Shown here: in pieces, positions 1-64,000 of the stretch | Layout: every line of letters starts with the position of its first letter | Numbering within the stretch: the first letter of the stretch is position 1 | Origin: an uncultured Acidobacteriota bacterium | GTDB taxonomy: Bacteria > Acidobacteriota > Vicinamibacteria > Vicinamibacterales > UBA2999 | Reading direction: 5' to 3' | Assembly: GCA_963713655.1 (NCBI GenBank) | Contig: CAVQMT010000046.1 | Location: 1,946 to 65,945, forward strand | DNA length: 64,000 nt | Made by a program: the position numbers and the translations under genes | The notes under the pieces: model-generated | What the model saw: only the letters and a program-made list of their open reading frames with translations | The model's database searches: none | What the model was told of the DNA's origin: nothing

Positions 1-1
1 C

Positions 2-280
2 AGCGAATCCGACTTCGAGCTGGCCCGGCTGGACGTGGAAGCCGTCGATACCGTCTCCATCGGCCTGGGGCTCCTGGCCCGCGTGCACAAAGGGACCACG
101 GTGTCGTTCACCCGGCGCAAGGTCAACGGCGAGGCCTGGCTGCCCGCGCGGGCCGAATACGTGTTCAGCGCCCGGGTGCTGCTGCTCAAGCGGCTCCGGG
201 AAGGCGGATCGTTCGAGTTCTCGAACTACCGGAAGTTCACCGTGAACACCTCGACGGCAATCGAATCACCCGCGAACTGA
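2..280 (+). CDS. 3' end of a hypothetical protein (5' end outside window)
   Basis: The frame is open from the window edge to the stop at 278-280 (...FEFSNYRKFTVNTSTAIESPAN*). GC3-rich like its neighbours. No motif recognised. Confidence 0.4.
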   Translation, partial: SESDFELARLDVEAVDTVSIGLGLLARVHKGTTVSFTRRKVNGEAWLPARAEYVFSARVLLLKRLREGGSFEFSNYRKFTVNTSTAIESPAN

Positions 281-306
281 GCGGATCGCATCGCAAAGGA
301 GGCTTC

Positions 307-1134
307 GTGGCCCATCCCCCCGCCCTGCCGTCGTCCGTGTGCCTGCTGCTCGCCGTCGCTGTCCCGGCGCTCGGGGCCGACCTCGAGCCCCGCACCGTCG
401 CCGCATTCGATCGCTACATTCGGGTGACGGAGGCGCAGACCGAGGCCAGGCCCCAGTTCCTGGTGGTGGATGCCCTGCCCGAGCCGGAGCGACGTGCGGC
501 GCTGGCGTCACTGCGCCGCGGCGAGCTGGTAATCGAGCGCGGCCAGACCAAGGACGCTGGCAAGACGCTGGAGGCGCCTGGCGGCCTCGTCCACCATTGG
601 CGAGGCACCGCCTGGGTACCGAACGCCACCGTGGCTCAGGCCGTCGCCCTCCTTCAGGACTACGACAAGCACGCGATGATCTACAGCCCGAACGTGGCGC
701 GCTCGCGCACTCTGTCGAGAGAAGGCGACGTCTTTCGCGTCTATCTCCGATTCGCCATGACGAAGGTCATCACCGTGGTGGTGAATTCCGAGCACGAAGC
801 GCGGTTTTCGTCACCGGCGCCGGACCGGGCGGAGAGCCGCATCTACAGCACACGGATTGCCGAAGTGGACGATCCCGATACGCCGTCCGAGCGCGAACTG
901 CCGGTCGGGCGCGACGGCGGGTATCTGTGGCGGCTTTACACCTACTGGCGCTTCCTGGAACGGGACGGCGGGACCTATATCCAGTGCGAGGCCGTGTCGC
1001 TGACGCGGGGGATCCCCTTCGGGCTAGGCTGGGTGGTGGGCCCGTTCGTGACCAGCATTCCCCGCGAGTCGCTGACCTTCACGTTGGAAACGACGCGCAA
1101 GGTGCTGGCCGGCCGGCCCGCCGGCACGAAGTAG
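307..1134 (+). CDS. hypothetical secreted protein
   Basis: 275-aa ORF with a GTG start after a 26-nt gap. Signal-peptide-like N-terminus (SSVCLLLAVAVPALGA). No catalytic motif recognised. Confidence 0.55.
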   Translation: MAHPPALPSSVCLLLAVAVPALGADLEPRTVAAFDRYIRVTEAQTEARPQFLVVDALPEPERRAALASLRRGELVIERGQTKDAGKTLEAPGGLVHHWRGTAWVPNATVAQAVALLQDYDKHAMIYSPNVARSRTLSREGDVFRVYLRFAMTKVITVVVNSEHEARFSSPAPDRAESRIYSTRIAEVDDPDTPSERELPVGRDGGYLWRLYTYWRFLERDGGTYIQCEAVSLTRGIPFGLGWVVGPFVTSIPRESLTFTLETTRKVLAGRPAGTK

Positions 1135-1147
1135 CGAGCCGGCGGCG

Positions 1148-1808
1148 TCAGGCGCGGCGCGCTTCCGGCGCCGCCGCCGACGCGGCGCGGGCCAGGGCGT
1201 CGCGGAACACCTCGACCGACTGCGCGCCCGAGACGCCGAAGCGCGAGTCGATGACGAAGAACGGCACGCCGTTGGCACCGAGGTGCCGCGCCTGCTCGCC
1301 CTCGGCGGCGACGGCGGCGGTGTAGGTCCCCTCCTCGAGCGCCTGGCGGGATGCGCGCCGGGTCCAGGCCCGCCTCCGCGGCCAGCGTCACCAGCGACTC
1401 GGGATCGAACACCGACCGGCCTTCGGTGAAATACGCCCGGAAGAACCGCTCCATCACGGCGTCGCCGACGCCCTGGGCGCGACCCAGGTGCACCAGCTCG
1501 TGCGCCAGCCGCGTGTTGCCGGTGACGCCCTCGGGGCGCAGGTGGAACTCCAAGCCGTCGGCCCCCGCCCGCTGCTCCATCTGCGCGTCCATCGCCTCGA
1601 CCTGCTGCGCTGACAAGCGGTACTTGGTCATCAGCATCTGGCGGCGGTTGTGGGTCTGGCCGAGTGGCCGGGAGGGATCGAGTTGAAACGACCGGTGCAC
1701 GACGGTCGCGCCCCCGGGCGCGTCGAACGACTCGAGCGCCGTCTCGAAGCGGCGCTTGCCGATGTAGCACCAAGGGCAGACAACATCCGACCAGATGTCG
1801 ATGTGCAT
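1148..1808 (-). CDS. DsbA-family (FrnE-like) thiol:disulfide oxidoreductase, apparent 1-nt frameshift
   Basis: MHIDIWSDVVCPWCYIGKRRF carries a CPWC thioredoxin-fold motif. Track ORF 975..1808 becomes Arg-rich nonsense after ...GLDPARI. Changing frame near 1346-1353 gives ...RQALEEGTYTAAVAAEGEQARHLGANGVPFFVIDSRFGVSGAQSVEVFRDAL..., ending at TGA 1148-1150. Confidence 0.8.
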
Positions 1809-1854
1809 TACAGACTCGTATTGGGGTCGGGCCTCAGATTCTGTACCCTCCCTC

Positions 1855-2346
1855 TCAAAGCAGCCGCTGCAGGAACACCAGGTCCAGACGCCGGCCGAAC
1901 TTGAAGCCTACCTCGCGCAGGTGCCCGACGCGCTCGAAGCCCAGCCGCTCGTGGAAGCGGATGGAGCTGGCGTTGTCGGCATCCACACCGGCCATCATGA
2001 CATGCTTGCCGAGCGCGCGGGCGCGCGCGATCAGCGGCTGCATCAGCGCCTGCCCCAGGCCGCTGCCGCGCCGGTCGGCCCGGACATGCACGGAATGCTC
2101 GACCGTATAGCGGTAGCCGGGCGAGGCGCGAAAATCACCGAAGCTCGCGAACCCGACTACCTCACCCTCCTCGACCGCGACCAGCACGGGATAGCCATGC
2201 GCGGCGCGAGCCTGCCACCACTCGCGGCGATCCTCGAGCGTGGCCGGATCGTCGCGATATACGGCCGTGGTAGTCGCGATGACGTCGTTGTAGATCGCCA
2301 GGACGCCAGCCAGGTCCTCCTCGCGTGCGTCCCGCACCTGCAGCAC
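1855..2346 (-). CDS. GNAT N-acetyltransferase (phosphinothricin/MSO acetyltransferase-like)
   Basis: 163 aa. Contains ...VLVAVEEGEVVGFASF... and the acetyl-CoA motif RRGSGLGQALMQPLIARARALG. Confidence 0.8.
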   Translation of the reverse strand: MLQVRDAREEDLAGVLAIYNDVIATTTAVYRDDPATLEDRREWWQARAAHGYPVLVAVEEGEVVGFASFGDFRASPGYRYTVEHSVHVRADRRGSGLGQALMQPLIARARALGKHVMMAGVDADNASSIRFHERLGFERVGHLREVGFKFGRRLDLVFLQRLL

Positions 2347-2358
2347 GAGCCCGCTCCT

Positions 2359-3278
2359 TCAGCGCTGGGTCAGACGATAGCCGCGCTGGCTCAGCAGATC
2401 GACCAGCCCGTCGGTGCCCACCAGGTGGCCGGCGCCGACGACCACCATGCACCGGCCGGCAGCCAGGCACTCCTCGATCTTCGGCACCCACCGCTTGTTC
2501 CGGTCGATGAAGAGGACCTGGTGAATCGCCGGCGAGTCCTTCGCGCTGTCCACCAGGAGGCGCTCGATCACCGCGGTGTCACCCGCCTGCCACGCCGTCA
2601 TCAGCGTGCGCACCTGCGTGACCTCGGTGGACGCGCCCTGCAGCGCCTCGATGACCAGCGCATCCTGGAGCGCCGGACCCAACGCCTCCAGCATGGCCAC
2701 CTGGTCGAGCGCCGCCTCCAGCGTGCGCACCGGCTTCTTCATGGCCACCGCGCGATCGCGAAAATGGCGGTCGATGCCGAGCGCGGGGTCGAAGCCGGCG
2801 GACTGCATCTCCAGCGCCGCCAGGGTGACGGCCACCATCCAGGGACGCATCCGCTGTACCGCCTCCAGGGGCAGGCCGGCCTGGGTTGCGCGCTCGACGA
2901 TCACTTTGTACGTGGAAGGCCGCCACCGTTGCCTGCAGCGTCTGTCCGGGTGGAAAGAACGCGCGCTTCAGCAGTTCTGCGGCCGCCTCGGGCGTCCTCA
3001 GCTCGTCGGGGTCGGCTTCTTCGATCAACGTGTCCGCCGACTGGAACGCCGCCTCCACGGCCGCAGGCAGCGGGTAGGCCTCCGGCGGCAGCAGGTGGAG
3101 GGACCCGACCAGCCAGCTGGTCTTGCCGTCCCGTTCCACCGTCCAGATCAGCCCCTTGTTGACCGGACGTGGCGCAGCGGCCGGCCCACGCGCCTGCGCG
3201 AGCGCCAGCGTGGGCTCGAGCACCCACAGCAGCGCCAGCGCCAGGCCGGCGCGGCGAAGTCGGCGGCGCAGCGGGCAT
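2359..3278 (-). CDS. TraB/GumN family protein, two apparent frameshifts
   Basis: ...GLIWTVERDGKTSWLVGSLHLLPPEAYPL... lies in track ORF 2579..3223. It continues as ...VIVERATQAGLPLEAVQRMRPWMVAVTL...VVVGAGHLVGTDGLVDLL in ORF 2359..2904, with a shift at about 2905-2950. The signal peptide LRRRLRRAGLALALLWV lacks an in-frame ATG. ATG 3278 is one base out of frame at the ccc run 3273-3275. Confidence 0.7.
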
Positions 3279-3340
3279 CAGCGGCCGAATCCGATCACCA
3301 CCGACGACGCCACCTGACGCATGGTTCCTCGCTGGACTTC

Positions 3341-4657
3341 CTACGCCGCCGGCGACGACAAGCACCAGCGTCACGTTGGTGCCGCCGAACCCGAACGAAT
3401 TCGAGAGCGCGTGACGGAGCGGACGCGCGGTGGGCTCGAGCACGGGCGGGTAGGCTTCCAGCTCCGGGTCGAGCGGCCTCGCGTTGATCGACGGCGCCAG
3501 CCAGCCGCCGCGCAGCATCGCCAGCGTGAAAATCGCTTCGATCGCCCCGGCCGCCGACACCGTGTGCCCGGTGTAGCCCTTGGTGGACGAGTAGGCGACG
3601 TGACGCCCCCCAGGACCGAGCGGATCGCGCGCACCTCGGACACGTCGCCCGCCGGCGTGGAGGTGCCGTGCGTGTTCACGTAGTCGATCGCGTCGGGCGG
3701 CAGCCCCGCGTGCGCCAGCGCGGCCTCGATCGAACGGCGCGCGCCATCCGACGAGGGCGCCACCATGTCGCCTTCCCCGTCGCTCGACATGCCCCACCCG
3801 CGCACGACGCCCAGAATCCCGGCGCCGCGCGCCTCGGCCGCCGCGCGCGACTCCAGCACCACCACGCCCGCGCCTTCGGCAAAGATGAACCCCTTGCGAT
3901 CGGCCGCATAGGGACGCGACGCGCGCTCCGGGTGATCGTTGTCCTCGGAGTTGTAGGCGCGCATCGAGTCGAACCCGGAATGGAAGTGGGGATCGGTCTC
4001 CTCGCAGCCGCCCGCCACGGCCACGTCGCAGTGCCCGCTCTCGATCAGCATCGCCGCCAGCAGCAGGTTGTAGGCGCCGCCGGCGCACGCCGCGCTGGTC
4101 GTGAAGGACGGGCCGGTGGAGCCGAGCACGTTCACGAGGTTCGCCGACGCCGTGGACGCCATCAGGCGCGGCACCACGGTCGGCAGGATGCGCCGCATGT
4201 TCCTGGATTCGCTGAGCCTGTCCTGGATCTCGACGTGGGTCCGGACGTCGCCGGCACCCGATCCCACCACCACCGCGAAGTCGCGCCGCGTCAGGCCCGC
4301 CTGCGCCAGCGCCCGGCGCGCGGCAGCGAGCGCCAGCCGTGACTGCCGGCCCATGAATCGGCCCTGCGCCTTGCTGACGCCGATGTCCTCATCGGTGAGT
4401 TCGCCGGGATAGATGCCGGCGATCTGACAGCGGCCGTTCATGTCGACGGCCGGCGGGTACGGCTGGAACGGTGTGCCCCTGCCCTCGCGCAGCATGCCCT
4501 CGAGCGCGGGCAGGTCGTCGCCCATGTGGCACAACACGCCCGCCCCTGTCACCACAACTTCCCGTCCGCGCCGACGCCTGCCCGATCCGTCCATGTCGCC
4601 AGCCATGCCCGCTTTTGGGAGTATAACGGGCTCGTCGGTCTCCGGGCTCCGGGCCAC
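3341..4657 (-). CDS. beta-ketoacyl-ACP synthase (KAS I/II type), frameshifted
   Basis: Active-site Cys context TTSAACAGGAYNLL. His motifs are YVNTHGTSTPAGD and, after a frame change at the C6 run 3606-3611, GYTGHTVSAAGAIE. The C-terminus reads NSFGFGGTNVTLVL. There is no in-frame stop; TAG 3341-3343 is reachable with one more 1-nt shift. The start may instead be Met at 4609 or 4597. Confidence 0.85.
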
Positions 4658-4742
4658 GGTCTCTGGGCTCTACCAGGAACAAGTTGGCGCGAGATAGGTG
4701 AGCGACCTGCGAGGCGCAGTCAAGGTGTGCGCTGCAGGACTG

Positions 4743-4763
4743 TAGACCGTAGACCGTAGACCG
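4743..4763. repeat. heptamer tandem repeat, 3 x TAGACCG
   Basis: Three perfect contiguous copies (4743-49, 4750-56, 4757-63), preceded by gcaggactg. They lie between the MFS stop (4767) and the KAS start. Confidence 0.95.
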
Positions 4764-4766
4764 AGC

Positions 4767-6090
4767 CTACTTGTGATCCAACGACTCCTGGTCCTTCAAC
4801 AGCCACACGCAGATCAGGCTGACGAGCGCGGTCATGGACACGTAGGCAGCCACGGCCATCGAGGTCTGGAATGTCTGGTACAGATAGAGCGCGATGATGG
4901 GCGCCGGGCCGCCGGCGGTGAGCGAGGCCAGCTGGTAGCCCAGGCTGGCGCCGCTGTAGCGCAGCGTGCCCGGGAAGCGCTCGGCGATGAAGGCCGCCTG
5001 CGGCCCGTACTGCAGGTCCTGGCTCGGCAACCCGAGCGCGATGGCAATGAAGACCAGCCAGGTGTTCCGCGTGTCCAGCATGCCGAAGTAGATGAACGGA
5101 AACACCAGCATCAGGATGCAGCCGATGGCCGTGATGCGGCGCCGCCCGATGACGTCCGACAGGTGGCCGAAGTAGGGGATCGCGCAGGTCGAGATCACGG
5201 CCTGCACCATCACGAAGCCCAGCACCAGGCTCCGGCTCATGCCCAGCGTCTGCGTGGCATAGGTCAAGACATAGGTGGTGAAGATATAGAAGGGCGTCTG
5301 CTGGCCGCTGCGCAGGAGCGCGGTGAGAATCAGCTCGCGCCAGTGGGCCTTCACGACCTGCACCACCGGCGCCTTCTCGACCCGGCCCTGCTCCCGCAGC
5401 TTGGCGAACACCGGCGTCTCGAGCACGCCGGTGCGGATGTACAGGCCCACGAACACCAGCGCGGCGCTGAGCATGAACGGCACGCGCCAGCCCCAGCTCA
5501 GAAACGCCTCCTCGCTGGTCGCGAACGACATCACCGACAACGCGCCGTTGGCCAGCACCATGCCGGCCGGTGCACCGAGCTGGGCAAAGCTGGTGGTGAA
5601 GCCGCGCCGCTTCGGGTCGGTCCACTCCCCGGCCATCAGCACCGCACCGCCCCACTCGCCGCCGACGCCGATGCCCTGGATGATGCGGAAGAACGTCAGC
5701 AGCACCGCGCCCCAGATGCCGATGCTGTCGTAGTTGGGGACCAGCCCGATGCCCATCGTCGCACCGCCCATCAGGACCAGCGTGGCAATCAGCGCGGCCT
5801 TGCGGCCGATGCGGTCGCCGTAGTGGCCGAAGAGCGCCGCGCCGAACGGCCGTGCGACGAAGCCGACGAAGTAGGTGGAGAACGCCAGCAGCGTGCCGGT
5901 GTAGGGATCGTTGCCGGGGAAGAACTGGCGTGGGAACACCAGCGCGGCAGCGACGCCGTAGAGGAAGAAGTCGTACCACTCGATGGTGGTGCCGGCGGCG
6001 GACGCGATGATCGGCCCGGCGCATCATGCGCCGGTGCGCCGCGTCGTCCAGAGCGGCACCCGGGGTGGTCAGAGTCTCGGCTGTTGCCAC
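4767..6090 (-). CDS. MFS transporter (metabolite:H+ symporter family-like), frameshifted near 5' end
   Basis: Polytopic hydrophobic protein with ...GTTIEWYDFFLYGVAAALVFPRQFF... and GRKAALIATLVLMG. The GTG-6090 N-terminus (MATAETLTTPGAALDDAAHRRMMRRAG) is in a different frame from track ORF 4767..5939. The shift is at about 6005-6015. Confidence 0.8.
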
Positions 6091-6198
6091 GACGTCTCCT
6101 CGCCGCCCGCACCGCGGGCGAGCGCAGGCATTCTACAGTGCCGCGGCGGAGGTATAGTCGCAGGTCACAGCAGAGAATCGGGTAATCTCACCACCTTG

Positions 6199-6975
6199 AT
6201 GATCCGAACCCTGTCGTGGCTCGCCGTTCTGGGCGCGTGCGTGGGTGCCGTCCGGCTCGACGCGCAGGCGCTCACCCAGGACCACACCTACACGCGCGCC
6301 GACGTGGAGGCGGGCCAGCGGCTCTACGGTCCGCAGTGCCAGGTCTGTCACGGCGCCACCGGCGACGGGGTGCCGGGCATCGATTTGCGACTTGGCCGCT
6401 TCCGGCGCTCGTCGTCCGACGACGACCTCGCCAGGATCATCACCTCGGGCATCGCGGGCGCCGGCATGCCGGGCTTCAAGCTGCAGCCGGCCGAGCTCAC
6501 GGGCATCATCGCCTTCATCCGGGCGGGCTTCGACGCGGCGTCGGCGTCGGTGCGCCTCGGCAACGCCGAGCGGGGTAAAGCGCTGTTCGAGGGCAAGGCG
6601 GTCTGCGCGCAGTGCCACCGGGTGAAGGGTCAGGGTCCGCGCGTCGCGCCCGACCTGAGCGAGATCGGCGCGATTCGCACGCTGGCGTCGCTGCAGCGCA
6701 CGCTGCTCAACCCGACCGAGTCCCTGCTGCCGATCAACCGGCCCGTCCGCATCGTGACCAAGGATGGCCGCACCATCCGCGGCCGGCGCCTGAACGAAGA
6801 CACCTACACCGTGCAGCTGATCGACACCCAGGAGCGCCTGCACTCGCTGGTCAAGGCGGACCTGAAGGAGTTCGTGGTCGAAACCACGGCGACGATGCCG
6901 TCCTATCAAGGCCGGCTGACCGCGGACGAGCTGGCCGACGTGATCGCCTACCTGACCACGCTGAAGGGGTTGTGA
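6199..6975 (+). CDS. dihaem c-type cytochrome
   Basis: ATG at 6199 inside track ORF 5983..6975. Signal peptide MIRTLSWLAVLGACVGA. Two CXXCH motifs (CQVCH, CAQCH). Confidence 0.8.
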   Translation: MIRTLSWLAVLGACVGAVRLDAQALTQDHTYTRADVEAGQRLYGPQCQVCHGATGDGVPGIDLRLGRFRRSSSDDDLARIITSGIAGAGMPGFKLQPAELTGIIAFIRAGFDAASASVRLGNAERGKALFEGKAVCAQCHRVKGQGPRVAPDLSEIGAIRTLASLQRTLLNPTESLLPINRPVRIVTKDGRTIRGRRLNEDTYTVQLIDTQERLHSLVKADLKEFVVETTATMPSYQGRLTADELADVIAYLTTLKGL

Positions 6976-6977
6976 CC

Positions 6978-8657
6978 ATGCCGCGTTCGACGCTCCGGTT
7001 CTCGCGCGTGCTGCAGCTCGTCGCCGCGCTGCTCCTCGGCGCGTCGATCGCGCCGCGGCTTGCCGCCCAGGTGACCCCCGATCGCCTGCTGCGCGCCGCG
7101 CAGGAACCCCAGAACTGGCTGACCTATTCGGGCGGCTACGCGAGCCAGCGCTACACGACGCTGCAGCAGGTCACGCCGCTCAACGTCCGCGACCTCGAGC
7201 AGAAGTGGGTGCTGCAGGGCCAGGTACTGGGCGCGTGGCAGTCGACGCCGCTGGTCGTGGACGGCATCATGTACGTCACCCAGCGGCCCAACGACGTGCT
7301 GGCGCTCGACGCGAAGACCGGCCGCGTCTTCTGGCAGTACCGCTACGCCAACTCACCGGATCAGCGCGTGTGCTGCGGCGCCAACAATCGCGGCGTCGCC
7401 ATTCACGGCGAGACGCTGTTCATGGGCACGCTGGACGCCCACCTGGTCGCCATCGACGCCAAGAACGGCCAGCCAATCTGGAACATCGCGGTCGCGGACT
7501 CGAAGCTCGCCTACTCGGTGACGCTATCGCCGCTCGTGATCAAGGACAAGGTGGTCATTGGCGTCGGCGGCGCCGAGTACGGCATCCGCGGCTTCGTGGC
7601 GGCCTACGACGTCAAGACCGGCAAGGAAGCCTGGCGCTTCGAAACCATCCCGCGCCCGGGCCAGAAAGGCAGCGACACGTGGGCCGGCAACGCCTGGGAG
7701 CACGGCGGCGGCTCGATCTGGGTGACCGGCTCGTACGACCCTGACCTGAACCTGACCTACTGGGGCGTCGGCAACCCTGGGCCCGACTGGAACCCGGATC
7801 AACGTCCCGGCGACAACCTCTACACCGACTCGGTAGTGGCACTCGACGCCGACACCGGTGCCTTGAAGTGGCACTTCCAGTTCACGCCCAACGACGCCTA
7901 CGACTACGACGCCGTGCAGGTGGCGGTGCTGGCGGATCTGGCCATCAACGGCGCGCCGGCGAAGGTCATGCTGTGGGCCAACCGCAACGGCTTCTTCTAC
8001 GTGCTGGATCGGGCCACCGGCAAGTTCCTGCGCGGCAACCCGTTCGTGAAAGTGAACTGGGCCAGCGGCCTCGATCCGAACGGCCGCCCGATCCAGACGC
8101 CACAGCCGCCGGGCTCCGCCACCTGGCCGGGCAACCAGGGCGGCACCAACTGGTACTCGCCGTCGTTCAGCCCGCGCACTGGCCTCTTCTACGTGTCCGC
8201 CTGGGAGGGCTACGCGTCCTACTACCGGCGCGAGCACCAGGAGTTCGAGCTCGGCCGCAACTTCGCCGGCGGCGGCCATCGCGTGGTGACGCCGGTGCCC
8301 GATGCGCCGGCCGTGGGCATCGGCCGCCGCAGCCCGATCAACAACTGGACCGATGCCGTGGGCCATGGCGCGGTGATCGCGCTGGATCCGCGCACCGGTC
8401 AGCAGAAGTGGAAGTTCGATCAGTTCGACGTCACCGACAGCGGCATCCTGACCACGGCCACCGACCTGCTGTTCACCGGCGGCCGCGAGGGGCACTTCCA
8501 TGCCCTCGACGCGCGTACCGGAGCGCTGCTGTGGAAGGCCAGTCTCGGCGGCCAGATCGTCAACGCGCCGATCAGCTATCAGGTGGACGGCCAGCAATAC
8601 ATCGCGACCATCGCCGGCAACTCGCTGGTGTCGTTCGCACTGCGCGCGCCTCGCTGA
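6978..8657 (+). CDS. PQQ-dependent dehydrogenase, methanol/ethanol family
   Basis: ATG lies 2 nt after the cytochrome stop. Signal peptide present. Propeller repeats with conserved W. A vicinal Cys pair (RVCCGANNRG) is typical of this quinoprotein family. No frame breaks. Confidence 0.85.
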   Translation: MPRSTLRFSRVLQLVAALLLGASIAPRLAAQVTPDRLLRAAQEPQNWLTYSGGYASQRYTTLQQVTPLNVRDLEQKWVLQGQVLGAWQSTPLVVDGIMYVTQRPNDVLALDAKTGRVFWQYRYANSPDQRVCCGANNRGVAIHGETLFMGTLDAHLVAIDAKNGQPIWNIAVADSKLAYSVTLSPLVIKDKVVIGVGGAEYGIRGFVAAYDVKTGKEAWRFETIPRPGQKGSDTWAGNAWEHGGGSIWVTGSYDPDLNLTYWGVGNPGPDWNPDQRPGDNLYTDSVVALDADTGALKWHFQFTPNDAYDYDAVQVAVLADLAINGAPAKVMLWANRNGFFYVLDRATGKFLRGNPFVKVNWASGLDPNGRPIQTPQPPGSATWPGNQGGTNWYSPSFSPRTGLFYVSAWEGYASYYRREHQEFELGRNFAGGGHRVVTPVPDAPAVGIGRRSPINNWTDAVGHGAVIALDPRTGQQKWKFDQFDVTDSGILTTATDLLFTGGREGHFHALDARTGALLWKASLGGQIVNAPISYQVDGQQYIATIAGNSLVSFALRAPR

Positions 8658-8693
8658 GCTGGCGACACTCGAGCTAGGAACGGCCCAACTAAT

Positions 8694-8760
8694 ACCAACC
8701 TCCACCGATAGTCGGCACCAACCTTCACCGATAGTCCCCCACCAACCTCCACCGACCGTC
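8694..8760. repeat. three tandem ~23-24 bp direct repeats
   Basis: accaacctccaccgatagtc (8694-8713), accaaccttcaccgatagtc (8717-8736) and accaacctccaccgaccgtc (8741-8760). They lie between the PQQ dehydrogenase stop and the ytxH-like start. Confidence 0.9.
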
Positions 8761-8829
8761 CGCACTCTGGCACGCTCCGTGCTCTTTCGAAGTCGAGACG
8801 CTTCGAACCCCGACGCGCGAGGAGGACTC

Positions 8830-9183
8830 ATGCTGCACGATCGCCACGATCCATCGTACGGATTTACTTCAGGCATCTTGACCGGAGCCGTCATCGGCGG
8901 CGCACTGGCCTTGCTGTTTGCGCCCAAGACCGGCACGCAGCTCCGCGAGGAGCTTGGCGAATCGGTCGGCTCGCTGCGCGACGCGCTGGCCAGGCGGTAC
9001 CGGGAGCTGGCGGATCGTGCGGGCGTCGAGGTCGAAAACCTGCAGGAGCAGGTCGAGCGCGCGGCGGAGGGCCTGGAGGCCAGCGCCCGCGAGTTCGTGG
9101 ACACGGGCCGCGCAGCGTGCCCACCGCGCCGGCCCCGCGAGCTGATGTCGGATCGAATCGAAGCGTACGCCGAGGAGGATTAG
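8830..9183 (+). CDS. YtxH domain-containing protein
   Basis: ATG 8830 follows SD GGAGG (8821-8825). The N-terminal helix GILTGAVIGGALALLFAPKTGTQLREEL is followed by a charged coiled region. Confidence 0.7.
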   Translation: MLHDRHDPSYGFTSGILTGAVIGGALALLFAPKTGTQLREELGESVGSLRDALARRYRELADRAGVEVENLQEQVERAAEGLEASAREFVDTGRAACPPRRPRELMSDRIEAYAEED

Positions 9184-9186
9184 TCC

Positions 9187-9339
9187 ATGTTGAACACGAT
9201 TCTGATTGTGCTGCTGCTCTTGTGGCTGCTGGGCATGGTGAGCTCGTATACGCTGGGCGGCTTCATCCACCTGCTGCTCGTGCTGGCCATCGCCGTCGTG
9301 CTGATCCGCATGATCCAGGGCCGCAGCCCGGTTGTGTGA
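9187..9339 (+). CDS. small two-TM membrane protein (lmo0937-family-like)
   Basis: Absent from the ORF track because it is under 60 aa. It runs from ATG 9187 to TGA 9337-9339: MLNTILIVLLLLWLLGMVSSYTLGGFIHLLLVLAIAVVLIRMIQGRSPVV. Confidence 0.6.
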   Translation: MLNTILIVLLLLWLLGMVSSYTLGGFIHLLLVLAIAVVLIRMIQGRSPVV

Positions 9340-9340
9340 C

Positions 9341-9382
9341 GCCGTGACCGGCTGCCGGCGTATCGCCGGGGCCGGTCACGGC
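9341..9382 (+). terminator. long GC hairpin after the small membrane-protein gene (no U tract)
   Basis: gccgtgaccgg (9341-9351) pairs with ccggtcacggc (9372-9382). An inner stem is ccggcg/cgccgg. Confidence 0.35.
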
Positions 9383-9812
9383 CGTGTCGGGGTCAATTGC
9401 CAGGTGCTGGTTCGCGGGCCGCGGCCGGAATCAGCGCCTGGACCGCCCAATTCGTCGCCGCGGCCGAGATGAACTGGTCGCGGCCCCCACGCACTCTTTC
9501 GCCCTCCTTCTTCTCCGCCGTCGTACAGAGAAAGTGACGCCGCCGTGGCGTGAGTGCCGCCGCGCATACCACACCTCCTCGCGCGAGCTGGCCGATATCG
9601 CGAAGAACAGGCCGAGCGCTCGTCTCTACCACCGCGCCAACCCGGGCTGCGATCAGGTGGCACCAACTGCGGCACCTCGGGCGACGAAGAGGTGGCGCTG
9701 GGCGAGATGCGGCAGTTCTAACCCCCGGCCGGTGGTCGAGGCGCACGACCTCGATGTCTTTTAGTACACTCGCGTCGCCCATCCAACTCGACGCGATTCG
9801 GGGGTGCCAGAG

Positions 9813-10220
9813 ATGAGAACGCTTTTGAGTCTGCTGACCGTCCTGATCGTGGCCGCGCCGCTGCGGGCGCACCACTCGTTTGCCGCCACTTACGACGTGA
9901 ACAAACCGGTGACCTTCACAGGGGCCGTGACGAAGGTCGAGTTCCGCAACCCGCACATTTGGGTATTCCTCGACGTCAAGGACGGCGACAAGGTCACCAA
10001 CTGGGGGTGCGAGGGCGGCGCGCCCATCCAACTCTTCCGCCAAGGCTGGCGACCCGACACGTTGAAACAGGGCGACGAAATCTCGGTCGAGGGGTTCGCC
10101 GCCCGCGACGGAAAGCCGGTCTGCAACATGCGGGTGATAAAAACCGGCGAGGGCCGCCGCGTCTTTGCCGGCGCCAACGACGGCGGGCCCGGCGGGGCAC
10201 CGGCCGGCACGGTTCGATAG
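9813..10220 (+). CDS. DUF6152-like small periplasmic protein
   Basis: MRTLLSLLTVLIVAAPLRAHHSFAATYDVNKPVTFTGAVTKVEFRNPHIWVFLDV... It is a paralogue of 44169..44579. The family name is from memory. Confidence 0.65.
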   Translation: MRTLLSLLTVLIVAAPLRAHHSFAATYDVNKPVTFTGAVTKVEFRNPHIWVFLDVKDGDKVTNWGCEGGAPIQLFRQGWRPDTLKQGDEISVEGFAARDGKPVCNMRVIKTGEGRRVFAGANDGGPGGAPAGTVR

Positions 10221-10228
10221 GAGGCGAC

Positions 10229-11126
10229 ATGGACACGACTTGTCTCGCAAGGTGGTGTGCGGCGTCAGCCGGGGCCAGCGTCGTCGTCGCAAGCACGCTT
10301 CGGATGGACCGTGACGGCGCAGAGCAGTCGTGGCTCGCAAGCGGCACGCCCCTACGTTCAGGCCGGACCGGAGCCCAATGGCACGCCTGTACCGCGCACG
10401 GCATGGGGCAAGGCAGATCTCTCCGGCGTGTGGAACAAGCGCCCGCACGGTGGCACCAACATGGCGCTCGGCATCCAGCCGCTGCCGTTCACCCCGGCGG
10501 GGCTGAAGGTCTACAACGACGTATGGAACGAGATCGACCCAACCAGCCGCTGCGTATTCCCAGGCGTGCCGCGGGTGAACAATTCGCCCTACCCGGTGCA
10601 GATCATCCACCTGCCCGACAAGGTGATCTTCCATTACGAATACATGCACAACTTCAGGCTGATCCACACCGACGGCCGGCCCCACCCCAAGGAGATTCTG
10701 CCGTCGCTCATGGGCCACTCAGTCGGCCGGTGGGACGGCGACACACTGGTCATCGACACCATCGGGCTCACCGACCGCACCTGGCTCGACGACCACGGCA
10801 ACCGACACAGCGACGCGCTGCACGTGATCGAACGGTTCCGCCGCGTCAGCGCCGATCAACTGCGCTACGACGCGACTATCGACGACCCCAAGTTCTATAC
10901 GAAGCAATGGAGCAACGGCTGGATCATGCCGCTCTCGCCGGCGGACTGGGAAATCGGCGAGTACGCGTGTACCGACTTCAACCAGGCCAACGACGGCGGG
11001 CACCTCCAGCCCGGTCCGCTCGACGGCTCGCTGCGTAACGGCACGGCCATGCCACTGCCACCGCCTGCGCCTCGCGGGGGCGGGACCGGACCGGGCGGCG
11101 GCGCCAACCTGCCGCCAGGCCGCTGA
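10229..11126 (+). CDS. conserved hypothetical periplasmic protein (partner of DUF6152-like gene), frameshifted in signal peptide
   Basis: A strong SD (GGAGG 10220-10224) precedes ATG 10229 (MDTTCLARWCAASAGASVVVAS). The body lies in track ORF 10257..11126, with a shift at about 10290-10305. Motifs RCVFPGVPR, GRWDGDTLVIDT, HSDALHVIERF and DDPKFYTKQW are shared with both halves of 42534..44172. Confidence 0.6.
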
Positions 11127-11180
11127 CAACCTCGCTACGCGCTGGGGTCAGCTGCTTGATGATCTGCGGCGGGCTCGGCG

Positions 11181-12849
11181 TTATCGGCAGGGTCCCCACA
11201 CCACGGAACCGCCTGCGCCAGCCGCGGGGCATTCCGTGGCGGCCGACCCCATCGCCTTGATGAACGCGGCCATCGGCACAGGCTTGCCGTGCACCGGCGC
11301 GATCGTGGCCACGTCCAGATTCAGCGTCCGCATCGTGCGGTAGAGCGTCGTCATTGCCGGCGTGGGCGCGGCTGGCGCCGGTTCGTGCGTGTCGAACAGG
11401 TTGGCCTGCATGACGATCTTCTCGCCTGGCAGATAGGCCATCGCCATACCCTCGGCGTGCCGCAGCGGCTGCACGTAATAGACCTGCAGCAGGCGCGAGC
11501 CGTCGGTGATGACGTAGTTCTCGTTGAAGCTCTCGTAGTTGTAGCCCTCGGCCACCTCGGTCGGCGGCCACAGGCTGACCATGTCGGGCAGCACGGTGCG
11601 CGGGCGGTAATTCAAGACGTCGCGATTCAGGAAGGTGATGTTCTTCCGCTGCGTGACGATGGTGGCGCCGATGTGCAGATAGGTGCGGATGCCGCCGATG
11701 TGGTCGAAGTGCTGGTGCGAATTCACCAGGTAGCGGATCGGCTTGCCCGGCATCAGCTTGGCGATCTGCTCGATCACGGCCAGGCTCCGCGCTTCGCTGG
11801 TCGGCGCTTCGAACACGGCGACGAAGTTCCGGAACTCCATCGCGACGCTGTTCGCCGGGCCGCCGCCGAGCAGATACACACCCTCGGCCAGCTTCTCGAC
11901 GGTCACCGCCGGCGGCCCGGGCTGCGCCGCGCGCACCGATTCCGGAACCGCCACCGCGCGCCGCAATTGTTGGGCTCGACCTTCGAGAAGTTTCCGCCGA
12001 ACGCGTTGTGCCCGGCGGTCACGTTCTCGAAGCCGAAGTTGTCGTCCCAGCCCTGGTGCGAGTGCCAGGCGATCGGGAACTTCACGCTGCCGAACGTCTG
12101 CTGATCGGTGGACTCGTGCTCGTAGTTGAAGTCGCCGAGCGCCGGCTCGGCCACCATCGTGTGGATCCGCTGGATCTGGTTCTGCTTGTTCACGGTGGCG
12201 TCGATCCGGTACTTGCCGAACGTGATCGACACCACGTGGACTCTGTCGGGCACGGTGGTCGGACCGTCGCGCCCCATCTCGCCCAGTTCCCACCGCCACA
12301 CGGCTCTCGGGTTCGCGCCGGGCAGCCGCGCGGCCTTGATGAAGCCGTGCGGGTTCATCCAGATCTCGAGTTGGCCGAGCGACACGTCCTCGGGCGACAT
12401 CGCGACGGGCGCACCCCCGGTCCCGTCGATGTGCCAACCGTGATCGCCACTGACGATGAAGGTCTGGTGCAGGTTCTTCTGGATCGGCGTGCCGTCCTGC
12501 CAGCCGAGCCCGTATTTCCACGACGCCGGGTTCAACCCGGGCTTGCGATCGAACTCCTCCACGATCGTGCGCGTGGCGTAGTTGATCTGCGGCGGTAGTT
12601 GGCCAGCGAGTCGATACGCGGCCAGTCGATGTTGACGCCGGACTCGAAGGCCTGCCCCACGGCGCCGGCGTAGCCGGTGCCAGAAAAGGTGACGCACTGG
12701 AGGTTGGCCTCGCCAATCTCCTTGGCCGCGGCAGCCAGGACGGGCGCGGGATCCACAAAGCCGGGCGGAAACGCCGGCGGCGTATTTTGCTGCGCCGCCG
12801 CTGTGACGGCCAACAGGCCGGCGATGCCCACGCCTGACAGGACTCGCAT
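11181..12849 (-). CDS. MBL-fold metallo-hydrolase with N-terminal extra domain, two frameshifts
   Basis: The signal peptide MRVLSGVGIAGLLAVTAAAQ is in ORF 12532..12849. The middle part is in ORF 11903..12697. The C-terminal MBL domain with the NSHQHFDHIGG motif is in ORF 11181..13091. Shifts are at about 12590 and about 11960. Confidence 0.75.
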
Positions 12850-13074
12850 CTCGCTCCGCCTCCGGGCGAGATGTTAACGCACACCCGACAGGCCGGGAGC
12901 AGGAGAAGAGCCGCTCGTGCTACGATGGTCCGTCGGATCTTCCCAGGCTCGCCGCCCTTCAAGCCAAGCACAGCCACCATACGAAATCCGCCCGGAGCAC
13001 CTGGCTCCGCTCGCACGACGCGCGCCGTACCGGCCGCGAACCGTGTCCGTTTACGTGGTCTGCAGCGACGTTTG

Positions 13075-13106
13075 GGAAACGCTCCAGCCAATTCGGGAGT
13101 GTTTCC
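13075..13106 (+). promoter_or_regulatory. RBS-sequestering hairpin abutting the rhlE start codon
   Basis: ggaaacgctcc (13075-13085) pairs with ggagtgtttcc (13096-13106), giving 11 bp including one G-U. The 3' arm contains the only SD-like GGGAG and ends 1 nt before ATG 13107. Confidence 0.35.
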
Positions 13107-14351
13107 ATGTCCTTTTCAGATCTCGGCCTCGCGCCATCCTTGTGTCACCCGCTCGCCCGCAAGGGCTATGACCTGCCCACGCCGGTCCAGACCCAATCCA
13201 TCCCGCTGGTTCTCAGCGGCACCGATCTCCTGGCGCGGGCCCAGACCGGCACCGGCAAGACGGCCGCGTTCGGGCTGCCGATGATCGAGCGCCTGCTCCT
13301 GCGCAGCACTCGCCATGCCTCGACGCGTGCCCCGCGCGGGCTGGTGCTCGTCCCCACCCGCGAGCTGGCACTTCAAGTCGAGCGGGCGCTCGCGACCTAC
13401 GGGTCACCGCTGCGGGTGCGCGTGACTGCCATCTATGGCGGCGTGCCCATGGGACCGCAAAAGAAGGCGCTGCAGCAAGGCACCGATATCGTGGTGGCCA
13501 CGCCGGGCCGGCTGCTGGATCACATGAAGCAGCGCACGATCGACCTGTCGGCCATCGAGATCCTGACGCTGGACGAAGCCGATCGGATGCTGGACATGGG
13601 CTTCCTGCCGCCGCTCAGGAAGGTGATCCCCGCGCTGCCGCGCACGCGCCAGACGCTGATGTTCTCGGCCACCTTCTCCAAGGAGGTCATTACCTTGGCC
13701 GGCGAGTTCACGCGGGATGCGGCGCGTGTGGACGTATCGGACGGCCAGGTGGTCGCGCCCACGGTGACCCACCGCATGCATCCGGTGTCGCAGGAACGCA
13801 AGCGCGACCTGCTGGTTCACGTCCTGACCCAGGCCCCGGTCGGCCAGGCGCTCGTCTTCTGCAAGACCAAGCGCGGGTCGGATCGCGTCGGCGACGGCCT
13901 CGAGCAGGCCGGCATCAAGGTGGCCGTGATCCACGGGAACAAGAGTCAGGGCGCCCGCAAGCGCGCGCTGCTCGACTTCAAGACCGGCCGTGTCACGACG
14001 CTGGTGGCCACCGACATCGCGGCGCGCGGCCTCGACATCGTGCAGCTGCCGCTGGTCGTGAACTACGACCTGCCGCTCGTCGCCGACGATTACATCCACC
14101 GCGTCGGCCGCACCGGCCGAGCGGGACACGCGGGTCGAGCCGTCTCGCTGGTCACCGCCGCCGACCGTTCGCTGCTGGCCGACATCCAGCGCCGCCTGCC
14201 AGCGCCAATCGAACAGGTGGCCGTGGACGGCTTCGCGGCCGGAGCGGCGCTGGGCGCCGGGCCAGGCGCCGCACCCCGGCATCGGCAACAGCGGCAGGCA
14301 CCGCGCCGGGGCACATTCCGGCCGTCGCGGCCGGCCGGCCGAAGGTTCTAG
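13107..14351 (+). CDS. rhlE: ATP-dependent DEAD-box RNA helicase
   Basis: Q motif (PTPVQ), motif I AQTGTGKT, DEAD (LDEADRML), SAT, and HRVGRTGRAG. The C-terminal tail is basic. The gene is intact. Confidence 0.9.
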   Translation: MSFSDLGLAPSLCHPLARKGYDLPTPVQTQSIPLVLSGTDLLARAQTGTGKTAAFGLPMIERLLLRSTRHASTRAPRGLVLVPTRELALQVERALATYGSPLRVRVTAIYGGVPMGPQKKALQQGTDIVVATPGRLLDHMKQRTIDLSAIEILTLDEADRMLDMGFLPPLRKVIPALPRTRQTLMFSATFSKEVITLAGEFTRDAARVDVSDGQVVAPTVTHRMHPVSQERKRDLLVHVLTQAPVGQALVFCKTKRGSDRVGDGLEQAGIKVAVIHGNKSQGARKRALLDFKTGRVTTLVATDIAARGLDIVQLPLVVNYDLPLVADDYIHRVGRTGRAGHAGRAVSLVTAADRSLLADIQRRLPAPIEQVAVDGFAAGAALGAGPGAAPRHRQQRQAPRRGTFRPSRPAGRRF

Positions 14352-14417
14352 ACTGACGAATCCGTAAGCGCCGTAGCGGATCCGTAACATCCTGCCAAGC
14401 ATAGAGTCGTAAAAAGT

Positions 14418-14434
14418 CCCCGCGTCGCGCGGGG
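14418..14434. terminator. GC hairpin with flanking A-run and short T-run
   Basis: ccccgcg-tcg-cgcgggg, preceded by aaaaagt and followed by tt. It lies 67 nt after the rhlE stop. Confidence 0.35.
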
Positions 14435-14480
14435 TTCACGGCTGGCTGGCGATTTGCGCGGGAATCCTCGAGCCCACGGC

Positions 14481-15911
14481 ATGCGCACGCTGGTTCTTGT
14501 CGCCGCCCTCGTCGTTTGCGTCCCTGGCCTTTTGGCGGCCCAGTCGCCAGCGGTCTCGACCGAGGCCCGCAGCGGTGAACGGCCCGACGAGGCCCGGACT
14601 ACCGCGGCGGCTATCGAAGCCGTCGTGCGCGCCGACTACACGAAGGCCGCCACGCTGCTCAAGCCGCTCGTGGACAACTGGAACGGGAGCGTCAGCGAGG
14701 CGGCGGCGTTCTTCCTGGCGACGCTGTACGAGAACGGCCTGGGCGTGCCGCAGGACCTGCCGCGCGCCTGCGCGCTCTACACGCGGCTTCATGGCGGGAC
14801 ACGGGCCGTTCGCCCGGCTGGCTGAACCGCTCGCCCGCGCGCAGATGACGGATCGGCTCAACCCCGAGCAGACCCGTCGAATGCGTGATGCTGGCCAACG
14901 TCGGCGTCAACCACGGGTTCGCGCCTGCGCGCTTCAGCCTCGACGCCGACCGCTCGGTGGCGATCGAACTGTCGAACAAGAAGCAGGAGGTCGTGGCGAC
15001 TGTTTCGCAACAGGGCGAGGAGAAAACGTTTCCGCTCCAGGCGGCGCTCGGCTCCGGATCCGTCTTCCTGCCGATCGAACACACGGTGCTCGAATGGCCA
15101 CGAGGCTCCGGCTCGCTGCGCCATTTCGTCGAAGTGGCCGCGTGGGTGCCGCTGCCGGACGCCCGCTGGCAGCTGGCGTGGACGCTGGCGGAGATCGCGG
15201 ACAAGCAGGTCTTGACCGTCGCAGAGGGAGCGCTGACGACGATCGTCGGCGAGACGCGGCCCTCCGACGTGTCCGTCCGTCTCCGGGAGCTGGTGACGCT
15301 CGAAGTGAACGAGGCTGGATCGGTGGAGTTCGCCATCCTCAACGGCACCGACGCGACCCGTGAACGGGTGCCGGACGTGGTGGAGCGCCGTGAACGGGAA
15401 GACGAGCTGCAACGGCGGCGCGCCGCGGACCAGAAGGTCAATTGGAAACGGCGTCGGGACCCCGGCCGCGCGCCATCGTTCGCCTACACGGACTCCCAAG
15501 CGTGCGGAGGGATCCTGCTGTCAGGCTGGTCGGCCGAGCGCGCCGAGTCGATTGCCATCCGCGCCGACCGGTTCTTCCTGGAGCAGACCCCGTCGCCGCG
15601 AAGTTTCGACCTGGCCGCCTTGCCGCCGGAGATCGAGGTCGTGGTCAACGTGTTCGAACAGGGGCAGCGTGGCTGGAGCGCCTGCTCGGACGTCACGACG
15701 ATCGGCCAGGACCAGCATCAGGAGACCTGGCGGGCGGTCAGCGGCACGATGCGCATCGACCTGTCACCGGCGGGCGCGCGCGACGGCGCCGCAAGTCCAG
15801 TGCGGGCTACGATCCAGATCGACGACGCCGAATTCAGAGGCCCGGCCGGCACCAGCCGCGCGGCGCAACCGATCAAGGTCTCAGCCGTGGCCGTCGCGGC
15901 CGGTGCCCTGA
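14481..15911 (+). CDS. secreted Sel1-repeat-containing hypothetical protein, about three frame breaks
   Basis: MRTLVLVAALVVCVPGLLAAQ is a signal peptide. The Sel1-like motif is FFLATLYENGLGVPQDLPRACALY. The body is in ORF 14885..16321, with shifts at about 14790 and about 14880. Removing one c from the ccc run at 15905-15907 gives ...AVAVAAGA* with TGA at 15909-15911. Confidence 0.55.
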
Positions 15912-15913
15912 GA

Positions 15914-16303
15914 TCACGCGCGGGGGATGTCGGTCCGCGCGAAATCGGCGCCGACAAACAGCAGGGAGTCGTGGGCCGCCGCGGCCGCCCCGTACGACAG
16001 GCAGTCGCCGAAGTTGAGGTTCGCCGGATGCCGGCCTCGGCCAAAGCGGAGGAAAGCATCGATCGCGGCCTCGTATTCGCGTTCGCCGAACGCGACGACC
16101 GTGACACCCAACTCCTTGACCAAAGCATCAACGGTTGGCGCCGCTGGCAGCCGCGGACGCCGTCCCGCCAGCACCAGCACGGTCTCGACCAGGGTCGGCG
16201 ACCCCACGCGGACGTGGTCGGCTTCGAGAATGCGATCGATGAGCTCGAGGTGACCAGCTTCCGAGAACAGAATCGCCAGCAGCGCGGACGAGTCGAGCGT
16301 CAT
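15914..16303 (-). CDS. vapC: type II toxin VapC (PIN-domain ribonuclease)
   Basis: 129 aa beginning MTLDSSALLAILFSE..., with ...FGDCLSYGAA... It has the PIN acidic residue pattern. Its ATG overlaps the vapB stop by 4 nt. Confidence 0.85.
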   Translation of the reverse strand: MTLDSSALLAILFSEAGHLELIDRILEADHVRVGSPTLVETVLVLAGRRPRLPAAPTVDALVKELGVTVVAFGEREYEAAIDAFLRFGRGRHPANLNFGDCLSYGAAAAAHDSLLFVGADFARTDIPRA

Positions 16304-16569
16304 ACGCCGCCTGGTCCGTAGCCGAGGATCGCGTCTTCTTCTTCGCGGGACAAGCGGCGGCCGCGCTCCTTTGGCGGCAAGCTCGCCCACACCTTGTCCT
16401 CGAGGAAACGCAGCACCCGGGCGCGGCGGGCGCGCGGCGAGGCGCTCTTCAGGCGCCGGCGGCGCTCGTCGAGCGCGCGGCGGATGGCCTCGGTCTTCGA
16501 CTCGCCGGTTAGCCGCGCAACCTCGGCTGCCAGGCGCTCGACCTCGTCGTTCTTGATGTTCAACGGCAT
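16300..16569 (-). CDS. vapB: type II antitoxin VapB
   Basis: MPLNIKNDEVERLAAEVARLTGESKTEAIRRAL... has the VapB/PSK-like N-terminus. It sits immediately upstream of vapC. Confidence 0.8.
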   Translation of the reverse strand: MPLNIKNDEVERLAAEVARLTGESKTEAIRRALDERRRRLKSASPRARRARVLRFLEDKVWASLPPKERGRRLSREEEDAILGYGPGGV

Positions 16570-16684
16570 GGATACACCATGGTATACCGATGGTGGTGTA
16601 GAGGTGTAACGCGCCGATGGGCCCACAGTTCCGACAAATCTTCAGGGGGTTCGGGAGAGCCACGCTAGTATCAACTCGACGGCC

Positions 16685-18004
16685 ATGTCCCTCGCGGTCC
16701 GACTGAGCTCTCGCGTGCAGGAATCCGATCGGCGCCAGCAACCGGTGCAAGGCAAGAAAGGCCACTCGAGCGGCGTCTACCTGTGGCCGCTCGCCGTTGC
16801 GCTCTTCGCCACCTCGGTTGCGTCGGCCTGCGGCCTTTCCTCGCCCGATCAGTCCAGCCCGGCGCCTCGTACCGGGCTGAACCATGGTCGCGGCGCGCCG
16901 CCGCTCGCCCACGTCACCCAGACTCCCGGCGCGGCGCTCGAACCGAGCCTCGCGACATTCCAGGACGGGTTCGTGGTGGCGTGGTACGACACACGTGACG
17001 GCCACAGCGAGATCTACGCCCGGGCGCTGTCGGCGGACGCAACCCCAGCCGGCCCCGAGTGGCGCCTGACCAGCACCGACCACGACGCCTTCGAGGCCGA
17101 CGTGCACGCTCTCGGTGAGCGCGATTTCGTCATCGGCTGGTACGAGAAGACCTCTCAGGCCGTGCTAGTGCCACGCATGGGCCGGTGGTCCCGCGACGGC
17201 CAGCAAAGCTGGGTCGAAACGCTTGCCCCCAACGGCCGCAACCCCGTGGTTCGCGTGGACGGCGACCTCGTCTTCGTTGCGTGGGTGCAGGACGAAGAGA
17301 AGGCTCGCGCCGGCGTGTGGGCTGGCTGGTGGCGTGCTACCGGAGAGGTAGCCGTACCTGCCCGCCGGGTCGCTGACGCGAGCCGCACGACCTGGAATCT
17401 CAACGCTGCCGTGGCGCCCGGGTCCACGCCCGTCGCGCCGCGTGCGTGGGTCGTGTTCGACGCGAAGGTGGGCTCGCGGTCCGACGAGATCTTCCTCGTA
17501 GAGGTGGGGTCTGCCAGGCCTGTCACGCGGTTGACCCCCGACGACGGCGTCTCCTCCAAGTACCCGGACGCGAGCCCGGCGGGCGATCGGGTGGCGATCA
17601 CCTGGTTCGACACGGTGGACACCAACGAGGATGTCTACCTGGCCGTGGGACTCGCCTCGCAGTTGCTGCGGCACGACGGGCTCAGCACCGCAAAAACCAC
17701 GCGCGTCACCTCGACGCCGGGGCACTCGATCGGTGCCTACGTCACCTGGAACGGGCCACGGGTGGGCCTGGCGTGGTGCGACGACACCGTCGGTCAACAC
17801 GAGGTCTACGTCCAGACATTCGATCCATCCGGTCGGCCGCAGGCGCGCCCGCAGCGCCTCACCGAGACGCAGGACGGGGCGCTGATTCCCGCGATCGAGC
17901 CGTGGCGTTCGGGCTTCGCGATGGCATGGACCGAGCGTGAAGCCGCGCAGACCGGCGCCCATGCGAACGGGCGGGCGCAGATCGCGGTGCGGGTGGTTCC
18001 CTAG
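16685..18004 (+). CDS. lipoprotein, probable beta-propeller (repeated W-x-D/E...(E/D)(I/V)Y blades)
   Basis: Lipobox LFATSVASAC. Repeats include VAWYDTRDGHSEIYA, ITWFDTVDTNEDVYL and LAWCDDTVGQHEVYV. The start may instead be GTG 16745. Confidence 0.55.
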   Translation: MSLAVRLSSRVQESDRRQQPVQGKKGHSSGVYLWPLAVALFATSVASACGLSSPDQSSPAPRTGLNHGRGAPPLAHVTQTPGAALEPSLATFQDGFVVAWYDTRDGHSEIYARALSADATPAGPEWRLTSTDHDAFEADVHALGERDFVIGWYEKTSQAVLVPRMGRWSRDGQQSWVETLAPNGRNPVVRVDGDLVFVAWVQDEEKARAGVWAGWWRATGEVAVPARRVADASRTTWNLNAAVAPGSTPVAPRAWVVFDAKVGSRSDEIFLVEVGSARPVTRLTPDDGVSSKYPDASPAGDRVAITWFDTVDTNEDVYLAVGLASQLLRHDGLSTAKTTRVTSTPGHSIGAYVTWNGPRVGLAWCDDTVGQHEVYVQTFDPSGRPQARPQRLTETQDGALIPAIEPWRSGFAMAWTEREAAQTGAHANGRAQIAVRVVP

Positions 18005-18013
18005 GGGCTGCCA

Positions 18014-18041
18014 GTCTTCGGTCTTCGGTCTTCAGTCTTCA
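18014..18041. repeat. heptamer tandem repeat, 4 x GTCTTC(G/A)
   Basis: gtcttcg gtcttcg gtcttca gtcttca. The array starts 10 nt after the stop at 18002-18004 and lies just upstream of the riboswitch. Confidence 0.95.
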
Positions 18042-18045
18042 GTCG

Positions 18046-18243
18046 AGATGGTGTGTTACCCTCGTGGTCGCCTTGGGTGCCCACGAGGGCATAACGGGGA
18101 AGTCCGGTGCAAGTCCGGCGCGGTCCCGCCACTGTGAGTGAAGGAGCGCCGCTTCGAACAGCCACTCGGCCTGTCGGCCGGGGAAGGTGAAGCGGCCCGC
18201 GAGCGAAGTGCTCGCGGCCTTCCGAGCCAGGAGACCTACCCAG
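18046..18243 (+). promoter_or_regulatory. cobalamin (B12) riboswitch
   Basis: The hairpin is ccctcgtgg...ccacgaggg. The core is GGGGAAGTCCGGTGCAAGTCCGGCGCGGTCCCGCCACTGTGA, with the B12 box GCCACTG at 18128-18134. Downstream elements are GCCACTCGG...CCGGGGAAGG and a 3' GCCAGGAGACCTACC. It sits upstream of a TonB-dependent receptor. Confidence 0.85.
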
Positions 18244-18372
18244 GGATTCCTGCGGTCGACTTTCTGCGACGACAGAAAGCATGCCTTGGAGACTGCGCTG
18301 CCAGCCGTCTCCCATCGCACCTCTCTTACGTCGCCGCCGTCGGTCTGCCGTGCGCTCGCGGAGGCAACGTCC

Positions 18373-20826
18373 ATGATTCGATCGGTTCCAATTCGTGCAG
18401 CAGTCCCGTCGTTGTTCACCCACTGGCGCCGCGCCCTGAGCGTGGCCTGCCTGCTGGCCGTCACGGCTGTGGCCGCGGATGCGCAGGAGACGGCAACGAT
18501 CACCGGCACGGCGCTGGACCAGCTCGGCGCCCGTTTGTCGGGGGCCACGGTCACCCTCTCGGGTGGCCCGACCTCACGTCAAACCACGACGGGCAGCGAC
18601 GGCACCTATACATTCGCCAACGTGGCGGCGGGGCGGTATCAAGTGGTGGCCACCGCCACCGGCTTCGCGCCGGCGACATCCGCAGCGGTCTACGTCGGCG
18701 CCGGCGCCCGCGTGAACGTCGGCGTCACGCTGCAGGTGGGTCCGCTGCAGCAGGCCGTGGTGGTCACGGCAGCCGCGGGCGAGCTGCTGCAATCGCAGAC
18801 CGGCGCGCCGGTGACGGTGATCGACTCGACCATCCTCGCGGCGCAGAACAAGCCCGAGCTCCAGGAGGCGCTGCGGCTGGTGCCCGGCGCGCAAGTTCAG
18901 CAGACCGGAGCGCGCGGCGGCCAGTCGTCGCTGTTCGTGCGCGGTGGAGCCGCCGACTTCACCAAGGTACTTGTGGACGGCGTTTCAGTGAACGACATCG
19001 GCGGCGGATTCGACTTCTCGCAGATCCAGACCACTGGCGTGGAGCGCATCGAGGTGATGCGCCAGGCCAATAGCGTCGTCTACGGCAGCGACGCGCTGAC
19101 CGGCGTGGTCAACATCGAGACGCGCCGCGGCCGGACCCGCATCCCCGACGTCGGCCTACACGGTGGACGGCGGCAACCTGGGCACGTTCCGGACCAACGC
19201 GTCGATCGGCGGCGCGGTGAAGCGCGTGGACTACTTCTCCGAGTACTCCTACTTCACCACCGATAACGAGGTGCCGAACAACGGCTACCGCAACAACACC
19301 TACGCGGGCCGGCTCGGCGTCATGCTCGGTAACAACACCGACCTCAGCGCCACGCTCCGCGCCATCGACGGCAAGTTCGGCAACCCCAACGGCTTCGCGC
19401 TCTTCGGCATCGCCGACGACTCCACCTCCGACGCCGAGCTCCTCTACGGCGGCATCAGGGCCCAGTCGCAGTGGACCGATCGGCTGCAGACCACCATCCG
19501 CTACGGCTCGATGGGCCAGACCAGCTTCTTCAACAACCCGACACCGACCGGGCAGCCGTTCGACCCGTTCGGTTTCGGCGCCAACTACCTGGGACAGACG
19601 GTTACGCTGCGCGGCGCCAACGGCACCTCGGTGACCGGTCAGGGGATTCTGGACTACGGCGGCGTCTACCCGCAGCCGTTCGAGAGCCGCACCACCCGGC
19701 GGACGCTGTTCGGCCAGGCTACCTACCGCATCGCCGGCGACCTGCACCTCTCGGGCGGCGGCCGGTTCGAAAAGGAGGCCGGCTACAGCGACCCCGACGG
19801 CGACCCCGACCAGACGCGCAACAACGGCGGCGTGTTCGTCGAGGGCCGCGGCAGTATCGGCGGCCGCACGCACATCAGCGCCGGCATCGGCGTCGAGCAC
19901 AACGCCGCGTTCGACACCGCCACCACGCCGCGGCTGTCAATCGCCTCCTATCTCCGGAACCCGGCGCGCGGGGCGGTCGGCGACACCAAGCTGGTGCTCA
20001 ACTTCGGCAAGGGCATCAAGGCGATGAGCGTGTTCCAGCAGCAAAGCTCGCTCTTCGGGCTGCTCGAATCCGTGCCCGGTGCTCCGCCGGTGGATCCGCT
20101 GGGGCCGGAACGCAGCACCAGCTTCGACGTCGGCGTGGAACAGGGCTTCGCCGACGGCCGGGCGCGCGTGCGAGCGTCCTACTTCTGGAACTCGTTCGAG
20201 GATCTGATCGAGTACGTGAACAAGTCGGCGCTGCCGCTGGTCGGCGTCCCGCCCGCGGTCGCGCAGGCCACCGCCTTCGGCGCCTACGTGAACTCGTCGT
20301 CGTACGACAGCCAGGGCCTCGAAGACTTCGGCCGAGGCCGCCCTGGGCGCCGTGCGGCTGATGGCGTCTTATACCGTTCGTCGACGCCGAGGTCACCGAG
20401 TCCTTCAGCGGCGGCGTGCTGGCGCCGGCCTTCAACCCCGCCTTTCCCGGCGTGCCGATCGGACAGTTCTCGCCGCTGGTGGGCGAGCGCCCGTTCCGCC
20501 GGCCGACGCACTCCGGGTCGTTCATGGTCAGCTACCTGGCAGGACCGTTCGACGTGGCGTTGTCGGCGTACCTGTCGGGCCGGCGCGACGGCAGCACATT
20601 CCTGAGCGACGGCTTCTTCGGCTACTCGATGCTGCTGCCGAACCAGGATCTCGAGGCGGGGTACCAGAAGGTGGATCTCGCGGCGGGTTATCGCGTTCTC
20701 CGCAGTCTGAAAGTGTTCACCAGCATCGAGAACCTGTTCGACAAGGACTACCAGGCGTCCTACGGGTTCCCTGCCCTGCCGATCACCGCGCGCTTCGGAG
20801 TGACCGTGAACTTCGGCGGACGCTAG
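18373..20826 (+). CDS. TonB-dependent receptor with CarboxypepD_reg-like N-domain (BtuB-like by context), three frame breaks
   Basis: The signal peptide is followed by ATITGTALD...GSDGTYTFANVAAGRYQVV. The plug reads LRLVPGAQVQQTGARGGQSSLFVRGG...VLVDGVSVND. The barrel ends ...ITARFGVTVNFGGR*. Pieces lie in ORFs 18187..19266, 19163..20605, 20352..21137 and 20416..20826. Shifts are at about 19150, 20325 and 20375. Confidence 0.85.
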
Positions 20827-20838
20827 CGAGCTGCTCTC

Positions 20839-20882
20839 CGGAAGCCGCGAAGTCGGAAGCTCGGAAGTCGGGAACCGCAAGC
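20839..20882. repeat. imperfect 7-8 nt tandem repeats (CGNRAAG-type), about 6 units
   Basis: cggaagc cgcgaagt cggaagct cggaagt cgggaac cgcaagc. They lie between convergent stops at 20826 and 20885. Confidence 0.8.
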
Positions 20883-20884
20883 CG

Positions 20885-22387
20885 CTACAACGGCCAATTG
20901 CGAGGCACCTTCACCACGAAGGTGCCCGCAATCTTGTCGTGCCAGGCCTGCTGTTCGGGGTCGCGGAGCACCCACAGGCAGCCAATGCCCAGCACGCCAA
21001 TCGAGAAGATGCTGGCCAGGCTCCGGACCAGCGCCTCGGCCGGCCCGATGCGCGTGCCGTCGATCCGCGTGACGCGGAGCTGGCAGATGATGGCGCCGAC
21101 CGTCGCCCCCTTCCAGGTCCAGAACCCGAACCGGTAGGCGAGAAACACCGGCACGAACGTATCGCTGTCGAGCGGATCCAGCAGCCCGATCGTGATGCCG
21201 ACCAGAATCGCGTCGAGGACGAACGCCGCCAGCCGGTCGGTGAACGACGCCCGCGGGAAGAGCGTGGTTGCAGCGGCGGACGCCGGGGCCTCGGGCACGA
21301 CATCGGGAGTGGGCGGAGGGATCACCGGCGGGGGCATCGGCGGCACCACCGGGGCGATCGGCGCCGGCGGCGGCGGATTCTCCTTGCGATAGGCGGACAC
21401 GAACGCCAGCGTGGCGGCGCCCAGGCCGGTGGCGCCGGCAAGCGCCCACACGACGCCGCCAAGAATCGGCACCATGTAGGCGACGATCAGCAGCACCGAT
21501 CCGATCGCGAACGAGCGCGCCAGCAGGAAACGGCTGTGCTCTTCGCCCTCGGACACCAGGCGGCTGCCCAACCACCGCGCGACGGCGATCTTGCCGACCA
21601 GCCCGGCCACGAACACCGCACACAGCGCCACCGGCACCACCAGCAGCCCGATCACGGACGCCGCGAGAAGCAGCACGATCGGACCGAGCAGCAGCAGGAC
21701 TATGAGGCCGGTGACGAGCGCCTTGAGCGGTGTCAGCGTCAAGGTGTCGGCGGCCACACGCACCGGGTGGTCGAAGATCAGCAGCAGCACGAGGTAAATC
21801 AGAAACACCGCGAACACGACCGCCCACACCCACGGCAAATCGGGTACAACCGGCCGGCCCCAGAGCAACCCCCGCATCAGCCAGGGCAGCAGGCCGCGGA
21901 CGCGGTCTCCGACCGCGCGGAAACCGATCACCACCTGCTCGCCGCCGGCCATGAAGTCGGCCGGCGCGTCCAGTCCGCCGCCGACCACCACCAGGTCGCG
22001 GCGCGCTGCGGCGCCCGACTCGACCGCCAGGCTGCCGCCGACCACCACGACGTCGCCCTCGACCACCGCCTTCGGACCGAGGCGCGCCTCGCCCAGAACC
22101 ACCACGAGGTCGCCGTCGACACGGCCTTCGATGGTGGCGGCGCCCATGACGACAACAATCTCGTCCACCTCGTCGCCGGCGGCCAGGGTGTAGTTGCTGC
22201 CGACCCGCACCACCTCTTCGCCGTTTCGACCGAAGTCGTCGAGCGGCGGCAACGGCGCGTCCGGCGCTTGCGGCGCCGTCGGCTCCACGGGGGCCTGCGG
22301 AGCGGGCGGCGGCGGTCCCGGCTGTTGCGCGGCCAGTTCGACGGCCGGGAATCCCAACACGAGCGCGAGCACAATGGCTCTGAGCAT
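20885..22387 (-). CDS. membrane protein: N-terminal bactofilin-like beta-helix repeats, polytopic middle, C-terminal RDD domain
   Basis: A signal peptide and Pro-rich linker come first. The repeats read VVVMGAATIEGRVDGDLVVVLGEARLGPKAVVEGDVVVVGGSL.... About 6 TM segments follow. The C-terminus reads RLAAFVLDAILVG...WHDKIAGTFVV (RDD-type). The gene is intact. Confidence 0.7.
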   Translation of the reverse strand: MLRAIVLALVLGFPAVELAAQQPGPPPPAPQAPVEPTAPQAPDAPLPPLDDFGRNGEEVVRVGSNYTLAAGDEVDEIVVVMGAATIEGRVDGDLVVVLGEARLGPKAVVEGDVVVVGGSLAVESGAAARRDLVVVGGGLDAPADFMAGGEQVVIGFRAVGDRVRGLLPWLMRGLLWGRPVVPDLPWVWAVVFAVFLIYLVLLLIFDHPVRVAADTLTLTPLKALVTGLIVLLLLGPIVLLLAASVIGLLVVPVALCAVFVAGLVGKIAVARWLGSRLVSEGEEHSRFLLARSFAIGSVLLIVAYMVPILGGVVWALAGATGLGAATLAFVSAYRKENPPPPAPIAPVVPPMPPPVIPPPTPDVVPEAPASAAATTLFPRASFTDRLAAFVLDAILVGITIGLLDPLDSDTFVPVFLAYRFGFWTWKGATVGAIICQLRVTRIDGTRIGPAEALVRSLASIFSIGVLGIGCLWVLRDPEQQAWHDKIAGTFVVKVPRNWPL

Positions 22388-22414
22388 GCAATCTCCCTTC
22401 AGAGAACCTGTCGA

Positions 22415-22885
22415 TTACGCGGTGGCGCGGCCCAGCGTGACGCGGGTCAACACCGCCGCGCACAGCGCGAACACACCGCCCATCACCACGGCGAACGCCG
22501 ACGCATAGAGGACCAACGGCCCCAGCAGGGTGCGCCAGACAGCCTGGACGGCGCCCGCCACTTCCAGCACGCGGCGCACGCTGTCGGGCGGCTGCCAGGT
22601 CAGGTGCTGCACCACTGAAGCGGCCAAAGAGGTCGCGGCCCTGGCGGTGACCTGAAGCGCCGAGGGCATCCACCAGATACCCGCGGCGATGAGCAGCAAC
22701 GCCACCGCCGCCGCTGCCAGACGGCCGCCGGCCGGCCACGCGAACCACGAACGCCGGTACCAGGGCGCCTGGCCCCGCAGCCGCACCGCCGCCATCACGC
22801 GCGGCGTCAGCGTGCCCGGCGCCCGGGGTGCGGGCAGCCGCCGCAGCGCCGCGGCGATTTCACGCTCGAGCTCAGCAGGATCCAT
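22415..22885 (-). CDS. putative anti-sigma factor / membrane protein
   Basis: Overlaps the sigma gene stop by 14 nt. The N-terminus is cytoplasmic, followed by TM segments. Confidence 0.5.
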   Translation of the reverse strand: MDPAELEREIAAALRRLPAPRAPGTLTPRVMAAVRLRGQAPWYRRSWFAWPAGGRLAAAAVALLLIAAGIWWMPSALQVTARAATSLAASVVQHLTWQPPDSVRRVLEVAGAVQAVWRTLLGPLVLYASAFAVVMGGVFALCAAVLTRVTLGRATA

Positions 22886-23408
22886 GAGCCGGTGTCAGCG
22901 CGCGCCTGAGCGCCAGGCGTCCGCGGTGCATGTCGGTCTTGAGCTTGCCCAGCGAGACGCGCAGCGTGGCGGCAATCTGCTCGTAGGTCAGGCCGTCGAA
23001 GTGGAAAAGCGCCAGCGGCACACGCTGGTGGTCGGGCAGCGCCGCCAGGGCCCGCTCGAGGCGCGTCGCCTCGTCGGCGCGCTGCAGGTCGTCCACCACC
23101 GACGACGCCAGCGACTCGATGGCGTCGGCCACCGGCGGGGCATCGTCCGAATCCAACTCGCTGAAGAAGCGCCACCGCCGGCGGTAACGCGACAGGTGGT
23201 TCAGGCACAGGTTGGTCGCCACCGTCTTCAGCCACCCGCCCGCGCTCGGGCTGATCCGCAGCCCGTCGAATCGCTCGAACGCCTTCAGGAACACTGTCTG
23301 CGCCACGTCTTCGGCCTCGGCATGGTTGCCCAGCAGGCGCACGGCGGTGGCAAACACCATGTCCTCGTACCGCCGCACGAACGCCTCGAACTCGTCCGCG
23401 CCGGTCAT
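22872..23408 (-). CDS. ECF (sigma-70 family) RNA polymerase sigma factor
   Basis: Region 2 reads YEDMVFATAVRLLGNHAEAEDVAQTVFLKAF. Region 4 reads FHFDGLTYEQIAATLRVSLGKLKTDMHRGR. Confidence 0.85.
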   Translation of the reverse strand: MTGADEFEAFVRRYEDMVFATAVRLLGNHAEAEDVAQTVFLKAFERFDGLRISPSAGGWLKTVATNLCLNHLSRYRRRWRFFSELDSDDAPPVADAIESLASSVVDDLQRADEATRLERALAALPDHQRVPLALFHFDGLTYEQIAATLRVSLGKLKTDMHRGRLALRRALTPAHGSC

Positions 23409-23490
23409 CGGAGCTGCCAGCTCAACCCGCCGCCACTACGACAAGAACCCGACACTTCAGCGAGAAGTTTCACCATCGGGATGTGGAGGG

Positions 23491-23517
23491 ATACGGCGAG
23501 CTCGACCGCTGGGTTCT
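23491..23517 (-). promoter_or_regulatory. candidate ECF-type promoter (GAACC-N16-CGTAT)
   Basis: The minus strand reads aaGAACCcagcggtcgagctcgcCGTATc, about 83 nt upstream of the sigma start. This is a motif match only. Confidence 0.25.
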
Positions 23518-23710
23518 TGCGCTAGGAAAGGACGAAGAAGTCCGAGAGGTGCCACTTCTGCAGCCCAAAAGCCCGCCTGAGGTCGACCTTTACCGATGAC
23601 GAATTCGTAATTGCCAGACGATGATGCATTCTTCGCGCTTTTGCGAGAGCATCTTGCACGGAAGAGGTCGGATTCGCCTCGTTGGTGCCATAATTGCAGG
23701 TCGGTCCTCC

Positions 23711-24767
23711 ATGCCCTATGCCCATGAACTCAGAAATCAGCGACGTATAAAGCGTGCAGCGTTGGTCACCGCGGTCTTGGTGGGCCTCTTCGTGGCGCTC
23801 TTCATCGCGCCGACGCGAATGCAGGGATGGGCAGGTTTGGGATGGGGCAGCCTGTTCGGCCCCGAGGAGAAGTTGAATGTGGAAGCGCCGTCTGAACCTC
23901 CGGCGGTGGCTCGAGCAAAGGCGCACCCTGGCGGCCACCTGAGCTTGCCGACGGCGCTCGAATGGACTGACGATGTCGCCACTGGTTGCGCCGACTGTAA
24001 CGGGTGGCAGTGGCCCTACGGCTTCGAGTTGACAGAACTAGACCATGCCGGGCTGGCAGAGCTTGAAGAGTCGGCCGGAGCTTCTCCCTCGACGCATTCG
24101 CTGATGGCGAATGCATCCAACGGTGGTGGCTCCAGACGCGGCTCAGGTTCCGCTGGACGGAGCGCCGGAGGATCAGGCGGTTCGGGCGGAGGTGGCGGTG
24201 GAGCCTCGAAGAAGCCGGGCGAGACAAGCAGCGACGAGGTCGGCAGCGATTCAGGGGATCCTTCGACCGTCGGCGCTGAGCTCCAGGCAGCGCCGGCCAG
24301 CGCCGCCCATGAGGCGTCGGCCGGCGGACGGAAACGGAGGCGGAAACGGACGGCGGAGCCCGTCGGCAGCGTCCAATGCCTCCCCGGTCTCGGCCCGGCC
24401 AATTGTGGATAGCGTCGTGGCCGCTGTTGGTCCAGTTGAGACTGACAACCTGTTGCTGTCGCCGATCAGGGACAGCCAAGACGTCTCAGTGGGCCCGCTC
24501 GCGTCCAACGATCCGTCTGCTCGACGCGACGACGTCCTCAAAGCCGTCGCCGATTCGCCCGTGGGTGCGGAGACGATTTACGGCGAAGGCGACGCCAAGA
24601 AGGTCGCGGACCTCGTCGGTCTCGGTCCTGCCTCTGCTGAATCGGAGAACGGAGGCGAGCAGCGCATCGACATCGTCCCAGAACCGGCCACTCTGACACT
24701 CGTCGCGATAACACTCGCAGGCACGTTGTATCGGCATCGGCGACGTCGAACCGCGTCCTGCTGCTAG
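23711..24767 (+). CDS. PEP-CTERM sorting-domain protein, one frame break
   Basis: The C-terminus IVPEPATLTLVAITLAGTLYRHRRRR shows PEP, a TM segment and an Arg cluster, in ORF 24111..24767. The N-terminal TM/signal RIKRAALVTAVLVGLFVALFIAP and a Gly/Ser-rich middle are in ORF 23621..24412. The shift is at about 24300-24400 and the start is uncertain. The 5' region is visibly AT-richer than its surroundings. Confidence 0.6.
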
Positions 24768-24821
24768 GCGTGCGAGGCTCCGGAATCGCGGCGTCACCAG
24801 CGGACGCTATACTGATCCGGG

Positions 24822-24910
24822 GCCTGAGTGGCGGAACTGGCAGACGCAGGAGACTCAAAATCTCCCGCCGGTCACCCGGCGTGTGGGTTCGATTCCCTCC
24901 TCAGGCACCA
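24822..24910 (+). tRNA. tRNA-Leu (anticodon CAA), CCA encoded
   Basis: The acceptor stem is gcctgag/ctcaggc. The D arm is gcgg-aactggcaga-cgc. The anticodon stem is ggaga/tctcc with loop CTCAAAA. The long variable arm is cgccgg-tcac-ccggcg. The T arm is gtggg-ttcgatt-ccctc with one U-U mismatch, followed by ACCA. Confidence 0.9.
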
Positions 24911-24923
24911 CGCTCTCCTGCGT

Positions 24924-24997
24924 CTGGCAGACGCAGGAGACTCCAGTATCTCTTTCGCCGGTCACCCGGCGTGTGGGTTTGAATCCCTGTCTCAGCC
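24924..24997 (+). pseudogene. degenerate partial copy of the tRNA-Leu gene (D loop to T loop)
   Basis: ctggcagacgcaggagactc...cgccggtcacccggcgtgtgggtt(t)ga(a)tccct aligns to 24837-24898. The copy has no acceptor stem and an 8-nt anticodon loop (ctccagta). Confidence 0.6.
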
Positions 24998-25049
24998 AGC
25001 CAGGGCCTCAGTCATGTCCCGACGCGCTTCGCGCATCGGGAACGAGAGC

Positions 25050-25069
25050 GATTCCCTCCTCAGGCACCA
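25050..25069 (+). repeat. perfect 20-nt direct repeat of the tRNA-Leu 3' end
   Basis: gattccctcctcaggcacca at 25050-25069 is identical to 24891-24910. Confidence 0.9.
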
Positions 25070-25180
25070 TCAGCATTCCTTCGGTCTTTGGTCCCGCCAA
25101 GGACCACTGAAGACTCGCGACATTAGACTCACGACCAACGGGTAGGCGGTATACTGTTCTTTTTTCTGCCAGCCCTCCAC

Positions 25181-25579
25181 ATGACCCGCATCGGACCGTC
25201 ATTCGTCATCTCGGGTGAACTCCTCAGCAGCGAGGACATCATCATCGAAGGTCGTGTGGACGGCCAGGTGCAGATCAAGGGCGCGCCCCTGATCATCGCA
25301 TCGCGCGGCGCGGTGCGAGCCGACGTTCGCGCCGTGCGAGTGCTGGTCGAAGGCCAGCTCAAGGGCAGCATCTCGGCCACCGAGCGCATCGAGCTGACCG
25401 CGAGCGCCCGGGTCGAGGGAGCCCTCAGCGCCAACGAGATCATCATCACGGAAGGCGCGCGGTTCGATGGCGGCATCGACATGCAGCGACGGACCATCGA
25501 GTCGAAGGTGGCGCATTACCGGGCGCAGCAGGCCTCCGGCGCCAGCGGACCAGCGGCGGCGCCTGCCATCGCTCCATGA
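25181..25579 (+). CDS. bactofilin (polymer-forming cytoskeletal protein)
   Basis: VISGELLSSEDIIIEGRVDGQVQIKGAPLIIASRGAVRADVRAVRVLVEGQLKGSISATERIELTASARVEGAL is a DUF583-type beta-helix repeat. Confidence 0.8.
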   Translation: MTRIGPSFVISGELLSSEDIIIEGRVDGQVQIKGAPLIIASRGAVRADVRAVRVLVEGQLKGSISATERIELTASARVEGALSANEIIITEGARFDGGIDMQRRTIESKVAHYRAQQASGASGPAAAPAIAP

Positions 25580-25968
25580 GCCGGCGCGGGGTCGTGGCCC
25601 CGACCATCCTCGTCGCCAGCCTCCTGGCAGCCGCCTGCAGCGGCAACTTGACGGTCAACACGATCCAGGTCGGCAAGTCGCTCAACTCCGACAACAGCGT
25701 GGCGGTGCTGGCGACGACGTTCAAGCGCAACGACACGATTTACGCGTCCGTGCTGACCGACGGCACTGGCCGCGGCACGCTGAGCGCCCGCTTCTCCTAC
25801 GGCGGCCGCGTGATCAGCGAGCCGAAAAAACCCGTCTCCTACAAGGGCAGCGCCGCCACCGAGTTCCACATCGAGTATTCCGGCGGGTTTCCGCCCGGCG
25901 ACTACGACATCGAGCTGTTCCTGAACGGGATGTCCGTCGGCATGCGACGCGTCCGCGTCGAGCCCTAG
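25576..25968 (+). CDS. lipoprotein of unknown function
   Basis: The ATG overlaps the bactofilin stop (ATGA). Lipobox LLAAAC. Confidence 0.55.
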   Translation: MSRRGVVAPTILVASLLAAACSGNLTVNTIQVGKSLNSDNSVAVLATTFKRNDTIYASVLTDGTGRGTLSARFSYGGRVISEPKKPVSYKGSAATEFHIEYSGGFPPGDYDIELFLNGMSVGMRRVRVEP

Positions 25969-25980
25969 AAGCGCGTCACA

Positions 25981-26355
25981 TTGCCCACCGCCGTTCAACG
26001 ACTGACGACAATCGAGCAGGTGGACGCCCTCATGGGCGAGTCGTCCACGCATCCCGTACTGGTCTTCAAGCACAGCCTCACGTGTGGCACCAGCGCACAG
26101 GCGCTCGACGAGTTGGCGGACCATCTGGAGCATGCCGACGGCCCGCATGCGCACTATGCGCTCGTCACCGTGCAGACACACCGCGACGTCTCGACCGCCA
26201 TCTCGACGCGCGTCGGCATCCGGCACGAGACCCCGCAGGCGCTGCTCATCATGGGCGGCCGCGTGGTCTGGAGCGCCTCGCACTTCCGCGTCACCGCCGA
26301 GGCGATCGCCAAGGCAATCCAGTCGCACCAAACGGCGGATCTGCAGCGGCCGTAG
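25981..26355 (+). CDS. YtxJ-like monothiol thioredoxin-fold protein (bacillithiol-system type)
   Basis: TTG start. PVLVFKHSLTCGTSAQA carries a TCxxS single-Cys motif. About 124 aa. Confidence 0.6.
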   Translation: MPTAVQRLTTIEQVDALMGESSTHPVLVFKHSLTCGTSAQALDELADHLEHADGPHAHYALVTVQTHRDVSTAISTRVGIRHETPQALLIMGGRVVWSASHFRVTAEAIAKAIQSHQTADLQRP

Positions 26356-26358
26356 ACC

Positions 26359-26872
26359 TCACACGTTCCGCGCGACGACGCTGGCGACGTCGCGGCCGTC
26401 GAACTCCCCTTCTCGCGACTCGAGCACCTCGAATAAGCCGACCAGTTCGCGAAGCTCGCCGGGCCGGAGCAGGAAGTCGGGGTTGGTGGGCTTGCCGCGC
26501 GCGGCTTGCGCGGTGGTGAAGGTTTCGTAGACCAGCACCCCGCCGGGGCGCAGCGCCGCACGTAGTTGCGGGAAAGAGCGGCCGGTGCAGGTAATGCACC
26601 ACCACGATCACGTCAAAAGCCTGGGTCGGGAACGCGGCGCCTTCCGCTTCCAGATCGATCGACTCGACCTGGACCGACAGACCTCGCCGGCGCGCGTCAG
26701 CGTCGAGTTCGCGCAAGGCGTCCAGATCACGATCGATCGCCGTCACGCGCCATCCCAGGTCGGCCAGCCACAGCGCGTGGCGGCCGCGACCACAGGCCAC
26801 GTCCAGCGCGGCGCCGGGCGGCAGCAGGTGCCGGTGCATGGTCAGCCAGGCGGCCGGCGTGGCAGCGCTCAC
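26359..26872 (-). CDS. class I SAM-dependent methyltransferase, one frame break
   Basis: Motif I is ALDVACGRGRHALWLADLGWRVTAIDRD. After ...VVVHYLHRPLFP, a shift at the ccc run near 26560 gives QLRAALRPGGVLVYETF...VVARNV*, ending at TGA 26359-26361. The GTG start overlaps the upstream stop (GTGA). Confidence 0.75.
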
Positions 26873-28141
26873 GACGGCTCCCCCGCTGGCTTCAGGCGGC
26901 TCGCTATCGCATGCCCGGCCACCCAGCCCGACGACCACGCCCACTGGAAGTTGAACCCGCCCAGCCGGCCGTCCACATCCAGGATTTCTCCCACCAGGTA
27001 CAGGCCATCACACGTGCGGGACGCCATCGTGCGGTGATCGATCTCCTCGAGCGGCACACCGCCCGCGGTCACCTCGGCGTGGCTGTAGCCGCGGCTGTCT
27101 CGCACCTGAAGTGGCGTGCTCAGCAGGCCATCAATCAGTGCGCGCCTCTCGACGCGCGTCAAATGCGCCAGTGTCGCGTCGGGCGCGATGCCAGCCGCAG
27201 CCGTCCACGCGTCGGCGACGGCTGCGGGGAGGCGGCTGGCAAGCCCGGTGGCCACCTGCGCGCGCGGACGGTCGCGGGCCAGCGACTGCAGCCACGCCTC
27301 GAGTGAGCGCTGCGTCTCGCCTGGACACACGCTAAGCGACACCGCCACCCCGGTTCCTGCCGCCGCGGTGGCGCGATGCCAATGCCGGGACAGGTCGAGC
27401 GCCACCGGCCCGCTGATGCCGAAATGCGTCCACAGCAGCGATCCCGTCAGCACGATCAGCGATCGGGTGCCCTCACGCAGCGTCAACGTCGCCGGGTGCG
27501 ACCGGCCGGCCAGGCTCGCATGCCGGTCCCCGTCCAGGAGGAGCGGCGCCAGTGCCGGCGTGGTCGGCACGATCGTGTGACCAAGCGACTGCGCCAGGCC
27601 ATAGCCCACGCCGTCGCTCCCGGTTTTGGGCAACGAACGCCCGCCGGTCGCCAGCACCACTGCGGCGGCACCGACGACGCGTCCATCGGCGAGTTCGGCC
27701 GCGAACGATTCCTGTCGTCTGAGCGATGCGACCCGGGCGCCCGGCTGCACGGCGATCCCCAGGCGCCGGGCCTCTCCCAGCAGCGCATCGAGTACCGTGC
27801 GAGCACGATTCGTATCGGGAAACAGCTTGCCGTCCTCTTCCTCGTGCAGCGCGACGCCCAGCTCCTCGAAGAACGCGGCGGCGCGGGACGCCGGGAACGC
27901 GCGCAGGACGTGGCGGACAATGCGCGGCGACCCACCCCAGAAATCGTGCTCCGAAACGGTGGCGTTGGTGACGTTGCAGCGGGAGCCGCCGCTGACCAGG
28001 ATCTTTGCGCCGATGTGTGCTGGCACCGTCCAGGCACACGATGCGCAGCCGCGGCGCCGCACGAGCGGCGAAGATGGCGGTTGCCAAGCCGGCGGCCCCC
28101 GCGCCGACAATCGCCACGTCCCACGCCGCCGGCGGCGTCAC
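26869..28141 (-). CDS. FAD-dependent oxidoreductase, HI0933/BaiN-like, one frame break
   Basis: WDVAIVGAGAAGLATAIFAA is the dinucleotide fold, in the frame of ORF 27473..28285. It continues as AHIGAKILVSGGSRCNVTN...TGGRSLPKTGSDG...TAGGVPLEEID...GEILDVDGRLGGFNFQWAWSSG in ORF 26869..28110. The shift is at about 28020. Confidence 0.75.
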
Positions 28142-28365
28142 TCGGGCCGCGCGTGCTCGCGGCCCGGCATCAAGACGACGTGGCCGGGCTGGTGGTCGTC
28201 GCGGGTACAGCCGGAGCCACGCTCTACCAGCGTGCCTATGGTGCGCCCGAGAAAGTCGCGGCTCGTCTTGACGCGGCAACCGCACGTCAGCGCAGCGGTA
28301 TCTGGCTCGGCGGACGGCACGGTCTCATTGTACCGGCGGGCCCTGGCAGTACACTGGCAGTAGCC

Positions 28366-28590
28366 ATGGAGCCAGACACGTCGGATCCGGCGGTCTTGTG
28401 GCGGATGACGCGCGGCCGCAACACGGCGCACGCCACCGTGTTCCCGGGTCCGGACCGGGCGACAGTGACCTGGTTCATCGACGGACAGATGGACCGCGCC
28501 GAGAACTACGACTCGATGGAGCTGGCATTGGCCCGTGCCGAACACATCCGCAGCATCCTGGTCGAGGACGGCTGGAAGGACGTTGCCTAG
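28366..28590 (+). CDS. small hypothetical protein (74 aa)
   Basis: ATG 28366 inside track ORF 27376..28590: MEPDTSDPAVLWRMTRGRNTAHATVFPGPDRATVTWFIDGQMDRAENYDSMELALARAEHIRSILVEDGWKDVA. No motif recognised. Confidence 0.35.
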   Translation: MEPDTSDPAVLWRMTRGRNTAHATVFPGPDRATVTWFIDGQMDRAENYDSMELALARAEHIRSILVEDGWKDVA

Positions 28591-28618
28591 GGCTGAGGCC
28601 GTGGCAGAAAGTTCGCGG

Positions 28619-31311
<2,693 letters not shown>

Positions 31312-31340
31312 ATCACTAACGGATTCGCTATCATTGAGGC

Positions 31341-32610
31341 GTGCCAGTAACCGCCCGCCTCCACCGCACCGTCGGCGTGCGCGTCGGCCACGTACAGGTG
31401 GGCGGCGGAGCGCCGGTCGTCGTCCAGTCGATGACCATGACCGACACCGCCGACGCGGCCTCGCACGGCGCGGCAGTGCATCGAGCTGGCGGAGGCGGGC
31501 TCGGAGATGGTGCGGGTCACCGTGAACCTGCCCGAGGCAGCCGCCGCCGTCCCCGAGATCAAGCAGCGCATGCTCGACGCAGGCTGCACGGCGCCCCTCA
31601 TCGGCGACTTCCACTACAACGGGCACCTGCTGCTCACGCGCTTCCCGGACTGCGCGGCCGCGCTCGACAAATACCGTATCAACCCCGGCAACGTCGGCAC
31701 CGGGAAGCGGCGAGACGAGCAGTTCTCCACCATCTGCAAGGTGGCCGTGGATCATGGCAAGCCGGTCCGCATCGGCGTCAACGGCGGCTCGCTGAACCAG
31801 GAACTGGTGCTGGCGAAGATGCAGGAGAACACCGACCGCAACCTGGGCCGGACCTCGGAGGAGATCCTGAACGAGTGCATGGTGATCTCGGCGCTCGAGT
31901 CCACGTCGCTGGCGATCGAGTCGGGACTGCGCAAGGACCAGATCATCATCTCGTGCAAAGTGTCGCGGCCGCGAGACCTGCTGGCCATCTATCGCGATCT
32001 GGCGCGCAAGACCGACCAGCCCTTGCACCTCGGCCTCACCGAAGCCGGCATGGGCCAGAAGGGCCTGGTCTGGTCGGCCTCGGCGATGGCGATCCTGCTC
32101 AACGAAGGCATCGGCGACACCATCCGTGTCTCGTTGACGCCGCGGCCTGGCGGCGACCGCCGCGAGGAGGTCTACGCGGCCTGGGAGATCCTGCAGTCGC
32201 TGGGGCTGCGCTCGTTCTCGCCGAGCGTGACTGCCTGCCCTGGCTGCGGCCGCACCACGAGCAGCACGTTTCAGGAGCTGGCCGAGCGGACGCAGGAATA
32301 CATCCGCGAGCGCCTGCCGGAGTGGAAGACGCGGTACGAGGGCGTGGAGACGCTGACGCTGGCGGTGATGGGCTGCGTCGTAAACGGCCCCGGAGAATCG
32401 AAAGCGGCCAACATCGGCATCAGCCTGCCCGGTACCGGCGAGGCGCCCAACTGCCCGGTCTACATCGACGGCGAGCACGTCACCACGATGCGCGGCACCT
32501 ATGAGGAACTGGCGCAGGGGTTCCGCGCCCTGATCGACACCTACGTCGCGACGAAGTATCCGCCGAAAGGTTCTGCCCATGGACCGGCGTCGCTTCCTGG
32601 CGCTCACTAG
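31341..32610 (+). CDS. ispG: 4-hydroxy-3-methylbut-2-en-1-yl diphosphate synthase
   Basis: GTG 31341 gives ...VQVGGGAPVVVQSMT. After a shift at about 31460 it continues ...CIELAEAGSEMVRVTV... in ORF 31507..32610. Further motifs are YRINPGN, SCKVS, LHLGLTEAG, ACPGCGRT and VMGCVVNGPGE. Confidence 0.9.
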
Positions 32611-34024
32611 CGCCGCCGCCACCAGTGCGTTCGCCGGCCCGCTCGGCGCGCAGGCGCCGCCGGGCGACCTCACCGCCATGTCGATGGCGGAAGCGGCCGC
32701 TGCGATCCGGCGGCGTGCGGTGTCGCCGGTGGATCTGGTGCAGGCGTGCCTGCGCCGCATCGAGAAGCACAACCAGTCCCTGCACGCCTACATCACCGTG
32801 GTCGCCGACCAGGCGCTGGCCGAGGCGCGCACGATGGAGGCCGAGCAGCGCGCCGGCAAGTGGCGCGGGCCGCTCCACGGCGTGCCGATTGCGCTGAAGG
32901 ACAACATCGACACGGCCGGCGTGCGCAGCACCGGCGCGAGCCAGCTCTTCGACCAGCGCGTGCCGGCCGAGGACGCTGAGGTCGCACGGCGCCTGAAGCG
33001 CGCCGGAACGATTCTGCTCGGCAAGCTGAACCTCCACGAATTCGCCTACGGCGGCTCGTCCACCGTCACCCACTACGGCACGATGCACAACCCGTGGGCG
33101 CTCGACCGCGTGACCGGCGGGTCGTCAGGCGGTCCGGCCGTCGCTGTCGCCGCGAGCCTGTGCTACGCCTCGCTCGGCACCGACACCGCCGGCTCGGTGC
33201 GGATGCCGGCCAGCAACTGCGGCATCGTCGGGCTGAAGCCGACCTACGGCCGCGTGAGCACGCGCGGCGTGATGACGCTGTCGTGGACGCTCGATCACGT
33301 CGGTCCGATGACCAGGACCGTCGAGGACACGGCGATCCTGATGAACGTGATTGCGGGCTACGACGTGCTGGATCCGACCACCGCCGACGTGCCCGTGCCC
33401 GATTATACCCGGGCGCTCCGGCTGCCAACCGCGAAGCTGCGGCTCGGCATCCCGCGCAAGCCGTTCTTCGACAACCTGGATCCCGACGTCGAAGCCGCCG
33501 TCACGGCTGCGCTGGCCGTGCTGCGGCCGATCACGGCGAGCATGGCGGATGTCGAGCTGCCGGCCCGAGGCCGACCCGCCGCCGTCTGGGGGCCCGAGGC
33601 CTACGTCTACCACGCCAAGTGGATCGAGGAGTCGCCCGAAAAGTACCAGCCCGGCACCCGGCGGTCGCTCGAGGCCGGCAAGACCGCGAACGCCGCCGAC
33701 TACGTGCGCGCGGTTCGTGAAGTGGAAGACGCCCGGCGCGCCATCAAGACGCTGTTCGAGACCGTCGACGTGCTGGTGACGCCGACCATGAAGACGCCGG
33801 CGCCGCGGCTCGAGGGCGGACCGCCCGGAGGCGGCGGCAACAACAACGCGATCTTCGACGTCTACGGCCTGCCGACGATCTCGGTGCCGTGCGGCTTCTC
33901 GCGGGACGGGCTGCCCATCGGCCTGCAGCTGAGCGCCGCACACTGGGCGGAGCCGACCGTGCTGGCCCTGGCCCAGGCCTACGAGCGCGCCACCGACTGG
34001 CATCGCCGCCGTCCTCCGCTCTAG
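32579..34024 (+). CDS. amidase-signature family amidase with Tat-type signal
   Basis: MDRRRFLALTSAAATSAFA is the Tat-type signal. The AS motifs are GGSSGGPAVAVAA...GTDTAGSVRMPA. The gene is intact. Confidence 0.85.
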   Translation: MDRRRFLALTSAAATSAFAGPLGAQAPPGDLTAMSMAEAAAAIRRRAVSPVDLVQACLRRIEKHNQSLHAYITVVADQALAEARTMEAEQRAGKWRGPLHGVPIALKDNIDTAGVRSTGASQLFDQRVPAEDAEVARRLKRAGTILLGKLNLHEFAYGGSSTVTHYGTMHNPWALDRVTGGSSGGPAVAVAASLCYASLGTDTAGSVRMPASNCGIVGLKPTYGRVSTRGVMTLSWTLDHVGPMTRTVEDTAILMNVIAGYDVLDPTTADVPVPDYTRALRLPTAKLRLGIPRKPFFDNLDPDVEAAVTAALAVLRPITASMADVELPARGRPAAVWGPEAYVYHAKWIEESPEKYQPGTRRSLEAGKTANAADYVRAVREVEDARRAIKTLFETVDVLVTPTMKTPAPRLEGGPPGGGGNNNAIFDVYGLPTISVPCGFSRDGLPIGLQLSAAHWAEPTVLALAQAYERATDWHRRRPPL

Positions 34025-34031
34025 AGGGGAT

Positions 34032-34073
34032 GGTCTGCGGTCTACGAACGAAGACCGGAGACTGTAGTCGTTG
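34032..34073. repeat. degenerate heptamer-periodic repeats, about 6 units
   Basis: ggtctgc ggtctac gaacgaa gaccgga gactgta gtcgttg. The array starts 8 nt after the amidase stop. Confidence 0.6.
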
Positions 34074-34189
34074 GGCACAGCGTTTTTCAGCACCCTGCCG
34101 AAGAACAGCTCAGCTCGCGCGACGGCCGCGACCTGTGGCAGTGTTCGCCTCGCACTCGGCGCACGTTGAAGCGAGTGGGAGATCACTAG

Positions 34190-35083
34190 ATGGCAAAGGC
34201 AAAGAGACAGGCCGCCCGCACCGGGCTTCGTCGCAACTGCGGCGCCATGGCCGCGCACATGATGCTGCTCGAGAAGTACCCGGCCTTCCGATCGAACCAG
34301 TTGCGACTGGAAGGGGCCACCGCCCGCCGCCGCGAGATGAAGTACGAGCCCGCGAAGGCCAAGCTCATTACCATCAAGACCGTCGTCCACGTGGTCTACA
34401 AGACCGCCGATCAGAACATCTCGGACGCGCAGATCAAGAGCCAGATCACGGCACTCAACAAGGACTACCGCGCCAAGAACGCGGATCGCTCCAAGGTGCC
34501 GGTGCCGTGGAAGGGGCTGGTCACCGACGCGCGCATCCAGTTCAAGCTGGTCAAGGTCACCCGGACGAAGACGACCGTCGCGGGCTTCTCGCATGACGAC
34601 GGGGTCAAGAAAGCCGCCGGCGGCGGCATCGCGCCGATCACGCCGAAGACGCACATGAACATGTGGGTGTGCGCGCTGGGCGGCGGGCTGCTGGGCTATG
34701 CGCAGTTTCCGGGCGGGCCGGCGGAAACCGACGGCGTGGTAATCAACGTCCAGGCGTTCGGCACCCAGGGCACGGCGCAGGCGCCGTTCAACAAGGGCCG
34801 CACGGCCACGCACGAGGTGGGACACTACCTGAACCTGCGCCATATCTGGGGCGACACGCCGGACTGCAGCGGCTCGGACATGGTGGCGGACACACCAAAT
34901 TGCGCCGGCCCGAACTTCGGCGAGCCGACCTTCCCGGTGATTACCTGCGCCAACGGGCCCAATGGCGACATGTTCGTCAACTACATGGACTACACCGACG
35001 ACGCGGCGATGTTCATGTTGACCACGCAGCAGGTCCTGCGCATGCGGGCGGCGCTCGACACCGAGCGCAAGGGCCTCGTCTAG
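34190..35083 (+). CDS. M43B (ulilysin/pappalysin-like) zinc metalloprotease without signal peptide
   Basis: The motif is HEVGHYLNLRHIWGD (HExxHxxGxxH). YAQFPGGPAETDGVVI and NGPNGDMFVNYMDYTDD closely resemble ulilysin. The N-terminus MAKAKRQAARTGLRRNCG is basic and not hydrophobic, and carries a possible Cys-switch. Confidence 0.85.
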   Translation: MAKAKRQAARTGLRRNCGAMAAHMMLLEKYPAFRSNQLRLEGATARRREMKYEPAKAKLITIKTVVHVVYKTADQNISDAQIKSQITALNKDYRAKNADRSKVPVPWKGLVTDARIQFKLVKVTRTKTTVAGFSHDDGVKKAAGGGIAPITPKTHMNMWVCALGGGLLGYAQFPGGPAETDGVVINVQAFGTQGTAQAPFNKGRTATHEVGHYLNLRHIWGDTPDCSGSDMVADTPNCAGPNFGEPTFPVITCANGPNGDMFVNYMDYTDDAAMFMLTTQQVLRMRAALDTERKGLV

Positions 35084-35093
35084 CGAGCAGCCA

Positions 35094-35416
35094 GTGGACC
35101 CGTCGGCGATCTACGGCATCCGGTGGGTCCACGTCTTCGAGGAAGACACGGCCGAAGGACAGGTCTACAAGCCCGATTCGGGGCCGATTCCGCTGTCACG
35201 CCGGCCGCGCGAGGCCTTGACGCTGCGCGCCGACGGCTCGGCGACGGTCGAGGTGGGTGGGGCCGACGACCGTCCGGCCGCACGCAACGCCGCCTGGCGC
35301 TCCACCGCGAACGGGCTGGTCGTGGACGTGCCGGCGGGTGCCGGCAGGGGGTCTACAGAACTGCACGTCGTCCGGCATCGCCCGATAGGCTGGTGGTCGC
35401 GCCGTCGCGCGGCTGA
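35094..35416 (+). CDS. small hypothetical protein between the two protease genes, one frame break
   Basis: GTG 35094. IYGIRWVHVFEEDTAEGQVYKPD...STELHVVR is followed, after a shift at about 35375, by ...SPDRLVVAPSRG*, with the stop at 35414-35416. Confidence 0.4.
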
Positions 35417-35430
35417 GCCCCCACACGCCG

Positions 35431-37365
35431 ATGGCCAAAACCCGCCGCCCCGCCGCTCGTCGCCCGCCGGCCCGCGCCCGTAAGACCACCCGCCGCGCCG
35501 CCACCCCGGTCGCGCCGGCCACCCCGCCGTTCGAGATCAGCACGCGCGTCGCGCGCCAGGCGTTGACCCGGCCGTTTCAGCGCCTGCCCGGGGCACCGTC
35601 GTCGCGGCCGCTGCGGATCTACACGCTGGACCCATCGGTCTCTCACCGCATCGGCGGCGTCGCCACCGTGAACGTGCCCTACGAGAAAGTGGAGAAGGGA
35701 CCGCTCGGGGCGCTGTTCGAGATCGACACCACCGGCGCACCGGCGTCGTTGCGCGGTGAACCGCTGAACCTCGACGACCCCTACCTGCTGATGGCCGGCG
35801 GCCACGCGCCGTCACCCGGCAACGGCCAGTTCGCCGCGCAGATGACCTATGCGGTGTGCAGCCTGACCTACGCGGCGTTCCGCCGCGCGCTCGGCCGCGA
35901 CATCTCCTGGGCCTGCGACGCGCCCGAAGGCGGCGGCCGCATGCGCCTCATCGTCCGGCCGTTCGGGATGCGGCAGCGCAACGCCGGCTACTCGCGCGAG
36001 GGCGGCGACCTGTGCTTCGGCTATTTCCGCGCGGGCAAGAAGCCGGCCGGTTTCACGGTGTCGAAGGGGCTGATCTTCACCGCGCTGTCGCACGACGTGA
36101 TCGCGCACGAAACCACGCACGCGCTGCTGGACGGCCTGCGTTCGTCGTTCGCCGTGCCCACCAACCCCGACGTGCTGGCGTTCCACGAGGGCTTCGCCGA
36201 CCTGGTGGCGCTGTTCCTCCACTTCAGCTACCCCGGCGTCGTCGAGCAGGCGATCCGCGAGTCGCGCGGCGCGATCGCGCGCGGGTCGCTGCTGAGCGAC
36301 GTGGCCCGCGAGTTCGGCTACGCGCGGGCGCGCAACGGCGACGGAGCTGCCCTGCGCTCGGCAATCGACGTCGAGGGCGTGGCCGGCTACGACTCCGACG
36401 TACCGCCGGGCCAGGACGCGGGTCCGGTCAAGTACGATCCGACGCTCGAGCCGCACCAACTCGGGTCGGTGCTGGTGTCGGCCGTGTTCGAGGCGTTCGT
36501 CAGCGTGGTGCGACGCAAGGGTGACCGCCTGATTCGCATCGCCGGCCTGGACGCGCGCCAGGTTGGCCAGGCGCAGATGAGCGACGACCTGGTGCGTGCG
36601 CTGGCCCAGGAAGCGAGCGATGTCGCCGTGCGGTTCCTGGACATCTGCATCCGCGCCATCGACTACTGCCCGCCGGTCGACCTGGAGATGGGCGAGTACC
36701 TCCGGGCGCTGGTCACCGCCGACGCCGAGCTGGTGCACGACGACAAGTGGGGTTACCGCGAGGCGCTGATGCGGTCGTTCCGCCGGCGGCAGATCTTCCC
36801 CGACCACGTCGAGTTCATGACCGAGGACGCCGTGCGATGGCAGCATCCAGCGGCCGCGCTCCGGATCGCCGGCCTGGCCTTCGGCGACCTCCGCTTCTCG
36901 ACCGACCCGGGCATCCCGCCGGCGTCGAGGAACTGGAGCGGCAGGCGACCGTGCTGGGCACGTTCGTCACGCTGCCGGAGAACCAGCACCACTTTCAGCT
37001 GCTGGTGCCGGGCCGGCCGCTGCCGAAGGGCGTGACCTATGCCTCGCCGCCGATGGTCGAGAGCGTGCGCTGCGCCAAGCGCGTCTCGCCGGACGGACAC
37101 GTCGCGTTCGACCTGGTGGCCGAGGTCACCCAGTCGTGCACCGCGATGGTGGACGGCCAACTGGTCGAGTACCTGAGCGGCTGCACCGTGGTCATCGATC
37201 CGCACGGTGACGTGCGCTACGCGATCTACAAGCGGGCCGACAGCGCCAACCGCAAGGCGCGTCAGCTGGCGTCGATGAGCGGCGCGCTGAAGCGGTTCTG
37301 GGTCAAGCGCGGCAAGAAATTACGAGCTGCGCCGCGACGCGCTGCGCCTGCTACACGACGACTGA
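35431..37365 (+). CDS. thermolysin-like gluzincin (HExxH...HEGFAD) with Arg-rich leaderless N-terminus, two compensating frame breaks
   Basis: VIAHETTHALLDGLR...LAFHEGFADLVA has the spacing of thermolysin HExxH...NEAxSD. The N-terminus is MAKTRRPAARRPPARARKTTRR. Reading starts in frame 1 (ORF 35431..37035), moves to frame 0 at about 36920 (ORF 36747..37484 segment ...GVEELERQATVLGTFVTLPEN...), and returns to frame 1 at about 37318. It ends ...YELRRDALRLLHDD* at TGA 37363-37365. Confidence 0.65.
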
Positions 37366-37371
37366 TGTCCT

Positions 37372-37392
37372 GGAGCCCGGAGCCTGGAGCGG
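37372..37392. repeat. heptamer tandem repeat, 3 x GGAGC(C/G)N
   Basis: ggagccc ggagcct ggagcgg. They lie between convergent stops at 37365 and 37418. Confidence 0.9.
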
Positions 37393-37417
37393 CGCTACGC
37401 CGACCCACGCCCGACGC

Positions 37418-39053
37418 CTACGGCTTGGCCGGAGGCGTGATCGTCGGGTACGTGATCCCGAGCTGCTCGAGATACGTCTTGTAGCGCGTCGGGTCGTAGT
37501 AGAACTTCCGCAGCTCGGGGCGGAACCGCTCCAGCGTCTCCTTGTTCATCCACGTCGGCGGCGGCGTCTTCGCGTCCAGGAACGGCGTGTACTTCACGTC
37601 CTTGGTCTGGACGTCGTTGAAGTAGGTCCACGCCTCCTTGACGAGCTCGGGGCGCGTCAGCAGATCCAGGATCGTCATCGCCTGGACCTTGGCGCCCGCC
37701 ACCACGCCCTTGTGCGCGATCGGCGTGGCGCTGGCCACGGCGCTCGACCAGTTGTGGCCGGGCAGGCCGGGAATGTTCGCGGGATACCGCAGCGTCACCG
37801 TCGGCACGGTCCACGAGACGTCGCCGATGTCGTCGGAGCCGGCGCCGCGCTTGTCCTCGTCGCGCACCGGTCCCTGGAGCGGCCGCAGCATCGTGTCGAG
37901 GCCGTTCTGGTTGGTCGAGCCCGCCTCGCGCTGCACCGCCTTGGCCAGCCGCTGATCGTCGTCGCTCCACTGCGGCAGCCCGACCCGCTGCGCGTTGGCA
38001 TACATCGCCTCGGCCACCGGCTTGTTGAAATGCTGGGGCCACGCGGTGCCCACCAGCTGCGACGTCCACGTGGTGCTGGTCATCAGGCTGGCGCCCTCGG
38101 CCATCTTGTTGCCGAAGTCCCACATCTCCTTGATGTGCGGGTAGTCGGTCTCGCGGAAGTAGTACCAGACGGTGGCACGCGCCGGCACTACATTTGGCTG
38201 ATCGCCGCCGTCGGTGATCACGTAGTGCGAGCGCTGCTGGATGCGCAGGTGCTCGCGCTTGAAGTTCCAGGCCGCGTTCATCAGCTCCACGGCGTCCAGC
38301 GCGCTGCGGCCGCGATCGGGCGCGCCGGCGCTGTGCGCGGTCTCGCCGGTGAACGTGTACTGCACCGAGACCATGCCGGTCGCCCCGGTGCCGCCCCAGG
38401 AGACGTCCAGGTTCGCGCCGACGTGGGCGAACAGGCACACGTCCACGTCCTTGAACACGCCCTCGCGCACGAACCATGCCTTGGACGCGAGCAGCTCCTC
38501 GGCCACGCCGGGCCACAGCACCAGCGTCCCGGGCAGCTTGTCGCGCTCCATGATGCGCTTCACCGCCAGCGCCGCGATGATGTTGAGCGGCACGCCGGTG
38601 TTGTGGCCCTCGCCGTGTCCGGGCGCGCCTTCGATCAGCGGAGAGTGGCCCGACACGCCGGGCTTCTGCGACGCCTGCGGAATCCCGTCGATGTCCGAGC
38701 CCAGCGCGATCACCGGCTTGCCGCTGCCCCAGGTCGCCACCCAGGCCGTCGGCATCCCGGCGACGCCGCGGCGAATCGAGAAGCCGTTCTTCTCCAGCAC
38801 GGCGGTCAGGTACCGCGACGTCTCGACCTCCTGGAAACCCAGCTCGGCGAAGCTGAACACCGAGTCCACCATCTCCTGGGCCAGCTTGGCCATCTCGTCC
38901 ACGCGGCCGGCGGTCTCCTGCTTGTAGCCGTCGAGGCGCGCCGGCGATGCCGGTGGCGCCGTGTGCCGGCGGGGCCTGCGCCTGCACCAATGACGCGGCC
39001 AGCGTGACGCCGGCAAGGCACGCCCACGCGCGGCACGAGACCGTCCCATCCAC
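37418..39053 (-). CDS. M20-family amidohydrolase (AbgB-like), secreted, one frame break near 5' end
   Basis: The signal MDGTVSCRAWACLAGVTLAASLVQAQA is in ORF 37395..39053. The body is in ORF 37418..39082 and includes VIALGSDIDGIPQ, GHGEGHN and TGETAHSAG. The shift is at about 38935. Confidence 0.8.
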
Positions 39054-39119
39054 TCGCGTCGTTCCCGGCGGGGCCGTGTCATGCCGCGTGCTCCTTCGGT
39101 TGGCGAGAGAGAAAGCTCA

Positions 39120-40424
39120 TCATACGTCGTCTGTCCGCGACCTCATCAGACCGGACTCGCAGGAGGGCAGCTCGTTCGTAATGAGGCGCGCGCTTCGCTG
39201 ATACGTCAGATACGCCGCTGCCCAGCCGATCAACACCACCACCCGGTTGCGGAAGCCAATCAGCTTCAGCAGGTGCAGGAACAGCCACGCCAGCCACCCG
39301 ATCACGCCGGTCAGCTGCAACCAGCCCAAATCCGCGACGGCCGACCCGCGGCCGACAATCGCCATGTTGCCCAGGTCGCGGTAGACGAACGGCTGCGGCG
39401 GCAGGCCGGCGATGTGGCGGAGAATCGTCTTCGACGCGTGCACGGCGCCTTGCACCGCCGGCTGCACCACGCCCGGCAACAACGACCCGTCGGGCCGCTG
39501 CACGTGCGCGCCGTCGCCGACCACCCACACGTCCGGATGCCCCGGCACCGAGAGATCCGGCTTCACGACGACGCGGCCGGCCGCGTCGAGTGGCACGCCC
39601 AGGGTCTCCAGGAGCGGCGAGGCCCGCACGCCGGCGGCCCACACGACGGTGGCGGCGGTGATGCGCTCCACAGGAGCGTCCCCGGCCTGAACGTCCACGC
39701 CGTGCGCGTCGATGCCGACGACGCGCGTGCTCTCGCGCACCTCGATCCCGAGGCCCATGATCGATCGCCGCGCCGCGTCACGGAGCCCTGCCGGAAAGCT
39801 GGCCAGCATGGACGGGCCGGCTTCCACGATCACGATGCGCGCCTGCGAGGTGTCGATGGCGCGGAACTCGTGCCGCAGCGTGTGGCGGGCGATCTCGGCC
39901 AGCGTGCCGGCCAGCTCGACGCCGGTGGGCCCGCCGCCGACCATCACGAAGGTCAGCAGCTCGTCCCGCCGCGCCGGGTCGGGCTCGCGTTCTGCGCGCT
40001 CGAACGCCAGCAGGACGCGGCGGCGGATCGCGATGGCGTCTTCGAGCGTCTTCAGGCCAGGGGCGTGCCGTTCCCAGTCGGCGTGTCCGAAATAGGCGTG
40101 CCGGGCGCCGGGGGCCAGGATCAGGTAGTCGTAGCCGATCGGTGGACCATCCGCGACCATCACGCGGTGCGCCGCCAGGTCGATGGCCGTCACATCGCCC
40201 AGCAGGACGCGGACGTTGCGGGCACGCCGCAGGATCCAGCGAATCGGGGCGCCGATCTCCGCCGGCGACAGGCCGGCAGTCGCCACCTGGTACAGCAGCG
40301 GCTGGAAGACGTGATGGTTGCGGCGATCGACCAGCGTGACGCGCACCGGCTGGCCACGCAGGGTCTGGGCTGCCTTCAATCCCCCGAACCCGCCGCCAAC
40401 GATCACTACGTGTGGCGTCGTCAC
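39120..40424 (-). CDS. ndh: type II NADH:quinone oxidoreductase (NDH-2)
   Basis: GTG start. It has two dinucleotide folds, VVIVGGGFGGL and VMVGGGPTGVELAG. The gene is intact. Confidence 0.85.
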   Translation of the reverse strand: MTTPHVVIVGGGFGGLKAAQTLRGQPVRVTLVDRRNHHVFQPLLYQVATAGLSPAEIGAPIRWILRRARNVRVLLGDVTAIDLAAHRVMVADGPPIGYDYLILAPGARHAYFGHADWERHAPGLKTLEDAIAIRRRVLLAFERAEREPDPARRDELLTFVMVGGGPTGVELAGTLAEIARHTLRHEFRAIDTSQARIVIVEAGPSMLASFPAGLRDAARRSIMGLGIEVRESTRVVGIDAHGVDVQAGDAPVERITAATVVWAAGVRASPLLETLGVPLDAAGRVVVKPDLSVPGHPDVWVVGDGAHVQRPDGSLLPGVVQPAVQGAVHASKTILRHIAGLPPQPFVYRDLGNMAIVGRGSAVADLGWLQLTGVIGWLAWLFLHLLKLIGFRNRVVVLIGWAAAYLTYQRSARLITNELPSCESGLMRSRTDDV

Positions 40425-40430
40425 ACGCCG

Positions 40431-40465
40431 GCTCCAGGCTCCGGGCTCCAGGCTCCAAGCAAGAA
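40431..40465. repeat. heptamer tandem repeat, 4-5 x GCTCC(A/G)(G/A)
   Basis: gctccag gctccgg gctccag gctccaa gcaagaa. The array begins 6 nt upstream of the ndh GTG. On the ndh strand the units read CTGGAGC, so each contains GGAG. Confidence 0.95.
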
Positions 40466-40494
40466 CATATCGTAATTTAAAGTGGAGGCAGCTG

Positions 40495-42527
40495 ATGAAG
40501 CAGAGCCCTTTCGGATCCTCGTCTCACGTCGTCTCGACGGTGTGCCCGCTCGACTGCCCCGACTGCTGCAGCCTGGACGTCACCGTGCAGGACGGCAAGG
40601 TGACGGAGATCGACGGATCGCACGCGAACCCGGTGACGGGCGGCTATATCTGCGCCAAGGTCCGCCGCTACCCCGAGCGCGTCTACGGCGAGGATCGCCT
40701 GCTCTACCCGGCGGTGCGGAAAGGGCCGAAGGGGCATGCGCGGTTCGAGCGCGTGTCGTGGGACCATGCCCTCGACCTCATCGCCACCCGGATCCACGAA
40801 GCCAAGGGCCGGTGGGGCGGCGAAGCGATCCTCCCCTACTCCTACGGCGGCTCGAACGGCCTGCTGACGCAGGACACGAGCGACGCCACGCTGTTCCGCC
40901 GGCTCGGCACGTCGCGCCTGGCGCGCACCGTGTGCGCGGCGGCCACCGGCGCGGCCAACCAGGCGCTCTACGGCAAGATGCCGTCGATCACCTACCAGGA
41001 CTTCCCCGAGGCGAAGTTCATCCTGCTCTGGGGCGTGAACCCATCGTCGTCCGGCATCCACATCATTCCCTACATCCGCGAGGCCCAGAAACGCGGCGCG
41101 GTGCTGGTGGTGGTCGATCCGGTGCTGACGCCGCTGGCCAAGCGGGCCGACGTCCACCTGGCGGTCAAGCCGGGCACCGACCTGCCCGTGGCGCTGGCGA
41201 TCCACCGGTATCTCTTCGAGCACGGCTACGCGGACCAGGGGTTCCTGGACGCCCACACGCACGGCGCCGCGCGCCTGCGGGAGAAGGCGCAGGCGTGGAC
41301 CTTCGACCGCGCCGCCGCGGAAGCCGGCATCGACGCCGGGGCGCTCGAGCGTGTGGCCGCAGCTCTACGCCACGACCTCACCCGCGCTCGTGAAGTGCGG
41401 CTGGGGCCAGGAGCGCAACCGCAACGGCGGCAGCTCGTCGATGGCCATCCTGGCGCTGCCGGCGGTGGCCGGCAAGTTCGGCGTCCGCGGCGGCGGCTTC
41501 GCCATGAGCAACACCAACGCGTGGCAGATCGAACGCACGTGGATCCGCGCCCAGGAGCCGGCGACGCGGCTGGTGAACATGAACCATCTGGGGCGCGCGC
41601 TCACCGAGTACCGTGACCCGCCGGTGCAGCTGCTGTTCGTCTACAACTCGAACGCCGCCGTCACGACGCCCAACCAGATGCAGGTGCTGAAGGGCCTGGA
41701 ACGCGAAGATCTCTTCACGGTGGTGTTCGATCAGACGATGACCGACACCGCGCAGTACGCCGACGTGCTGCTGCCGGCGACGACGTTCCTCGAAAGCTAC
41801 GATCTCCCGCGCGGCTACGGCTCGATCAGCTTGCGGCTCGGCCAGCCGGTGATCGAGCCGGTGGGCGAAGCCCGCAGCAACGCGGATGTGTTCGGCGAGC
41901 TGCTGCGGCGGCTGGATCTCAGTCAGGACGGCGACCCGCAGGGCGAGCTGGAAGAGGTGCTGGACGTCTTGTCGCAGGTGCCGGATCCGCGCGGGGGCCG
42001 AACTGCGCGAGCACGGCGTGGCCACCCCGCCGTACGGCGGGCGGCCGATCCAGTTCGTGGACGTGTTTCCGTGGACGGCAGACGGGAAGGTGCATCTCTT
42101 CCCGGCCCACCTCGACGCCGATGCGCCGGCAGGGTTGTACGGCTATCAGCCCGATCCCGCCACCGACGACTTCCCGCTGGCGCTCATCTCGCCGTCGAGC
42201 GATCGGACCATCACCTCCACCCTGTCCGAGCTGCCCCGGCCTGAGGTGCGGCTGCTGATCCATCCCGACGACGCCGGCCCGCGCAACATCGACGACGGCG
42301 ACGACGTGCGCATCTTCAATCAGCTCGGTGAGGTCCGGTGCCGCGCGCAGGTCGGGACCTGGATCCGACCGGGCACGGTGCTGCTGCCCAAGGGCCTCTG
42401 GCGCAAGCACACCAGGAACGGCTACACGGCCACGGCGCTCGCGCCCGATACGCTGACCGACCTCGGCGGCAGCGCCTGCTTCAACGACGCGCGGGTGCAG
42501 GTCGAGATGGTGCGCACGCTACACTAG
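40495..42527 (+). CDS. molybdopterin-dependent oxidoreductase (MopB superfamily), two frame breaks
   Basis: SD GGAGG precedes ATG 40495. The N-terminal Cys cluster is CPLDCPDCCSLDV...YICAKV. Pieces lie in ORFs 40318..41616, 41351..42244 and 41886..42527. Shifts are at about 41355 and about 41995. Confidence 0.8.
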
Positions 42528-42533
42528 TCCCTG

Positions 42534-44172
42534 ATGTCCGAGCACCGCAGGGTACGAAGGACGGCGGCGCACGCGCTGGTGGCGGCCGCCCTGCTGGCTT
42601 TTGCAACCGCGTCGTGCGCGCCCTCAGGCCCGCAGGACGCCAATCCCAACATCCCGCGCACCTCGAGCGGCCGCCCCAATCTGCAGGGGATCTGGCAGGT
42701 GCGCAACTCGGCGGCGGCGGATCTCCTGGATCACGCCGCGCGGCACGAGATGCGCGCCGGCCGCAGCGTCGTGGAGGGGAACGAGATTCCCTATCAGCCG
42801 TGGGCCGCGGCGAAGAAGATCGAGAACGCGGCCAACCGCGCCGCCGCCGATCCGCTGTCCAAGTGCTACATGCCGGGTGTGCCCCGGATCATGTACATGC
42901 CGCACCCGTTCCACGTCTTCCAGACCGACGACCACGTCGGCATCACCTTCGAGTGGTCCCAGGTGTTCCGGCTGATCTACACCAACGGCTCGAAGCCCCA
43001 CGACGGCATCGAGTTCTGGATGGGCGACTCGCGCGGACGATGGGAAGGCGACACGCTGGTCGTCGACGTGACCAACCACAACGACAAGACCTGGTTCGAC
43101 ATGGCCGGCAATTTCCACAGCGAGGCGCTGCACCTGGTGGAGCGCTTCACGATGACCGGCCCGGACACCATCCAGTACGAGGTCACCGTCGAGGACCCGA
43201 AGGTCTTCACCCGCCCGTGGAAGATCTCGATGCCGCTCCACCGGCACGCGAACATGGACCGGGTGCTGGAGTATCACTGCAACGCGGAAGCCGAGGAGGC
43301 GCGGGGCGACTTCGAGCGCGACCCGCGAACCTGGTACCCGGGCCCGTCGGCGCAGACTCCGCCGGCAACCCCGTCGCCGGACGAAGGGGCACCGGCCGGT
43401 CAGGCGAACCGGTCAGGCGCCCGCCGTTCAAGGCCCCGCCAGCCAGGCGGCCAATGGGTCGATTCGGCGCCTGCCCGACGGTAAACCGGACCTCTCTGGG
43501 CACTATCTACCCGACGGGGGCGGCGCGAACTACGGGCTCGAAACCCATCCTCAGGACTTCCTGACGCCCGGCGGCCGCGGCGTGATCGTGGACCCACCCG
43601 ATGGCCAGCTGCCGATGCTTCCCTGGGCCGAAGCGGAGCAGAAGAACCGCATGCTCCCCGAACGCGGCTACGACGACCCGACCGCGCACTGCTTCGTCGC
43701 CGGCGTGCCGCGGTCCATGTACACGCCGTCGCCGCTGCACATCCTCCAGCCTCCCGGCTACGTGGTGATCCTGTTGGAGCGCATGTCGTGGCGCGTCGTC
43801 CCGCTCGACGGGCGCCCGCACATCCCTGACAGCATCCGGCTGTGGCAGGGCGACTCGCTGGGGCGCTGGGAAGGCGACACCCTGGTCATCGAGACCAGGA
43901 ACCTGAACGGCAAGACGTGGTTGAACGAGGTCGGCGAAATCGTGAGCCATGCGGAAACCGTCGTCGAACGGTTGACGCCGGTGGACGCCGACACGATCAA
44001 CTACGAGGCGACCGTCACCGACCCCGTGGTCTACTCGCGGCCGTGGACGATCGCGCTGCCGATGAAGCGCCAGGCCGACGATCTGCTGGAAGTGGCGTGC
44101 CACGAGGACAACCAGGACCTGCAGCACTTGAAGGACGTGCGCGACGAAGCCCGCCGGAGGACGAGACGATGA
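42534..44172 (+). CDS. two-domain (internally duplicated) paralogue of 10229..11126, lipoprotein, one frame break in linker
   Basis: Lipobox LAFATASC. Domain 1 has KCYMPGVPR, GRWEGDTLVVDV, HSEALHLVERF and EDPKVFTRPW. The linker is PAGQA/TGQAPAVQGPASQAANGS. Domain 2 has HCFVAGVPR, GRWEGDTLVIET, SHAETVVERL and TDPVVYSRPW. The frames join if one a at 43407-43408 is removed. Confidence 0.6.
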
Positions 44173-44579
44173 AGAGGCAGATGAGGGTGGCCGCCGTTGC
44201 GGCCGTAGCGGTGCTGGCCGCGGGAACCGCGGCGGCGCATCACTCGTTCTCAGCCGAGTACGACGACAAGAAGCCGCTGAAAGTCACCGGAACGGTGACG
44301 ACGATGAAGTGGTCCAACCCGCACGCGTGGATTTACGTGGACGTCAAGGACAAGAGCGGCAAGGTGGTGAACTGGGCCTTCGAGACCGGGGGCGCCAACG
44401 CGCTCTACCGGCGCGGCTGGCGGAAGCAGGACCTCGTGCCCGGGACGGTCGTCACGATCGACGCCTTTCAGGCGCGCAACGGGACGCCCACGGCCAACGC
44501 GCAGAGCATCCTCATGCCAGACGGCACGCGCCTATTCGCCGGCTCCTCTTCGCCTACCGGGGGTACCGGGGCGAAGTAG
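44169..44579 (+). CDS. DUF6152-like small periplasmic protein (second copy)
   Basis: SD GGAGG is present, and the ATG overlaps the upstream stop. The sequence reads ...AAGTAAAHHSFSAEYDDKKPLKVTGTVTTMKWSNPHAWIYVDV... Confidence 0.65.
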   Translation: MKRQMRVAAVAAVAVLAAGTAAAHHSFSAEYDDKKPLKVTGTVTTMKWSNPHAWIYVDVKDKSGKVVNWAFETGGANALYRRGWRKQDLVPGTVVTIDAFQARNGTPTANAQSILMPDGTRLFAGSSSPTGGTGAK

Positions 44580-44691
44580 GAGCTGCGCCAGCGTCTCGAC
44601 CGCCGCGCCGACGGCTGATGCGTGTCGGCACGGCGGCCAGCGCGCAATGCGCGCCAAAAGGCAACATGACGAGCCAGGGCAATGCCCGTGG

Positions 44692-44934
44692 CTAGTTCAT
44701 CCCCGACTCAGCGCCAGCGCTCGGCTGGGGCGCCGCCGGGATGTGCACGAGACGGCCGCGGCCGCCGCGACTTACCTGCCCACCCTTGCGACCGGCGGCC
44801 CTGGCCTCTTCCGAGGTCCACTGGTGCGCGGTTCCTTTGAGGTGAGCGGCACGACCGCCCTTGCTGGCGATCTCGCGCTGCTTGTCCGACGTCATCGAGG
44901 CAAATCCTCGAGTGCTTTTGCGAAAATCGCTCAC
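44692..44934 (-). CDS. KGG-repeat general stress protein
   Basis: SD GGGAGGAAG precedes GTG 44934. The sequence reads RGFASMTSDKQREIASKGGRAAH...SEEARAAGRKGG. Confidence 0.7.
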   Translation of the reverse strand: MSDFRKSTRGFASMTSDKQREIASKGGRAAHLKGTAHQWTSEEARAAGRKGGQVSRGGRGRLVHIPAAPQPSAGAESGMN

Positions 44935-45180
44935 GGTATCTTCCTCCCTGTTTGCGCTCGGTATCCAATTACCGTCGCCATCCACTGACCAACCATGGGG
45001 GGTGCCCTCCAGTCTTCAAGCGGTGTGCCATAACGGATCAGTCAAGCTCAGCGCTCGAAAACCTAGCTGCTCGCGAACCGTCGATGCCTCAGCCAGTAGA
45101 AAGCACACGGCTGGCTGAAGTGGAACCGGACACAGTCACTCCAAGCTCATCCGTGTTGGCGGCCTAATGTTGGAGGTAAC

Positions 45181-45510
45181 ATGACCTTTATGAGCAATTG
45201 CGAGCCCTCTCCCGATCCGCCACTGAAGAATGCCAGCGGCCGCACGGTGAAGTGCGTCAAGTTCCAGAAAGATCTTCCGGGGCTCGATTCACAGCCCTGG
45301 CCTGGGCCCTTGGGCGAGCGTGTGTTCGAGAACGTCTCAGCGCAGGCCTGGAAACTCTGGGAGGAGCGTCAGAAGATGATCCTCAACGAGTACCGGCTGA
45401 TGCCGTGGCAAAAGGAAGCCCAGGACCTCATCGCCACTCAGATGGAAGACTTCTTCTTCGGCGAGGGCGCTGCGCTGCCGCCAGGCTACGTCCCGCAGCA
45501 GGCGAAGTAG
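45181..45510 (+). CDS. yggX: Fe(2+)-trafficking / oxidative-damage protection protein
   Basis: SD GGAGG precedes the ATG. CVKFQKDLPGLDSQPWPGPLGERVFENVSAQAWKLWEERQKMILNEYRL aligns with the YggX pattern. Confidence 0.75.
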   Translation: MTFMSNCEPSPDPPLKNASGRTVKCVKFQKDLPGLDSQPWPGPLGERVFENVSAQAWKLWEERQKMILNEYRLMPWQKEAQDLIATQMEDFFFGEGAALPPGYVPQQAK

Positions 45511-46816
45511 AGAAGGCTCCGGGCCGGGCTCCGGGCTCCAGGACGGCTAGACGACGCGGAACTTCCTTGTCGATGCGGAACTGCAGGCGCTCGTGGGCGG
45601 CGCGCAGCGCCGCGATGACCTCTGAGGGTTCGCCGGCACGGGCGAAGATGAAGCCAAGGTAGCTGCGGCCCTCGGGCAGCGGCACCAGGAGCGCATCGGT
45701 CTTCGCGGTAATGCGGACGTCGAGCACGCCCGGAACGGCCCGTGCATCTTCGACCCCTCCGACCTCGCGGAACACACCTCGCCGCGGGATGGGAATCATC
45801 ATCACGCCCGCCGCGGGCGCTTCGCGCACGACACTGCCGACGTCTTGCCCCAGCGCATGCCGGAGCAGCACCTCCTCCAGCGAGGCTTCGGCCTCGGATG
45901 CCGTCGTGAACCGCAGAGCACGCGCACAGAGCCCGCCAATCGGCCGCGGCGCCACTTCCAGTACGTAGACCCCCTGTTCGTTGACCCGGCACTCGGCGTG
46001 GATGGGGCCGTGGTCAAGCCCCAGGCCCTGCGCGGCCGTGGCGATCGCCGCGGTGATGGCCGCCTGTACCTCCAGCGGCTCACTGGAGGGCGTGACGTAG
46101 ATGGTTTCCTCGAAGAACGGGCCGTCCAGCGGATCCGGCTTGTCGAATATGGCGAACGTCTGCAGCCGGCCGTCCACCAGAACGCCCTCGACGGCTTTCT
46201 CGCGACCAGGGATGAACGACTCGATCAGGATGTAGCCGTGCGCCGGATCGCGCTCCTCGCCGACGTCCGGCGCGAGCAGCAGGCGGCGGACGCGCTCCAC
46301 GGCCGCAGCGCAGCCGGCCGCATCGTCCACGCGGATCACGCCGCGGCTGCCCGAGAGCGCGAGCGGCTTCACCACCGCGGGATAGGCGACGTGTGCCGAG
46401 GCCGGGGCGGGGCTGGCATCCGGAAGCACCAGGCTGAAGCGCGGCACCGGGAGGCCCACCGCCTGCAGGGCGCGACGCGTCAGCAGCTTGTTGCGGCTGC
46501 GCTCCGCCGCCTCGGCGCTGTTGCCCGGCAGGCCCAACGCCGAGGCGACGGCGGCGGCGAAGACGGCCGGCCGGTCGCCGACGGCCACGACACCCTGGAC
46601 GGGGCGATCCGCCAGCGCGGATTGCACCGCCCGCACCGACGCCTCTCGGTCGTGGAAGCGGACGGCGATCGCGCCGTCGCGCCACGGGTCATCGAGGTGA
46701 TCGCAGCGATCGCTCGCCACCACGAGCTCGATGCCCAGCTTGACGGCGGCCTCGCCGAACGAGCGAATCTGGTATCCGGTGGTCGTCGCCACCAACAGGA
46801 TGCGGGTCACGGCCAC
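45428..46816 (-). CDS. ATP-grasp domain protein (carboxylate-amine ligase-like); 3' end uncertain
   Basis: The GTG start is 13 nt after the rSAM stop. It has the pre-ATP-grasp motif RILLVATTTGYQIRSF, plus YPAVVKPLALSGSRGVIRV, ILIESFIPGRE and GPIHAECRV..VYVLEVAPRPIGG. The last roughly 40 codons read through the heptamer repeats and overlap yggX. The true stop is therefore probably earlier, hidden by an indel. Confidence 0.75.
   Translation of the reverse strand: MAVTRILLVATTTGYQIRSFGEAAVKLGIELVVASDRCDHLDDPWRDGAIAVRFHDREASVRAVQSALADRPVQGVVAVGDRPAVFAAAVASALGLPGNSAEAAERSRNKLLTRRALQAVGLPVPRFSLVLPDASPAPASAHVAYPAVVKPLALSGSRGVIRVDDAAGCAAAVERVRRLLLAPDVGEERDPAHGYILIESFIPGREKAVEGVLVDGRLQTFAIFDKPDPLDGPFFEETIYVTPSSEPLEVQAAITAAIATAAQGLGLDHGPIHAECRVNEQGVYVLEVAPRPIGGLCARALRFTTASEAEASLEEVLLRHALGQDVGSVVREAPAAGVMMIPIPRRGVFREVGGVEDARAVPGVLDVRITAKTDALLVPLPEGRSYLGFIFARAGEPSEVIAALRAAHERLQFRIDKEVPRRLAVLEPGARPGAFSTSPAAGRSLAAAQRPRRRRSLPSEWR
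45515..45547. repeat. heptamer-type repeats GGCTCC(G/A), about 4-5 units
   Basis: ggctccg ggccg ggctccg ggctcca ggacggc. They directly follow the yggX stop. Confidence 0.85.
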
Positions 46817-46828
46817 CTGCCGCCAGGG

Positions 46829-48186
46829 TCACAGAATGTCGAGCTGCTCGGGACCCGGTTCGGCGCAGCAGTACCACCCCTCTGTCAGATAGGGTGGCAT
46901 CATCCGCGCCGCCGGACGTGACCGGGACAGCCGGGGCCCCGGCCAGCGCCGCGATGGCCTCGAACACCAATGCGCGCGGCTCCCCCGCTTTCGCGGAGAC
47001 GAGCGCCATGACCTGACGCTGCAGTTCGTCCACTCGTACGTCGGCGTGTTGCCAGGGCCAGGTCAGTGAAGTCGGATCGAACGGCGCCAGCGACCGCGTG
47101 ATCTCCGGCAGTTCCAGCAGCGCGGACTCGGCGGTCACCAGCAGCCGGATGCCGAGCTGGATCGGCGCCACCGCTTCCACCAGATCCAGGCGCCGGATCG
47201 TCGCCAGCAGGTCGGCGTAGCCGTCCAGCGTCGTCCACGGCGTGAAGGGCACGAAGGTGGGCGAGAGCGCCAGGCCCGCGGCCCGGCACAGATCGACGGC
47301 GCGCTCGAAGTCCGCCCGCGTGTGGCCCTTGCGCAGGCGTTCGAGCACGGCATCGTCCACCGATTCCACGGCGCTGGTGATGAACAGACACCCCGTGGCG
47401 GCGAGCACGGGCAACAGCTCCGCGTGCACCAGGATGTGCTCGATCTTGATCGTGGCGTCGTAGCTGACACCCGGGTGCGCCGCCGCCAGCCGCTCGACCA
47501 GGCGGCGCGCGTGCGTGGGTCCGTTGAAGAAGTCGGGATCGCCGAAGGTGATGTGCTGGGCCCCGGCCTCTACCTGCGCGCGCACGTCGTCGAGCACGAC
47601 GTCGAGGGGAATGGCCTCGAAACGGCCGCGATACACCGGCACCACCGGGCAGTGCCGGCACAAGTGCTTGCAGCCGTGCGTGGCGTCGGTGTTGCCGACC
47701 ACGCGCCGCGAGCCGTCGGGCATCTGCAGGCTGGCGTACCGCGCCAGCGGCAGCAGGCCCGATCGGTCGGGCGTCACTGCAGGGCGGCGGGCCACCACGC
47801 GAGCCGGGCGCGTAGTCGCCGACCACCTCACCCGCCGCCAGCGCGGCAAGATCCGCGCTCGCCTCGGGGCCGAGCACGTAATGGACGCCCTGCTGGTGCA
47901 GCCAGTCGCGGTTCAGCGGCGCGTAGAGTCCGTAGGCGGCCAGCATGGCCTGGGGACGCGCGCGCCGGACGCGTGCGATGAGCGGCGCAGCCAGCCGGGT
48001 CGCCGTGTGCATCGGCAGGTACAGGCCCACCAGGTCCACGTCGTCGAGCCACGCGTCGTCGAACGGCTCGCGCGAGGTGTCGGCGCAGCGGACCTCGACG
48101 CCGGCGCCCCGGAGCGCCGACGCCGGCGCAGCTAGCCCACGAGGTTGGCGGCCGAGATCGTAGGTGGAGACCAGAAGGGCACGCAC
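46829..48186 (-). CDS. B12-binding-like/radical SAM protein with C-terminal CCAEP tail, two frame breaks
   Basis: GTG 48186 gives VRALLVSTYDLGRQP..., in the frame of ORF 46900..48348. After a shift at about 47830 the CX3CX2C cluster THGCKHLCRHCP appears in ORF 46689..47849. After a third frame change near 46900 the tail reads ...PPYLTEGWYCCAEPGPEQLDIL*. CCAEP spans 46856-46870, with the two Cys codons TGC TGC at 46865-46870. The stop is at 46829-46831. Confidence 0.75.
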
Positions 48187-48244
48187 GAACTCATTGTTCC
48201 ACGATATCCTTCGAGCCAGCCTGCGCCGCTCCTGGGAGACGTCT

Positions 48245-49630
48245 GTGAACCCACCGCTCACCACCACCACTGCCGGCGTCGCGCCGTCCACCGCGCACGA
48301 CCGGAGCTTCTTCGGCCACCCGCGGGGGCTGTCGACGCTGTTCTTCACCGAGATGTGGGAGCGGTTCAGCTACTACGGGATGCGGGCATTCCTCATCCTC
48401 TACATGACGGCGCCTGCCGCCGCCGGCGGCCTGGCCATGACGGATTCGGTGGCCACGTCGATCTACGGCACCTACACGGGATCGGCGTGGGGCGCGTCGA
48501 TTGTCGGCGGGATCATCGGCGACCGGTGGCTCGGGCAGTACCGCAGCGTGCTCCTCGGCGGGGTGGTCATCATGCTGGGCCACTTCGTGCTGGCGTTCCC
48601 CCCGCTGCCGTTTTTCTATGCCGGCCTCGCCCTGATCGTCATCGGCACCGGGCTGCTCAAGCCGAGCGTCAGCACGCTCGTCGGCTCGCTCTATCCCCAG
48701 GGCGACCACCGGCGCGATGCTGGGTTCTCGCTTTTCTACATGGGCATCAACGTCGGGGCGCTGCTCGGCCCGCTGGTCGCTGGCTATCTGGCGCAGCGCG
48801 TGGACTGGCACATCGGGTTCGCGTCGGCCGGCGTCGGCATGCTGCTCGGCGTCACGCAGCTCGTGCTCGGACGGCGGTACCTGCGGGCGGGCGTGGAACG
48901 GCTGGCGGAGCGCACTGCACCGGCCAGCAACCCGGCCGGCGTTGAACGTCCGCCCGCGGCATCTGGCGGCACCCTCGGATTCGGCAAGGACGAGTGGAAG
49001 CGGATCGCCGCGATCGCCCTGTTCTTCCTGTTCGGCATCCTGTTCTTCGCCGGCTACGAGCAGGCGGGCTCGACTTTGAATCTCTTCGCCGAACGCTACA
49101 CGCGGCTCGAGGTGTTCGGCTTCCCGTTCCCGTCGTCCTGGCTCCAGTCGGTCCAACCGATCTTCGTCATCCTGCTCGCGCCGATCTTCGCCTGGACCTG
49201 GACCAGGCTCGGAGCGAACGAGCCGTCGATCAGCGGGAAGTTCGCGCTCGGCTTGTTCTTCATGGGGTTGTCGATTCTCGTCATGGTGCCGGCCGCCGGG
49301 GCGGCGCAGGTTGCCGAGGGCGTGCGGGTGAGCCCCTGGTGGCTGGTCGTCTCCTACGCGATCTCGGAATTCGGCGAGATTTGCCTCTACCCCGTGGGCA
49401 TGAGCGCGGTGACGAAGCTGGCGCCACCCCGCATCGTCGGGCTGATGATGGGCGTCTGGTTCCTGTCCATTTCGTTCGGCAACAAGCTCGCCGGCTGGAC
49501 GGCAGGCTTCATCGAGTCGATGCCGCTCGCGACCTTGTTCGCGATCATGACCGGCGTGCTCGTCGGGGCGGCCGTCATCGTGGCCCTCCTAATCAAGCCG
49601 GTCTCGCGCCTGACCGGAGAGGCGCGATGA
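48245..49630 (+). CDS. POT/PTR2-family peptide:proton symporter
   Basis: SD GGGAGA precedes GTG 48245. It carries FTEMWERFSYYGMRA (ExxERFxYYG) and is polytopic. The gene is intact. Confidence 0.85.
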   Translation: MNPPLTTTTAGVAPSTAHDRSFFGHPRGLSTLFFTEMWERFSYYGMRAFLILYMTAPAAAGGLAMTDSVATSIYGTYTGSAWGASIVGGIIGDRWLGQYRSVLLGGVVIMLGHFVLAFPPLPFFYAGLALIVIGTGLLKPSVSTLVGSLYPQGDHRRDAGFSLFYMGINVGALLGPLVAGYLAQRVDWHIGFASAGVGMLLGVTQLVLGRRYLRAGVERLAERTAPASNPAGVERPPAASGGTLGFGKDEWKRIAAIALFFLFGILFFAGYEQAGSTLNLFAERYTRLEVFGFPFPSSWLQSVQPIFVILLAPIFAWTWTRLGANEPSISGKFALGLFFMGLSILVMVPAAGAAQVAEGVRVSPWWLVVSYAISEFGEICLYPVGMSAVTKLAPPRIVGLMMGVWFLSISFGNKLAGWTAGFIESMPLATLFAIMTGVLVGAAVIVALLIKPVSRLTGEAR

Positions 49631-49633
49631 ACC

Positions 49634-50543
49634 GTGGCGCTCGAGAGCTACCGTAAGAAGCGAGACTTCACCAAGTCGCCCGAGCCGGCCGGCGACAAGG
49701 CTGCGCAAATCACCGGCCGGCCGCAAGCCGCGCTTCTTCTGCGTCCAGAAGCACCTGGCCAGCCACCTGCACTACGACTTGCGGCTCGAGCACAACGGCG
49801 TGCTGCTGTCGTGGGCCGTGCCGAAGGGCCCGGCCATCGACCCCACCATCAAGCGCCTGGCGATGCACGTCGAGGATCATCCGGTGGAGTACGGCGAGTT
49901 CGAGGGCGTGATTCCGTCGGGCTACGGCGCCGGCATCGTCATGCTGTGGGACCGCGGCACGTGGACGCCGGAGGTGGACGACGTGGACGCGGCGCTGGCC
50001 AAGGGCGATCTGAAGATGACCCTCGACGGCTACAAGCTCAAAGGGTCCTGGGTCCTGGTGCGCACCAGGGGCTGGGGCAGCAAGGAGGGCAAGGCGGACG
50101 ACGGCCGCTCATGGCTGCTGATCAAGCACAAGGACGAATGGGCGGGCCCGATCGACATCGCCGAGTTCGCGCCGTTGAGCGTCAAGAGCGGCGGCGACTT
50201 CGCCGAGATTCTGTCGGCCGACGACCCGGACATCTGGCGCTCCAACCGGCCCGCGGAGGGCGGCGAGACGGGGAAGATGTTCGATTCGATCATCAAGCGC
50301 GCGCTGGCGATGAAGGCCGGAAGCGCCGACGAAGGCCCGGGCCACGGGCTACGGGCCAAGGCCCGACCAAAGAGCAAAGGCCAAAGCCGAGAGCCGGAAG
50401 CCGGAAGCCGCGAGCCAGAAGCCGGGAGCCGGAAGCCGGAAGCCGAGAGCCTAGAGTCCAAGCGCCGGCTGCGCGATCTTTCTCGAGCAGCCGTTGCGCT
50501 CAACACCGACCAGACCGCGAACGACAGCCGGCGACGGTCGTGA
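49634..50543 (+). CDS. LigD 3'-phosphoesterase-domain protein; one frame break, 3' end uncertain
   Basis: GTG 49634 gives ALESYRKKRDFTKSPEP. After a shift at about 49720 it continues KPRFFCVQKHLASHLHYDLRLEHNGVLLSWAVPKGP...HVEDHPVEYGEFEGVIP. The ORF then reads through the 50365-50462 heptamer array. Confidence 0.7.
50365..50462. repeat. largest heptamer array, about 14 units of G(C/A)C(C/A)(G/A)(G/A/C)A type
   Basis: gaccaaa gagcaaa ggccaaa gccgaga gccggaa gccggaa gccgcga gccagaa gccggga gccggaa gccggaa gccgaga gcctaga gtccaag. Both convergent ORFs are open through the array. Confidence 0.95.
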
Positions 50544-51449
50544 CGCGCGATGGCGGTGGTCCAGAAGGGGCCGGTGACCAGCTCGGTCTCGCCCTCCAGC
50601 GCGCCGACTTCGAGCGGCTCCTTCTGCTCGGCGGCGTAGCGCAGCAGGGTCTCGCGGGAGGGACGCCCGGTGTTGGCGATCACGACGTCGATCGGCCGCT
50701 CGATCGCGCGGCTGACCCAACGGGCGGCGTCGGCGGCGGTGAAGCCCGCCATGCCGCTGCCTTCGGTCAGCAGGTTGGCGATCAGAATCACGGGCCCGCG
50801 CACGTCCGCCAGCGCCTCCTTCACGCCGCGGACGAGCAGCGGCGGCATCAGGCTGGTGAAGAAGCTGCCCGGACCGATGATCACGGCGTCGAAGCCGCTG
50901 ATGGCCCTGGCCACGTCCGGGTGAATCGCGGCCGCCGGCTCCAGCCACAGGCGGTGGATCTGCTGGCCGTTGGCCTGCCCCAGATCCACCTCGAACTCGC
51001 CGCGGGTGTGCGAGCCGTCGCCGTACTCCACGCACAACGACGCCGCCTCGACGCTGACGGGCCACACCCGTCCCTTGCAGCCGAGCAGCCCCCGCAGGCC
51101 GTCCACGGCGGACAGGAAGTTGCCGCTGTACTGCTCCATCATCGACAGCAGCAGGTTGCCGCCGGTATGCCCGGCCAGCTTCGCGTTGGTTTCGAGCGTC
51201 GGCAGCCGCGACAGCAGCACGCGCCGGGCCTCGCCTTCGTTGCGCGCCAGCGCCAGCGCGCACTTGAGCACGTCGCCGGGCGGCAGGACGCCCAGCTCGT
51301 CGCGCAGCTGGCCCGAGCTGCCGCCGCTGTCGAACATCGTCACCACGGCGTTGAGGTGCAGCCACGGATTGGACTTCAAGCCCGCCGAGCAGACTCGGCA
51401 GTCCAGTCCCTCCGCCGAAACACCCGACATTGAGCTCCCGCAACTGCAT
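50470..51449 (-). CDS. YvcK/CofD-like (UPF0052) protein; one frame break, 3' end uncertain
   Basis: ATG 51449 gives MQLRELNVGCFGGGTGLPSLLGGL in ORF 50451..51449. After a shift at about 51375 it continues VVTMFDSGGSSGQLRDELGVLPPGD...IIGPGSFFTSL... in ORF 50030..51547. There is no in-frame stop before the heptamer array, so the lower coordinate is approximate. Confidence 0.7.
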
Positions 51450-51462
51450 GCGTCGCTATTGT

Positions 51463-51497
51463 ACGGTCTACGGTCTACGGTCTCCGGGTCTGCGGTC
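51463..51497. repeat. heptamer tandem repeat, 3 x ACGGTCT plus 2 degenerate units
   Basis: acggtct acggtct acggtct ccgggtc tgcggtc. The unit is the reverse complement of the TAGACCG array at 4743-4763, in phase-shifted register. Confidence 0.95.
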
Positions 51498-51560
51498 CCG
51501 CAGTGCCGACCTGTAGACCAGCCCAAGTCGGGATTGCAGTGCCGCATTGGCAGGACTCGT

Positions 51561-51588
51561 GGACCGGAGACCGAAGACCGAAGACCTA
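51561..51588. repeat. heptamer tandem repeat, about 4 x (A/G)GACC(G/T)(A/G)
   Basis: ggaccgg agaccga agaccga agaccta, preceded by caggactcgt. The array ends 10 nt before ATG 51599. Confidence 0.9.
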
Positions 51589-51598
51589 CAATGCATCT

Positions 51599-52306
51599 AT
51601 GTCGACTTCGTGGCGCGCCGCGGCGGCCGAGCTGGCCGACGACCTCAAACCGGTGTTCGGCTCGCGGTTGTCATCGATTGTCGTCTACGGCCCGCACGTC
51701 GACGGGCAGACCGACGGCCCGGTCACCGCGCTGGTGCTCGTCGCGTCGCTGACCATCGACGACCTGGATGCGTGCGCGGCGCTGGCCGGCCGCTGGGAGC
51801 GTCTCGGGCTCGCCACGCCGCTCATCCTGCCCGCCGCCGAATTCCACCGCTCGCTCGACGTGTTCCCGCTCGAATATGGCGAGATCGTCCGCGCGCACGC
51901 GCACGTCTACGGCCCCGATCCGTTCGACGGCGTGGTGATCCACGACGCCGACCTGCGGCGCGCGTGCGAGATGCAGATCAAGAGCCACCTGGTGCACCTG
52001 CGCGAGGGCTACGTCGAGGCGGGCGGGCGCATCCGGCAGGTGGCGGAGCTGGTGCGATCCGCGGCGCCGGCCTTCGCGGCGCTGCTACGGAACGTTGCCA
52101 AGCTGCACGGCGTCTCATCCACTGAGAGGATGGACCTGACCCGGCGCGGCGCCCAGGCCGCCGGCATTGCCGACACGGTGGTCGAAGCGGTTCTGGCGCT
52201 GGAGCACCGGCCCACGAGCGGAGCGGTGGACGCCGCGCGTCTCTTTCCCAGCTACCTCGCGGCGATCGAGCGACTGGCCGAGACCGTCGATCAATGGACC
52301 GCTTGA
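51599..52306 (+). CDS. hypothetical protein (possibly nucleotidyltransferase-fold)
   Basis: 235 aa, ATG inside track ORF 51503..52306. The sequence reads ...SSIVVYGPHVDGQTDGPVTALVLV... No firm motif. Confidence 0.45.
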   Translation: MSTSWRAAAAELADDLKPVFGSRLSSIVVYGPHVDGQTDGPVTALVLVASLTIDDLDACAALAGRWERLGLATPLILPAAEFHRSLDVFPLEYGEIVRAHAHVYGPDPFDGVVIHDADLRRACEMQIKSHLVHLREGYVEAGGRIRQVAELVRSAAPAFAALLRNVAKLHGVSSTERMDLTRRGAQAAGIADTVVEAVLALEHRPTSGAVDAARLFPSYLAAIERLAETVDQWTA

Positions 52307-53120
52307 AGCACGCCCTGGCGAGCTTCCAGCACGCCCTGGCGGCCGTGCTGGCGGTCGTGGCCCTGGCGTTGCCGGCGCAGGCCCAGCCGCCGCCGCCCGC
52401 CCTGACCGGGCCGGTCAACGATTTCGCCAACGTGATCGACGGCGCCAGCAAGCGGACGCTCGAAGAGATGATCCTGAGCCTCGAGCGCGCCAGCGGCGAC
52501 GCCATCGTGGTGGCGACGGTGGACACCTACAAGCCGGACTACGCCGACCTGAAGGAATACGCCGTCAAGATGTTCGAGAACCGGGGCCGCGGCATCGGCC
52601 AGAAGGGCAAGGACAACGGCGCTGCTGGTGGTCGTGGCCGTCCGCGACCGGGAAGTGCGGATCGAGGTGGGCTACGAGCTGGAGCAGTTCGTCACCGACG
52701 GCTTCGCCGGCCAGGTCAGCCGCCTCGACATGGTCCCCGCCTTCCGGCAGGGCCAGTACGGCGAGGGCCTCGTGGCGGGCGTGTCGCGACTCGTGGATCG
52801 GATCGCGGAAGGCCGCGGGGTCCAGCTCTCCGATCGGCCGGACGCCGCGAATCAACGTGCGCAATACCGGGGGCGGCGGCGGCCTGCTGTTGGCGCTGTT
52901 CGTGCTTTTCATCGTGCTGAACGCCCTGGGCCGGCGCGGCCGGCGTCGATCGCGCTACTGGGGCGGCGCGCCATGGAGCACCTGGCACAGCGGCGTGGGC
53001 CCGTTCGGCGGCCCACGCGGGGGCGGGTTCGGAGGGTTCGGCGGTGGCGGATTCGGCGGGGGTTTTGGCGGCTTCGGCGGCGGCCGCAGCGGCGGTGGCG
53101 GCGGCGGAGCCAGCTGGTAG
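52294..53120 (+). CDS. TPM-domain (YgcG-like) protein with Gly-rich tail, two frame breaks
   Basis: The signal is followed by LTGPVNDFANVIDGASKRTLEEMILSLERASGDAIVVATV. After a shift at about 52620 it continues LLVVVAVRDREVRIEVGYELE. After a shift at about 52840 comes a TM segment LLLALFVLFIVL and the tail GGFGGFGGGGFGGGFGG...ASW*. Confidence 0.7.
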
Positions 53121-53156
53121 GCCTGTGCTTTCGGCCCCGCTCCGCGGGGCGGTGAT

Positions 53157-53753
53157 ATGGTGAAAAGGGGGATGACGATGACTCGGATGCGTGCTGCCTT
53201 CATCACGATCGTGATGGTCGGTGCGGGCGTGGCGACCTCGGGGTGTTCGTACAACACCTTCGTCGGCCAGGAAGAGGCGATCAAGACCCAGTGGGCGCAG
53301 GTGGAGAACCAGCTCCAGCGGCGCAACGACCTCATCCCGAACCTGGTGGAGACCACCAAGGGCATTGCCCAGCAGGAGCAGGACGTGTTCGGCCGCATCG
53401 CGGAGTCGCGGGCGAAGATGGCCGGGGCCACCACGCCCGAGCAGCGCATCGCCGCCGCCAACGAGCAGTCCAGCGCCCTGGCGCGGCTGCTGGTGGTGGT
53501 CGAGAACTACCCGCAGCTGCGCTCCAGCGAGTCGTTCAACCGGCTGATGGACGAGCTGTCGGGCACCGAGAACCGCATCTCCGTGGAGCGCATGCGCTAC
53601 AACGAGCGGGTGCAGGAGTACAACACGCTGCGGCGGCGCTTCCCGTCGAACGTCACCGCCAGCATCTTCGGCTTCAAGGAACATCCGCTGTTCGACGCGC
53701 CCACCGCCGCCGAGCAGGTGCCGAAGGTGAACTTCGGCAAGCCGCCAGCGTAG
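53157..53753 (+). CDS. LemA family protein
   Basis: Lipoprotein-like N-terminus (VMVGAGVATSGC). Motifs are QWAQVENQLQRRNDLIPNLVETTKG and ENRISVERMRYNERVQEYN. The start could instead be 53172. Confidence 0.85.
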   Translation: MVKRGMTMTRMRAAFITIVMVGAGVATSGCSYNTFVGQEEAIKTQWAQVENQLQRRNDLIPNLVETTKGIAQQEQDVFGRIAESRAKMAGATTPEQRIAAANEQSSALARLLVVVENYPQLRSSESFNRLMDELSGTENRISVERMRYNERVQEYNTLRRRFPSNVTASIFGFKEHPLFDAPTAAEQVPKVNFGKPPA

Positions 53754-53764
53754 ACGCCCTCACT

Positions 53765-53794
53765 GGAGCCCGGACGACCTGGAGCCTGGAGCCG
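53765..53794. repeat. heptamer-type repeats GGAGCCN, about 4 units
   Basis: ggagccc ggacgac (ct) ggagcct ggagccg. They lie between the lemA stop and the dinB-like start. Confidence 0.85.
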
Positions 53795-53810
53795 ATTCAG
53801 TGAGGTACGC

Positions 53811-54308
53811 ATGGCACTCGTAGACATGCTCCTCCCCGAGTTCGATCACGAAATGGCCACCACGCGCAAGCTGCTCGAGCGCGTGCCGGACGACCGGCTG
53901 GCGTGGGCGCCGCACGCCAAGTCGTTCACGCTGGGGCAACTGGCGCAGCACGTCGCCACGATCCCGATGTGGGGCACGATGACGCTCACCTTGAACGAGC
54001 TCGACCTGGCGGGTGGCTTCGAGAATCCGCCAGCGGAGAGCCGCGCGGCGCTGGTCAAGCTGTTCGACGACAACGCGGCCAAAGCGCGGACGGAGCTGAC
54101 GGGCAAGACCGACGCCGAGCTGATGGCGCCGTGGGCGCTCAAGCGCGGCGCCGACACCATCTTCTCGATGCCCAAGGCCAGCGTCTGGCGCAGCTTCGTC
54201 ATGAACCACCTGGTGCATCACCGCGCGCAGCTGAGCGTCTACTTGCGCATGCAGGACGTGCCGCTGCCCGCCATGTACGGACCGAGCGCGGACGAGCAGG
54301 CGTTCTGA
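53811..54308 (+). CDS. DinB-family (DinB_2-like) protein
   Basis: 165 aa. Motifs are MLLPEFDHEMATTRKLLERVP and NHLVHHRAQLSVYLR, the His triad pattern. Confidence 0.75.
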   Translation: MALVDMLLPEFDHEMATTRKLLERVPDDRLAWAPHAKSFTLGQLAQHVATIPMWGTMTLTLNELDLAGGFENPPAESRAALVKLFDDNAAKARTELTGKTDAELMAPWALKRGADTIFSMPKASVWRSFVMNHLVHHRAQLSVYLRMQDVPLPAMYGPSADEQAF

Positions 54309-55794
54309 CCCGAACGCTGCTGCAGCATGCCGGCGTCGCCGCCGCCTTCGTGGTGGTGGCGACGGCCAACGGCGCCGGCTACCGCTACGGCGTCTCCGAT
54401 CAAGCCTTCTACATTCCCGTCGTCGTCCGCGCGCTCGACCCGAACGCGTTTCCTCGTGACGCCTCGCTGATCGACGCGCAGGGACAGCTGATGCTGTCGG
54501 ACGAGGCGCTGGCCGGCGTGGTGCGGACCACGGGATGGAGCCTCGACTGGGTGTTCCTCGGCGCCTACGTGGTGTCGATGGTGCTGGTGTGGGGCGGCTT
54601 GTCGCTCATCGGCACGCGGGTCTATCGCCACGGCTGGACCACGGCGGCACTGGTGGCCGCCTTCACCCTCCGCCACCGCATCACGCGCACCAGCGCCAAC
54701 TCCCTCGAGCCGTACTTCCACCCCCGCATGCTGGCGTTTGGCCTCGGACTGCTCGCCCTGGCCGCGATCCTCCGGCGTCGCACGCTGCTGGCGGTGGCGC
54801 TTCGTCGGCGGCGCGGCGGCGGTGCACGTGACCACCGGCCTCTGGTTCGCGCTGCTCGCAGGCGTGGCCATCGTCATCCTGGACCGCCGCTGGCGGACCG
54901 CGCTGCTGCCGCTCGCCGCGCTGGGCCTTGCCGTGGCCGTCTGGGTGCTGGCGACGGGCCTCCTGCGCGGGCGGCTCGAGACGATGGACGCCGTCTGGCT
55001 GCAGGCGGTGGCCAGCAAGGACTCGCTCTTCGCCTCGCAGTGGCCGGCCTGGAGCCTGGGCCGCGAATCTGGGCCTGGTGGCCGTGCTGTGGCTGGCGCA
55101 CCTGCAGCGCCGGCGTCTGGGCCGCGCGACGCCCGAGGACGCGGCCCTCGTGTGGGGCACGACGGCACTGGCGGCGCTGTTCCTGGTCACGCTGCCGGCC
55201 GTCAGTGCCGGCGTGGCGCTGTTCGTGCAGCTGCAGATCCCGCGCGTCTTCTGGCTGGTGGACGTGGTGGCCACGATCTACGCCGTCGGCGCGGTGGCGG
55301 AAACGCTCCGCGTCCACGCGTCCGCCGTGCGGCCGTGCTGGCCAGCGGTCCTGGGCGCGGTGGCCATCGGCCGCGGCGTCTACATCATGCTGGTGGAGCG
55401 TCCCGACCGGGCGCTCTTCGCCGTGCACCTGCCGAATGACGCCTGGCAGGACGCCAACGCGTGGCTGGCGCGCCAGGGACGGACCACGCACGTGCTGGCC
55501 GACCCCGGCCACGGCTGGAAGTTCGGCACCAGCGTGCGCGTGGCCGGCGAGCTGGACGTGCTGATCGAAGAGGTGAAGGACTCGGCGGTGGCGATCTACT
55601 CGCGGGACGTGGCCACACGGGTGGTGGACCGGACGGCGGCGATCGGCGACTTCTCCGCGCTGACCGCCGAACGCGCGCGCGAGCTGGCGCTGCGCTACGA
55701 TCTGGACTACCTGGTCACGGTGGCCGACATGCCGCTGCCGGAGGCCTACCGGAACGCACAGTTCCGCGTGTATTCGCTGTCAGGCGCGCCTTGA
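54305..55794 (+). CDS. polytopic membrane protein of unknown function, two frame breaks; start uncertain
   Basis: There are many TM segments. Pieces lie in ORFs 53903..55564, 54738..55439 and 54928..55794. Shifts are at about 54790 and about 55060. The C-terminal soluble part reads ...GELDVLIEEVKDSAVAIYSRD... Confidence 0.5.
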
Positions 55795-56800
55795 GCTACG
55801 TTCCGTCCTCGTACACACCCAAGTTCACCGGCGGGCACTGGCAGACGCTCTACGCGTGGGCGAAGCGGCGTGCGTTTCCGCGCCTGCCCGAGCCCGAGGA
55901 GCGGTTCTTCGACCCCGCGCCCGACGCGCGGGTGCTGGCCCACTGCCATTGGCACGACGATCGCCGCGCCCATCCGACCGTGATCCTGCTGCACGGCCTC
56001 GAAGGCTCCAGCACGGTGCACTACATGCGCGGCATGGCCGACAAGGCGTGGGCCGCCGGATGGAACGTCGTCCGCCTGAACCAGCGCAACTGCGGCGGCA
56101 CCGAGCACTTGTCGAGAGGCCTCTACCACTCGGGGCTGACCCACGACCCGCTGTTCGTGCTGCGAGAGCTCCTGGAGCGCGACGCCTTGCCGTCGGTCGC
56201 CGTCGCGGGCTACTCGCTGGGCGGCAACCTGGCGCTGCGACTCGCCGGCGAGCTGGGCGACGCGGCGCCGCCGCAGCTGCGGGCGATCTGCGCGGTCTCT
56301 CCCACCATGGATCTGGCTGTGTGCGTGACGGCGCTCGAGCGCCGGTCGAACTACCCCTACCAGTGGAACTTCGTCCGCAATCTCAAGGCCAGGATGCGGC
56401 GGAAGGCCGCCGCCTTCCCCGCCGACTTCTCCGTGGAGCCGCTGGGCCGCATCTGGACCATCCGGCAGTTCGACGAAGCCTACACCGCCCCGCACCACGG
56501 CTTTCGCGACGCCACCGATTACTACCATCGCGCCAGCGCCATGCGCGTCCTCGACCGCATCGCCGTGCCGACGCTGATCCTCACCGCCTCGAACGACCCC
56601 TTCGTTCCGCCAGGCCCATTCACCGAGCGGATCGTCCGCGAGAACCCGCACATCACGGCGATCGTGACGCCGGAGGGCGGCCACTGCGCGTTCCTGGAAC
56701 GAGCTGCCGAATCCGGCCCTGAGGAGTACGACGGCTACTGGGCGGAGCGCGAGGTGATCAGGTTTGTGGACACACCGCGGGCCGTCACCTTGATGGTTCA
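55791..56800 (+). CDS. alpha/beta hydrolase (YheT/UPF0017-like); 3' end uncertain
   Basis: TTG 55791 overlaps the upstream stop. Motifs are HGLEGSS, the nucleophile elbow GYSLGGN, and ...PEGGHCAF. No in-frame stop occurs before the hairpins at 56812-56841. Confidence 0.7.
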
Positions 56801-57533
56801 TGCGCCGACCCGCGGGGCATATCTTGCCCCGCTTCGCGGGGAGGTGCGCCATGAGCGCCTGGGCGAACTCGGGGCCCTTCCCCGACTCTTCGTGCTTGAA
56901 GTAGACGAAGACGTCGTCCCGCCCCTCCGCGCACTCGGAGACGACACCGGCCCAACGCTCGATATCGGGCGCCGTGTAGCCTTCGTCGCGCAGCCTGAAG
57001 TAGGCATACGACGCCGTCATCTCAACCGGGGTCGACAGCTTCTCGCTGTCGGCGATGCAGAGCGCGAGATCGCGGCTACGGAGACGGTCGAACACCTCTG
57101 GGCTGAACCACGAGGCGTGCCGGAACTCGAAGGCGGCGCGCACGCGCGGCGGAAACGTGTCGAGAAAGGCGTCGAAGAGCGCGAGATCGGCCTTCAGGTT
57201 CGGCGGCAACTGGAACAGCAGGACGCCGAGCTTGGGTCCCAGCACCGCGGCGGTCTCCAGGAACTGGCGCACTTTGTCGCCGCAGTCGCGCAGCCGCGCG
57301 TCGTGCGTGATGCGCTTGGGCGCCTTCAGGGTCAGCTTGAACGGATCCGGCGTGGCGCGGCTCCAGCCCTCGAGGATCTTCTCCGTCGGCGCGCGGTAGA
57401 AGGTGTAGTTGATCTCGACGGTGGGAAAGCGCGCCGCGTAGTACGGCAGCATCTTCGCCGCCGCGAGATCGGCGGGATAGAAGGTGCCCTTCCATTCCGG
57501 GTAGTTGTAGCCGGACGTCCCCACCCAAATCAT
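56798..57533 (-). CDS. DUF72 family protein; 3' end uncertain
   Basis: MIWVGTSGYNYPEWKGTFYPADL...YTFYR...LLFQLPPN...VYFKHEE. The in-frame stop is missing; TGA 56798-56800 is reachable by a 1-nt shift. Confidence 0.75.
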
Positions 57534-57550
57534 CTGCTAGAGTTAAACAC

Positions 57551-58404
57551 ATGAGGCGCGCAGGGGCGATCCTGCTCGTGCTGTGCGCGATCGCGAGTTG
57601 CCGGCAGGCGCCGCCCGTCCGCCAGTACACGCTCGTCGGCCAGGTGGTGGCCGTCACGCCCGAGCGCAACGAGATCACGATCAAGCACGAGGACATCAAG
57701 AACTTCATGCCGGGCATGACCATGCCCTTCAAGGTGCAGGACCCGGCGCTCATCCGCGATCGCGCGCCGGGCGATCTGGTCACCGCGACGCTGGTCGTCG
57801 GCGAGGTCGGGGCGCATCTGTCGGCCGCTCACCAAGACCGGCTTTGCGCCGGTCACCGAGGCGCCGCCGGCGCCGGTTGCCGAAGGCCTGAAGCCCGGGG
57901 ACATGGTCGCCGACGCCGCCTTCCTGGATCAGGAGGGCGCGTCGCGCCGCCTGGCCGACTGGCGCGGGCACCGCGTCGCGCTGACGTTCATCTACACCCG
58001 CTGTCCGCTGCCCGAGTTCTGCCCGCTGATGGACCGGCATTTCGTCGCGGTCCAGCGCGCAATTGGCCAAGGCGGCCCCGTTCGCCGACGTCCGGCTGGT
58101 GACGATCACGATGGACCCCGCGTTCGATACGCCGGCGGTGCTGAAGAACCACGCCGCGGCCCTGAAGGCCGACCTGGGCACGTGGTCGTTCCTGTCGCCG
58201 CGCGCAGACGGCGCCGCCGCGTTCTTCGAGCAGTTCGGCCTGATCGTCGAACGCGAAGGGACTGGCGGCGCCGACATCACCCACAACCTCCGCACCGTGG
58301 TCCTCGATGCCGACGGCCGAGTTTCGGCCATCCGCACCGGCAACGACTGGACGCCCGCACAGCTGATTGCCGACATCAAGGCGACTCCCGCTCCCAAGGG
58401 CTGA
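57551..58404 (+). CDS. SCO-family copper chaperone fused to CusF-like copper-binding domain, two frame breaks
   Basis: Lipobox LCAIASC. The copper-binding motif is HEDIKNFMPGMTMPFKV. After a shift at about 57835 it continues ALTFIYTRCPLPEFCPLMD. After a shift at about 58065 it continues ...VTITMDPAFDTP...THNLRTVVLDADG. Confidence 0.75.
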
Positions 58405-58454
58405 TCACGTCGAGCCGCCGGCGCTGGCGCTGACGCGCGCCGAGCGCGCGCATC

Positions 58455-59078
58455 GTGGACCGGCTGCGGACGCCCGCGGCCGTGCAGCACTGGCTCAACC
58501 ACCTGCCCTACAACGCGGAAAAGGGCGGGGAGACGCTGCGCGGCTTTCGTGGCGTGGTGCGGACCGGGACCGCGCATTGCCTGGAGGCCGCGATCTCGGC
58601 CGCCGTGATCCTGGAGCAGCACGGCTACCCGCCGCTGGTCCTCAGCTTCGAATCGGCGGACCTGCTCGACCACGTGATCTTCGTCTACCGCACCGCGACC
58701 GGGTGGGGCTCGGTGGCGCGCTCGCGCGATCCCGGGCTGCACGGCCGCAAGCCGCTGTTCGCCACGCCGCGCGCGCTGGCGCTCAGCTACGCCGAGGGCT
58801 ACGTGGACTACACCGGGCGGGTGAAGGCCTACGCGGTGGTGGACTTGCGGGTGCTGGGTGGCTACGACTGGCGGCTCGCCGCCGGCAACGTGTGGAAGGT
58901 GGAGCGCCTGCTGCTCGACTGGCCGCACCGGCGCATCCGGTCGTCGAACCAGCGGATCGCGGCGATGCGGCGGCGCTACGTCGCTTTCCGCGAGGCGCAC
59001 GGCTACAAGCCGTGGCGCTACTACAAGGGCCGCGAGCGGTGGACGGCTCTGCCAGCCGAATTCCGGCGGAGAGGATAA
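58455..59078 (+). CDS. hypothetical protein, possible papain-fold (Cys/His) enzyme
   Basis: 207 aa with a GTG start. TGTAHCLEAAISAAV...LLDHVIFVY suggests a Cys-His dyad. This is a weak call. Confidence 0.35.
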   Translation: MDRLRTPAAVQHWLNHLPYNAEKGGETLRGFRGVVRTGTAHCLEAAISAAVILEQHGYPPLVLSFESADLLDHVIFVYRTATGWGSVARSRDPGLHGRKPLFATPRALALSYAEGYVDYTGRVKAYAVVDLRVLGGYDWRLAAGNVWKVERLLLDWPHRRIRSSNQRIAAMRRRYVAFREAHGYKPWRYYKGRERWTALPAEFRRRG

Positions 59079-59134
59079 GGCGCCCTGCCAGGGCGGATAG
59101 GCAGCGCTAGCGGAGTCGGAGGACTCCCTTCACG

Positions 59135-59542
59135 TTGTTGCGGGCAAGCCGTCCTGCGAGCGCTGGCACCGCGTCAACGCTACCTGGCCTATATCTCGGT
59201 GGGACGATCGTGTTCGCCGCGCTGAGCGCCGCCGGCAGAGTGGGAGACGACCATCCGGGCCAGTGGCTGCCGTTCTGGAGACGGGCGTGCGCGGACGGAC
59301 GGCCGCACGCCTGCCAGTACGTGGCCGATGTGTAGGCGGCTTTCTGCGTCCAGGGATCGGCGTGGGCGTGCGACGTCGCGCGAGGCGATCCGCCCGACGG
59401 CGCGGCAAGTGCGCTGCCGACGCTCGCCGACTATCCGATCATCCTTCGCGGCAGCAAGGGTCCCGTCCGCGAGCGCACGCCGGGCAAACTCACGGCGCTC
59501 GCCTGCCGGCAAGGCTGGGCGCATGCGTGCGCGTCGCGTTGA
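59135..59542 (+). pseudogene. 3' remnant of a Cys-rich protein gene with an in-frame TAG
   Basis: ...WLPFWRRACADGRPHACQYVADV[TAG 59333-59335]AAFCVQGSAWACDV...LACRQGWAHACASR*. It shows a thrice-repeated C-x5-7-AC pattern. No plausible start or N-terminal part is present. Confidence 0.4.
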
Positions 59543-59551
59543 CGCGCCGTG

Positions 59552-59960
59552 GTGGACGATCCCCTGCTCGTGCGCCGCATCGAGCGTCCCGGCGATCTGC
59601 TTCGCGATCGGCAGCGCCTCGTCGGGCGGAAGCTCTGTGCCCTTGGCCCTCAGCTCTTCGATCTCTTGCGCCCAAATCGTCGCTCTCGACGAGTTCCATG
59701 ACGAGCGCGGAGACCCCGCCGCACTGTTCGAGCCCGTAGATGGCCGCGATGTTGGGTGGCTGAGCGACGCGAGCGTCTTGGCGTCACGCTGGAAGCGCGC
59801 GAGCCGCTCGGCGTCGTGCGCGAACGGCCTCGGGCAGGATCTTCGAGCGCGACATCGCGATCGAGCTTGGTGTCGCGCCCAATAGACCTGCCCACGCCTT
59901 CGCCGATCTGCTCGGTGACTCCGTAAAGGGACCGAGGCGGGCGCCGTGCGCAAGCGTCAT
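59552..59960 (-). pseudogene. truncated, frameshifted N-terminal fragment of a Ser/Thr kinase gene
   Basis: ATG 59960. Across frames it reads ...VTEQIGEG..VYWARDTKLDRDVAL.ILPEAFAHDAERLARFQR.AKTLASLSHP.IAAIYGLEQ...ALVMELVE...PIAKQIAGTLDAAHEQGIVHH. The sequence then ends abruptly, with no HRDLKP continuation. Confidence 0.6.
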
Positions 59961-60156
59961 CGACTACCCGCCGTCACGATGTCGACCTTTCTGCCGCGGG
60001 CCCACCGGGTAGGTCGTGAAGAGGTCGAATGTCAGGATGCGCGGCTCGCGATGGATTTCAGCGCAATCACCTCGGCGGGGCAGTTCAGTTGAGGAAGGAG
60101 GGCGGCGCTCATCTGTTCCGGTTGCGGTTTGCGACCTTGAATCGCCGGAAGGGGCT

Positions 60157-61625
60157 TCAGCAGCTCATGTCGGGCACGGACTCCGGGTCATCGAGGAACC
60201 GGGACGCGATCCCGCTGGCGCAGGTTCCAGTAAGGACCACGTGGCCGGCGCCGGGCACTTGATGGAACACCGCGCGCTGCAGCGAAGCGGCGATGCGTTC
60301 GCCTTCGTCGGGCGAGACCACGCCGTCGTACTCTCCGCTCAGGATCAACGTCGGGATCCGGCTGCGGAGCGGATGGTGCTGAACCGCCGGGGCACGCGGC
60401 ACGCCCCAGACCGTGCAGGCCTGCCGGTTGATCGGCGCCAGCGCGTCGGGGTCCAGAATCAGGGTGCTGAACTCTGGAATCGCGCGCGCGGCTTCGGTTC
60501 GATCGTCCTGTGTCTCGAACGGGATGATGTCGCTGCAGAGGGTCGAGAGGGTCTTGCCGAAGGCGAGCACGTCGCTCAACGGAGTCGGCGCCCCCACCGC
60601 CGCCCTGACCACCGGCGCGAGACCGCCGTGCGCGGCGAAGAAGATCGTCGCGGGAAGAGAAGGCAGCACGGCGGGATTCTGGATGAGCCGGGCGGTTCCG
60701 GCCAGGAACGCGTCACCGGTCACGTGCGCCGTGAGGGCGGGACCGCCGGCCGGGTTCGGTACGGACACATCGACCGGGTTCTGCCGCAACGCATCGAGCA
60801 GCCCGTAGAAGACAGAGCGAAGGCCGGGGAACTGTCCGTCACAGGCCGAATCGGCAGCACAGTCGGTGAAGACTTTCTCGAGCAGCCGATTCGCCGTCCG
60901 CCATCGATCCACGATCCACAGGTTGTCGTTGCTGCTCGGCGAGTCGAGCACGACGCTCCGGATTCCTTCCGGATGGAGGCGCATCAGGGTCAGCGTCGCG
61001 AGGCCGCCGTTGGAGAGCCCCAGAACGTTCCAGCGGTCGTACCCGAGTGCGACCCGAAGATCGTCGAGATCCTCGGCGTTCGCGGCGCTGTCGTAGGCAT
61101 CGAGATCCACGCCGTCCGCACGCAGCCGGTCCCGGCACTGTCGCACGGAGGCAAGGTAGGCGGCGCGGGGCGGAGCGTTCGGGAACGCCGCGACCGCCAG
61201 GGCGTCGAACTCCGGACACGCGAGCCTTGGTTGCGACAACCCCGTCCCCCGAGCGTCGACGAAGATCATGTCGCGGTTGGCGCCGAACACGCTGGTGAGA
61301 AAGACAGATGGTGCCGGGGTCTATCGCGGCCGCGCTCGGCCCTCCCGGCACGAAGACGATCGGGTCCGGCAGTGCAACACCCGACGACACTCGCGCAATC
61401 GCCACGGCAAGGCGAATCTCCTTGTCGGAAGACAAGATTCCCGTTGTCCCGGCGGTTCTCCGGAACCACGAGGAAACCGCAGTCCACCTGGATGCCCGCG
61501 GGGAAGGCGACCGGGCACGGAGACGGCTCGAAGACCCGCGCGTGGCTGCCACCGTCCGCGTGCAGCGTCGGCGACAGGCCGGTTCCAAACCAGAGCAGGA
61601 TCAGCAGGCTCGTCCGGTTCCGCAT
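60157..61625 (-). CDS. secreted alpha/beta hydrolase (TAP-like / S33-type), two frame breaks
   Basis: SD GGGAGG precedes ATG 61625, giving MRNRTSLLILLWFGTGLSPTLHA. Shifts are at about 61435 and about 61300. The body is in ORF 60157..61290, with the nucleophile elbow VLGLSNGG and ...LILSGEYDGVV...PGAGH. Confidence 0.75.
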
Positions 61626-61641
61626 GTCAACCTCCCAGGGT

Positions 61642-62493
61642 TCAGTTGCGGGATGAAGGCGGCAGGGTCGATGGATCGGCCAGGGCTGCTCTCGCCTTCC
61701 GCAGGTGTTGAACGGCCACGCCAAGCAGGTTGTCGATCGCCTGCCGGTTCGGTAGACCCTGTGCCACGCCGAGGGCCCACCGGCGGCCCGCAATTCGATC
61801 CGGCCCGATCGAAGGCCGGCTCATCGTGATTGGCCAAGGCACCCGCGGACAGGACCTCCAAGGCATCGCTGCTTCCGCGAGCGCCAGTCGCGCCAGGTCG
61901 TTCATATCGACTGGCGCTGGCCATGGTCCGACCGCGCGCCGCGACCTCGATCGAGGATCGAATGTTCTCCAGCGCGTTCAGCACACGCAGGAACGCGGCA
62001 ATCGCTTGGACCTCGGGAACGGCGGGATCGTCACTGATCGCGATCGGGATCGCGCCCGGCGTCAGGCCCGACTGGAATGCCAGGCTGCCATAGAAGGCCA
62101 CGGATGACTCGAGATCCGATACGGTGTGATTGTGGAAGAAGGGGCCGGTGTCGGCCGACTCTACGACCGGCGGGCTGTTGAACTCCTCGAGCTCGAGATG
62201 CCCGAAGGGGGGTGGGAGGTCAGGCGGTGTTGCCGAATGAGCCGAACACCGTCGGGATCTGCCCGAACCCGCCATCGCGAGGCAGCCCCAGCGACAGCGC
62301 GAGTGGGATGTCGTTCGCATTCGTCCCGCACCGCCGATGTTGAACCCTCGCGGACTGCCGTCTATCCGCGGAAACCCCGGCGTCGCCGGGTTGAATGACA
62401 TTCCCGCGGAGCCACCTCCATTGAAGTGGCAACCGTTGCAGTTCTTGTGGCCTGGCTCCAACAGATCCCCGCTGTCCAGGAAGAGCGTCTTGC
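61642..62493 (-). pseudogene. C-terminal part of a cytochrome-c-peroxidase/MauG-like protein, fused in frame to an unrelated gene fragment; at least 3 frame breaks
   Basis: GKTLFLDSGDLLEPGHKNCNGCHFNGG contains a CXXCH motif. Later segments are ...ESADTGPFFHNHTVSDLESSVAFYGSLAF and ...AIAAFLRVLNALENI.... It ends ...LRKARAALADPSTLPPSSRN* at 61642. No N-terminal haem domain or signal peptide is present. Confidence 0.5.
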
Positions 62494-63291
62494 CGTCGGC
62501 GACCGGCGTCAGCGACGCTTCCATCCCGGCACGAAACCCGGCCGGTACTGCCCTGGCAATCAGGTTCGAGACAGTGGCGCTCGCCGCGTCAATCGTGACG
62601 CCGGGTGCCAGCCGTCCGAGCACGAACAGCACGCCGAAGCCCGGGTCCTCGAGGACATCCACCTTCCACTGCTCGCTGGCGGCTTCGAGCTGCGGCACCA
62701 GCGCCACCCACAGCTCGGCGCCGCGCGGATAGTCGAAGCCGTCGGGCATCACGCCGACAACCGTGTAGACGCCGGCGCGAAAGCGCAGCGCCCGTCCGAC
62801 GATCGCCGGATCGCCGCCGAACCGGCGTTGCCACGCGCCGTGGCTGAGGACGGCCACGCGTGCGCTGCCCTTGCGGTCGTCCGCCGGCTGCAGCGTGCGG
62901 CCGAGGGCCGCGTTCGCGCCCGCCAGGGCAAAAAACGACGCCGACACGGCGGCGGCCGGAATCGTCGCCGGCTGGCCTTCCTGCAGCACGAGGCCCCAGG
63001 TGGTGGAGCCCATCGCCGCCAGCTGCTCGAATCCGCGCGCGTCGCGCTGCCAGTCGCGAAACGTCGCATAGGACACCTCGCCGATCGTCGCCGGCGTGGC
63101 GCGCTCGCGCGGCCAGATCACCACCACGCGGTGTGCATCCCGAATCGGCAGCGGCCGAATCAGAACCTTGTCCACGACCGCGAACACCGCACGCTGGCAC
63201 CGATGGCGACGGCCAGCGTGCACACGGCGGCCACCGCCAGCGTCGGCGAACGGCGCAGCCAGCGCAGGCTCAAGCGAAGATCGCTCAGCAT
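62494..63291 (-). pseudogene. N-terminal fragment (TM1 plus MacB-like periplasmic domain) of an ADOP/FtsX-type ABC permease
   Basis: ATG 63291 gives MLSDLRLSLRWLRRSPTLAVAAVCTLAVAIGAS. After a shift at about 63190 it continues VFAVVDKVLIRPLPIRDAHRVVVIW...AVLSHGAWQRRFGGDPAIVGRAL...VGVMPDGFDYP. It stops at ...MEASLTPVADG, with no FtsX TM bundle. Confidence 0.6.
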
Positions 63292-63316
63292 CTGATGCTC
63301 TACGACCAGCGCCCAA

Positions 63317-63350
63317 CGACTAACGACTACGACTAACGACTAGCTAGTCG
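63317..63350. repeat. heptamer-type repeats CGACTA(A), 4 units, ending in a 14-nt palindrome
   Basis: cgactaa cgacta cgactaa cgactag. The palindrome is cgactagctagtcg (63337-63350). Confidence 0.9.
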
Positions 63351-63647
63351 AGATCGAAGTCGCGGGTTGGCTTGGTGATCGGTTCGCTGGCCGGCCTGCT
63401 TCAGCGCCTCCTCGAAGCGCTTGGACAGCGCGTCCCCCTTCGTGCGTTCGTTGTGGAACGACGCCTCGAACAGCGCCTCGCGCCGAGCCGCCTCGGCCGC
63501 GAGGATCCGCTGCGCGTCCGACAGCTCGGGCTTGTCGCCACGCTCGGGCTCCTTGTGGGCGACGATGCGGCGGAGGTTCAGGTCAACCACCATCGTCGCG
63601 CCGCAGCACGGGCACGTGAGGTCGAGCTCGCTCTCCAAGTTCGCCAT
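63344..63647 (-). CDS. small zinc-ribbon protein, one frame break near 3' end
   Basis: ATG 63647 gives MANLESELDLTCPCCGATMVVD..., which has only one CxxC visible. A shift at about 63400 gives ...ASEPITKPTRDFDLD*, ending at TAG 63344-63346. Confidence 0.5.
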
Positions 63648-64000
63648 GCACGCTATTCTATCTGTCTTGGCTGGCTCCTCCTCCCGGACGCTACGCGTCG
63701 CCACCTACAACATCCACCGGTGCCGCGGGCTCGACGGCCGCACCAACCCGGCGCGGATTGCCGAGGTGATCGCCTCGGTCGAGCCCGACATCGTCGCGCT
63801 GCAGGAGGTGATCGGCGCCGGGCCCACGTCCTCGGGGCACGCCGAGGAAATCGGCGCGCAGCTCGGCATGGGCTGGGTGATGGCGCCGACGCGGCACCTG
63901 CGCGGGCGGCTGTTCGGCAACGCCGTGCTGAGCCACCTGCCCATCCGGCAGCACGTGCAGTACGACCTGTCGTGGAAGACGTGCGAGCCGCGCTGCGTCC
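63646..64000 (+). CDS. endonuclease/exonuclease/phosphatase (EEP) family protein, 3' end outside window
   Basis: Not in the ORF track because it runs off the window. My own translation gives MHAILSVLAGSSSRTLRVATYNIHRCRGLDGRTNPARIAEVIASVEPDIVALQEVIG...GNAVLSHLPI... The start is uncertain; an alternative is TTG 63667. Confidence 0.65.
   Translation, partial: MHAILSVLAGSSSRTLRVATYNIHRCRGLDGRTNPARIAEVIASVEPDIVALQEVIGAGPTSSGHAEEIGAQLGMGWVMAPTRHLRGRLFGNAVLSHLPIRQHVQYDLSWKTCEPRCV

What the first reader, a model, noticed from the sequence alone, without database searches (positions are those of the whole stretch)
4743..63350. Family of intergenic heptanucleotide tandem repeats with locus-specific units
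At least 12 intergenic spots carry 3-14 contiguous 7-nt units. Each locus uses its own unit. The units are TAGACCG (4743), GTCTTCG/A (18014), CGGAAGN (20839), GGTCTRC... (34032), GGAGCCN (37372, 53765), GCTCCRR (40431), GGCTCCR (45515), GCCGGAA-like (50365), ACGGTCT (51463), AGACCGA (51561) and CGACTAA (63317). They start within about 5-20 nt of stop codons, between convergent genes, or directly upstream of start codons. Both the 7-nt period and the placement recall the STRR heptamer repeats of heterocystous cyanobacteria. I do not know of a description for this kind of GC-rich genome. Because 7 is not a multiple of 3, copy-number change inside or next to a gene end would change the reading frame.
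Basis: seen in the sequence. Interest (0 to 1): 0.65.

Follow-up and report, generated by a model that had tools for sequence, protein, structure and literature searches.

The report
Heptanucleotide repeat arrays in a soil acidobacterium
The 7-base tandem repeats are real and common throughout this soil-bacterial order (Vicinamibacterales), but they look like fast-evolving repeat DNA of the kind already known from cyanobacteria and Xanthomonas, not a new regulatory system.

Summary
The window has 13-14 period-7 arrays: seven strong ones against 0.1 expected, and none at any other period from 4 to 12.

The window comes from a Vicinamibacterales (Acidobacteriota) genome. In 1.96 Mb from 160 relatives plus the window I found 153 heptamer arrays (78 per Mb). 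The corresponding counts were 2, 17, 7 and 7 for periods 5, 8, 10 and 11. About 95% of the arrays lie outside coding sequence.

"Each locus uses its own unit" is wrong. The units are rotations or reverse complements of three or four families: NAGACCG, GGAGCCN, GGAAGCC-like and CGACTAA. Identical units are about 30 times commoner within a genome than between genomes. In soil metagenomes the array words are 50-200 times deeper than their flanks.

37% of arrays have an inverted partner nearby, and such pairs fold into strong hairpins. Arrays are gained, lost and remodelled between near-identical strains. Most orthologous gaps in relatives are short and carry no array. I saw no bias in orientation and no preferred gene context.

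Best reading: STRR-like hypervariable heptanucleotide repeats made by slippage and template switching. They survive where reading frames tolerate them and have incidental effects on protein tails, SD/promoter spacing and hairpins. What spreads the same unit to many loci is unexplained.

The parts
4636..4670 (.). Degenerate array of 5 units mixing CGGTCTC and CGGGCTC. On the minus strand these read GAGACCG and GAGCCCG. It is the inverted partner of array 4738-4763, with 67 nt between them. It lies about 27 nt upstream of the FabF-like gene start on the minus strand.
   Evidence: The whole 136-nt module 4631-4766 is replaced by 10 nt in the dominant related strains of runs X1, X2, X4 and X5.
4738..4763 (.). 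(GTAGACC) x3.7, NAGACCG family. It starts 3 nt downstream of the MFS transporter stop codon on the minus strand.
18012..18044 (.). (GTCTTCR) x4.7, the reverse complement of AAGACYG (NAGACCG family). It starts 7 nt after a stop codon and ends 13 nt before the cobalamin riboswitch.
   Evidence: Word depth in soil metagenomes is about 1700-1850 against 6-30 in the flanks, and more than 100 contigs with different flanks carry it.
20839..20871 (.). (CGGAAGN) about x4.4 with indels. It fills the 58-nt gap between the TonB-dependent receptor stop and the stop of the convergent RDD-domain gene. It is predicted to be unstructured.
   Evidence: (z = +1.2)
34032..34064 (.). (GGTCTRC) x2, a short loop, then (GRAGACY) x2. 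This is a hairpin built from inverted NAGACCG-family units directly after the amidase stop codon.
   Evidence: (-23.5 kcal/mol, z = -3.6)
37372..37390 (.). (GGAGCCN) x2.7, starting 5 nt after a stop codon in a convergent gap.
40430..40457 (.). (GGCTCCR) x4, which reads (YGGAGCC)4 on the minus strand. The last GGAG is followed by 7 nt and then the GTG start of the NDH-2-like gene at 40424, a Shine-Dalgarno-like position.
   Evidence: The array is conserved in strains X1 and X5. Its word depth is 340-830 against 10-18 in the flanks.
45515..45539 (.). (GGCTCCG) about x3.9 with an indel. It fills the convergent gap between the YggX-like gene and the ATP-grasp ligase gene.
   Evidence: It is absent from related strains: 45510->45556 is replaced by TTAGACGA in X1, X2 and X5. 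An orthologous array is present in L001, and most other relatives lack one.
50334..50456 (.). Composite array of about 13 or more units. It runs from GGCCACG-like and CAAAGRS units into (RRAGCCG/GGAAGCC)n. It encodes the 3' tail of the LigD-phosphoesterase-like ORF and ends at a CTAG that supplies the stop codons of both convergent genes.
51462..51497 (.). (TACGGTC) x5, which reads NAGACCG on the minus strand. It abuts a TACAAT box (51458-51463, minus strand) that sits 8 nt upstream of the CofD/YvcK-like ATG at 51449.
   Evidence: The copy number is the same in L081.
51562..51586 (.). (GACCGRA) x3.6, the inverted partner of 51462-51497. It abuts TACAAT (51587-51592), which sits 6 nt upstream of the ATG at 51599. 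Together the pair folds at -83.5 kcal/mol.
   Evidence: z = -8.8
53763..53793 (.). (CTGGAGC) about x4 with an indel, lying between the LemA stop codon and the DinB-like start. Relatives have a short gap holding a single GGAGC Shine-Dalgarno-like copy; in L022 it reads CCTGGAGCC.
63315..63342 (.). (AACGACT) x4.1, the CGACTAA family. Its end, together with the flank CTAGTCG, forms a hairpin. It lies between two minus-strand genes.
   Evidence: -25.9 kcal/mol, z = -3.4. L001 has the same unit family.
25082..25118 (.). Weak, degenerate inverted pair of the same family (CGGTCTTTGGTCC ... GGACCACTGAAGAC), downstream of the tRNA-Leu remnants.

Best explanation
**What they are**
- These are heptanucleotide simple-sequence-repeat arrays, an STRR-like class that is a lineage-wide property of Vicinamibacterales genomes.
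- Density is about 80 arrays per Mb, so several hundred per genome.

**How I think they arise (inferred)**
- Arrays are born and remodelled in place by replication slippage.
- Inverted pairs arise by template switching between hairpin arms.
- A misaligned primer end seems to need about 7 paired bases to be extended. That would explain three things:
  - Arrays are almost absent at periods 4-6.
  - They peak sharply at period 7.
  - They fall off at periods 8-11, where chance seed duplications become rarer.

**Where they persist (shown)**
- Seven is not a multiple of three, so arrays persist only where a reading frame is not harmed.
- Those places are intergenic spacers, dispensable 3' tails of genes and, rarely, inter-domain linkers where the total length keeps the frame.

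**What they do (partly shown, partly inferred)**
- They are not conserved regulatory elements, but they have incidental consequences:
  - They lengthen or shift protein C-termini.
  - They multiply or displace Shine-Dalgarno-like GGAG motifs.
  - They replace the DNA upstream of -10 boxes.
  - As inverted pairs, they create very stable hairpins.

**What is shown and what is not**
- Shown: existence, period specificity, non-coding bias, lineage distribution, family structure, inverted pairing and strain-level turnover.
- Inferred: slippage and template switching as the generating process, and the 7-nt threshold.
- Unexplained: why the same hexamer core plus one free base recurs at many loci of one genome.
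For: **Period specificity**
- In the window, 7 arrays of period 7 against 0.1 expected, and none at other periods from 4 to 12.
- In 1.96 Mb from 161 stretches (the window plus 160 relatives), arrays per period were:

| Period | Arrays |
|---|---|
| 4 | 2 |
| 5 | 2 |
| 6 | 10 |
| 7 | 153 |
| 8 | 17 |
| 10 | 7 |
| 11 | 7 |

- Isolated exact two-copy duplications in non-coding DNA already show the bias:

| Period | Observed | Expected | Ratio |
|---|---|---|---|
| 4 | 1159 | 1237 | about 1.0x |
| 5 | 385 | 392 | about 1.0x |
| 7 | 114 | 24.9 | 4.6x |
| 8 | 19 | 9 | 2.1x |

**Non-coding bias**
- 101 of 106 arrays are non-coding, where only 19% of the sequence is classed non-coding.
- Only 2-4 of 144 arrays lie inside a continuous coding frame.

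**No functional placement**
- Contexts in 81 stretches were 53 co-directional, 21 convergent and 20 divergent. The non-coding baseline by length was 66%, 14% and 20%.
- The sense strand is 56% purine, so there is no clear orientation bias.
- Inverted pairs are not enriched in convergent (terminator) gaps: 5 of 55 against 22 of 84 for single arrays.

**Turnover**
- Most orthologous gaps in relatives are 10-50 nt and hold no array.
- The 45515 array and the whole 4631-4766 module are absent from near-identical strains.
- The 50343-50420 array is rebuilt between the window and L081, although their flanks are 96-98% identical.
- Within arrays, unit variants form runs or alternate, as expected from unit-wise duplication.
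- Copy number falls off roughly geometrically from 3 units.

**In-place origin, from individual cases**
- Array-less relatives carry a single GGAGC Shine-Dalgarno-like copy where the window has (CTGGAGC)n.
- In a radical-SAM gene linker, arrays (AAGCCTG)n in L006 and (GGCTCAA)n in L002 match the two arms of a palindrome, GGCGAGCCTGA(C/A)AAGGCTCGCC, that sits at the same site in L035 and L020.

**Lineage specificity**
- 200 kb of a Granulicella (Terriglobia) plasmid has no period-7 array.

**Literature**
- The slippage idea for heptamers is the published proposal for this class, as cited in PMC4692102.
Against: - Random slippage does not explain the genome-specific unit families.
  - Identical units occur in 10.7% of within-genome pairs against 0.35% of between-genome pairs, and in 8.3% of pairs more than 1 kb apart.
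  - Exact two-unit matches occur at 4-6 separate loci in 64 kb.
  - Array words are 50-200 times deeper than their flanks in metagenomes, on more than 100 different contigs.
- Across loci, variation sits mainly at one position of the unit (NAGACCG, GGAGCCN). This hints at a sequence-specific constraint.
- The whole 136-nt module (array, centre, inverted array) is present or absent as a block. A mobile element would behave the same way.
- The observed ratio of period 8 to period 7 (about 0.11) is lower than a simple seed-rarity model predicts (about 0.3).
- My test for single-copy precursors in array-less orthologues was inconclusive: 11.8% against 9.8% for the control.
- I could not measure copy-number variation within a population, because only contigs are available, not reads.
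Confidence: 0.55

Rival explanations
1. The arrays are cis-acting binding platforms. A multimeric DNA- or RNA-binding protein would read a hexamer core every 7 nt and tune transcription, translation or mRNA stability of the flanking genes. Known proteins that work this way:
- Ribbon-helix-helix proteins such as the omega repressor on 7-bp heptads (from my own knowledge).
- MetJ on 8-bp met boxes (from my own knowledge).
- Ring proteins such as HutP on UAG-N4 repeats (from my own knowledge).
- The post-transcriptional regulator proposed for TAACTGA repeats in Beggiatoaceae.
For: - There are genome-specific unit families with a conserved hexamer core and one free position.
- Several arrays abut start codons or -10-like boxes:
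  - at 40430, GGAG is followed by 7 nt and then the GTG start;
  - at 51462 and 51562, each array abuts a TACAAT box.
- Single arrays are predicted to be unstructured, with z from +0.2 to +1.2, which would leave them accessible.
- (TAGACCG)3 fits the UAG-N4 spacing that HutP reads.
Against: - There is no orientation bias and no preferred gene context.
- Arrays are absent from the same gap in most relatives and in near-identical strains, and the neighbouring genes are ordinary housekeeping genes.
- A single genome holds several unrelated unit families.
- Arrays also sit in convergent gaps and inside protein tails and linkers.
Confidence: 0.15
2. The arrays, above all the inverted pairs with a centre, are non-autonomous mobile elements of the REPIN or MITE kind. 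An enzyme acting in trans would copy them to new intergenic sites. That would account for the genome-specific families and the block-wise presence or absence.
For: - 37% of arrays have an inverted partner within 250 nt, against 1-3% expected by chance.
- The pairs fold at -23 to -83 kcal/mol, with z from -3.4 to -8.8.
- The whole 136-nt module 4631-4766 is present or absent among co-occurring strains.
- The families are highly multi-copy.
- In one hot spot, some species carry GC-rich palindromes and others carry arrays.
Against: - Loci of the same family share no similarity beyond the arrays themselves, either in the centres or in the flanks.
- There is no clear target-site duplication at the 4630/4767 junction.
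- Most arrays (63%) are single.
- Copy number and unit variants differ from locus to locus.
- The arms of the 51462/51562 pair mismatch at the variable position in every unit, so they are not a simple copy of each other.
- I found no transposase in the window, though I annotated only about 30 ORFs.
Confidence: 0.15
3. The arrays are selected for the nucleic-acid structures they form. Candidates are hairpin terminators or mRNA-stabilising stems, cruciforms, or G-quadruplexes of the kind proposed for GGGAATC and GGGGAYT repeats.
For: - The hairpin at 34032 lies directly after a stop codon.
- Arrays fill convergent gaps where termination is needed.
- Some relatives carry G3-4-tract units identical or close to STRR1 and the Nostoc repeats, such as GGGGATT, GGGATTT and GGGAGTT.
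- Ancestral gaps often hold a small GC-rich hairpin.
Against: - Most window units have no G3 tract.
- Single arrays fold worse than shuffled sequence.
- Inverted pairs are depleted in convergent gaps and enriched in divergent, promoter-containing gaps.
- There is no T-run after the hairpins.
- Copy number shows no preference for 4 units.
Confidence: 0.1
4. The arrays are artefacts of assembly or sequencing.
For: The window assembly does contain many 1-nt insertion errors that break ORFs.
Against: - The same arrays are present in an independent JGI metagenome contig (L081) and in contigs from public short-read runs.
- Arrays occur in 54 of 87 long stretches taken from many unrelated assemblies, including megahit, SPAdes and long-read assemblies.
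Confidence: 0.01

Closest known systems
STRR (short tandemly repeated repetitive) heptamers of heterocystous cyanobacteria. The three tandem heptanucleotides of Calothrix PCC 7601 are cited in PMC4692102. The unit sequences are from my own knowledge.
   Same: - 7-nt units in short head-to-tail arrays.
- Overwhelmingly intergenic.
- Several unit families per genome, each present at many loci.
- Function unknown.
- Some Vicinamibacterales relatives even carry AATCCCC/GGGGATT, a rotation of STRR1.
   Different: - The phylum is different (Acidobacteriota) and the genome is 69% GC.
- The window's units (NAGACCG, GGAGCCN, GGAAGCC, CGACTAA) are not the STRR units.
- A high share of arrays (37%) form inverted pairs.
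- Arrays also occur in gene 3' tails and in one coding linker.
GGGAATC repeats of Xanthomonas and GGGGA(C/T)T repeats of Nostoc (Rehm et al. 2015, PMC4692102)
   Same: - GC-rich host genome.
- Heptamer-specific over-representation in non-coding DNA.
- Location close to ORF ends.
- Occasional inverted pairs.
- Extensive length and sequence variation between close relatives.
- No functional class of neighbouring genes stands out.
   Different: - Those genomes have one dominant G-tract unit that can form a G-quadruplex, with a preferred length of 4 units and under-representation in divergent gaps.
- Here there are several families, mostly without G3 tracts.
- Copy number here decays steadily from 3 units.
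- Divergent gaps here are not depleted.
Intergenic TAACTGA direct repeats of marine Beggiatoaceae (MacGregor 2015, PMC4679880)
   Same: Short heptamer direct repeats of 2-6 copies at more than 100 intergenic sites in a genome.
   Different: - There, a single unit dominates and most arrays lie a few nt upstream of start codons, which suggested a translational regulator.
- Here there are many units and all gap types are used.
General over-representation of heptanucleotide repeats among long simple-sequence repeats in prokaryotes (the 2007 survey cited as ref. 33 in PMC4692102)
   Same: - An excess specific to period 7 in intergenic DNA.
- The proposed cause is polymerase slippage tied to the length of DNA held at the active site.
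   Different: - That survey is a statistical description across genomes.
- In the papers I could search, I found no account of Vicinamibacterales, of genome-specific unit families or of inverted pairing.
Phase-variable 7-bp promoter repeats of Haemophilus influenzae hmw1A/hmw2A (PMC8262952 and PMC2424069, seen)
   Same: A 7-bp repeat tract upstream of a gene, where copy number could set expression level.
   Different: - Those are single contingency loci at surface-adhesin genes, with demonstrated copy-number switching.
- Here there are hundreds of loci next to housekeeping genes, and switching has not been shown.
Omega repressor heptad operators of plasmid pSM19035, and MetJ met-box arrays (from my own knowledge; not tested here)
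   Same: Contiguous 7-bp (omega) or 8-bp (MetJ) units, in direct or inverted orientation, bound cooperatively by one ribbon-helix-helix dimer per unit. This is a working precedent for a protein reading a heptad array.
   Different: - Those are a few operator sites with one defined unit.
- No binding protein is known here, and the arrays are far too numerous and too variable.

Membership tests
STRR-type heptanucleotide repeats | Head-to-tail arrays of a 7-nt unit, in excess over chance and over neighbouring periods | tested here: met
STRR-type heptanucleotide repeats | Located mainly outside coding sequence | tested here: met
   101 of 106 arrays are non-coding. Only 2-4 of 144 lie inside an open coding frame.
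STRR-type heptanucleotide repeats | A small set of unit families per genome, each dispersed over many loci | tested here: met
   Array words are 50-200 times deeper than their flanks.
STRR-type heptanucleotide repeats | The canonical units STRR1-3 (CCCCARU-type and others) in a cyanobacterial host | tested here: not met
   The window units are NAGACCG, GGAGCCN, GGAAGCC and CGACTAA. The host is Vicinamibacterales. Only some relatives carry AATCCCC.
G-quadruplex-forming GGGNATC/GGGGAYT repeats | A run of at least 3 G in every unit, and a preferred length of 4 units | tested here: not met
   Most window units lack a G3 tract. Copy number decays from 3 with no peak at 4.
TAACTGA-type translational-control repeats | One dominant unit, with most arrays a few nt upstream of a start codon | tested here: not met
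   Several families are present, and the gap contexts are mixed.
Phase-variation (contingency) simple-sequence repeats | Copy number varies within a population and switches expression of the adjacent gene, typically a surface or virulence gene | tested here: inconclusive
   Differences between strains are seen. Only contigs are available, not reads, so variation within one population cannot be measured. The neighbouring genes are housekeeping genes.
REP/REPIN or MITE elements | Inverted arms that form a hairpin, with presence/absence polymorphism of the whole element | tested here: met
   37% of arrays have an inverted partner. The pairs fold strongly. The module 4631-4766 is present or absent as a block.
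REP/REPIN or MITE elements | Copies share a conserved non-repetitive sequence, defined ends or a target-site duplication | tested here: not met
   There is no similarity between the centres or flanks of same-family loci. There is no clear duplication at the junction.
REP/REPIN or MITE elements | A cognate transposase (for example a RAYT) elsewhere in the genome | not testable with these tools
   Only 64 kb of this genome is available. None of the roughly 30 ORFs I annotated is a transposase.

The most novel reading that the evidence does not exclude
The unit families are not by-products of slippage. Instead they would mark a dedicated sequence-specific system. Each genome would encode one or more factors, such as a nickase or transposase or a heptad-reading DNA/RNA-binding protein. 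Such a factor would recognise a hexamer core at 7-nt spacing and seed or maintain hundreds of arrays, including the hairpin-forming inverted modules. The same principle might then also underlie cyanobacterial STRRs and the Xanthomonas repeats.
Probability: 0.12. Interest if true: 0.8.

Novelty: new member of a known kind. Interest (0 to 1): 0.42.

Why it matters
- Why heptamers dominate long simple-sequence repeats in some bacteria, and what STRR-type repeats do, has been open since 1990.
- Vicinamibacterales are abundant soil bacteria with hundreds of metagenome-assembled genomes. They add an independent, GC-rich lineage with about 80 arrays per Mb, many unit families and clear gain and loss between strains.
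- That makes comparative tests possible. One is to ask which replication, repair or transposase genes track array abundance. Another is to ask how fast arrays are born and die.
- There are practical consequences:
  - The arrays break short-read assemblies and inflate word depth.
  - They alter predicted protein C-termini.
  - They could serve as strain markers.
- If the finding is only slippage debris, it is ordinary biology in a new host.

Tried and rejected
- **Exact-protein look-ups.** Two window proteins were not on record in the contig collection.
- **Literature.** I found no paper on heptamer repeats in Acidobacteria or Vicinamibacter. The 2007 survey could not be opened under the PMC id I guessed.
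- **Metatranscriptomes (X25-X27, X32).**
  - Coverage was 2-6x, as strandless contigs only.
  - One contig spans array 51462-51497 and others join the two inverted arrays, so the arrays may be transcribed.
  - DNA carry-over cannot be excluded, and no transcript ends could be mapped.
- **Single-copy precursor test.** I looked for single copies of a unit in array-less orthologous gaps. The result was 11.8% against 9.8% for reversed-unit controls, which is inconclusive.
- **REP-like single hairpins.** I searched the window for GGCTCC...GGAGCC and GGTCT...AGACC hairpins as possible seeds. None lie outside the arrays themselves, apart from two GGTCT...AGACC hits inside coding sequence.
- **MITE-like similarity.** I found no dispersed similarity between the centres of inverted modules.
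- **Rho-utilisation sites.** Rejected, because the sense strand shows no C-over-G or pyrimidine bias.
- **Telomerase-like healing of breaks.** Rejected, because the G-rich strand polarity of inverted pairs is mixed (inspection).
- **Terminator role for inverted pairs.** Rejected as a general explanation, because they are depleted in convergent gaps.
- **Shine-Dalgarno origin of the GGAGCC family.** This fits 53763 and 40430 but not the convergent-gap arrays at 37372 and 45515.
- **Calls that failed on their inputs.** These were 13, 22, 26, 54, 59 and 81.

Full report

Tandem Repeats Finder lists period-7 arrays at these coordinates:

- 4636-4670, 4738-4763, 18012-18044, 20839-20871, 37372-37390, 40430-40457 and 45515-45539.
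- 50334-50456 (a composite), 51462-51497, 51562-51586, 53763-53793 and 63315-63342.

My own self-match scan gives the same picture. At score >= 12 there are seven arrays of period 7. No other period from 4 to 12 has any, and Markov-2 shuffles give 0.1. The 34032 site is two units plus two inverted units, which is a hairpin rather than an array. The hits at 50043 and 60905 are two-copy matches inside coding sequence, at chance level.

Arrays begin 0-13 nt after stop codons. They fill the convergent gaps at 20839, 37372, 45515 and 50385. They lie 5-27 nt upstream of starts at 40430, 51462, 51562, 53763 and 4636.

**2. Whose genome is it, and is this a property of the lineage?**

The window is 68-70% GC. 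The closest relatives of a CofD/YvcK-like protein at about 50.5-51.4 kb are Vicinamibacterales (Acidobacteriota) MAGs, up to 93% identical. Metagenome contigs reach 100%. That gave 160 related stretches.

In 1.96 Mb I counted arrays at each period:

| Period | Arrays (score >= 12) |
|---|---|
| 4 | 2 |
| 5 | 2 |
| 6 | 10 |
| 7 | 153 |
| 8 | 17 |
| 10 | 7 |
| 11 | 7 |

- Period 7 comes to 78 arrays per Mb, and 54 of 87 stretches of at least 10 kb have one or more.
- Periods 9, 12 and 15 are also present, but they are split between coding and non-coding DNA.
- 101 of 106 heptamer arrays fall in the 19% of sequence classed non-coding.
- The bias is already visible in isolated exact two-copy duplications: 114 observed against 24.9 expected for period 7, and about 1x for periods 4 and 5.
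- 200 kb of a Granulicella (Terriglobia) plasmid has none, so this is not a property of the whole phylum.

**3. The units are not locus-specific.**

Allowing rotation and reverse complement, the window's units fall into a few families:

| Family | Loci in the window |
|---|---|
| NAGACCG | 4738, 18012, 34032, 51462, 51562, part of 4636 |
| GGAGCCN | 4636, 37372, 40430, 45515, 53763 |
| GGAAGCC-like | 20839, 50385 |
| CGACTAA | 63315 |

- AGACCGNAGACCG occurs with at most 1 mismatch at six separate loci. GGAGCCNGGAGCC occurs exactly at four.
- Across all stretches, pairs of arrays from one genome have the identical unit in 10.7% of cases, against 0.35% for pairs from different genomes. For pairs more than 1 kb apart the figure is 8.3%.
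- The closest species, L001, shares the window's families.
- In soil metagenomes, word depth over 40430-40457 is 340-830 against 10-18 in the flanks. Over 18012-44 it is about 1700-1850 against 6-30. More than 100 contigs with different flanks carry that array.
- These are therefore dispersed multi-copy families, as STRRs are.
- Between loci, variation is concentrated at one position of the unit.

**4. Architecture.**

- 57 of 153 arrays (37%) have an inverted partner of at least two units within 250 nt, where 1-3% is expected by chance.
- The inverted pairs fold strongly:
  - 51455-51595 at -83.5 kcal/mol, z = -8.8;
  - 34020-34075 at -23.5 kcal/mol, z = -3.6;
  - 63305-63365 at -25.9 kcal/mol, z = -3.4.
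- Single arrays fold no better than shuffled sequence, with z from +0.2 to +1.2.
- Copy number peaks at 3-4 units and decays to 13.

**5. No sign of a placement rule.**

- Gap contexts in the first 81 stretches were 53 co-directional, 21 convergent and 20 divergent. The length baseline was 66%, 14% and 20%.
- In co-directional gaps the sense strand is 56% purine.
- Inverted pairs are depleted in convergent gaps (5 of 55) and frequent in divergent ones (16 of 55). This argues against a general terminator role.

**6. Turnover.**

- In most relatives the orthologous gaps are 10-50 nt and have no array. Arrays with different units appear sporadically in the same gap.
- Related strains in runs X1, X2 and X5 lack the 45515 array.
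- Related strains in X1, X2, X4 and X5 lack the entire 136-nt module 4631-4766. Other contigs in the same runs carry a variant of it.
- L081 is a JGI metagenome contig of the same species. It keeps arrays 51462 and 51562 at the same copy number, but has (AAGGCAA)4-5 where the window has a different left half of the 50343-50420 array.
- So arrays are real, heritable and labile.

**7. Effects on genes.**

- **Protein tail.**
  - In L081 the LigD-phosphoesterase-like ORF runs into the array (...KAKGKGQKAKGRAKKPGAGSRKPRA*).
  - It stops at a TAG whose CTAG also provides the stop of the convergent CofD-like gene.
  - In the window a 34-nt length difference puts that TAG out of frame.
- **Basic tails in relatives.** More distant relatives have an ordinary Lys/Ala-rich tail at the same place, some built from 9-nt units.
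- **Shine-Dalgarno-like motifs.**
  - At 40430 the last GGAG is followed by 7 nt and then the GTG start of the NDH-2-like gene.
  - At 53763 the unit matches the single Shine-Dalgarno-like GGAGC copy of array-less relatives.
- **Promoter region.** At 51462 and 51562 both arrays abut TACAAT boxes that lie 8 and 6 nt upstream of the two divergent ATGs. A TAnAAT-like box at that distance recurs in five relatives that lack the arrays, which suggests leaderless promoters.
- **Coding linker.** In relatives, the linker of a radical-SAM protein carries in-frame heptamer arrays in many species and GC-rich palindromes in others. Even so, only 2-4 of 144 arrays are inside an open coding frame.

**8. Interpretation.**

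The best-supported reading is an STRR-like class of hypervariable heptanucleotide repeats. They would be produced and remodelled by slippage and, for inverted arms, by template switching. Selection would keep them out of reading frames. Their regulatory and coding side-effects would be incidental.

The sharp step between periods 6 and 7, followed by a decline at longer periods, fits a minimum realignment length of about 7 bp. That is the published suggestion for this class, and here it remains an inference.

The main unexplained fact is the genome-specific, multi-copy unit families with a conserved hexamer core. A sequence-specific binder, or a REPIN/MITE-like mobilisation, remains possible. 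Neither gains support from orientation, context, conservation or flank similarity.

**9. Comparison with what is known.**

The closest known cases are:

- cyanobacterial STRRs;
- Xanthomonas GGGAATC and Nostoc GGGGAYT repeats (PMC4692102);
- Beggiatoaceae TAACTGA repeats (PMC4679880);
- the general over-representation of heptamers reported in 2007.

The defining features of heptamer arrays are met: a 7-nt unit, a non-coding location and a few dispersed families per genome. The canonical STRR units and the cyanobacterial host are not. I found no description for Acidobacteria in the searchable literature. I therefore file this as a new member of a known kind, with moderate interest.

Noticed in passing
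window 34078, 41357, 41993, 45084, 45163/4, 47808, 49703, 50474, 50497, 51384, 51486, 51558, 52621: The window has single extra bases at these places relative to an independent JGI metagenome contig (L081) and to DNA and RNA contigs from public short-read runs. Several of them break ORFs: LigD-PE at 49703, CofD at 51384, and the CofD 3' end at 50474 and 50497. The TonB-dependent receptor (18187-20826) and a TPM-like gene (52314-52973) are also split over three frames. This looks like indel error in a long-read assembly, not real pseudogenes.
   Followed up: partly
window 24822-25069: tRNA-Leu(CAA) at 24822-24910 is followed by a degenerate copy of its 3' two-thirds (about 24925-24990; the part at 24951-24988 is 89% identical). 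An exact copy of its last 20 nt, GATTCCCTCCTCAGGCACCA, follows at about 25049-25068. This may be a scar of integration and excision at the tRNA.
   Followed up: no
window 18058-18257 and 18187-20826: A cobalamin riboswitch (95.5 bits) lies directly upstream of a TonB-dependent receptor with CarboxypepD_reg and Plug domains, which is probably a B12 importer. The heptamer array 18012-18044 ends 13 nt before the riboswitch, where its promoter would be expected.
   Followed up: partly
window 51458-51463 (-) and 51587-51592 (+); L001, L027, L084, L111, L136 at the same gap: A TACAAT/TAnAAT-like box sits 6-8 nt upstream of the start codons of both divergent genes (the CofD/YvcK-like gene and its neighbour). 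It recurs in relatives that lack the arrays. This suggests leaderless transcripts.
   Followed up: partly
window 50446-50455; L081: The convergent LigD-phosphoesterase-like and CofD-like genes share a palindromic CTAG that gives the stop codon of each, so they have no gap between them. In relatives the stand-alone LigD-PE protein carries a Lys/Ala-rich basic tail, and in some of them the tail is built from 9-nt repeats (GGTGCGAAR).
   Followed up: partly
L006 15310-15345 and the orthologous site in about 60 loci (for example L019, L121, L035, L020, L097, L032): The linker between the N-terminal domain and the radical-SAM core (CKHLCRHCP) of one protein is a hot spot. Many species have in-frame heptamer arrays there, of the AACTCCC and RRAGCCN families. 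Others have GC-rich palindromes, including a 78-nt near-perfect palindrome in L097. All are read through as coding sequence.
   Followed up: partly
window 8694-8755: A 23-24-nt direct repeat, ACCAACCTCCACCGATAGTC..., occurs 2.6 times in the intergenic region upstream of the ORF that starts at about 8831 (preceded by GAGGAGG). It is unrelated to the heptamers and could be a set of regulator-binding sites.
   Followed up: no
L031 1765-1797 and 1862-1886; L100: Arrays of AATCACA, also present in inverted orientation, match the WATCACW heptad bound by the omega repressor of pSM19035 (from my own knowledge). This is probably coincidence.
   Followed up: no
window 50363-50469 in RNA runs X25-X27, X32: Word depth over the (GGAAGCC)n array is 41-212 in rhizosphere metatranscriptome contigs, against 0-12 in the flanks. 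Either many transcribed loci carry this array, or matches from other loci are inflating the depth. The data cannot tell these apart.
   Followed up: no

Follow-up and report, generated by a model that had tools for sequence, protein, structure and literature searches.

A CCAEP-tail radical SAM gene, an amino-acid-ligase-type gene and yggX form a conserved bacterial module whose radical SAM enzyme is a homologue of the arsenic enzyme ArsL

The locus analyzed here lies in a 64,000-nucleotide stretch of DNA from an uncultured Acidobacteriota bacterium (the window) and is one copy of a widely conserved soil-bacterial module, which combines a radical SAM enzyme, an amino-acid ligase and an Fe-S helper. 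Because ArsL, the closest studied relative of its enzyme, forms a carbon-arsenic bond, the module probably builds an amino acid resembling methionine and then a dipeptide containing it. The features of the locus are collected in Table 1.

Table 1. Features of the radical SAM locus in window coordinates
Feature	Position	Strand	Basis
yggX-type Fe(2+)-trafficking / oxidative-damage-protection gene	45181..45510	+	NF003817, Pfam Iron_traffic; convergent with the ligase gene
L-amino-acid-ligase-type ATP-grasp gene	45549..46816	-	Pfam domains, PDB matches; end inferred from the L001 alignment
CCAEP-tail radical SAM gene	46829..48186	-	NF040546, Pfam Radical_SAM, intact homologue P0001
C-C-A-E-P tail motif	46856..46870	-	TGC TGC at 46865-46870; 8 more residues before the stop
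CxxxCxxC motif C-K-H-L-C-R-H-C, predicted [4Fe-4S] ligands	47649..47672	-	read in the sequence
Divergent radical SAM/POT spacer, 58 bp	48187..48244	.	POT start GTG 48245, as in L001
POT/PTR2 di/tripeptide:H+ symporter gene	48245..49630	+	TIGR00924 364.4 bits, Pfam PTR2 220.7 bits

The radical SAM gene runs from a GTG start at 48186 to a TGA stop at 46829-46831 and, uncorrected, passes through three reading frames. Using L001, a 99%-identical intact homologue encoding the protein P0001, as the reference for frame correction, we found by alignment two extra bases in the window, a G at 47805 and a T at 46916. The corrected gene is an uninterrupted ORF of 451 amino acids, and its product is 98% identical to P0001. 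The two ORFs differ in 14 codons, 12 of them synonymously and 2 non-synonymously, and none of the 6 changes past the first frameshift alters an amino acid in the corrected frame. The shifts therefore arose through assembly error or very recently, and do not reflect old decay. Across 11.6 kb, the alignment of the window with L001 contains 67 gap openings, and further genes are split (Mo-oxidoreductase, 41351-42527; LigD_N, 49634-50543), which points to a consensus that is indel-noisy throughout. The ligase ORF end at 45428 is likewise an artefact, with 2 nt missing near 45555/45556 relative to L001. Its true stop is most likely the TAG at 45549-45551; ending there, the gene does not overlap the convergent yggX and probably encodes about 421 amino acids (421 by count).

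The first-pass annotation had placed the protein in the CUAEP/CCAEP-tail radical SAM (seleno)protein family. The profile search agreed: NF040546, whose cutoff is 500 bits, gave 563.6 bits (E 3.2e-169) in an alignment of residues 4-449 with positions 2-467 of the 468-position profile. The protein starts with a Rossmann-type (B12-binding-like) domain, continues with a radical SAM barrel (PF04055, 52.3 bits vs a cutoff of 29.5) and ends in a C-terminal tail. The earlier term 'B12-binding-like' is right as a description of the fold: PF02310 is subthreshold (21.1 bits vs 32.1), and the best structural matches of the predicted model are AprD4, TsrM and OxsB. In the AlphaFold2 model of P0001 (pLDDT 92.6, pTM 0.91), AprD4 (PDB 6FD2) is the closest solved fold, with a TM score of 0.68 and a sequence E-value of 5e-7. 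The tail segment 431-440 has a pLDDT of 84, suggesting that it is modelled with fair confidence and not as disordered. The gene, its CKHLCRHC cluster, the CCAEP tail and the two TGC codons were all found at the positions first reported.

The CKHLCRHC cluster is identical in 110 of the 120 best database homologues, and the alignment showed that its three cysteines are invariant across the CCAEP family and ArsL. The CCAEP motif is readable only once the inserted T at 46916 is removed; it was found in 120/120 of the best homologues, and therefore the tail is no artefact of frame correction. The corrected protein ends in ...GWYCCAEPGPEQLDIL before the stop, and the tail read from the minus strand of the window, with coordinates checked, is ...PPYLTEGWYCCAEPGPEQLDIL, again up to the stop. 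WYCCAEP occupies residues 437-443 and is invariant among 68 aligned homologues; after it, the C-terminus has a conserved acidic-x-hydrophobic ending. The window carries the Cys-Cys form, as had been noted; in 47 of 78 genome loci (31 CC) and 62 of 73 metagenome loci (11 CC), a TGA (selenocysteine) codon takes the place of the second tail cysteine. Family-specific features are an invariant Cys265 and a PMHTATR motif, both absent from ArsL. The family is 50-65% identical across phyla and very widely distributed. It had been described as lacking an assigned function, and the only paper found that names it also calls it uncharacterised. The Haft preprint lists it among the few CU-motif selenoproteins and ties CU motifs to heavy-atom handling.

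The ATP-grasp protein has a three-domain L-amino-acid-ligase (LAL) architecture, with all Pfam domains above cutoff (ATP-grasp_4, 94.1 bits; LAL_C2, 59.3; ATPgrasp_N, 41.7). Among PDB entries, BL00235 (3VOT, E 4.5e-38) matches it best, ahead of BacD and RizA; RimK and cyanophycin synthetase are marginal matches only. It scored below every NCBIfam equivalog cutoff, for example 47 bits vs 850 for BacD and 29 vs 840 for DdaF. BL00235 makes Met-Gly and Met-Met (PMC6920838), and therefore accepts a gamma-substituted 2-aminobutanoate.

Gene adjacency was analyzed in two samples of 80 loci each, one from genomes near the window's clade and the other of a distant clade from metagenomes; a locus was counted as fully flanked if its sequence extended 3 kb or more to each side (50 and 30 loci, respectively). 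The results showed that the ligase gene adjoins the radical SAM gene in 45/50 fully flanked genome loci and 63/80 overall, in Acidobacteriota, Beta- and Gammaproteobacteria and Dormiibacterota. Typically, 0-150 nt separate the radical SAM stop from the ligase start; in the window the ligase GTG at 46816 comes 12 nt past the stop. In the distant clade, the ligase gene is adjacent in 15/80 loci (7/30 fully flanked), in other positions and orientations. These counts bear out the radical SAM and ATP-grasp operon proposed from the window alone. The radical SAM gene of Thermomicrobium roseum has no adjacent ligase gene, and the ligase is not an obligatory partner.

The yggX gene is the conserved third member of the module. 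Its product scored 115.8 bits with NF003817 (cutoff 74) and 115.2 bits with PF04362, and the gene is adjacent in 38/50 fully flanked genome loci, 52/80 genome loci and 26/80 distant-clade loci. A NifU/NfuA-like gene stands in place of the absent yggX in 15/80 distant-clade loci, the two never occurring together, and an Fe or Fe-S helper (YggX or Nfu-like) adjoins the radical SAM gene in 41/80 loci of that clade. An IscA-like gene is found at L057. Both yggX, the most persistent partner, and the homology with ArsL had been overlooked in the first-pass annotation. Other distant-clade neighbours include an Fmt-like formyltransferase (17/80), for which the top-scoring model, Met-tRNA formyltransferase, stays below its cutoff. 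Peroxiredoxin genes adjoin two loci, thioredoxin and thioredoxin reductase are not conserved neighbours in the loci surveyed, and no flavin or mercury genes were found in the neighbourhood.

The POT gene is a lineage-restricted neighbour. The proposed link to a peptide transporter was seen in genomes near the window's clade, where 19/80 loci have a POT gene no more than 3 kb upstream, in two orientations (within 300 nt in 16 of those 19, 13 divergent and 3 co-directional), and 11/50 fully flanked loci have it adjacent, and it failed in the distant clade, where no POT gene was next to the radical SAM gene in any of 80 loci. Across genomes, then, ligase adjacency is conserved and POT adjacency only partly so. 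The divergent region had been given as 58 bp, which is correct if POT starts at the GTG used in L001. Within it, the sequence GGATATCGTGGAACAATG stops 6 nt short of the radical SAM GTG and is common to L001, L002 and L007, and a related motif, GAATAG...CATACAATG, occurs in L004, L006 and L009. No consensus sigma-70 match and no Rfam match were found in the spacer.

ArsL is the only close characterised relative of the radical SAM enzyme, and by far the nearest characterised family. The two are about 30% identical over residues 1-394, and their alignment is collinear from the N-terminus to the common terminal CC, with the tail CC of the window protein aligned to the arsenic-binding CC of ArsL's RCCLKC motif. 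The ArsL model NF040542 gave 237.7 bits for the window protein, below its cutoff of 450, and, for L090, a full-length match of 312 bits; the next family reached at most 46 bits. The window protein is an ArsL homologue and not a member of the ArsL family, and we regard the CC/CU-tail radical SAM proteins as the sister family of ArsL. ArsL forms the C-As bond in the antibiotic arsinothricin: SAM yields a 3-amino-3-carboxypropyl (ACP) radical and MTA, the ACP group is transferred to arsenic, the tail cysteines bind As(III), and deletion of the tail abolishes activity (bioRxiv 10.1101/2024.02.01.577332; bioRxiv 10.64898/2026.04.29.721666). Methylated trivalent arsenicals are also accepted, and an 'MCCA' tail variant, which from the text of the review we infer to have two cysteines, is the most efficient on methylarsenate (PMC13598754). 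The natural tail in the window, YCCA-EP, compares with this variant. Three ArsL plasmid clusters (Klebsiella, B. cereus and Alicyclobacillus) carry a BL00235-like LAL together with an MFS transporter, and therefore the pairing of a radical SAM enzyme with an LAL is common to both sister families.

The explanation that we favour, tentatively and at somewhat less than an even chance of being right as a whole, is an ArsL-like capture of an ACP radical by a heteroatom held on the tail, followed by dipeptide formation by the LAL, with YggX as helper. From family membership, a [4Fe-4S] cluster on CKHLCRHC would cleave SAM reductively; by homology with ArsL, the cut would fall at the C-gamma-S bond and release the ACP radical. 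A soft heteroatom on the tail Cys-Cys (Cys-Sec in most relatives) would then capture the radical, giving a methionine-like amino acid, a gamma-hetero-substituted 2-aminobutanoate. The two-ligand tail site would suit an atom that is two-coordinate or carries a single substituent, for instance methylarsenite or a selenium or sulfur species. With ATP, the ligase, whose architecture is that of an LAL, would couple the product to a second amino acid. The POT carrier may move this dipeptide across the membrane in the window's lineage, and the Fmt-like formyltransferase may mask the amino group instead in the distant clade. YggX, or Nfu or IscA elsewhere, would supply or repair an oxygen-labile or sacrificial iron-sulfur cluster. 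Identity of 30% is too low for the homology with ArsL to settle the regiochemistry of SAM cleavage, and we know of no residue set or sequence signature that dictates an ACP over a 5'-deoxyadenosyl radical. Other points against this explanation are the tail, with two cysteines here and three in ArsL, and the ligase, which is not obligatory. The high conservation and very wide distribution of the family, too, resemble those of a housekeeping or stress function more than those of an antibiotic pathway.

A canonical 5'-deoxyadenosyl-radical reaction with a free amino acid or dipeptide as substrate (for instance an epimerisation, a rearrangement or a C-H functionalisation), in which the ligase makes or consumes that substrate, is possible, and we consider it rather doubtful. 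The tail would then be a mobile redox arm or hydrogen-atom donor, similar to the GCUG of thioredoxin reductase or the C-terminal dithiol of ribonucleotide reductase. Ordinary radical SAM enzymes have the same CxxxCxxC motif and fold, and AprD4 is itself a 5'-dA-radical enzyme. Interchange of Cys and Sec is typical of redox-active catalytic residues and is frequent here (47 CU vs 31 CC and 62 vs 11 loci), the extra invariant Cys265 could be an active-site redox partner, and the neighbours include oxidative-stress types, YggX widely and peroxiredoxin in the two loci. However, ArsL binds its substrate by the aligned CC and makes an ACP radical, neither thioredoxin nor thioredoxin reductase is a conserved neighbour, and in other proteins Sec can act as a ligand for metals or metalloids. 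The Haft preprint connects CU motifs with heavy-atom handling.

An arsenic-specific reading, a sub-case of the favoured explanation, makes the module an arsinothricin-pathway variant: with methylarsenite bound to the tail, the enzyme would need no ArsM and would produce trivalent arsinothricin in a single step, and the ligase would turn this product into a dipeptide pro-drug. We judge this reading improbable. Vicinal cysteine pairs form the methylarsenite-selective site in ArsI and one ArsR, and an LAL and a transporter are present in ArsL clusters too. ArsL also accepts methylated arsenicals, on which its MCCA tail variant is the most efficient (PMC13598754). Against this, none of the 80 genome loci has an ArsM, ArsN1, ACR3, ArsC, ArsR, CobW or MIP homologue within 10 kb, and an arsenic substrate is therefore without contextual support. 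No ArsN1-type self-resistance gene is adjacent either; the only arsenic-type match in the window is an ArsN1-like GNAT at 1858-2346, 44 kb away. The CCAEP family is far wider spread and more conserved than the ArsL-bearing arsenic islands.

Radical SAM and ATP-grasp pairs are known in RiPP clusters, and the conserved acidic-x-hydrophobic pattern after CCAEP could point the same way, to enzymes that modify a precursor peptide or a protein, possibly the enzyme's own tail. We regard this as very unlikely. The report that no precursor-peptide ORF is present stood up: conservation of small ORFs reached 7-10 of 80 loci at most, and none of those ORFs is in the window; the gap between radical SAM and ligase genes leaves no room for one. 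The ATP-grasp protein has ATPgrasp_N and LAL_C2 and resembles BL00235, BacD and RizA more than RimK or cyanophycin synthetase, and NCBIfam and Pfam searches of the locus proteins gave no SPASM/twitch or RiPP-recognition domain. Of the two pathway types first suggested, small-molecule or peptide modification, the former is much better supported. That the window copy is a decaying pseudogene with chance neighbours is hardly credible: its two frameshifts in the radical SAM gene and one in the ligase gene, in the sequence as given, are set against the synonymous excess relative to L001, indels spread over the whole window and adjacency conserved across phyla.

On a bolder reading, soil Acidobacteriota and many other bacteria would make a new organo-heteroatom amino acid and mask it as a dipeptide (LAL) or an N-formyl derivative (Fmt-like), with the cluster helped by a dedicated YggX or Nfu. 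Candidate heteroatoms between Cys and Cys/Sec are selenium, sulfur, tellurium, antimony and methyl-arsenic species. The CC/CU-tail radical SAM enzymes might then represent a second, far wider branch of ArsL-type 'wrong-bond' SAM cleavage, in which the ACP radical meets a heteroatom other than inorganic arsenic, the product is masked and a helper is needed; we think this possible, if on the doubtful side. The family is already named but unexplored, and the mechanism proposed here is testable.

Compared with known systems, the window protein shares with ArsL the two-domain architecture and the CxxxCxxC motif, and both proteins carry a vicinal Cys-Cys pair just a few residues short of the C-terminus. 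The tails differ, WYCCAEP offering two thiols (a thiol and a selenol in relatives) and RCCLKC three, and the window protein has about 40 additional residues ahead of the tail. The conserved partner is YggX or Nfu here, whereas it is ArsM, ArsN1 or CobW for ArsL, which sits in ars islands. As in AprD4 and the class-B-like enzymes TsrM, OxsB and MgmA, an N-terminal Rossmann-type domain precedes the radical SAM barrel, but those proteins are only about 20% identical and lack a Cys-Cys/Cys-Sec tail. The GCUG of thioredoxin reductase, the CC tails of MerA and HgcB and the CU motifs of the Haft list likewise place a vicinal pair near a flexible C-terminus, on folds unrelated to the window protein, so the likeness is an analogy only. 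The window ligase has the three-domain LAL architecture of BL00235, BacD/YwfE and RizA and, unlike them, is coupled to a radical SAM gene.

Uncorrected, the CCAEP-tail radical SAM gene of the window (rSAM) translates as MRALLVSTYDLGRQP...DYAP in its first frame, as ...GCKHLCRHCPVVPVY... plus most of the barrel in its second, and as a third segment that terminates in ...PPYLTEGWYCCAEPGPEQLDIL and a stop codon. A database search found an intact homologue of 451 aa (P0001), 97-98% identical to the joined protein and encoded on a 216-kb metagenome contig (L001). DNA alignment with L001 showed 99% identity over the rSAM gene and exactly two surplus window bases within it, G at 47805 and T at 46916, and deletion of both gave a single uninterrupted ORF. 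In this corrected frame 14 codons differed from L001, 12 synonymously and 2 non-synonymously, and all six changes 3' of the first shift were synonymous, an excess that points to purifying selection and not to an old pseudogene. Across 11.6 kb, 67 gap openings separated the window from this 97%-identical contig and further window genes are split, so the window frameshifts are most simply read as the mark of an indel-noisy consensus. L001 is flawed too, its PTR2 and LigD_N genes being fused. CCAEP was present in all 120 best rSAM homologues, with an identical CKHLCRHC in 110 of them; the tail was therefore not created by the frame correction, and the CCAEP-tail rSAM and ATP-grasp locus described in the first-pass annotation was confirmed.

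The corrected protein scored 563.6 bits against NCBIfam NF040546, 'CUAEP/CCAEP-tail radical SAM (seleno)protein', an equivalog model with a cutoff of 500. This bears out the family name given earlier, and the protein is a bona fide member of an already named family, which is itself not new. The family is very large, one database search returning at least 8000 relatives with E <= 1e-10. The sole paper naming the family in the searched literature places it among the rare Cys-Sec selenoproteins and calls it uncharacterised, in agreement with the earlier statement that no substrate or product is assigned. Literature searches on the CUAEP and CCAEP names, and on ArsL together with ATP-grasp or selenocysteine, brought up no functional work on it. 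Pfam searches found Radical_SAM, with a B12-binding domain only below threshold. The AlphaFold2 model of P0001 was confident (pLDDT 92.6, pTM 0.91; pLDDT 84 for the tail segment 431-440), and its top structural matches, AprD4, TsrM, OxsB, MgmA and MiaB, all have a Rossmann-type domain on the N-terminal side of the radical SAM barrel. A PDB sequence search found no solved close homologue and no ArsL structure, only AprD4 (E 5e-7).

Coordinates of the features in the window and in the compared loci
Feature	Position	Strand or orientation	Remark
rSAM gene	window 46829-48186	-	three reading frames in uncorrected sequence
ATP-grasp ligase gene	window, start GTG 46816; likely stop TAG 45549-45551		starts 12 nt past rSAM stop; likely 421 aa
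Ligase 3' end	window 45549-45560		frameshift-split
yggX-type Fe(2+)-trafficking/oxidative-damage-protection gene	window 45181-45510	convergent with ligase	NF003817, 115.8 bits (cutoff 74)
POT/PTR2 symporter gene	window, start GTG 48245	divergent	upstream of rSAM
KGG-repeat general-stress protein gene	window 44692-44985	-	adjoins yggX
Molybdopterin oxidoreductase	window 41351-42527		frameshift-split
LigD 3'-phosphoesterase-domain gene	window 49634-50543		frameshift-split
GNAT acetyltransferase	window 1858-2346	-	44 kb away from rSAM
YggX, second sample	e.g. L090:7678-8013-type	usually same strand as rSAM	usually ~51 nt upstream
NifU/NfuA-like gene, second sample	e.g. L092:2538-3137, L159:4080-4361		directly downstream of rSAM
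Fmt-like formyltransferase, second sample	e.g. L090:6651-7616	divergent	upstream of YggX-rSAM
DUF169 gene, both samples	L056:4543-5262, L059:11710-12438, L063, L077, L039:11405-12190, L095:3206-3949 and others
Cys-rich ORF, ~69 aa	L010:3630-3839, L019, L022, L008, L015, L018, L014, L017, L012, L020		just past yggX
Thiopurine-S-methyltransferase-like and PilZ genes	L048:2269-2985, L061:12367-13050		0.1-1.5 kb downstream of rSAM
rSAM tail region, Thermomicrobium roseum	L083:9357-9440		TGA form
ArsL cluster, Klebsiella pneumoniae plasmid	L084:5001-9740
ArsL cluster, Bacillus cereus AH820 plasmid	L085:1139-9143
ArsL cluster, Alicyclobacillus acidocaldarius plasmid	L086:2118-9257

The ligase has the Pfam architecture ATPgrasp_N, ATP-grasp_4 and LAL_C2, as in L-amino-acid ligases (LAL), and its top relative of known structure is BL00235 (3VOT, E 4.5e-38), an enzyme that forms Met-Gly and Met-Met (PMC6920838), with BacD and RizA next. 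Compared with L001, 2 nt are missing from the window around 45555/45556, at the ligase 3' end. The raw ORF end at 45428 is an artefact, and the likely gene end lies about 120 nt before it. The earlier three-gene view was incomplete, since yggX, which it did not mention, belongs to the module. The 58-bp divergent spacer reported between rSAM and the di/tripeptide symporter gene (POT) was found again with the POT start given in the table. Part of this rSAM upstream spacer, window 48187-48215, reads GGATATCGTGGAACAATGAGTTC-GTG on the minus strand. The motif GGATA(T/A)CGTGGAACAATG, common to L001 and the loci L002 and L007, stops 6 nt short of the rSAM start codon, and a related motif, GAATAG-N9-10-CATACAATG, occurs in loci L004, L006 and L009. 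ACAAT resembles a -10 element very near the start codon, and the transcript might be leaderless or near-leaderless. A permissive Rfam search of 44000-50500 gave one chance-level match (E 0.94); between 45000 and 48500, a consensus sigma-70 promoter scan found none, and a terminator scan found a single terminator-like site within the rSAM gene, at chance level.

We scanned one genome per species and took the best 80 of 582 relatives as a first sample (L003-L082). Most of them are Acidobacteriota, from several orders; Gamma- and Betaproteobacteria, Dormiibacterota, Anaerolineales, Acidimicrobiia and Methylocapsa make up the rest. Among these best 80 of 582, tblastn placed a ligase homologue (41-64% identity) next to rSAM in 63, a YggX homologue in 52 and POT in 19. 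Where both flanks reached at least 3 kb (50 loci), the ligase was adjacent in 45, YggX in 38, both in 38, POT in 11 and DUF169 in 3. POT lay within 300 nt upstream in 16 of the best 80 of 582 loci, 13 times divergent and 3 times co-directional. When the neighbouring ORFs of the first sample were all clustered de novo, no further gene recurred broadly. LigD_N, the KGG stress protein, the Mo-oxidoreductase, aconitase and CofD were rejected as module partners, representing lineage synteny only; the KGG-yggX arrangement recurs in 19 of the best 80 of 582 genome loci. A TPMT-like methyltransferase, PilZ and a peroxiredoxin were discarded as evidence, each lying near rSAM in only two loci: the first two in a pair of related gammaproteobacterial loci, the 1-Cys peroxiredoxin in L039 and L050. 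The scan for small ORFs (20-75 aa) conserved between loci gave only shadow and lineage-specific ORFs, which agrees with the earlier remark that no precursor-peptide ORF lies nearby. A Cys-rich ORF (MEPEERHRCCWYGRR...CAHPM...RNCEDCD...) is found in 10 Vicinamibacterales-type loci; the window does not have it.

Because the first sample was biased to the window's relatives, we took a second one of 80 metagenome loci of the WFC[U/C]AEP clade (L087-L166), centred on the family protein encoded by the megaplasmid of Thermomicrobium roseum, which is 43% identical to the window rSAM protein. In the NCBIfam scan, the rSAM of one of these loci, L090, reached 740.8 bits against NF040546. The ligase was adjacent, upstream or downstream and on either strand, in 15/80 (7/30 fully flanked), and POT in 0/80. 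The link to POT is thus real but restricted to the window's clade, so that the originally proposed grouping of rSAM, ligase and POT stood for the ligase and, outside that clade, fell for POT. YggX adjoined rSAM in 26 of the 80 loci and a NifU/NfuA-like gene in 15, with no locus carrying both, as if the two replaced each other; an IscA-type gene stands beside YggX in the gammaproteobacterial first-sample locus L057. The DUF169 (PF02596) gene, whose product has four cysteines that are conserved, lies between rSAM and ligase or directly after rSAM, in 5 of the best 80 of 582 genome loci and 8 of the 80 metagenome loci. An Fmt-like formyltransferase occurred in 17 of the second-sample loci; it comprises Formyl_trans_N and Formyl_trans_C, and its best NCBIfam match, methionyl-tRNA formyltransferase, was below cutoff (143 bits; cutoff 201.5). 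The PLP aminotransferase and MFS genes beside the T. roseum gene were not conserved in the 80 related metagenome loci and were dropped as partners. Family-wide, rSAM is most persistently accompanied by an iron or iron-sulfur helper. The ligase dominates among the partners in the window's clade and recurs elsewhere; the remaining recurrent partner enzymes act on the amino groups of amino acids.

The window rSAM is the minority Cys-Cys form. The second tail Cys was replaced by TGA, followed by in-frame A-E-P, in 47/78 genome loci (from the best 80 of 582) and 62/73 metagenome loci, so that in both samples selenoproteins are the majority. The T. roseum gene is of the TGA form, and its RefSeq CDS halts at this codon, so the CUAEP tail is unannotated. 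Five loci ending in WYC-stop and lacking a ligase had raised the idea that Cys-Sec forms do without it; this was rejected, the ligase being adjacent in 25/29 Cys-Sec and 19/20 Cys-Cys loci.

The second-best NCBIfam model was NF040542 (ArsL), with 237.7 bits for the window rSAM and, over the full length, 312 bits for the L090 protein, and the third-best gave at most 46 bits for either. By tblastn of plasmids, ArsL genes with an RCCLKC tail were 29-31% identical over residues 1-394. The joint alignment was collinear, both proteins sharing an N-terminal GxQP, then the cluster motif, then the terminal Cys-Cys, with the blocks FxDxDF, T(S/T)A(V/L)E and PTFxxFxPW also aligned. The CCAEP-tail family is the closest relative of ArsL. 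Reconstituted ArsL cleaves the C-gamma-S bond of SAM to give a 3-amino-3-carboxypropyl (ACP) radical, its tail cysteines hold the As(III) that this radical joins, and tail-less ArsL is inactive (bioRxiv 10.1101/2024.02.01.577332; bioRxiv 10.64898/2026.04.29.721666). According to current description, no other radical SAM enzyme of canonical fold combines 'wrong'-bond SAM cleavage with carbon-heteroatom bond formation (bioRxiv 10.64898/2026.04.29.721666). According to a 2026 review, methylated trivalent arsenicals are also ArsL substrates, and the tail variant MCCA is the most efficient on methylarsenate (PMC13598754); the natural tail of the rSAM family, YCCA-EP, may be compared with this variant.

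We tentatively propose ArsL-like capture of an ACP radical at the tail, followed by a ligase-made dipeptide. Family membership implies that SAM is bound and reductively cleaved on the CKHLCRHC cluster, and by homology the cleavage would be ArsL-like and yield the ACP radical. A soft atom bridging the Cys-Cys or Cys-Sec pair may capture it, by analogy with the aligned and functionally proven Cys-Cys of ArsL. With two ligands in the tail, the captured atom may be mono-substituted or two-coordinate. For methylarsenite there is experimental precedent, but an arsenic substrate is not favoured, since ArsM, ArsN1, ACR3, ArsC, ArsR, CobW and aquaporin genes occurred around none of the 80 genome loci (best 80 of 582). 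The product would be a methionine-like amino acid, from which the ligase, whose architecture and adjacency were observed, could make a dipeptide; its transport by POT or another transporter would be speculative and limited to the window's clade. YggX, Nfu or IscA would keep the cluster loaded, as their recurrent and mutually exclusive adjacency suggests. In the strongest rival to this proposal, which we rate as somewhat less probable, the enzyme does conventional 5'-deoxyadenosyl chemistry and the tail serves as redox arm or hydrogen-atom donor; the Cys/Sec interchange and an extra invariant Cys265 fit this reading. That rSAM and ligase modify a RiPP or a protein is unlikely, given the small-ORF scan, the LAL type of the ligase and profile searches that gave no SPASM domain. 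A pseudogene in the window, or neighbours adjacent by chance, is likewise unlikely in view of the synonymous excess and the ligase and YggX counts in fully flanked loci. The interpretation first offered for the locus is supported, with corrections on POT, YggX and the ligase gene end.

In the searched literature we found no prior description of the conserved module of rSAM, LAL and YggX or Nfu, of its parallel with ArsL clusters, of the DUF169 and Fmt-like partners, or of the predominance of the Sec form in the soil, freshwater and other metagenome assemblies sampled. If ArsL chemistry is shared, the family would reveal natural amino acids of a new class and a use of selenocysteine that is also new, and would supply ready-made catalysts for making C-heteroatom bonds. 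The conserved partners (the Met-type ligase, YggX or Nfu, DUF169 and the Fmt-like formyltransferase) provide experimental handles, and a family gene, WP_012643191, is carried by Thermomicrobium roseum DSM 5159, a strain that is in culture and has been sequenced.

All three ArsL clusters opened on plasmids contained an ATP-grasp gene of LAL architecture, 25-27% identical to the window ligase, and those of B. cereus and Alicyclobacillus, the two searched, had BL00235 as best PDB match; in these two clusters an AhpD-like carboxymuconolactone-decarboxylase gene adjoins the ligase. A CobW-type GTPase was present in 3/3 clusters, ArsM in Klebsiella and Alicyclobacillus, and ArsN1 among the clusters jointly, and the transporters were MFS in Klebsiella and Alicyclobacillus and a phosphate transporter plus MIP channel in B. 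cereus. The GNAT acetyltransferase of the window shares 29% identity (E 3e-18) with the Alicyclobacillus ArsN1 (arsinothricin resistance) and may be a generic phosphinothricin/ArsN-type acetyltransferase. We found no paper on the ligase genes of ArsL clusters in the searched literature, and the LAL in these clusters suggests arsinothricin-containing peptides. Since every opened ArsL cluster has an LAL-type gene, the pairing of a tail rSAM with a Met-type ligase is common to both sister families, and we assign the locus, as a putative variant, to the ArsL-type tail radical SAM pathways.
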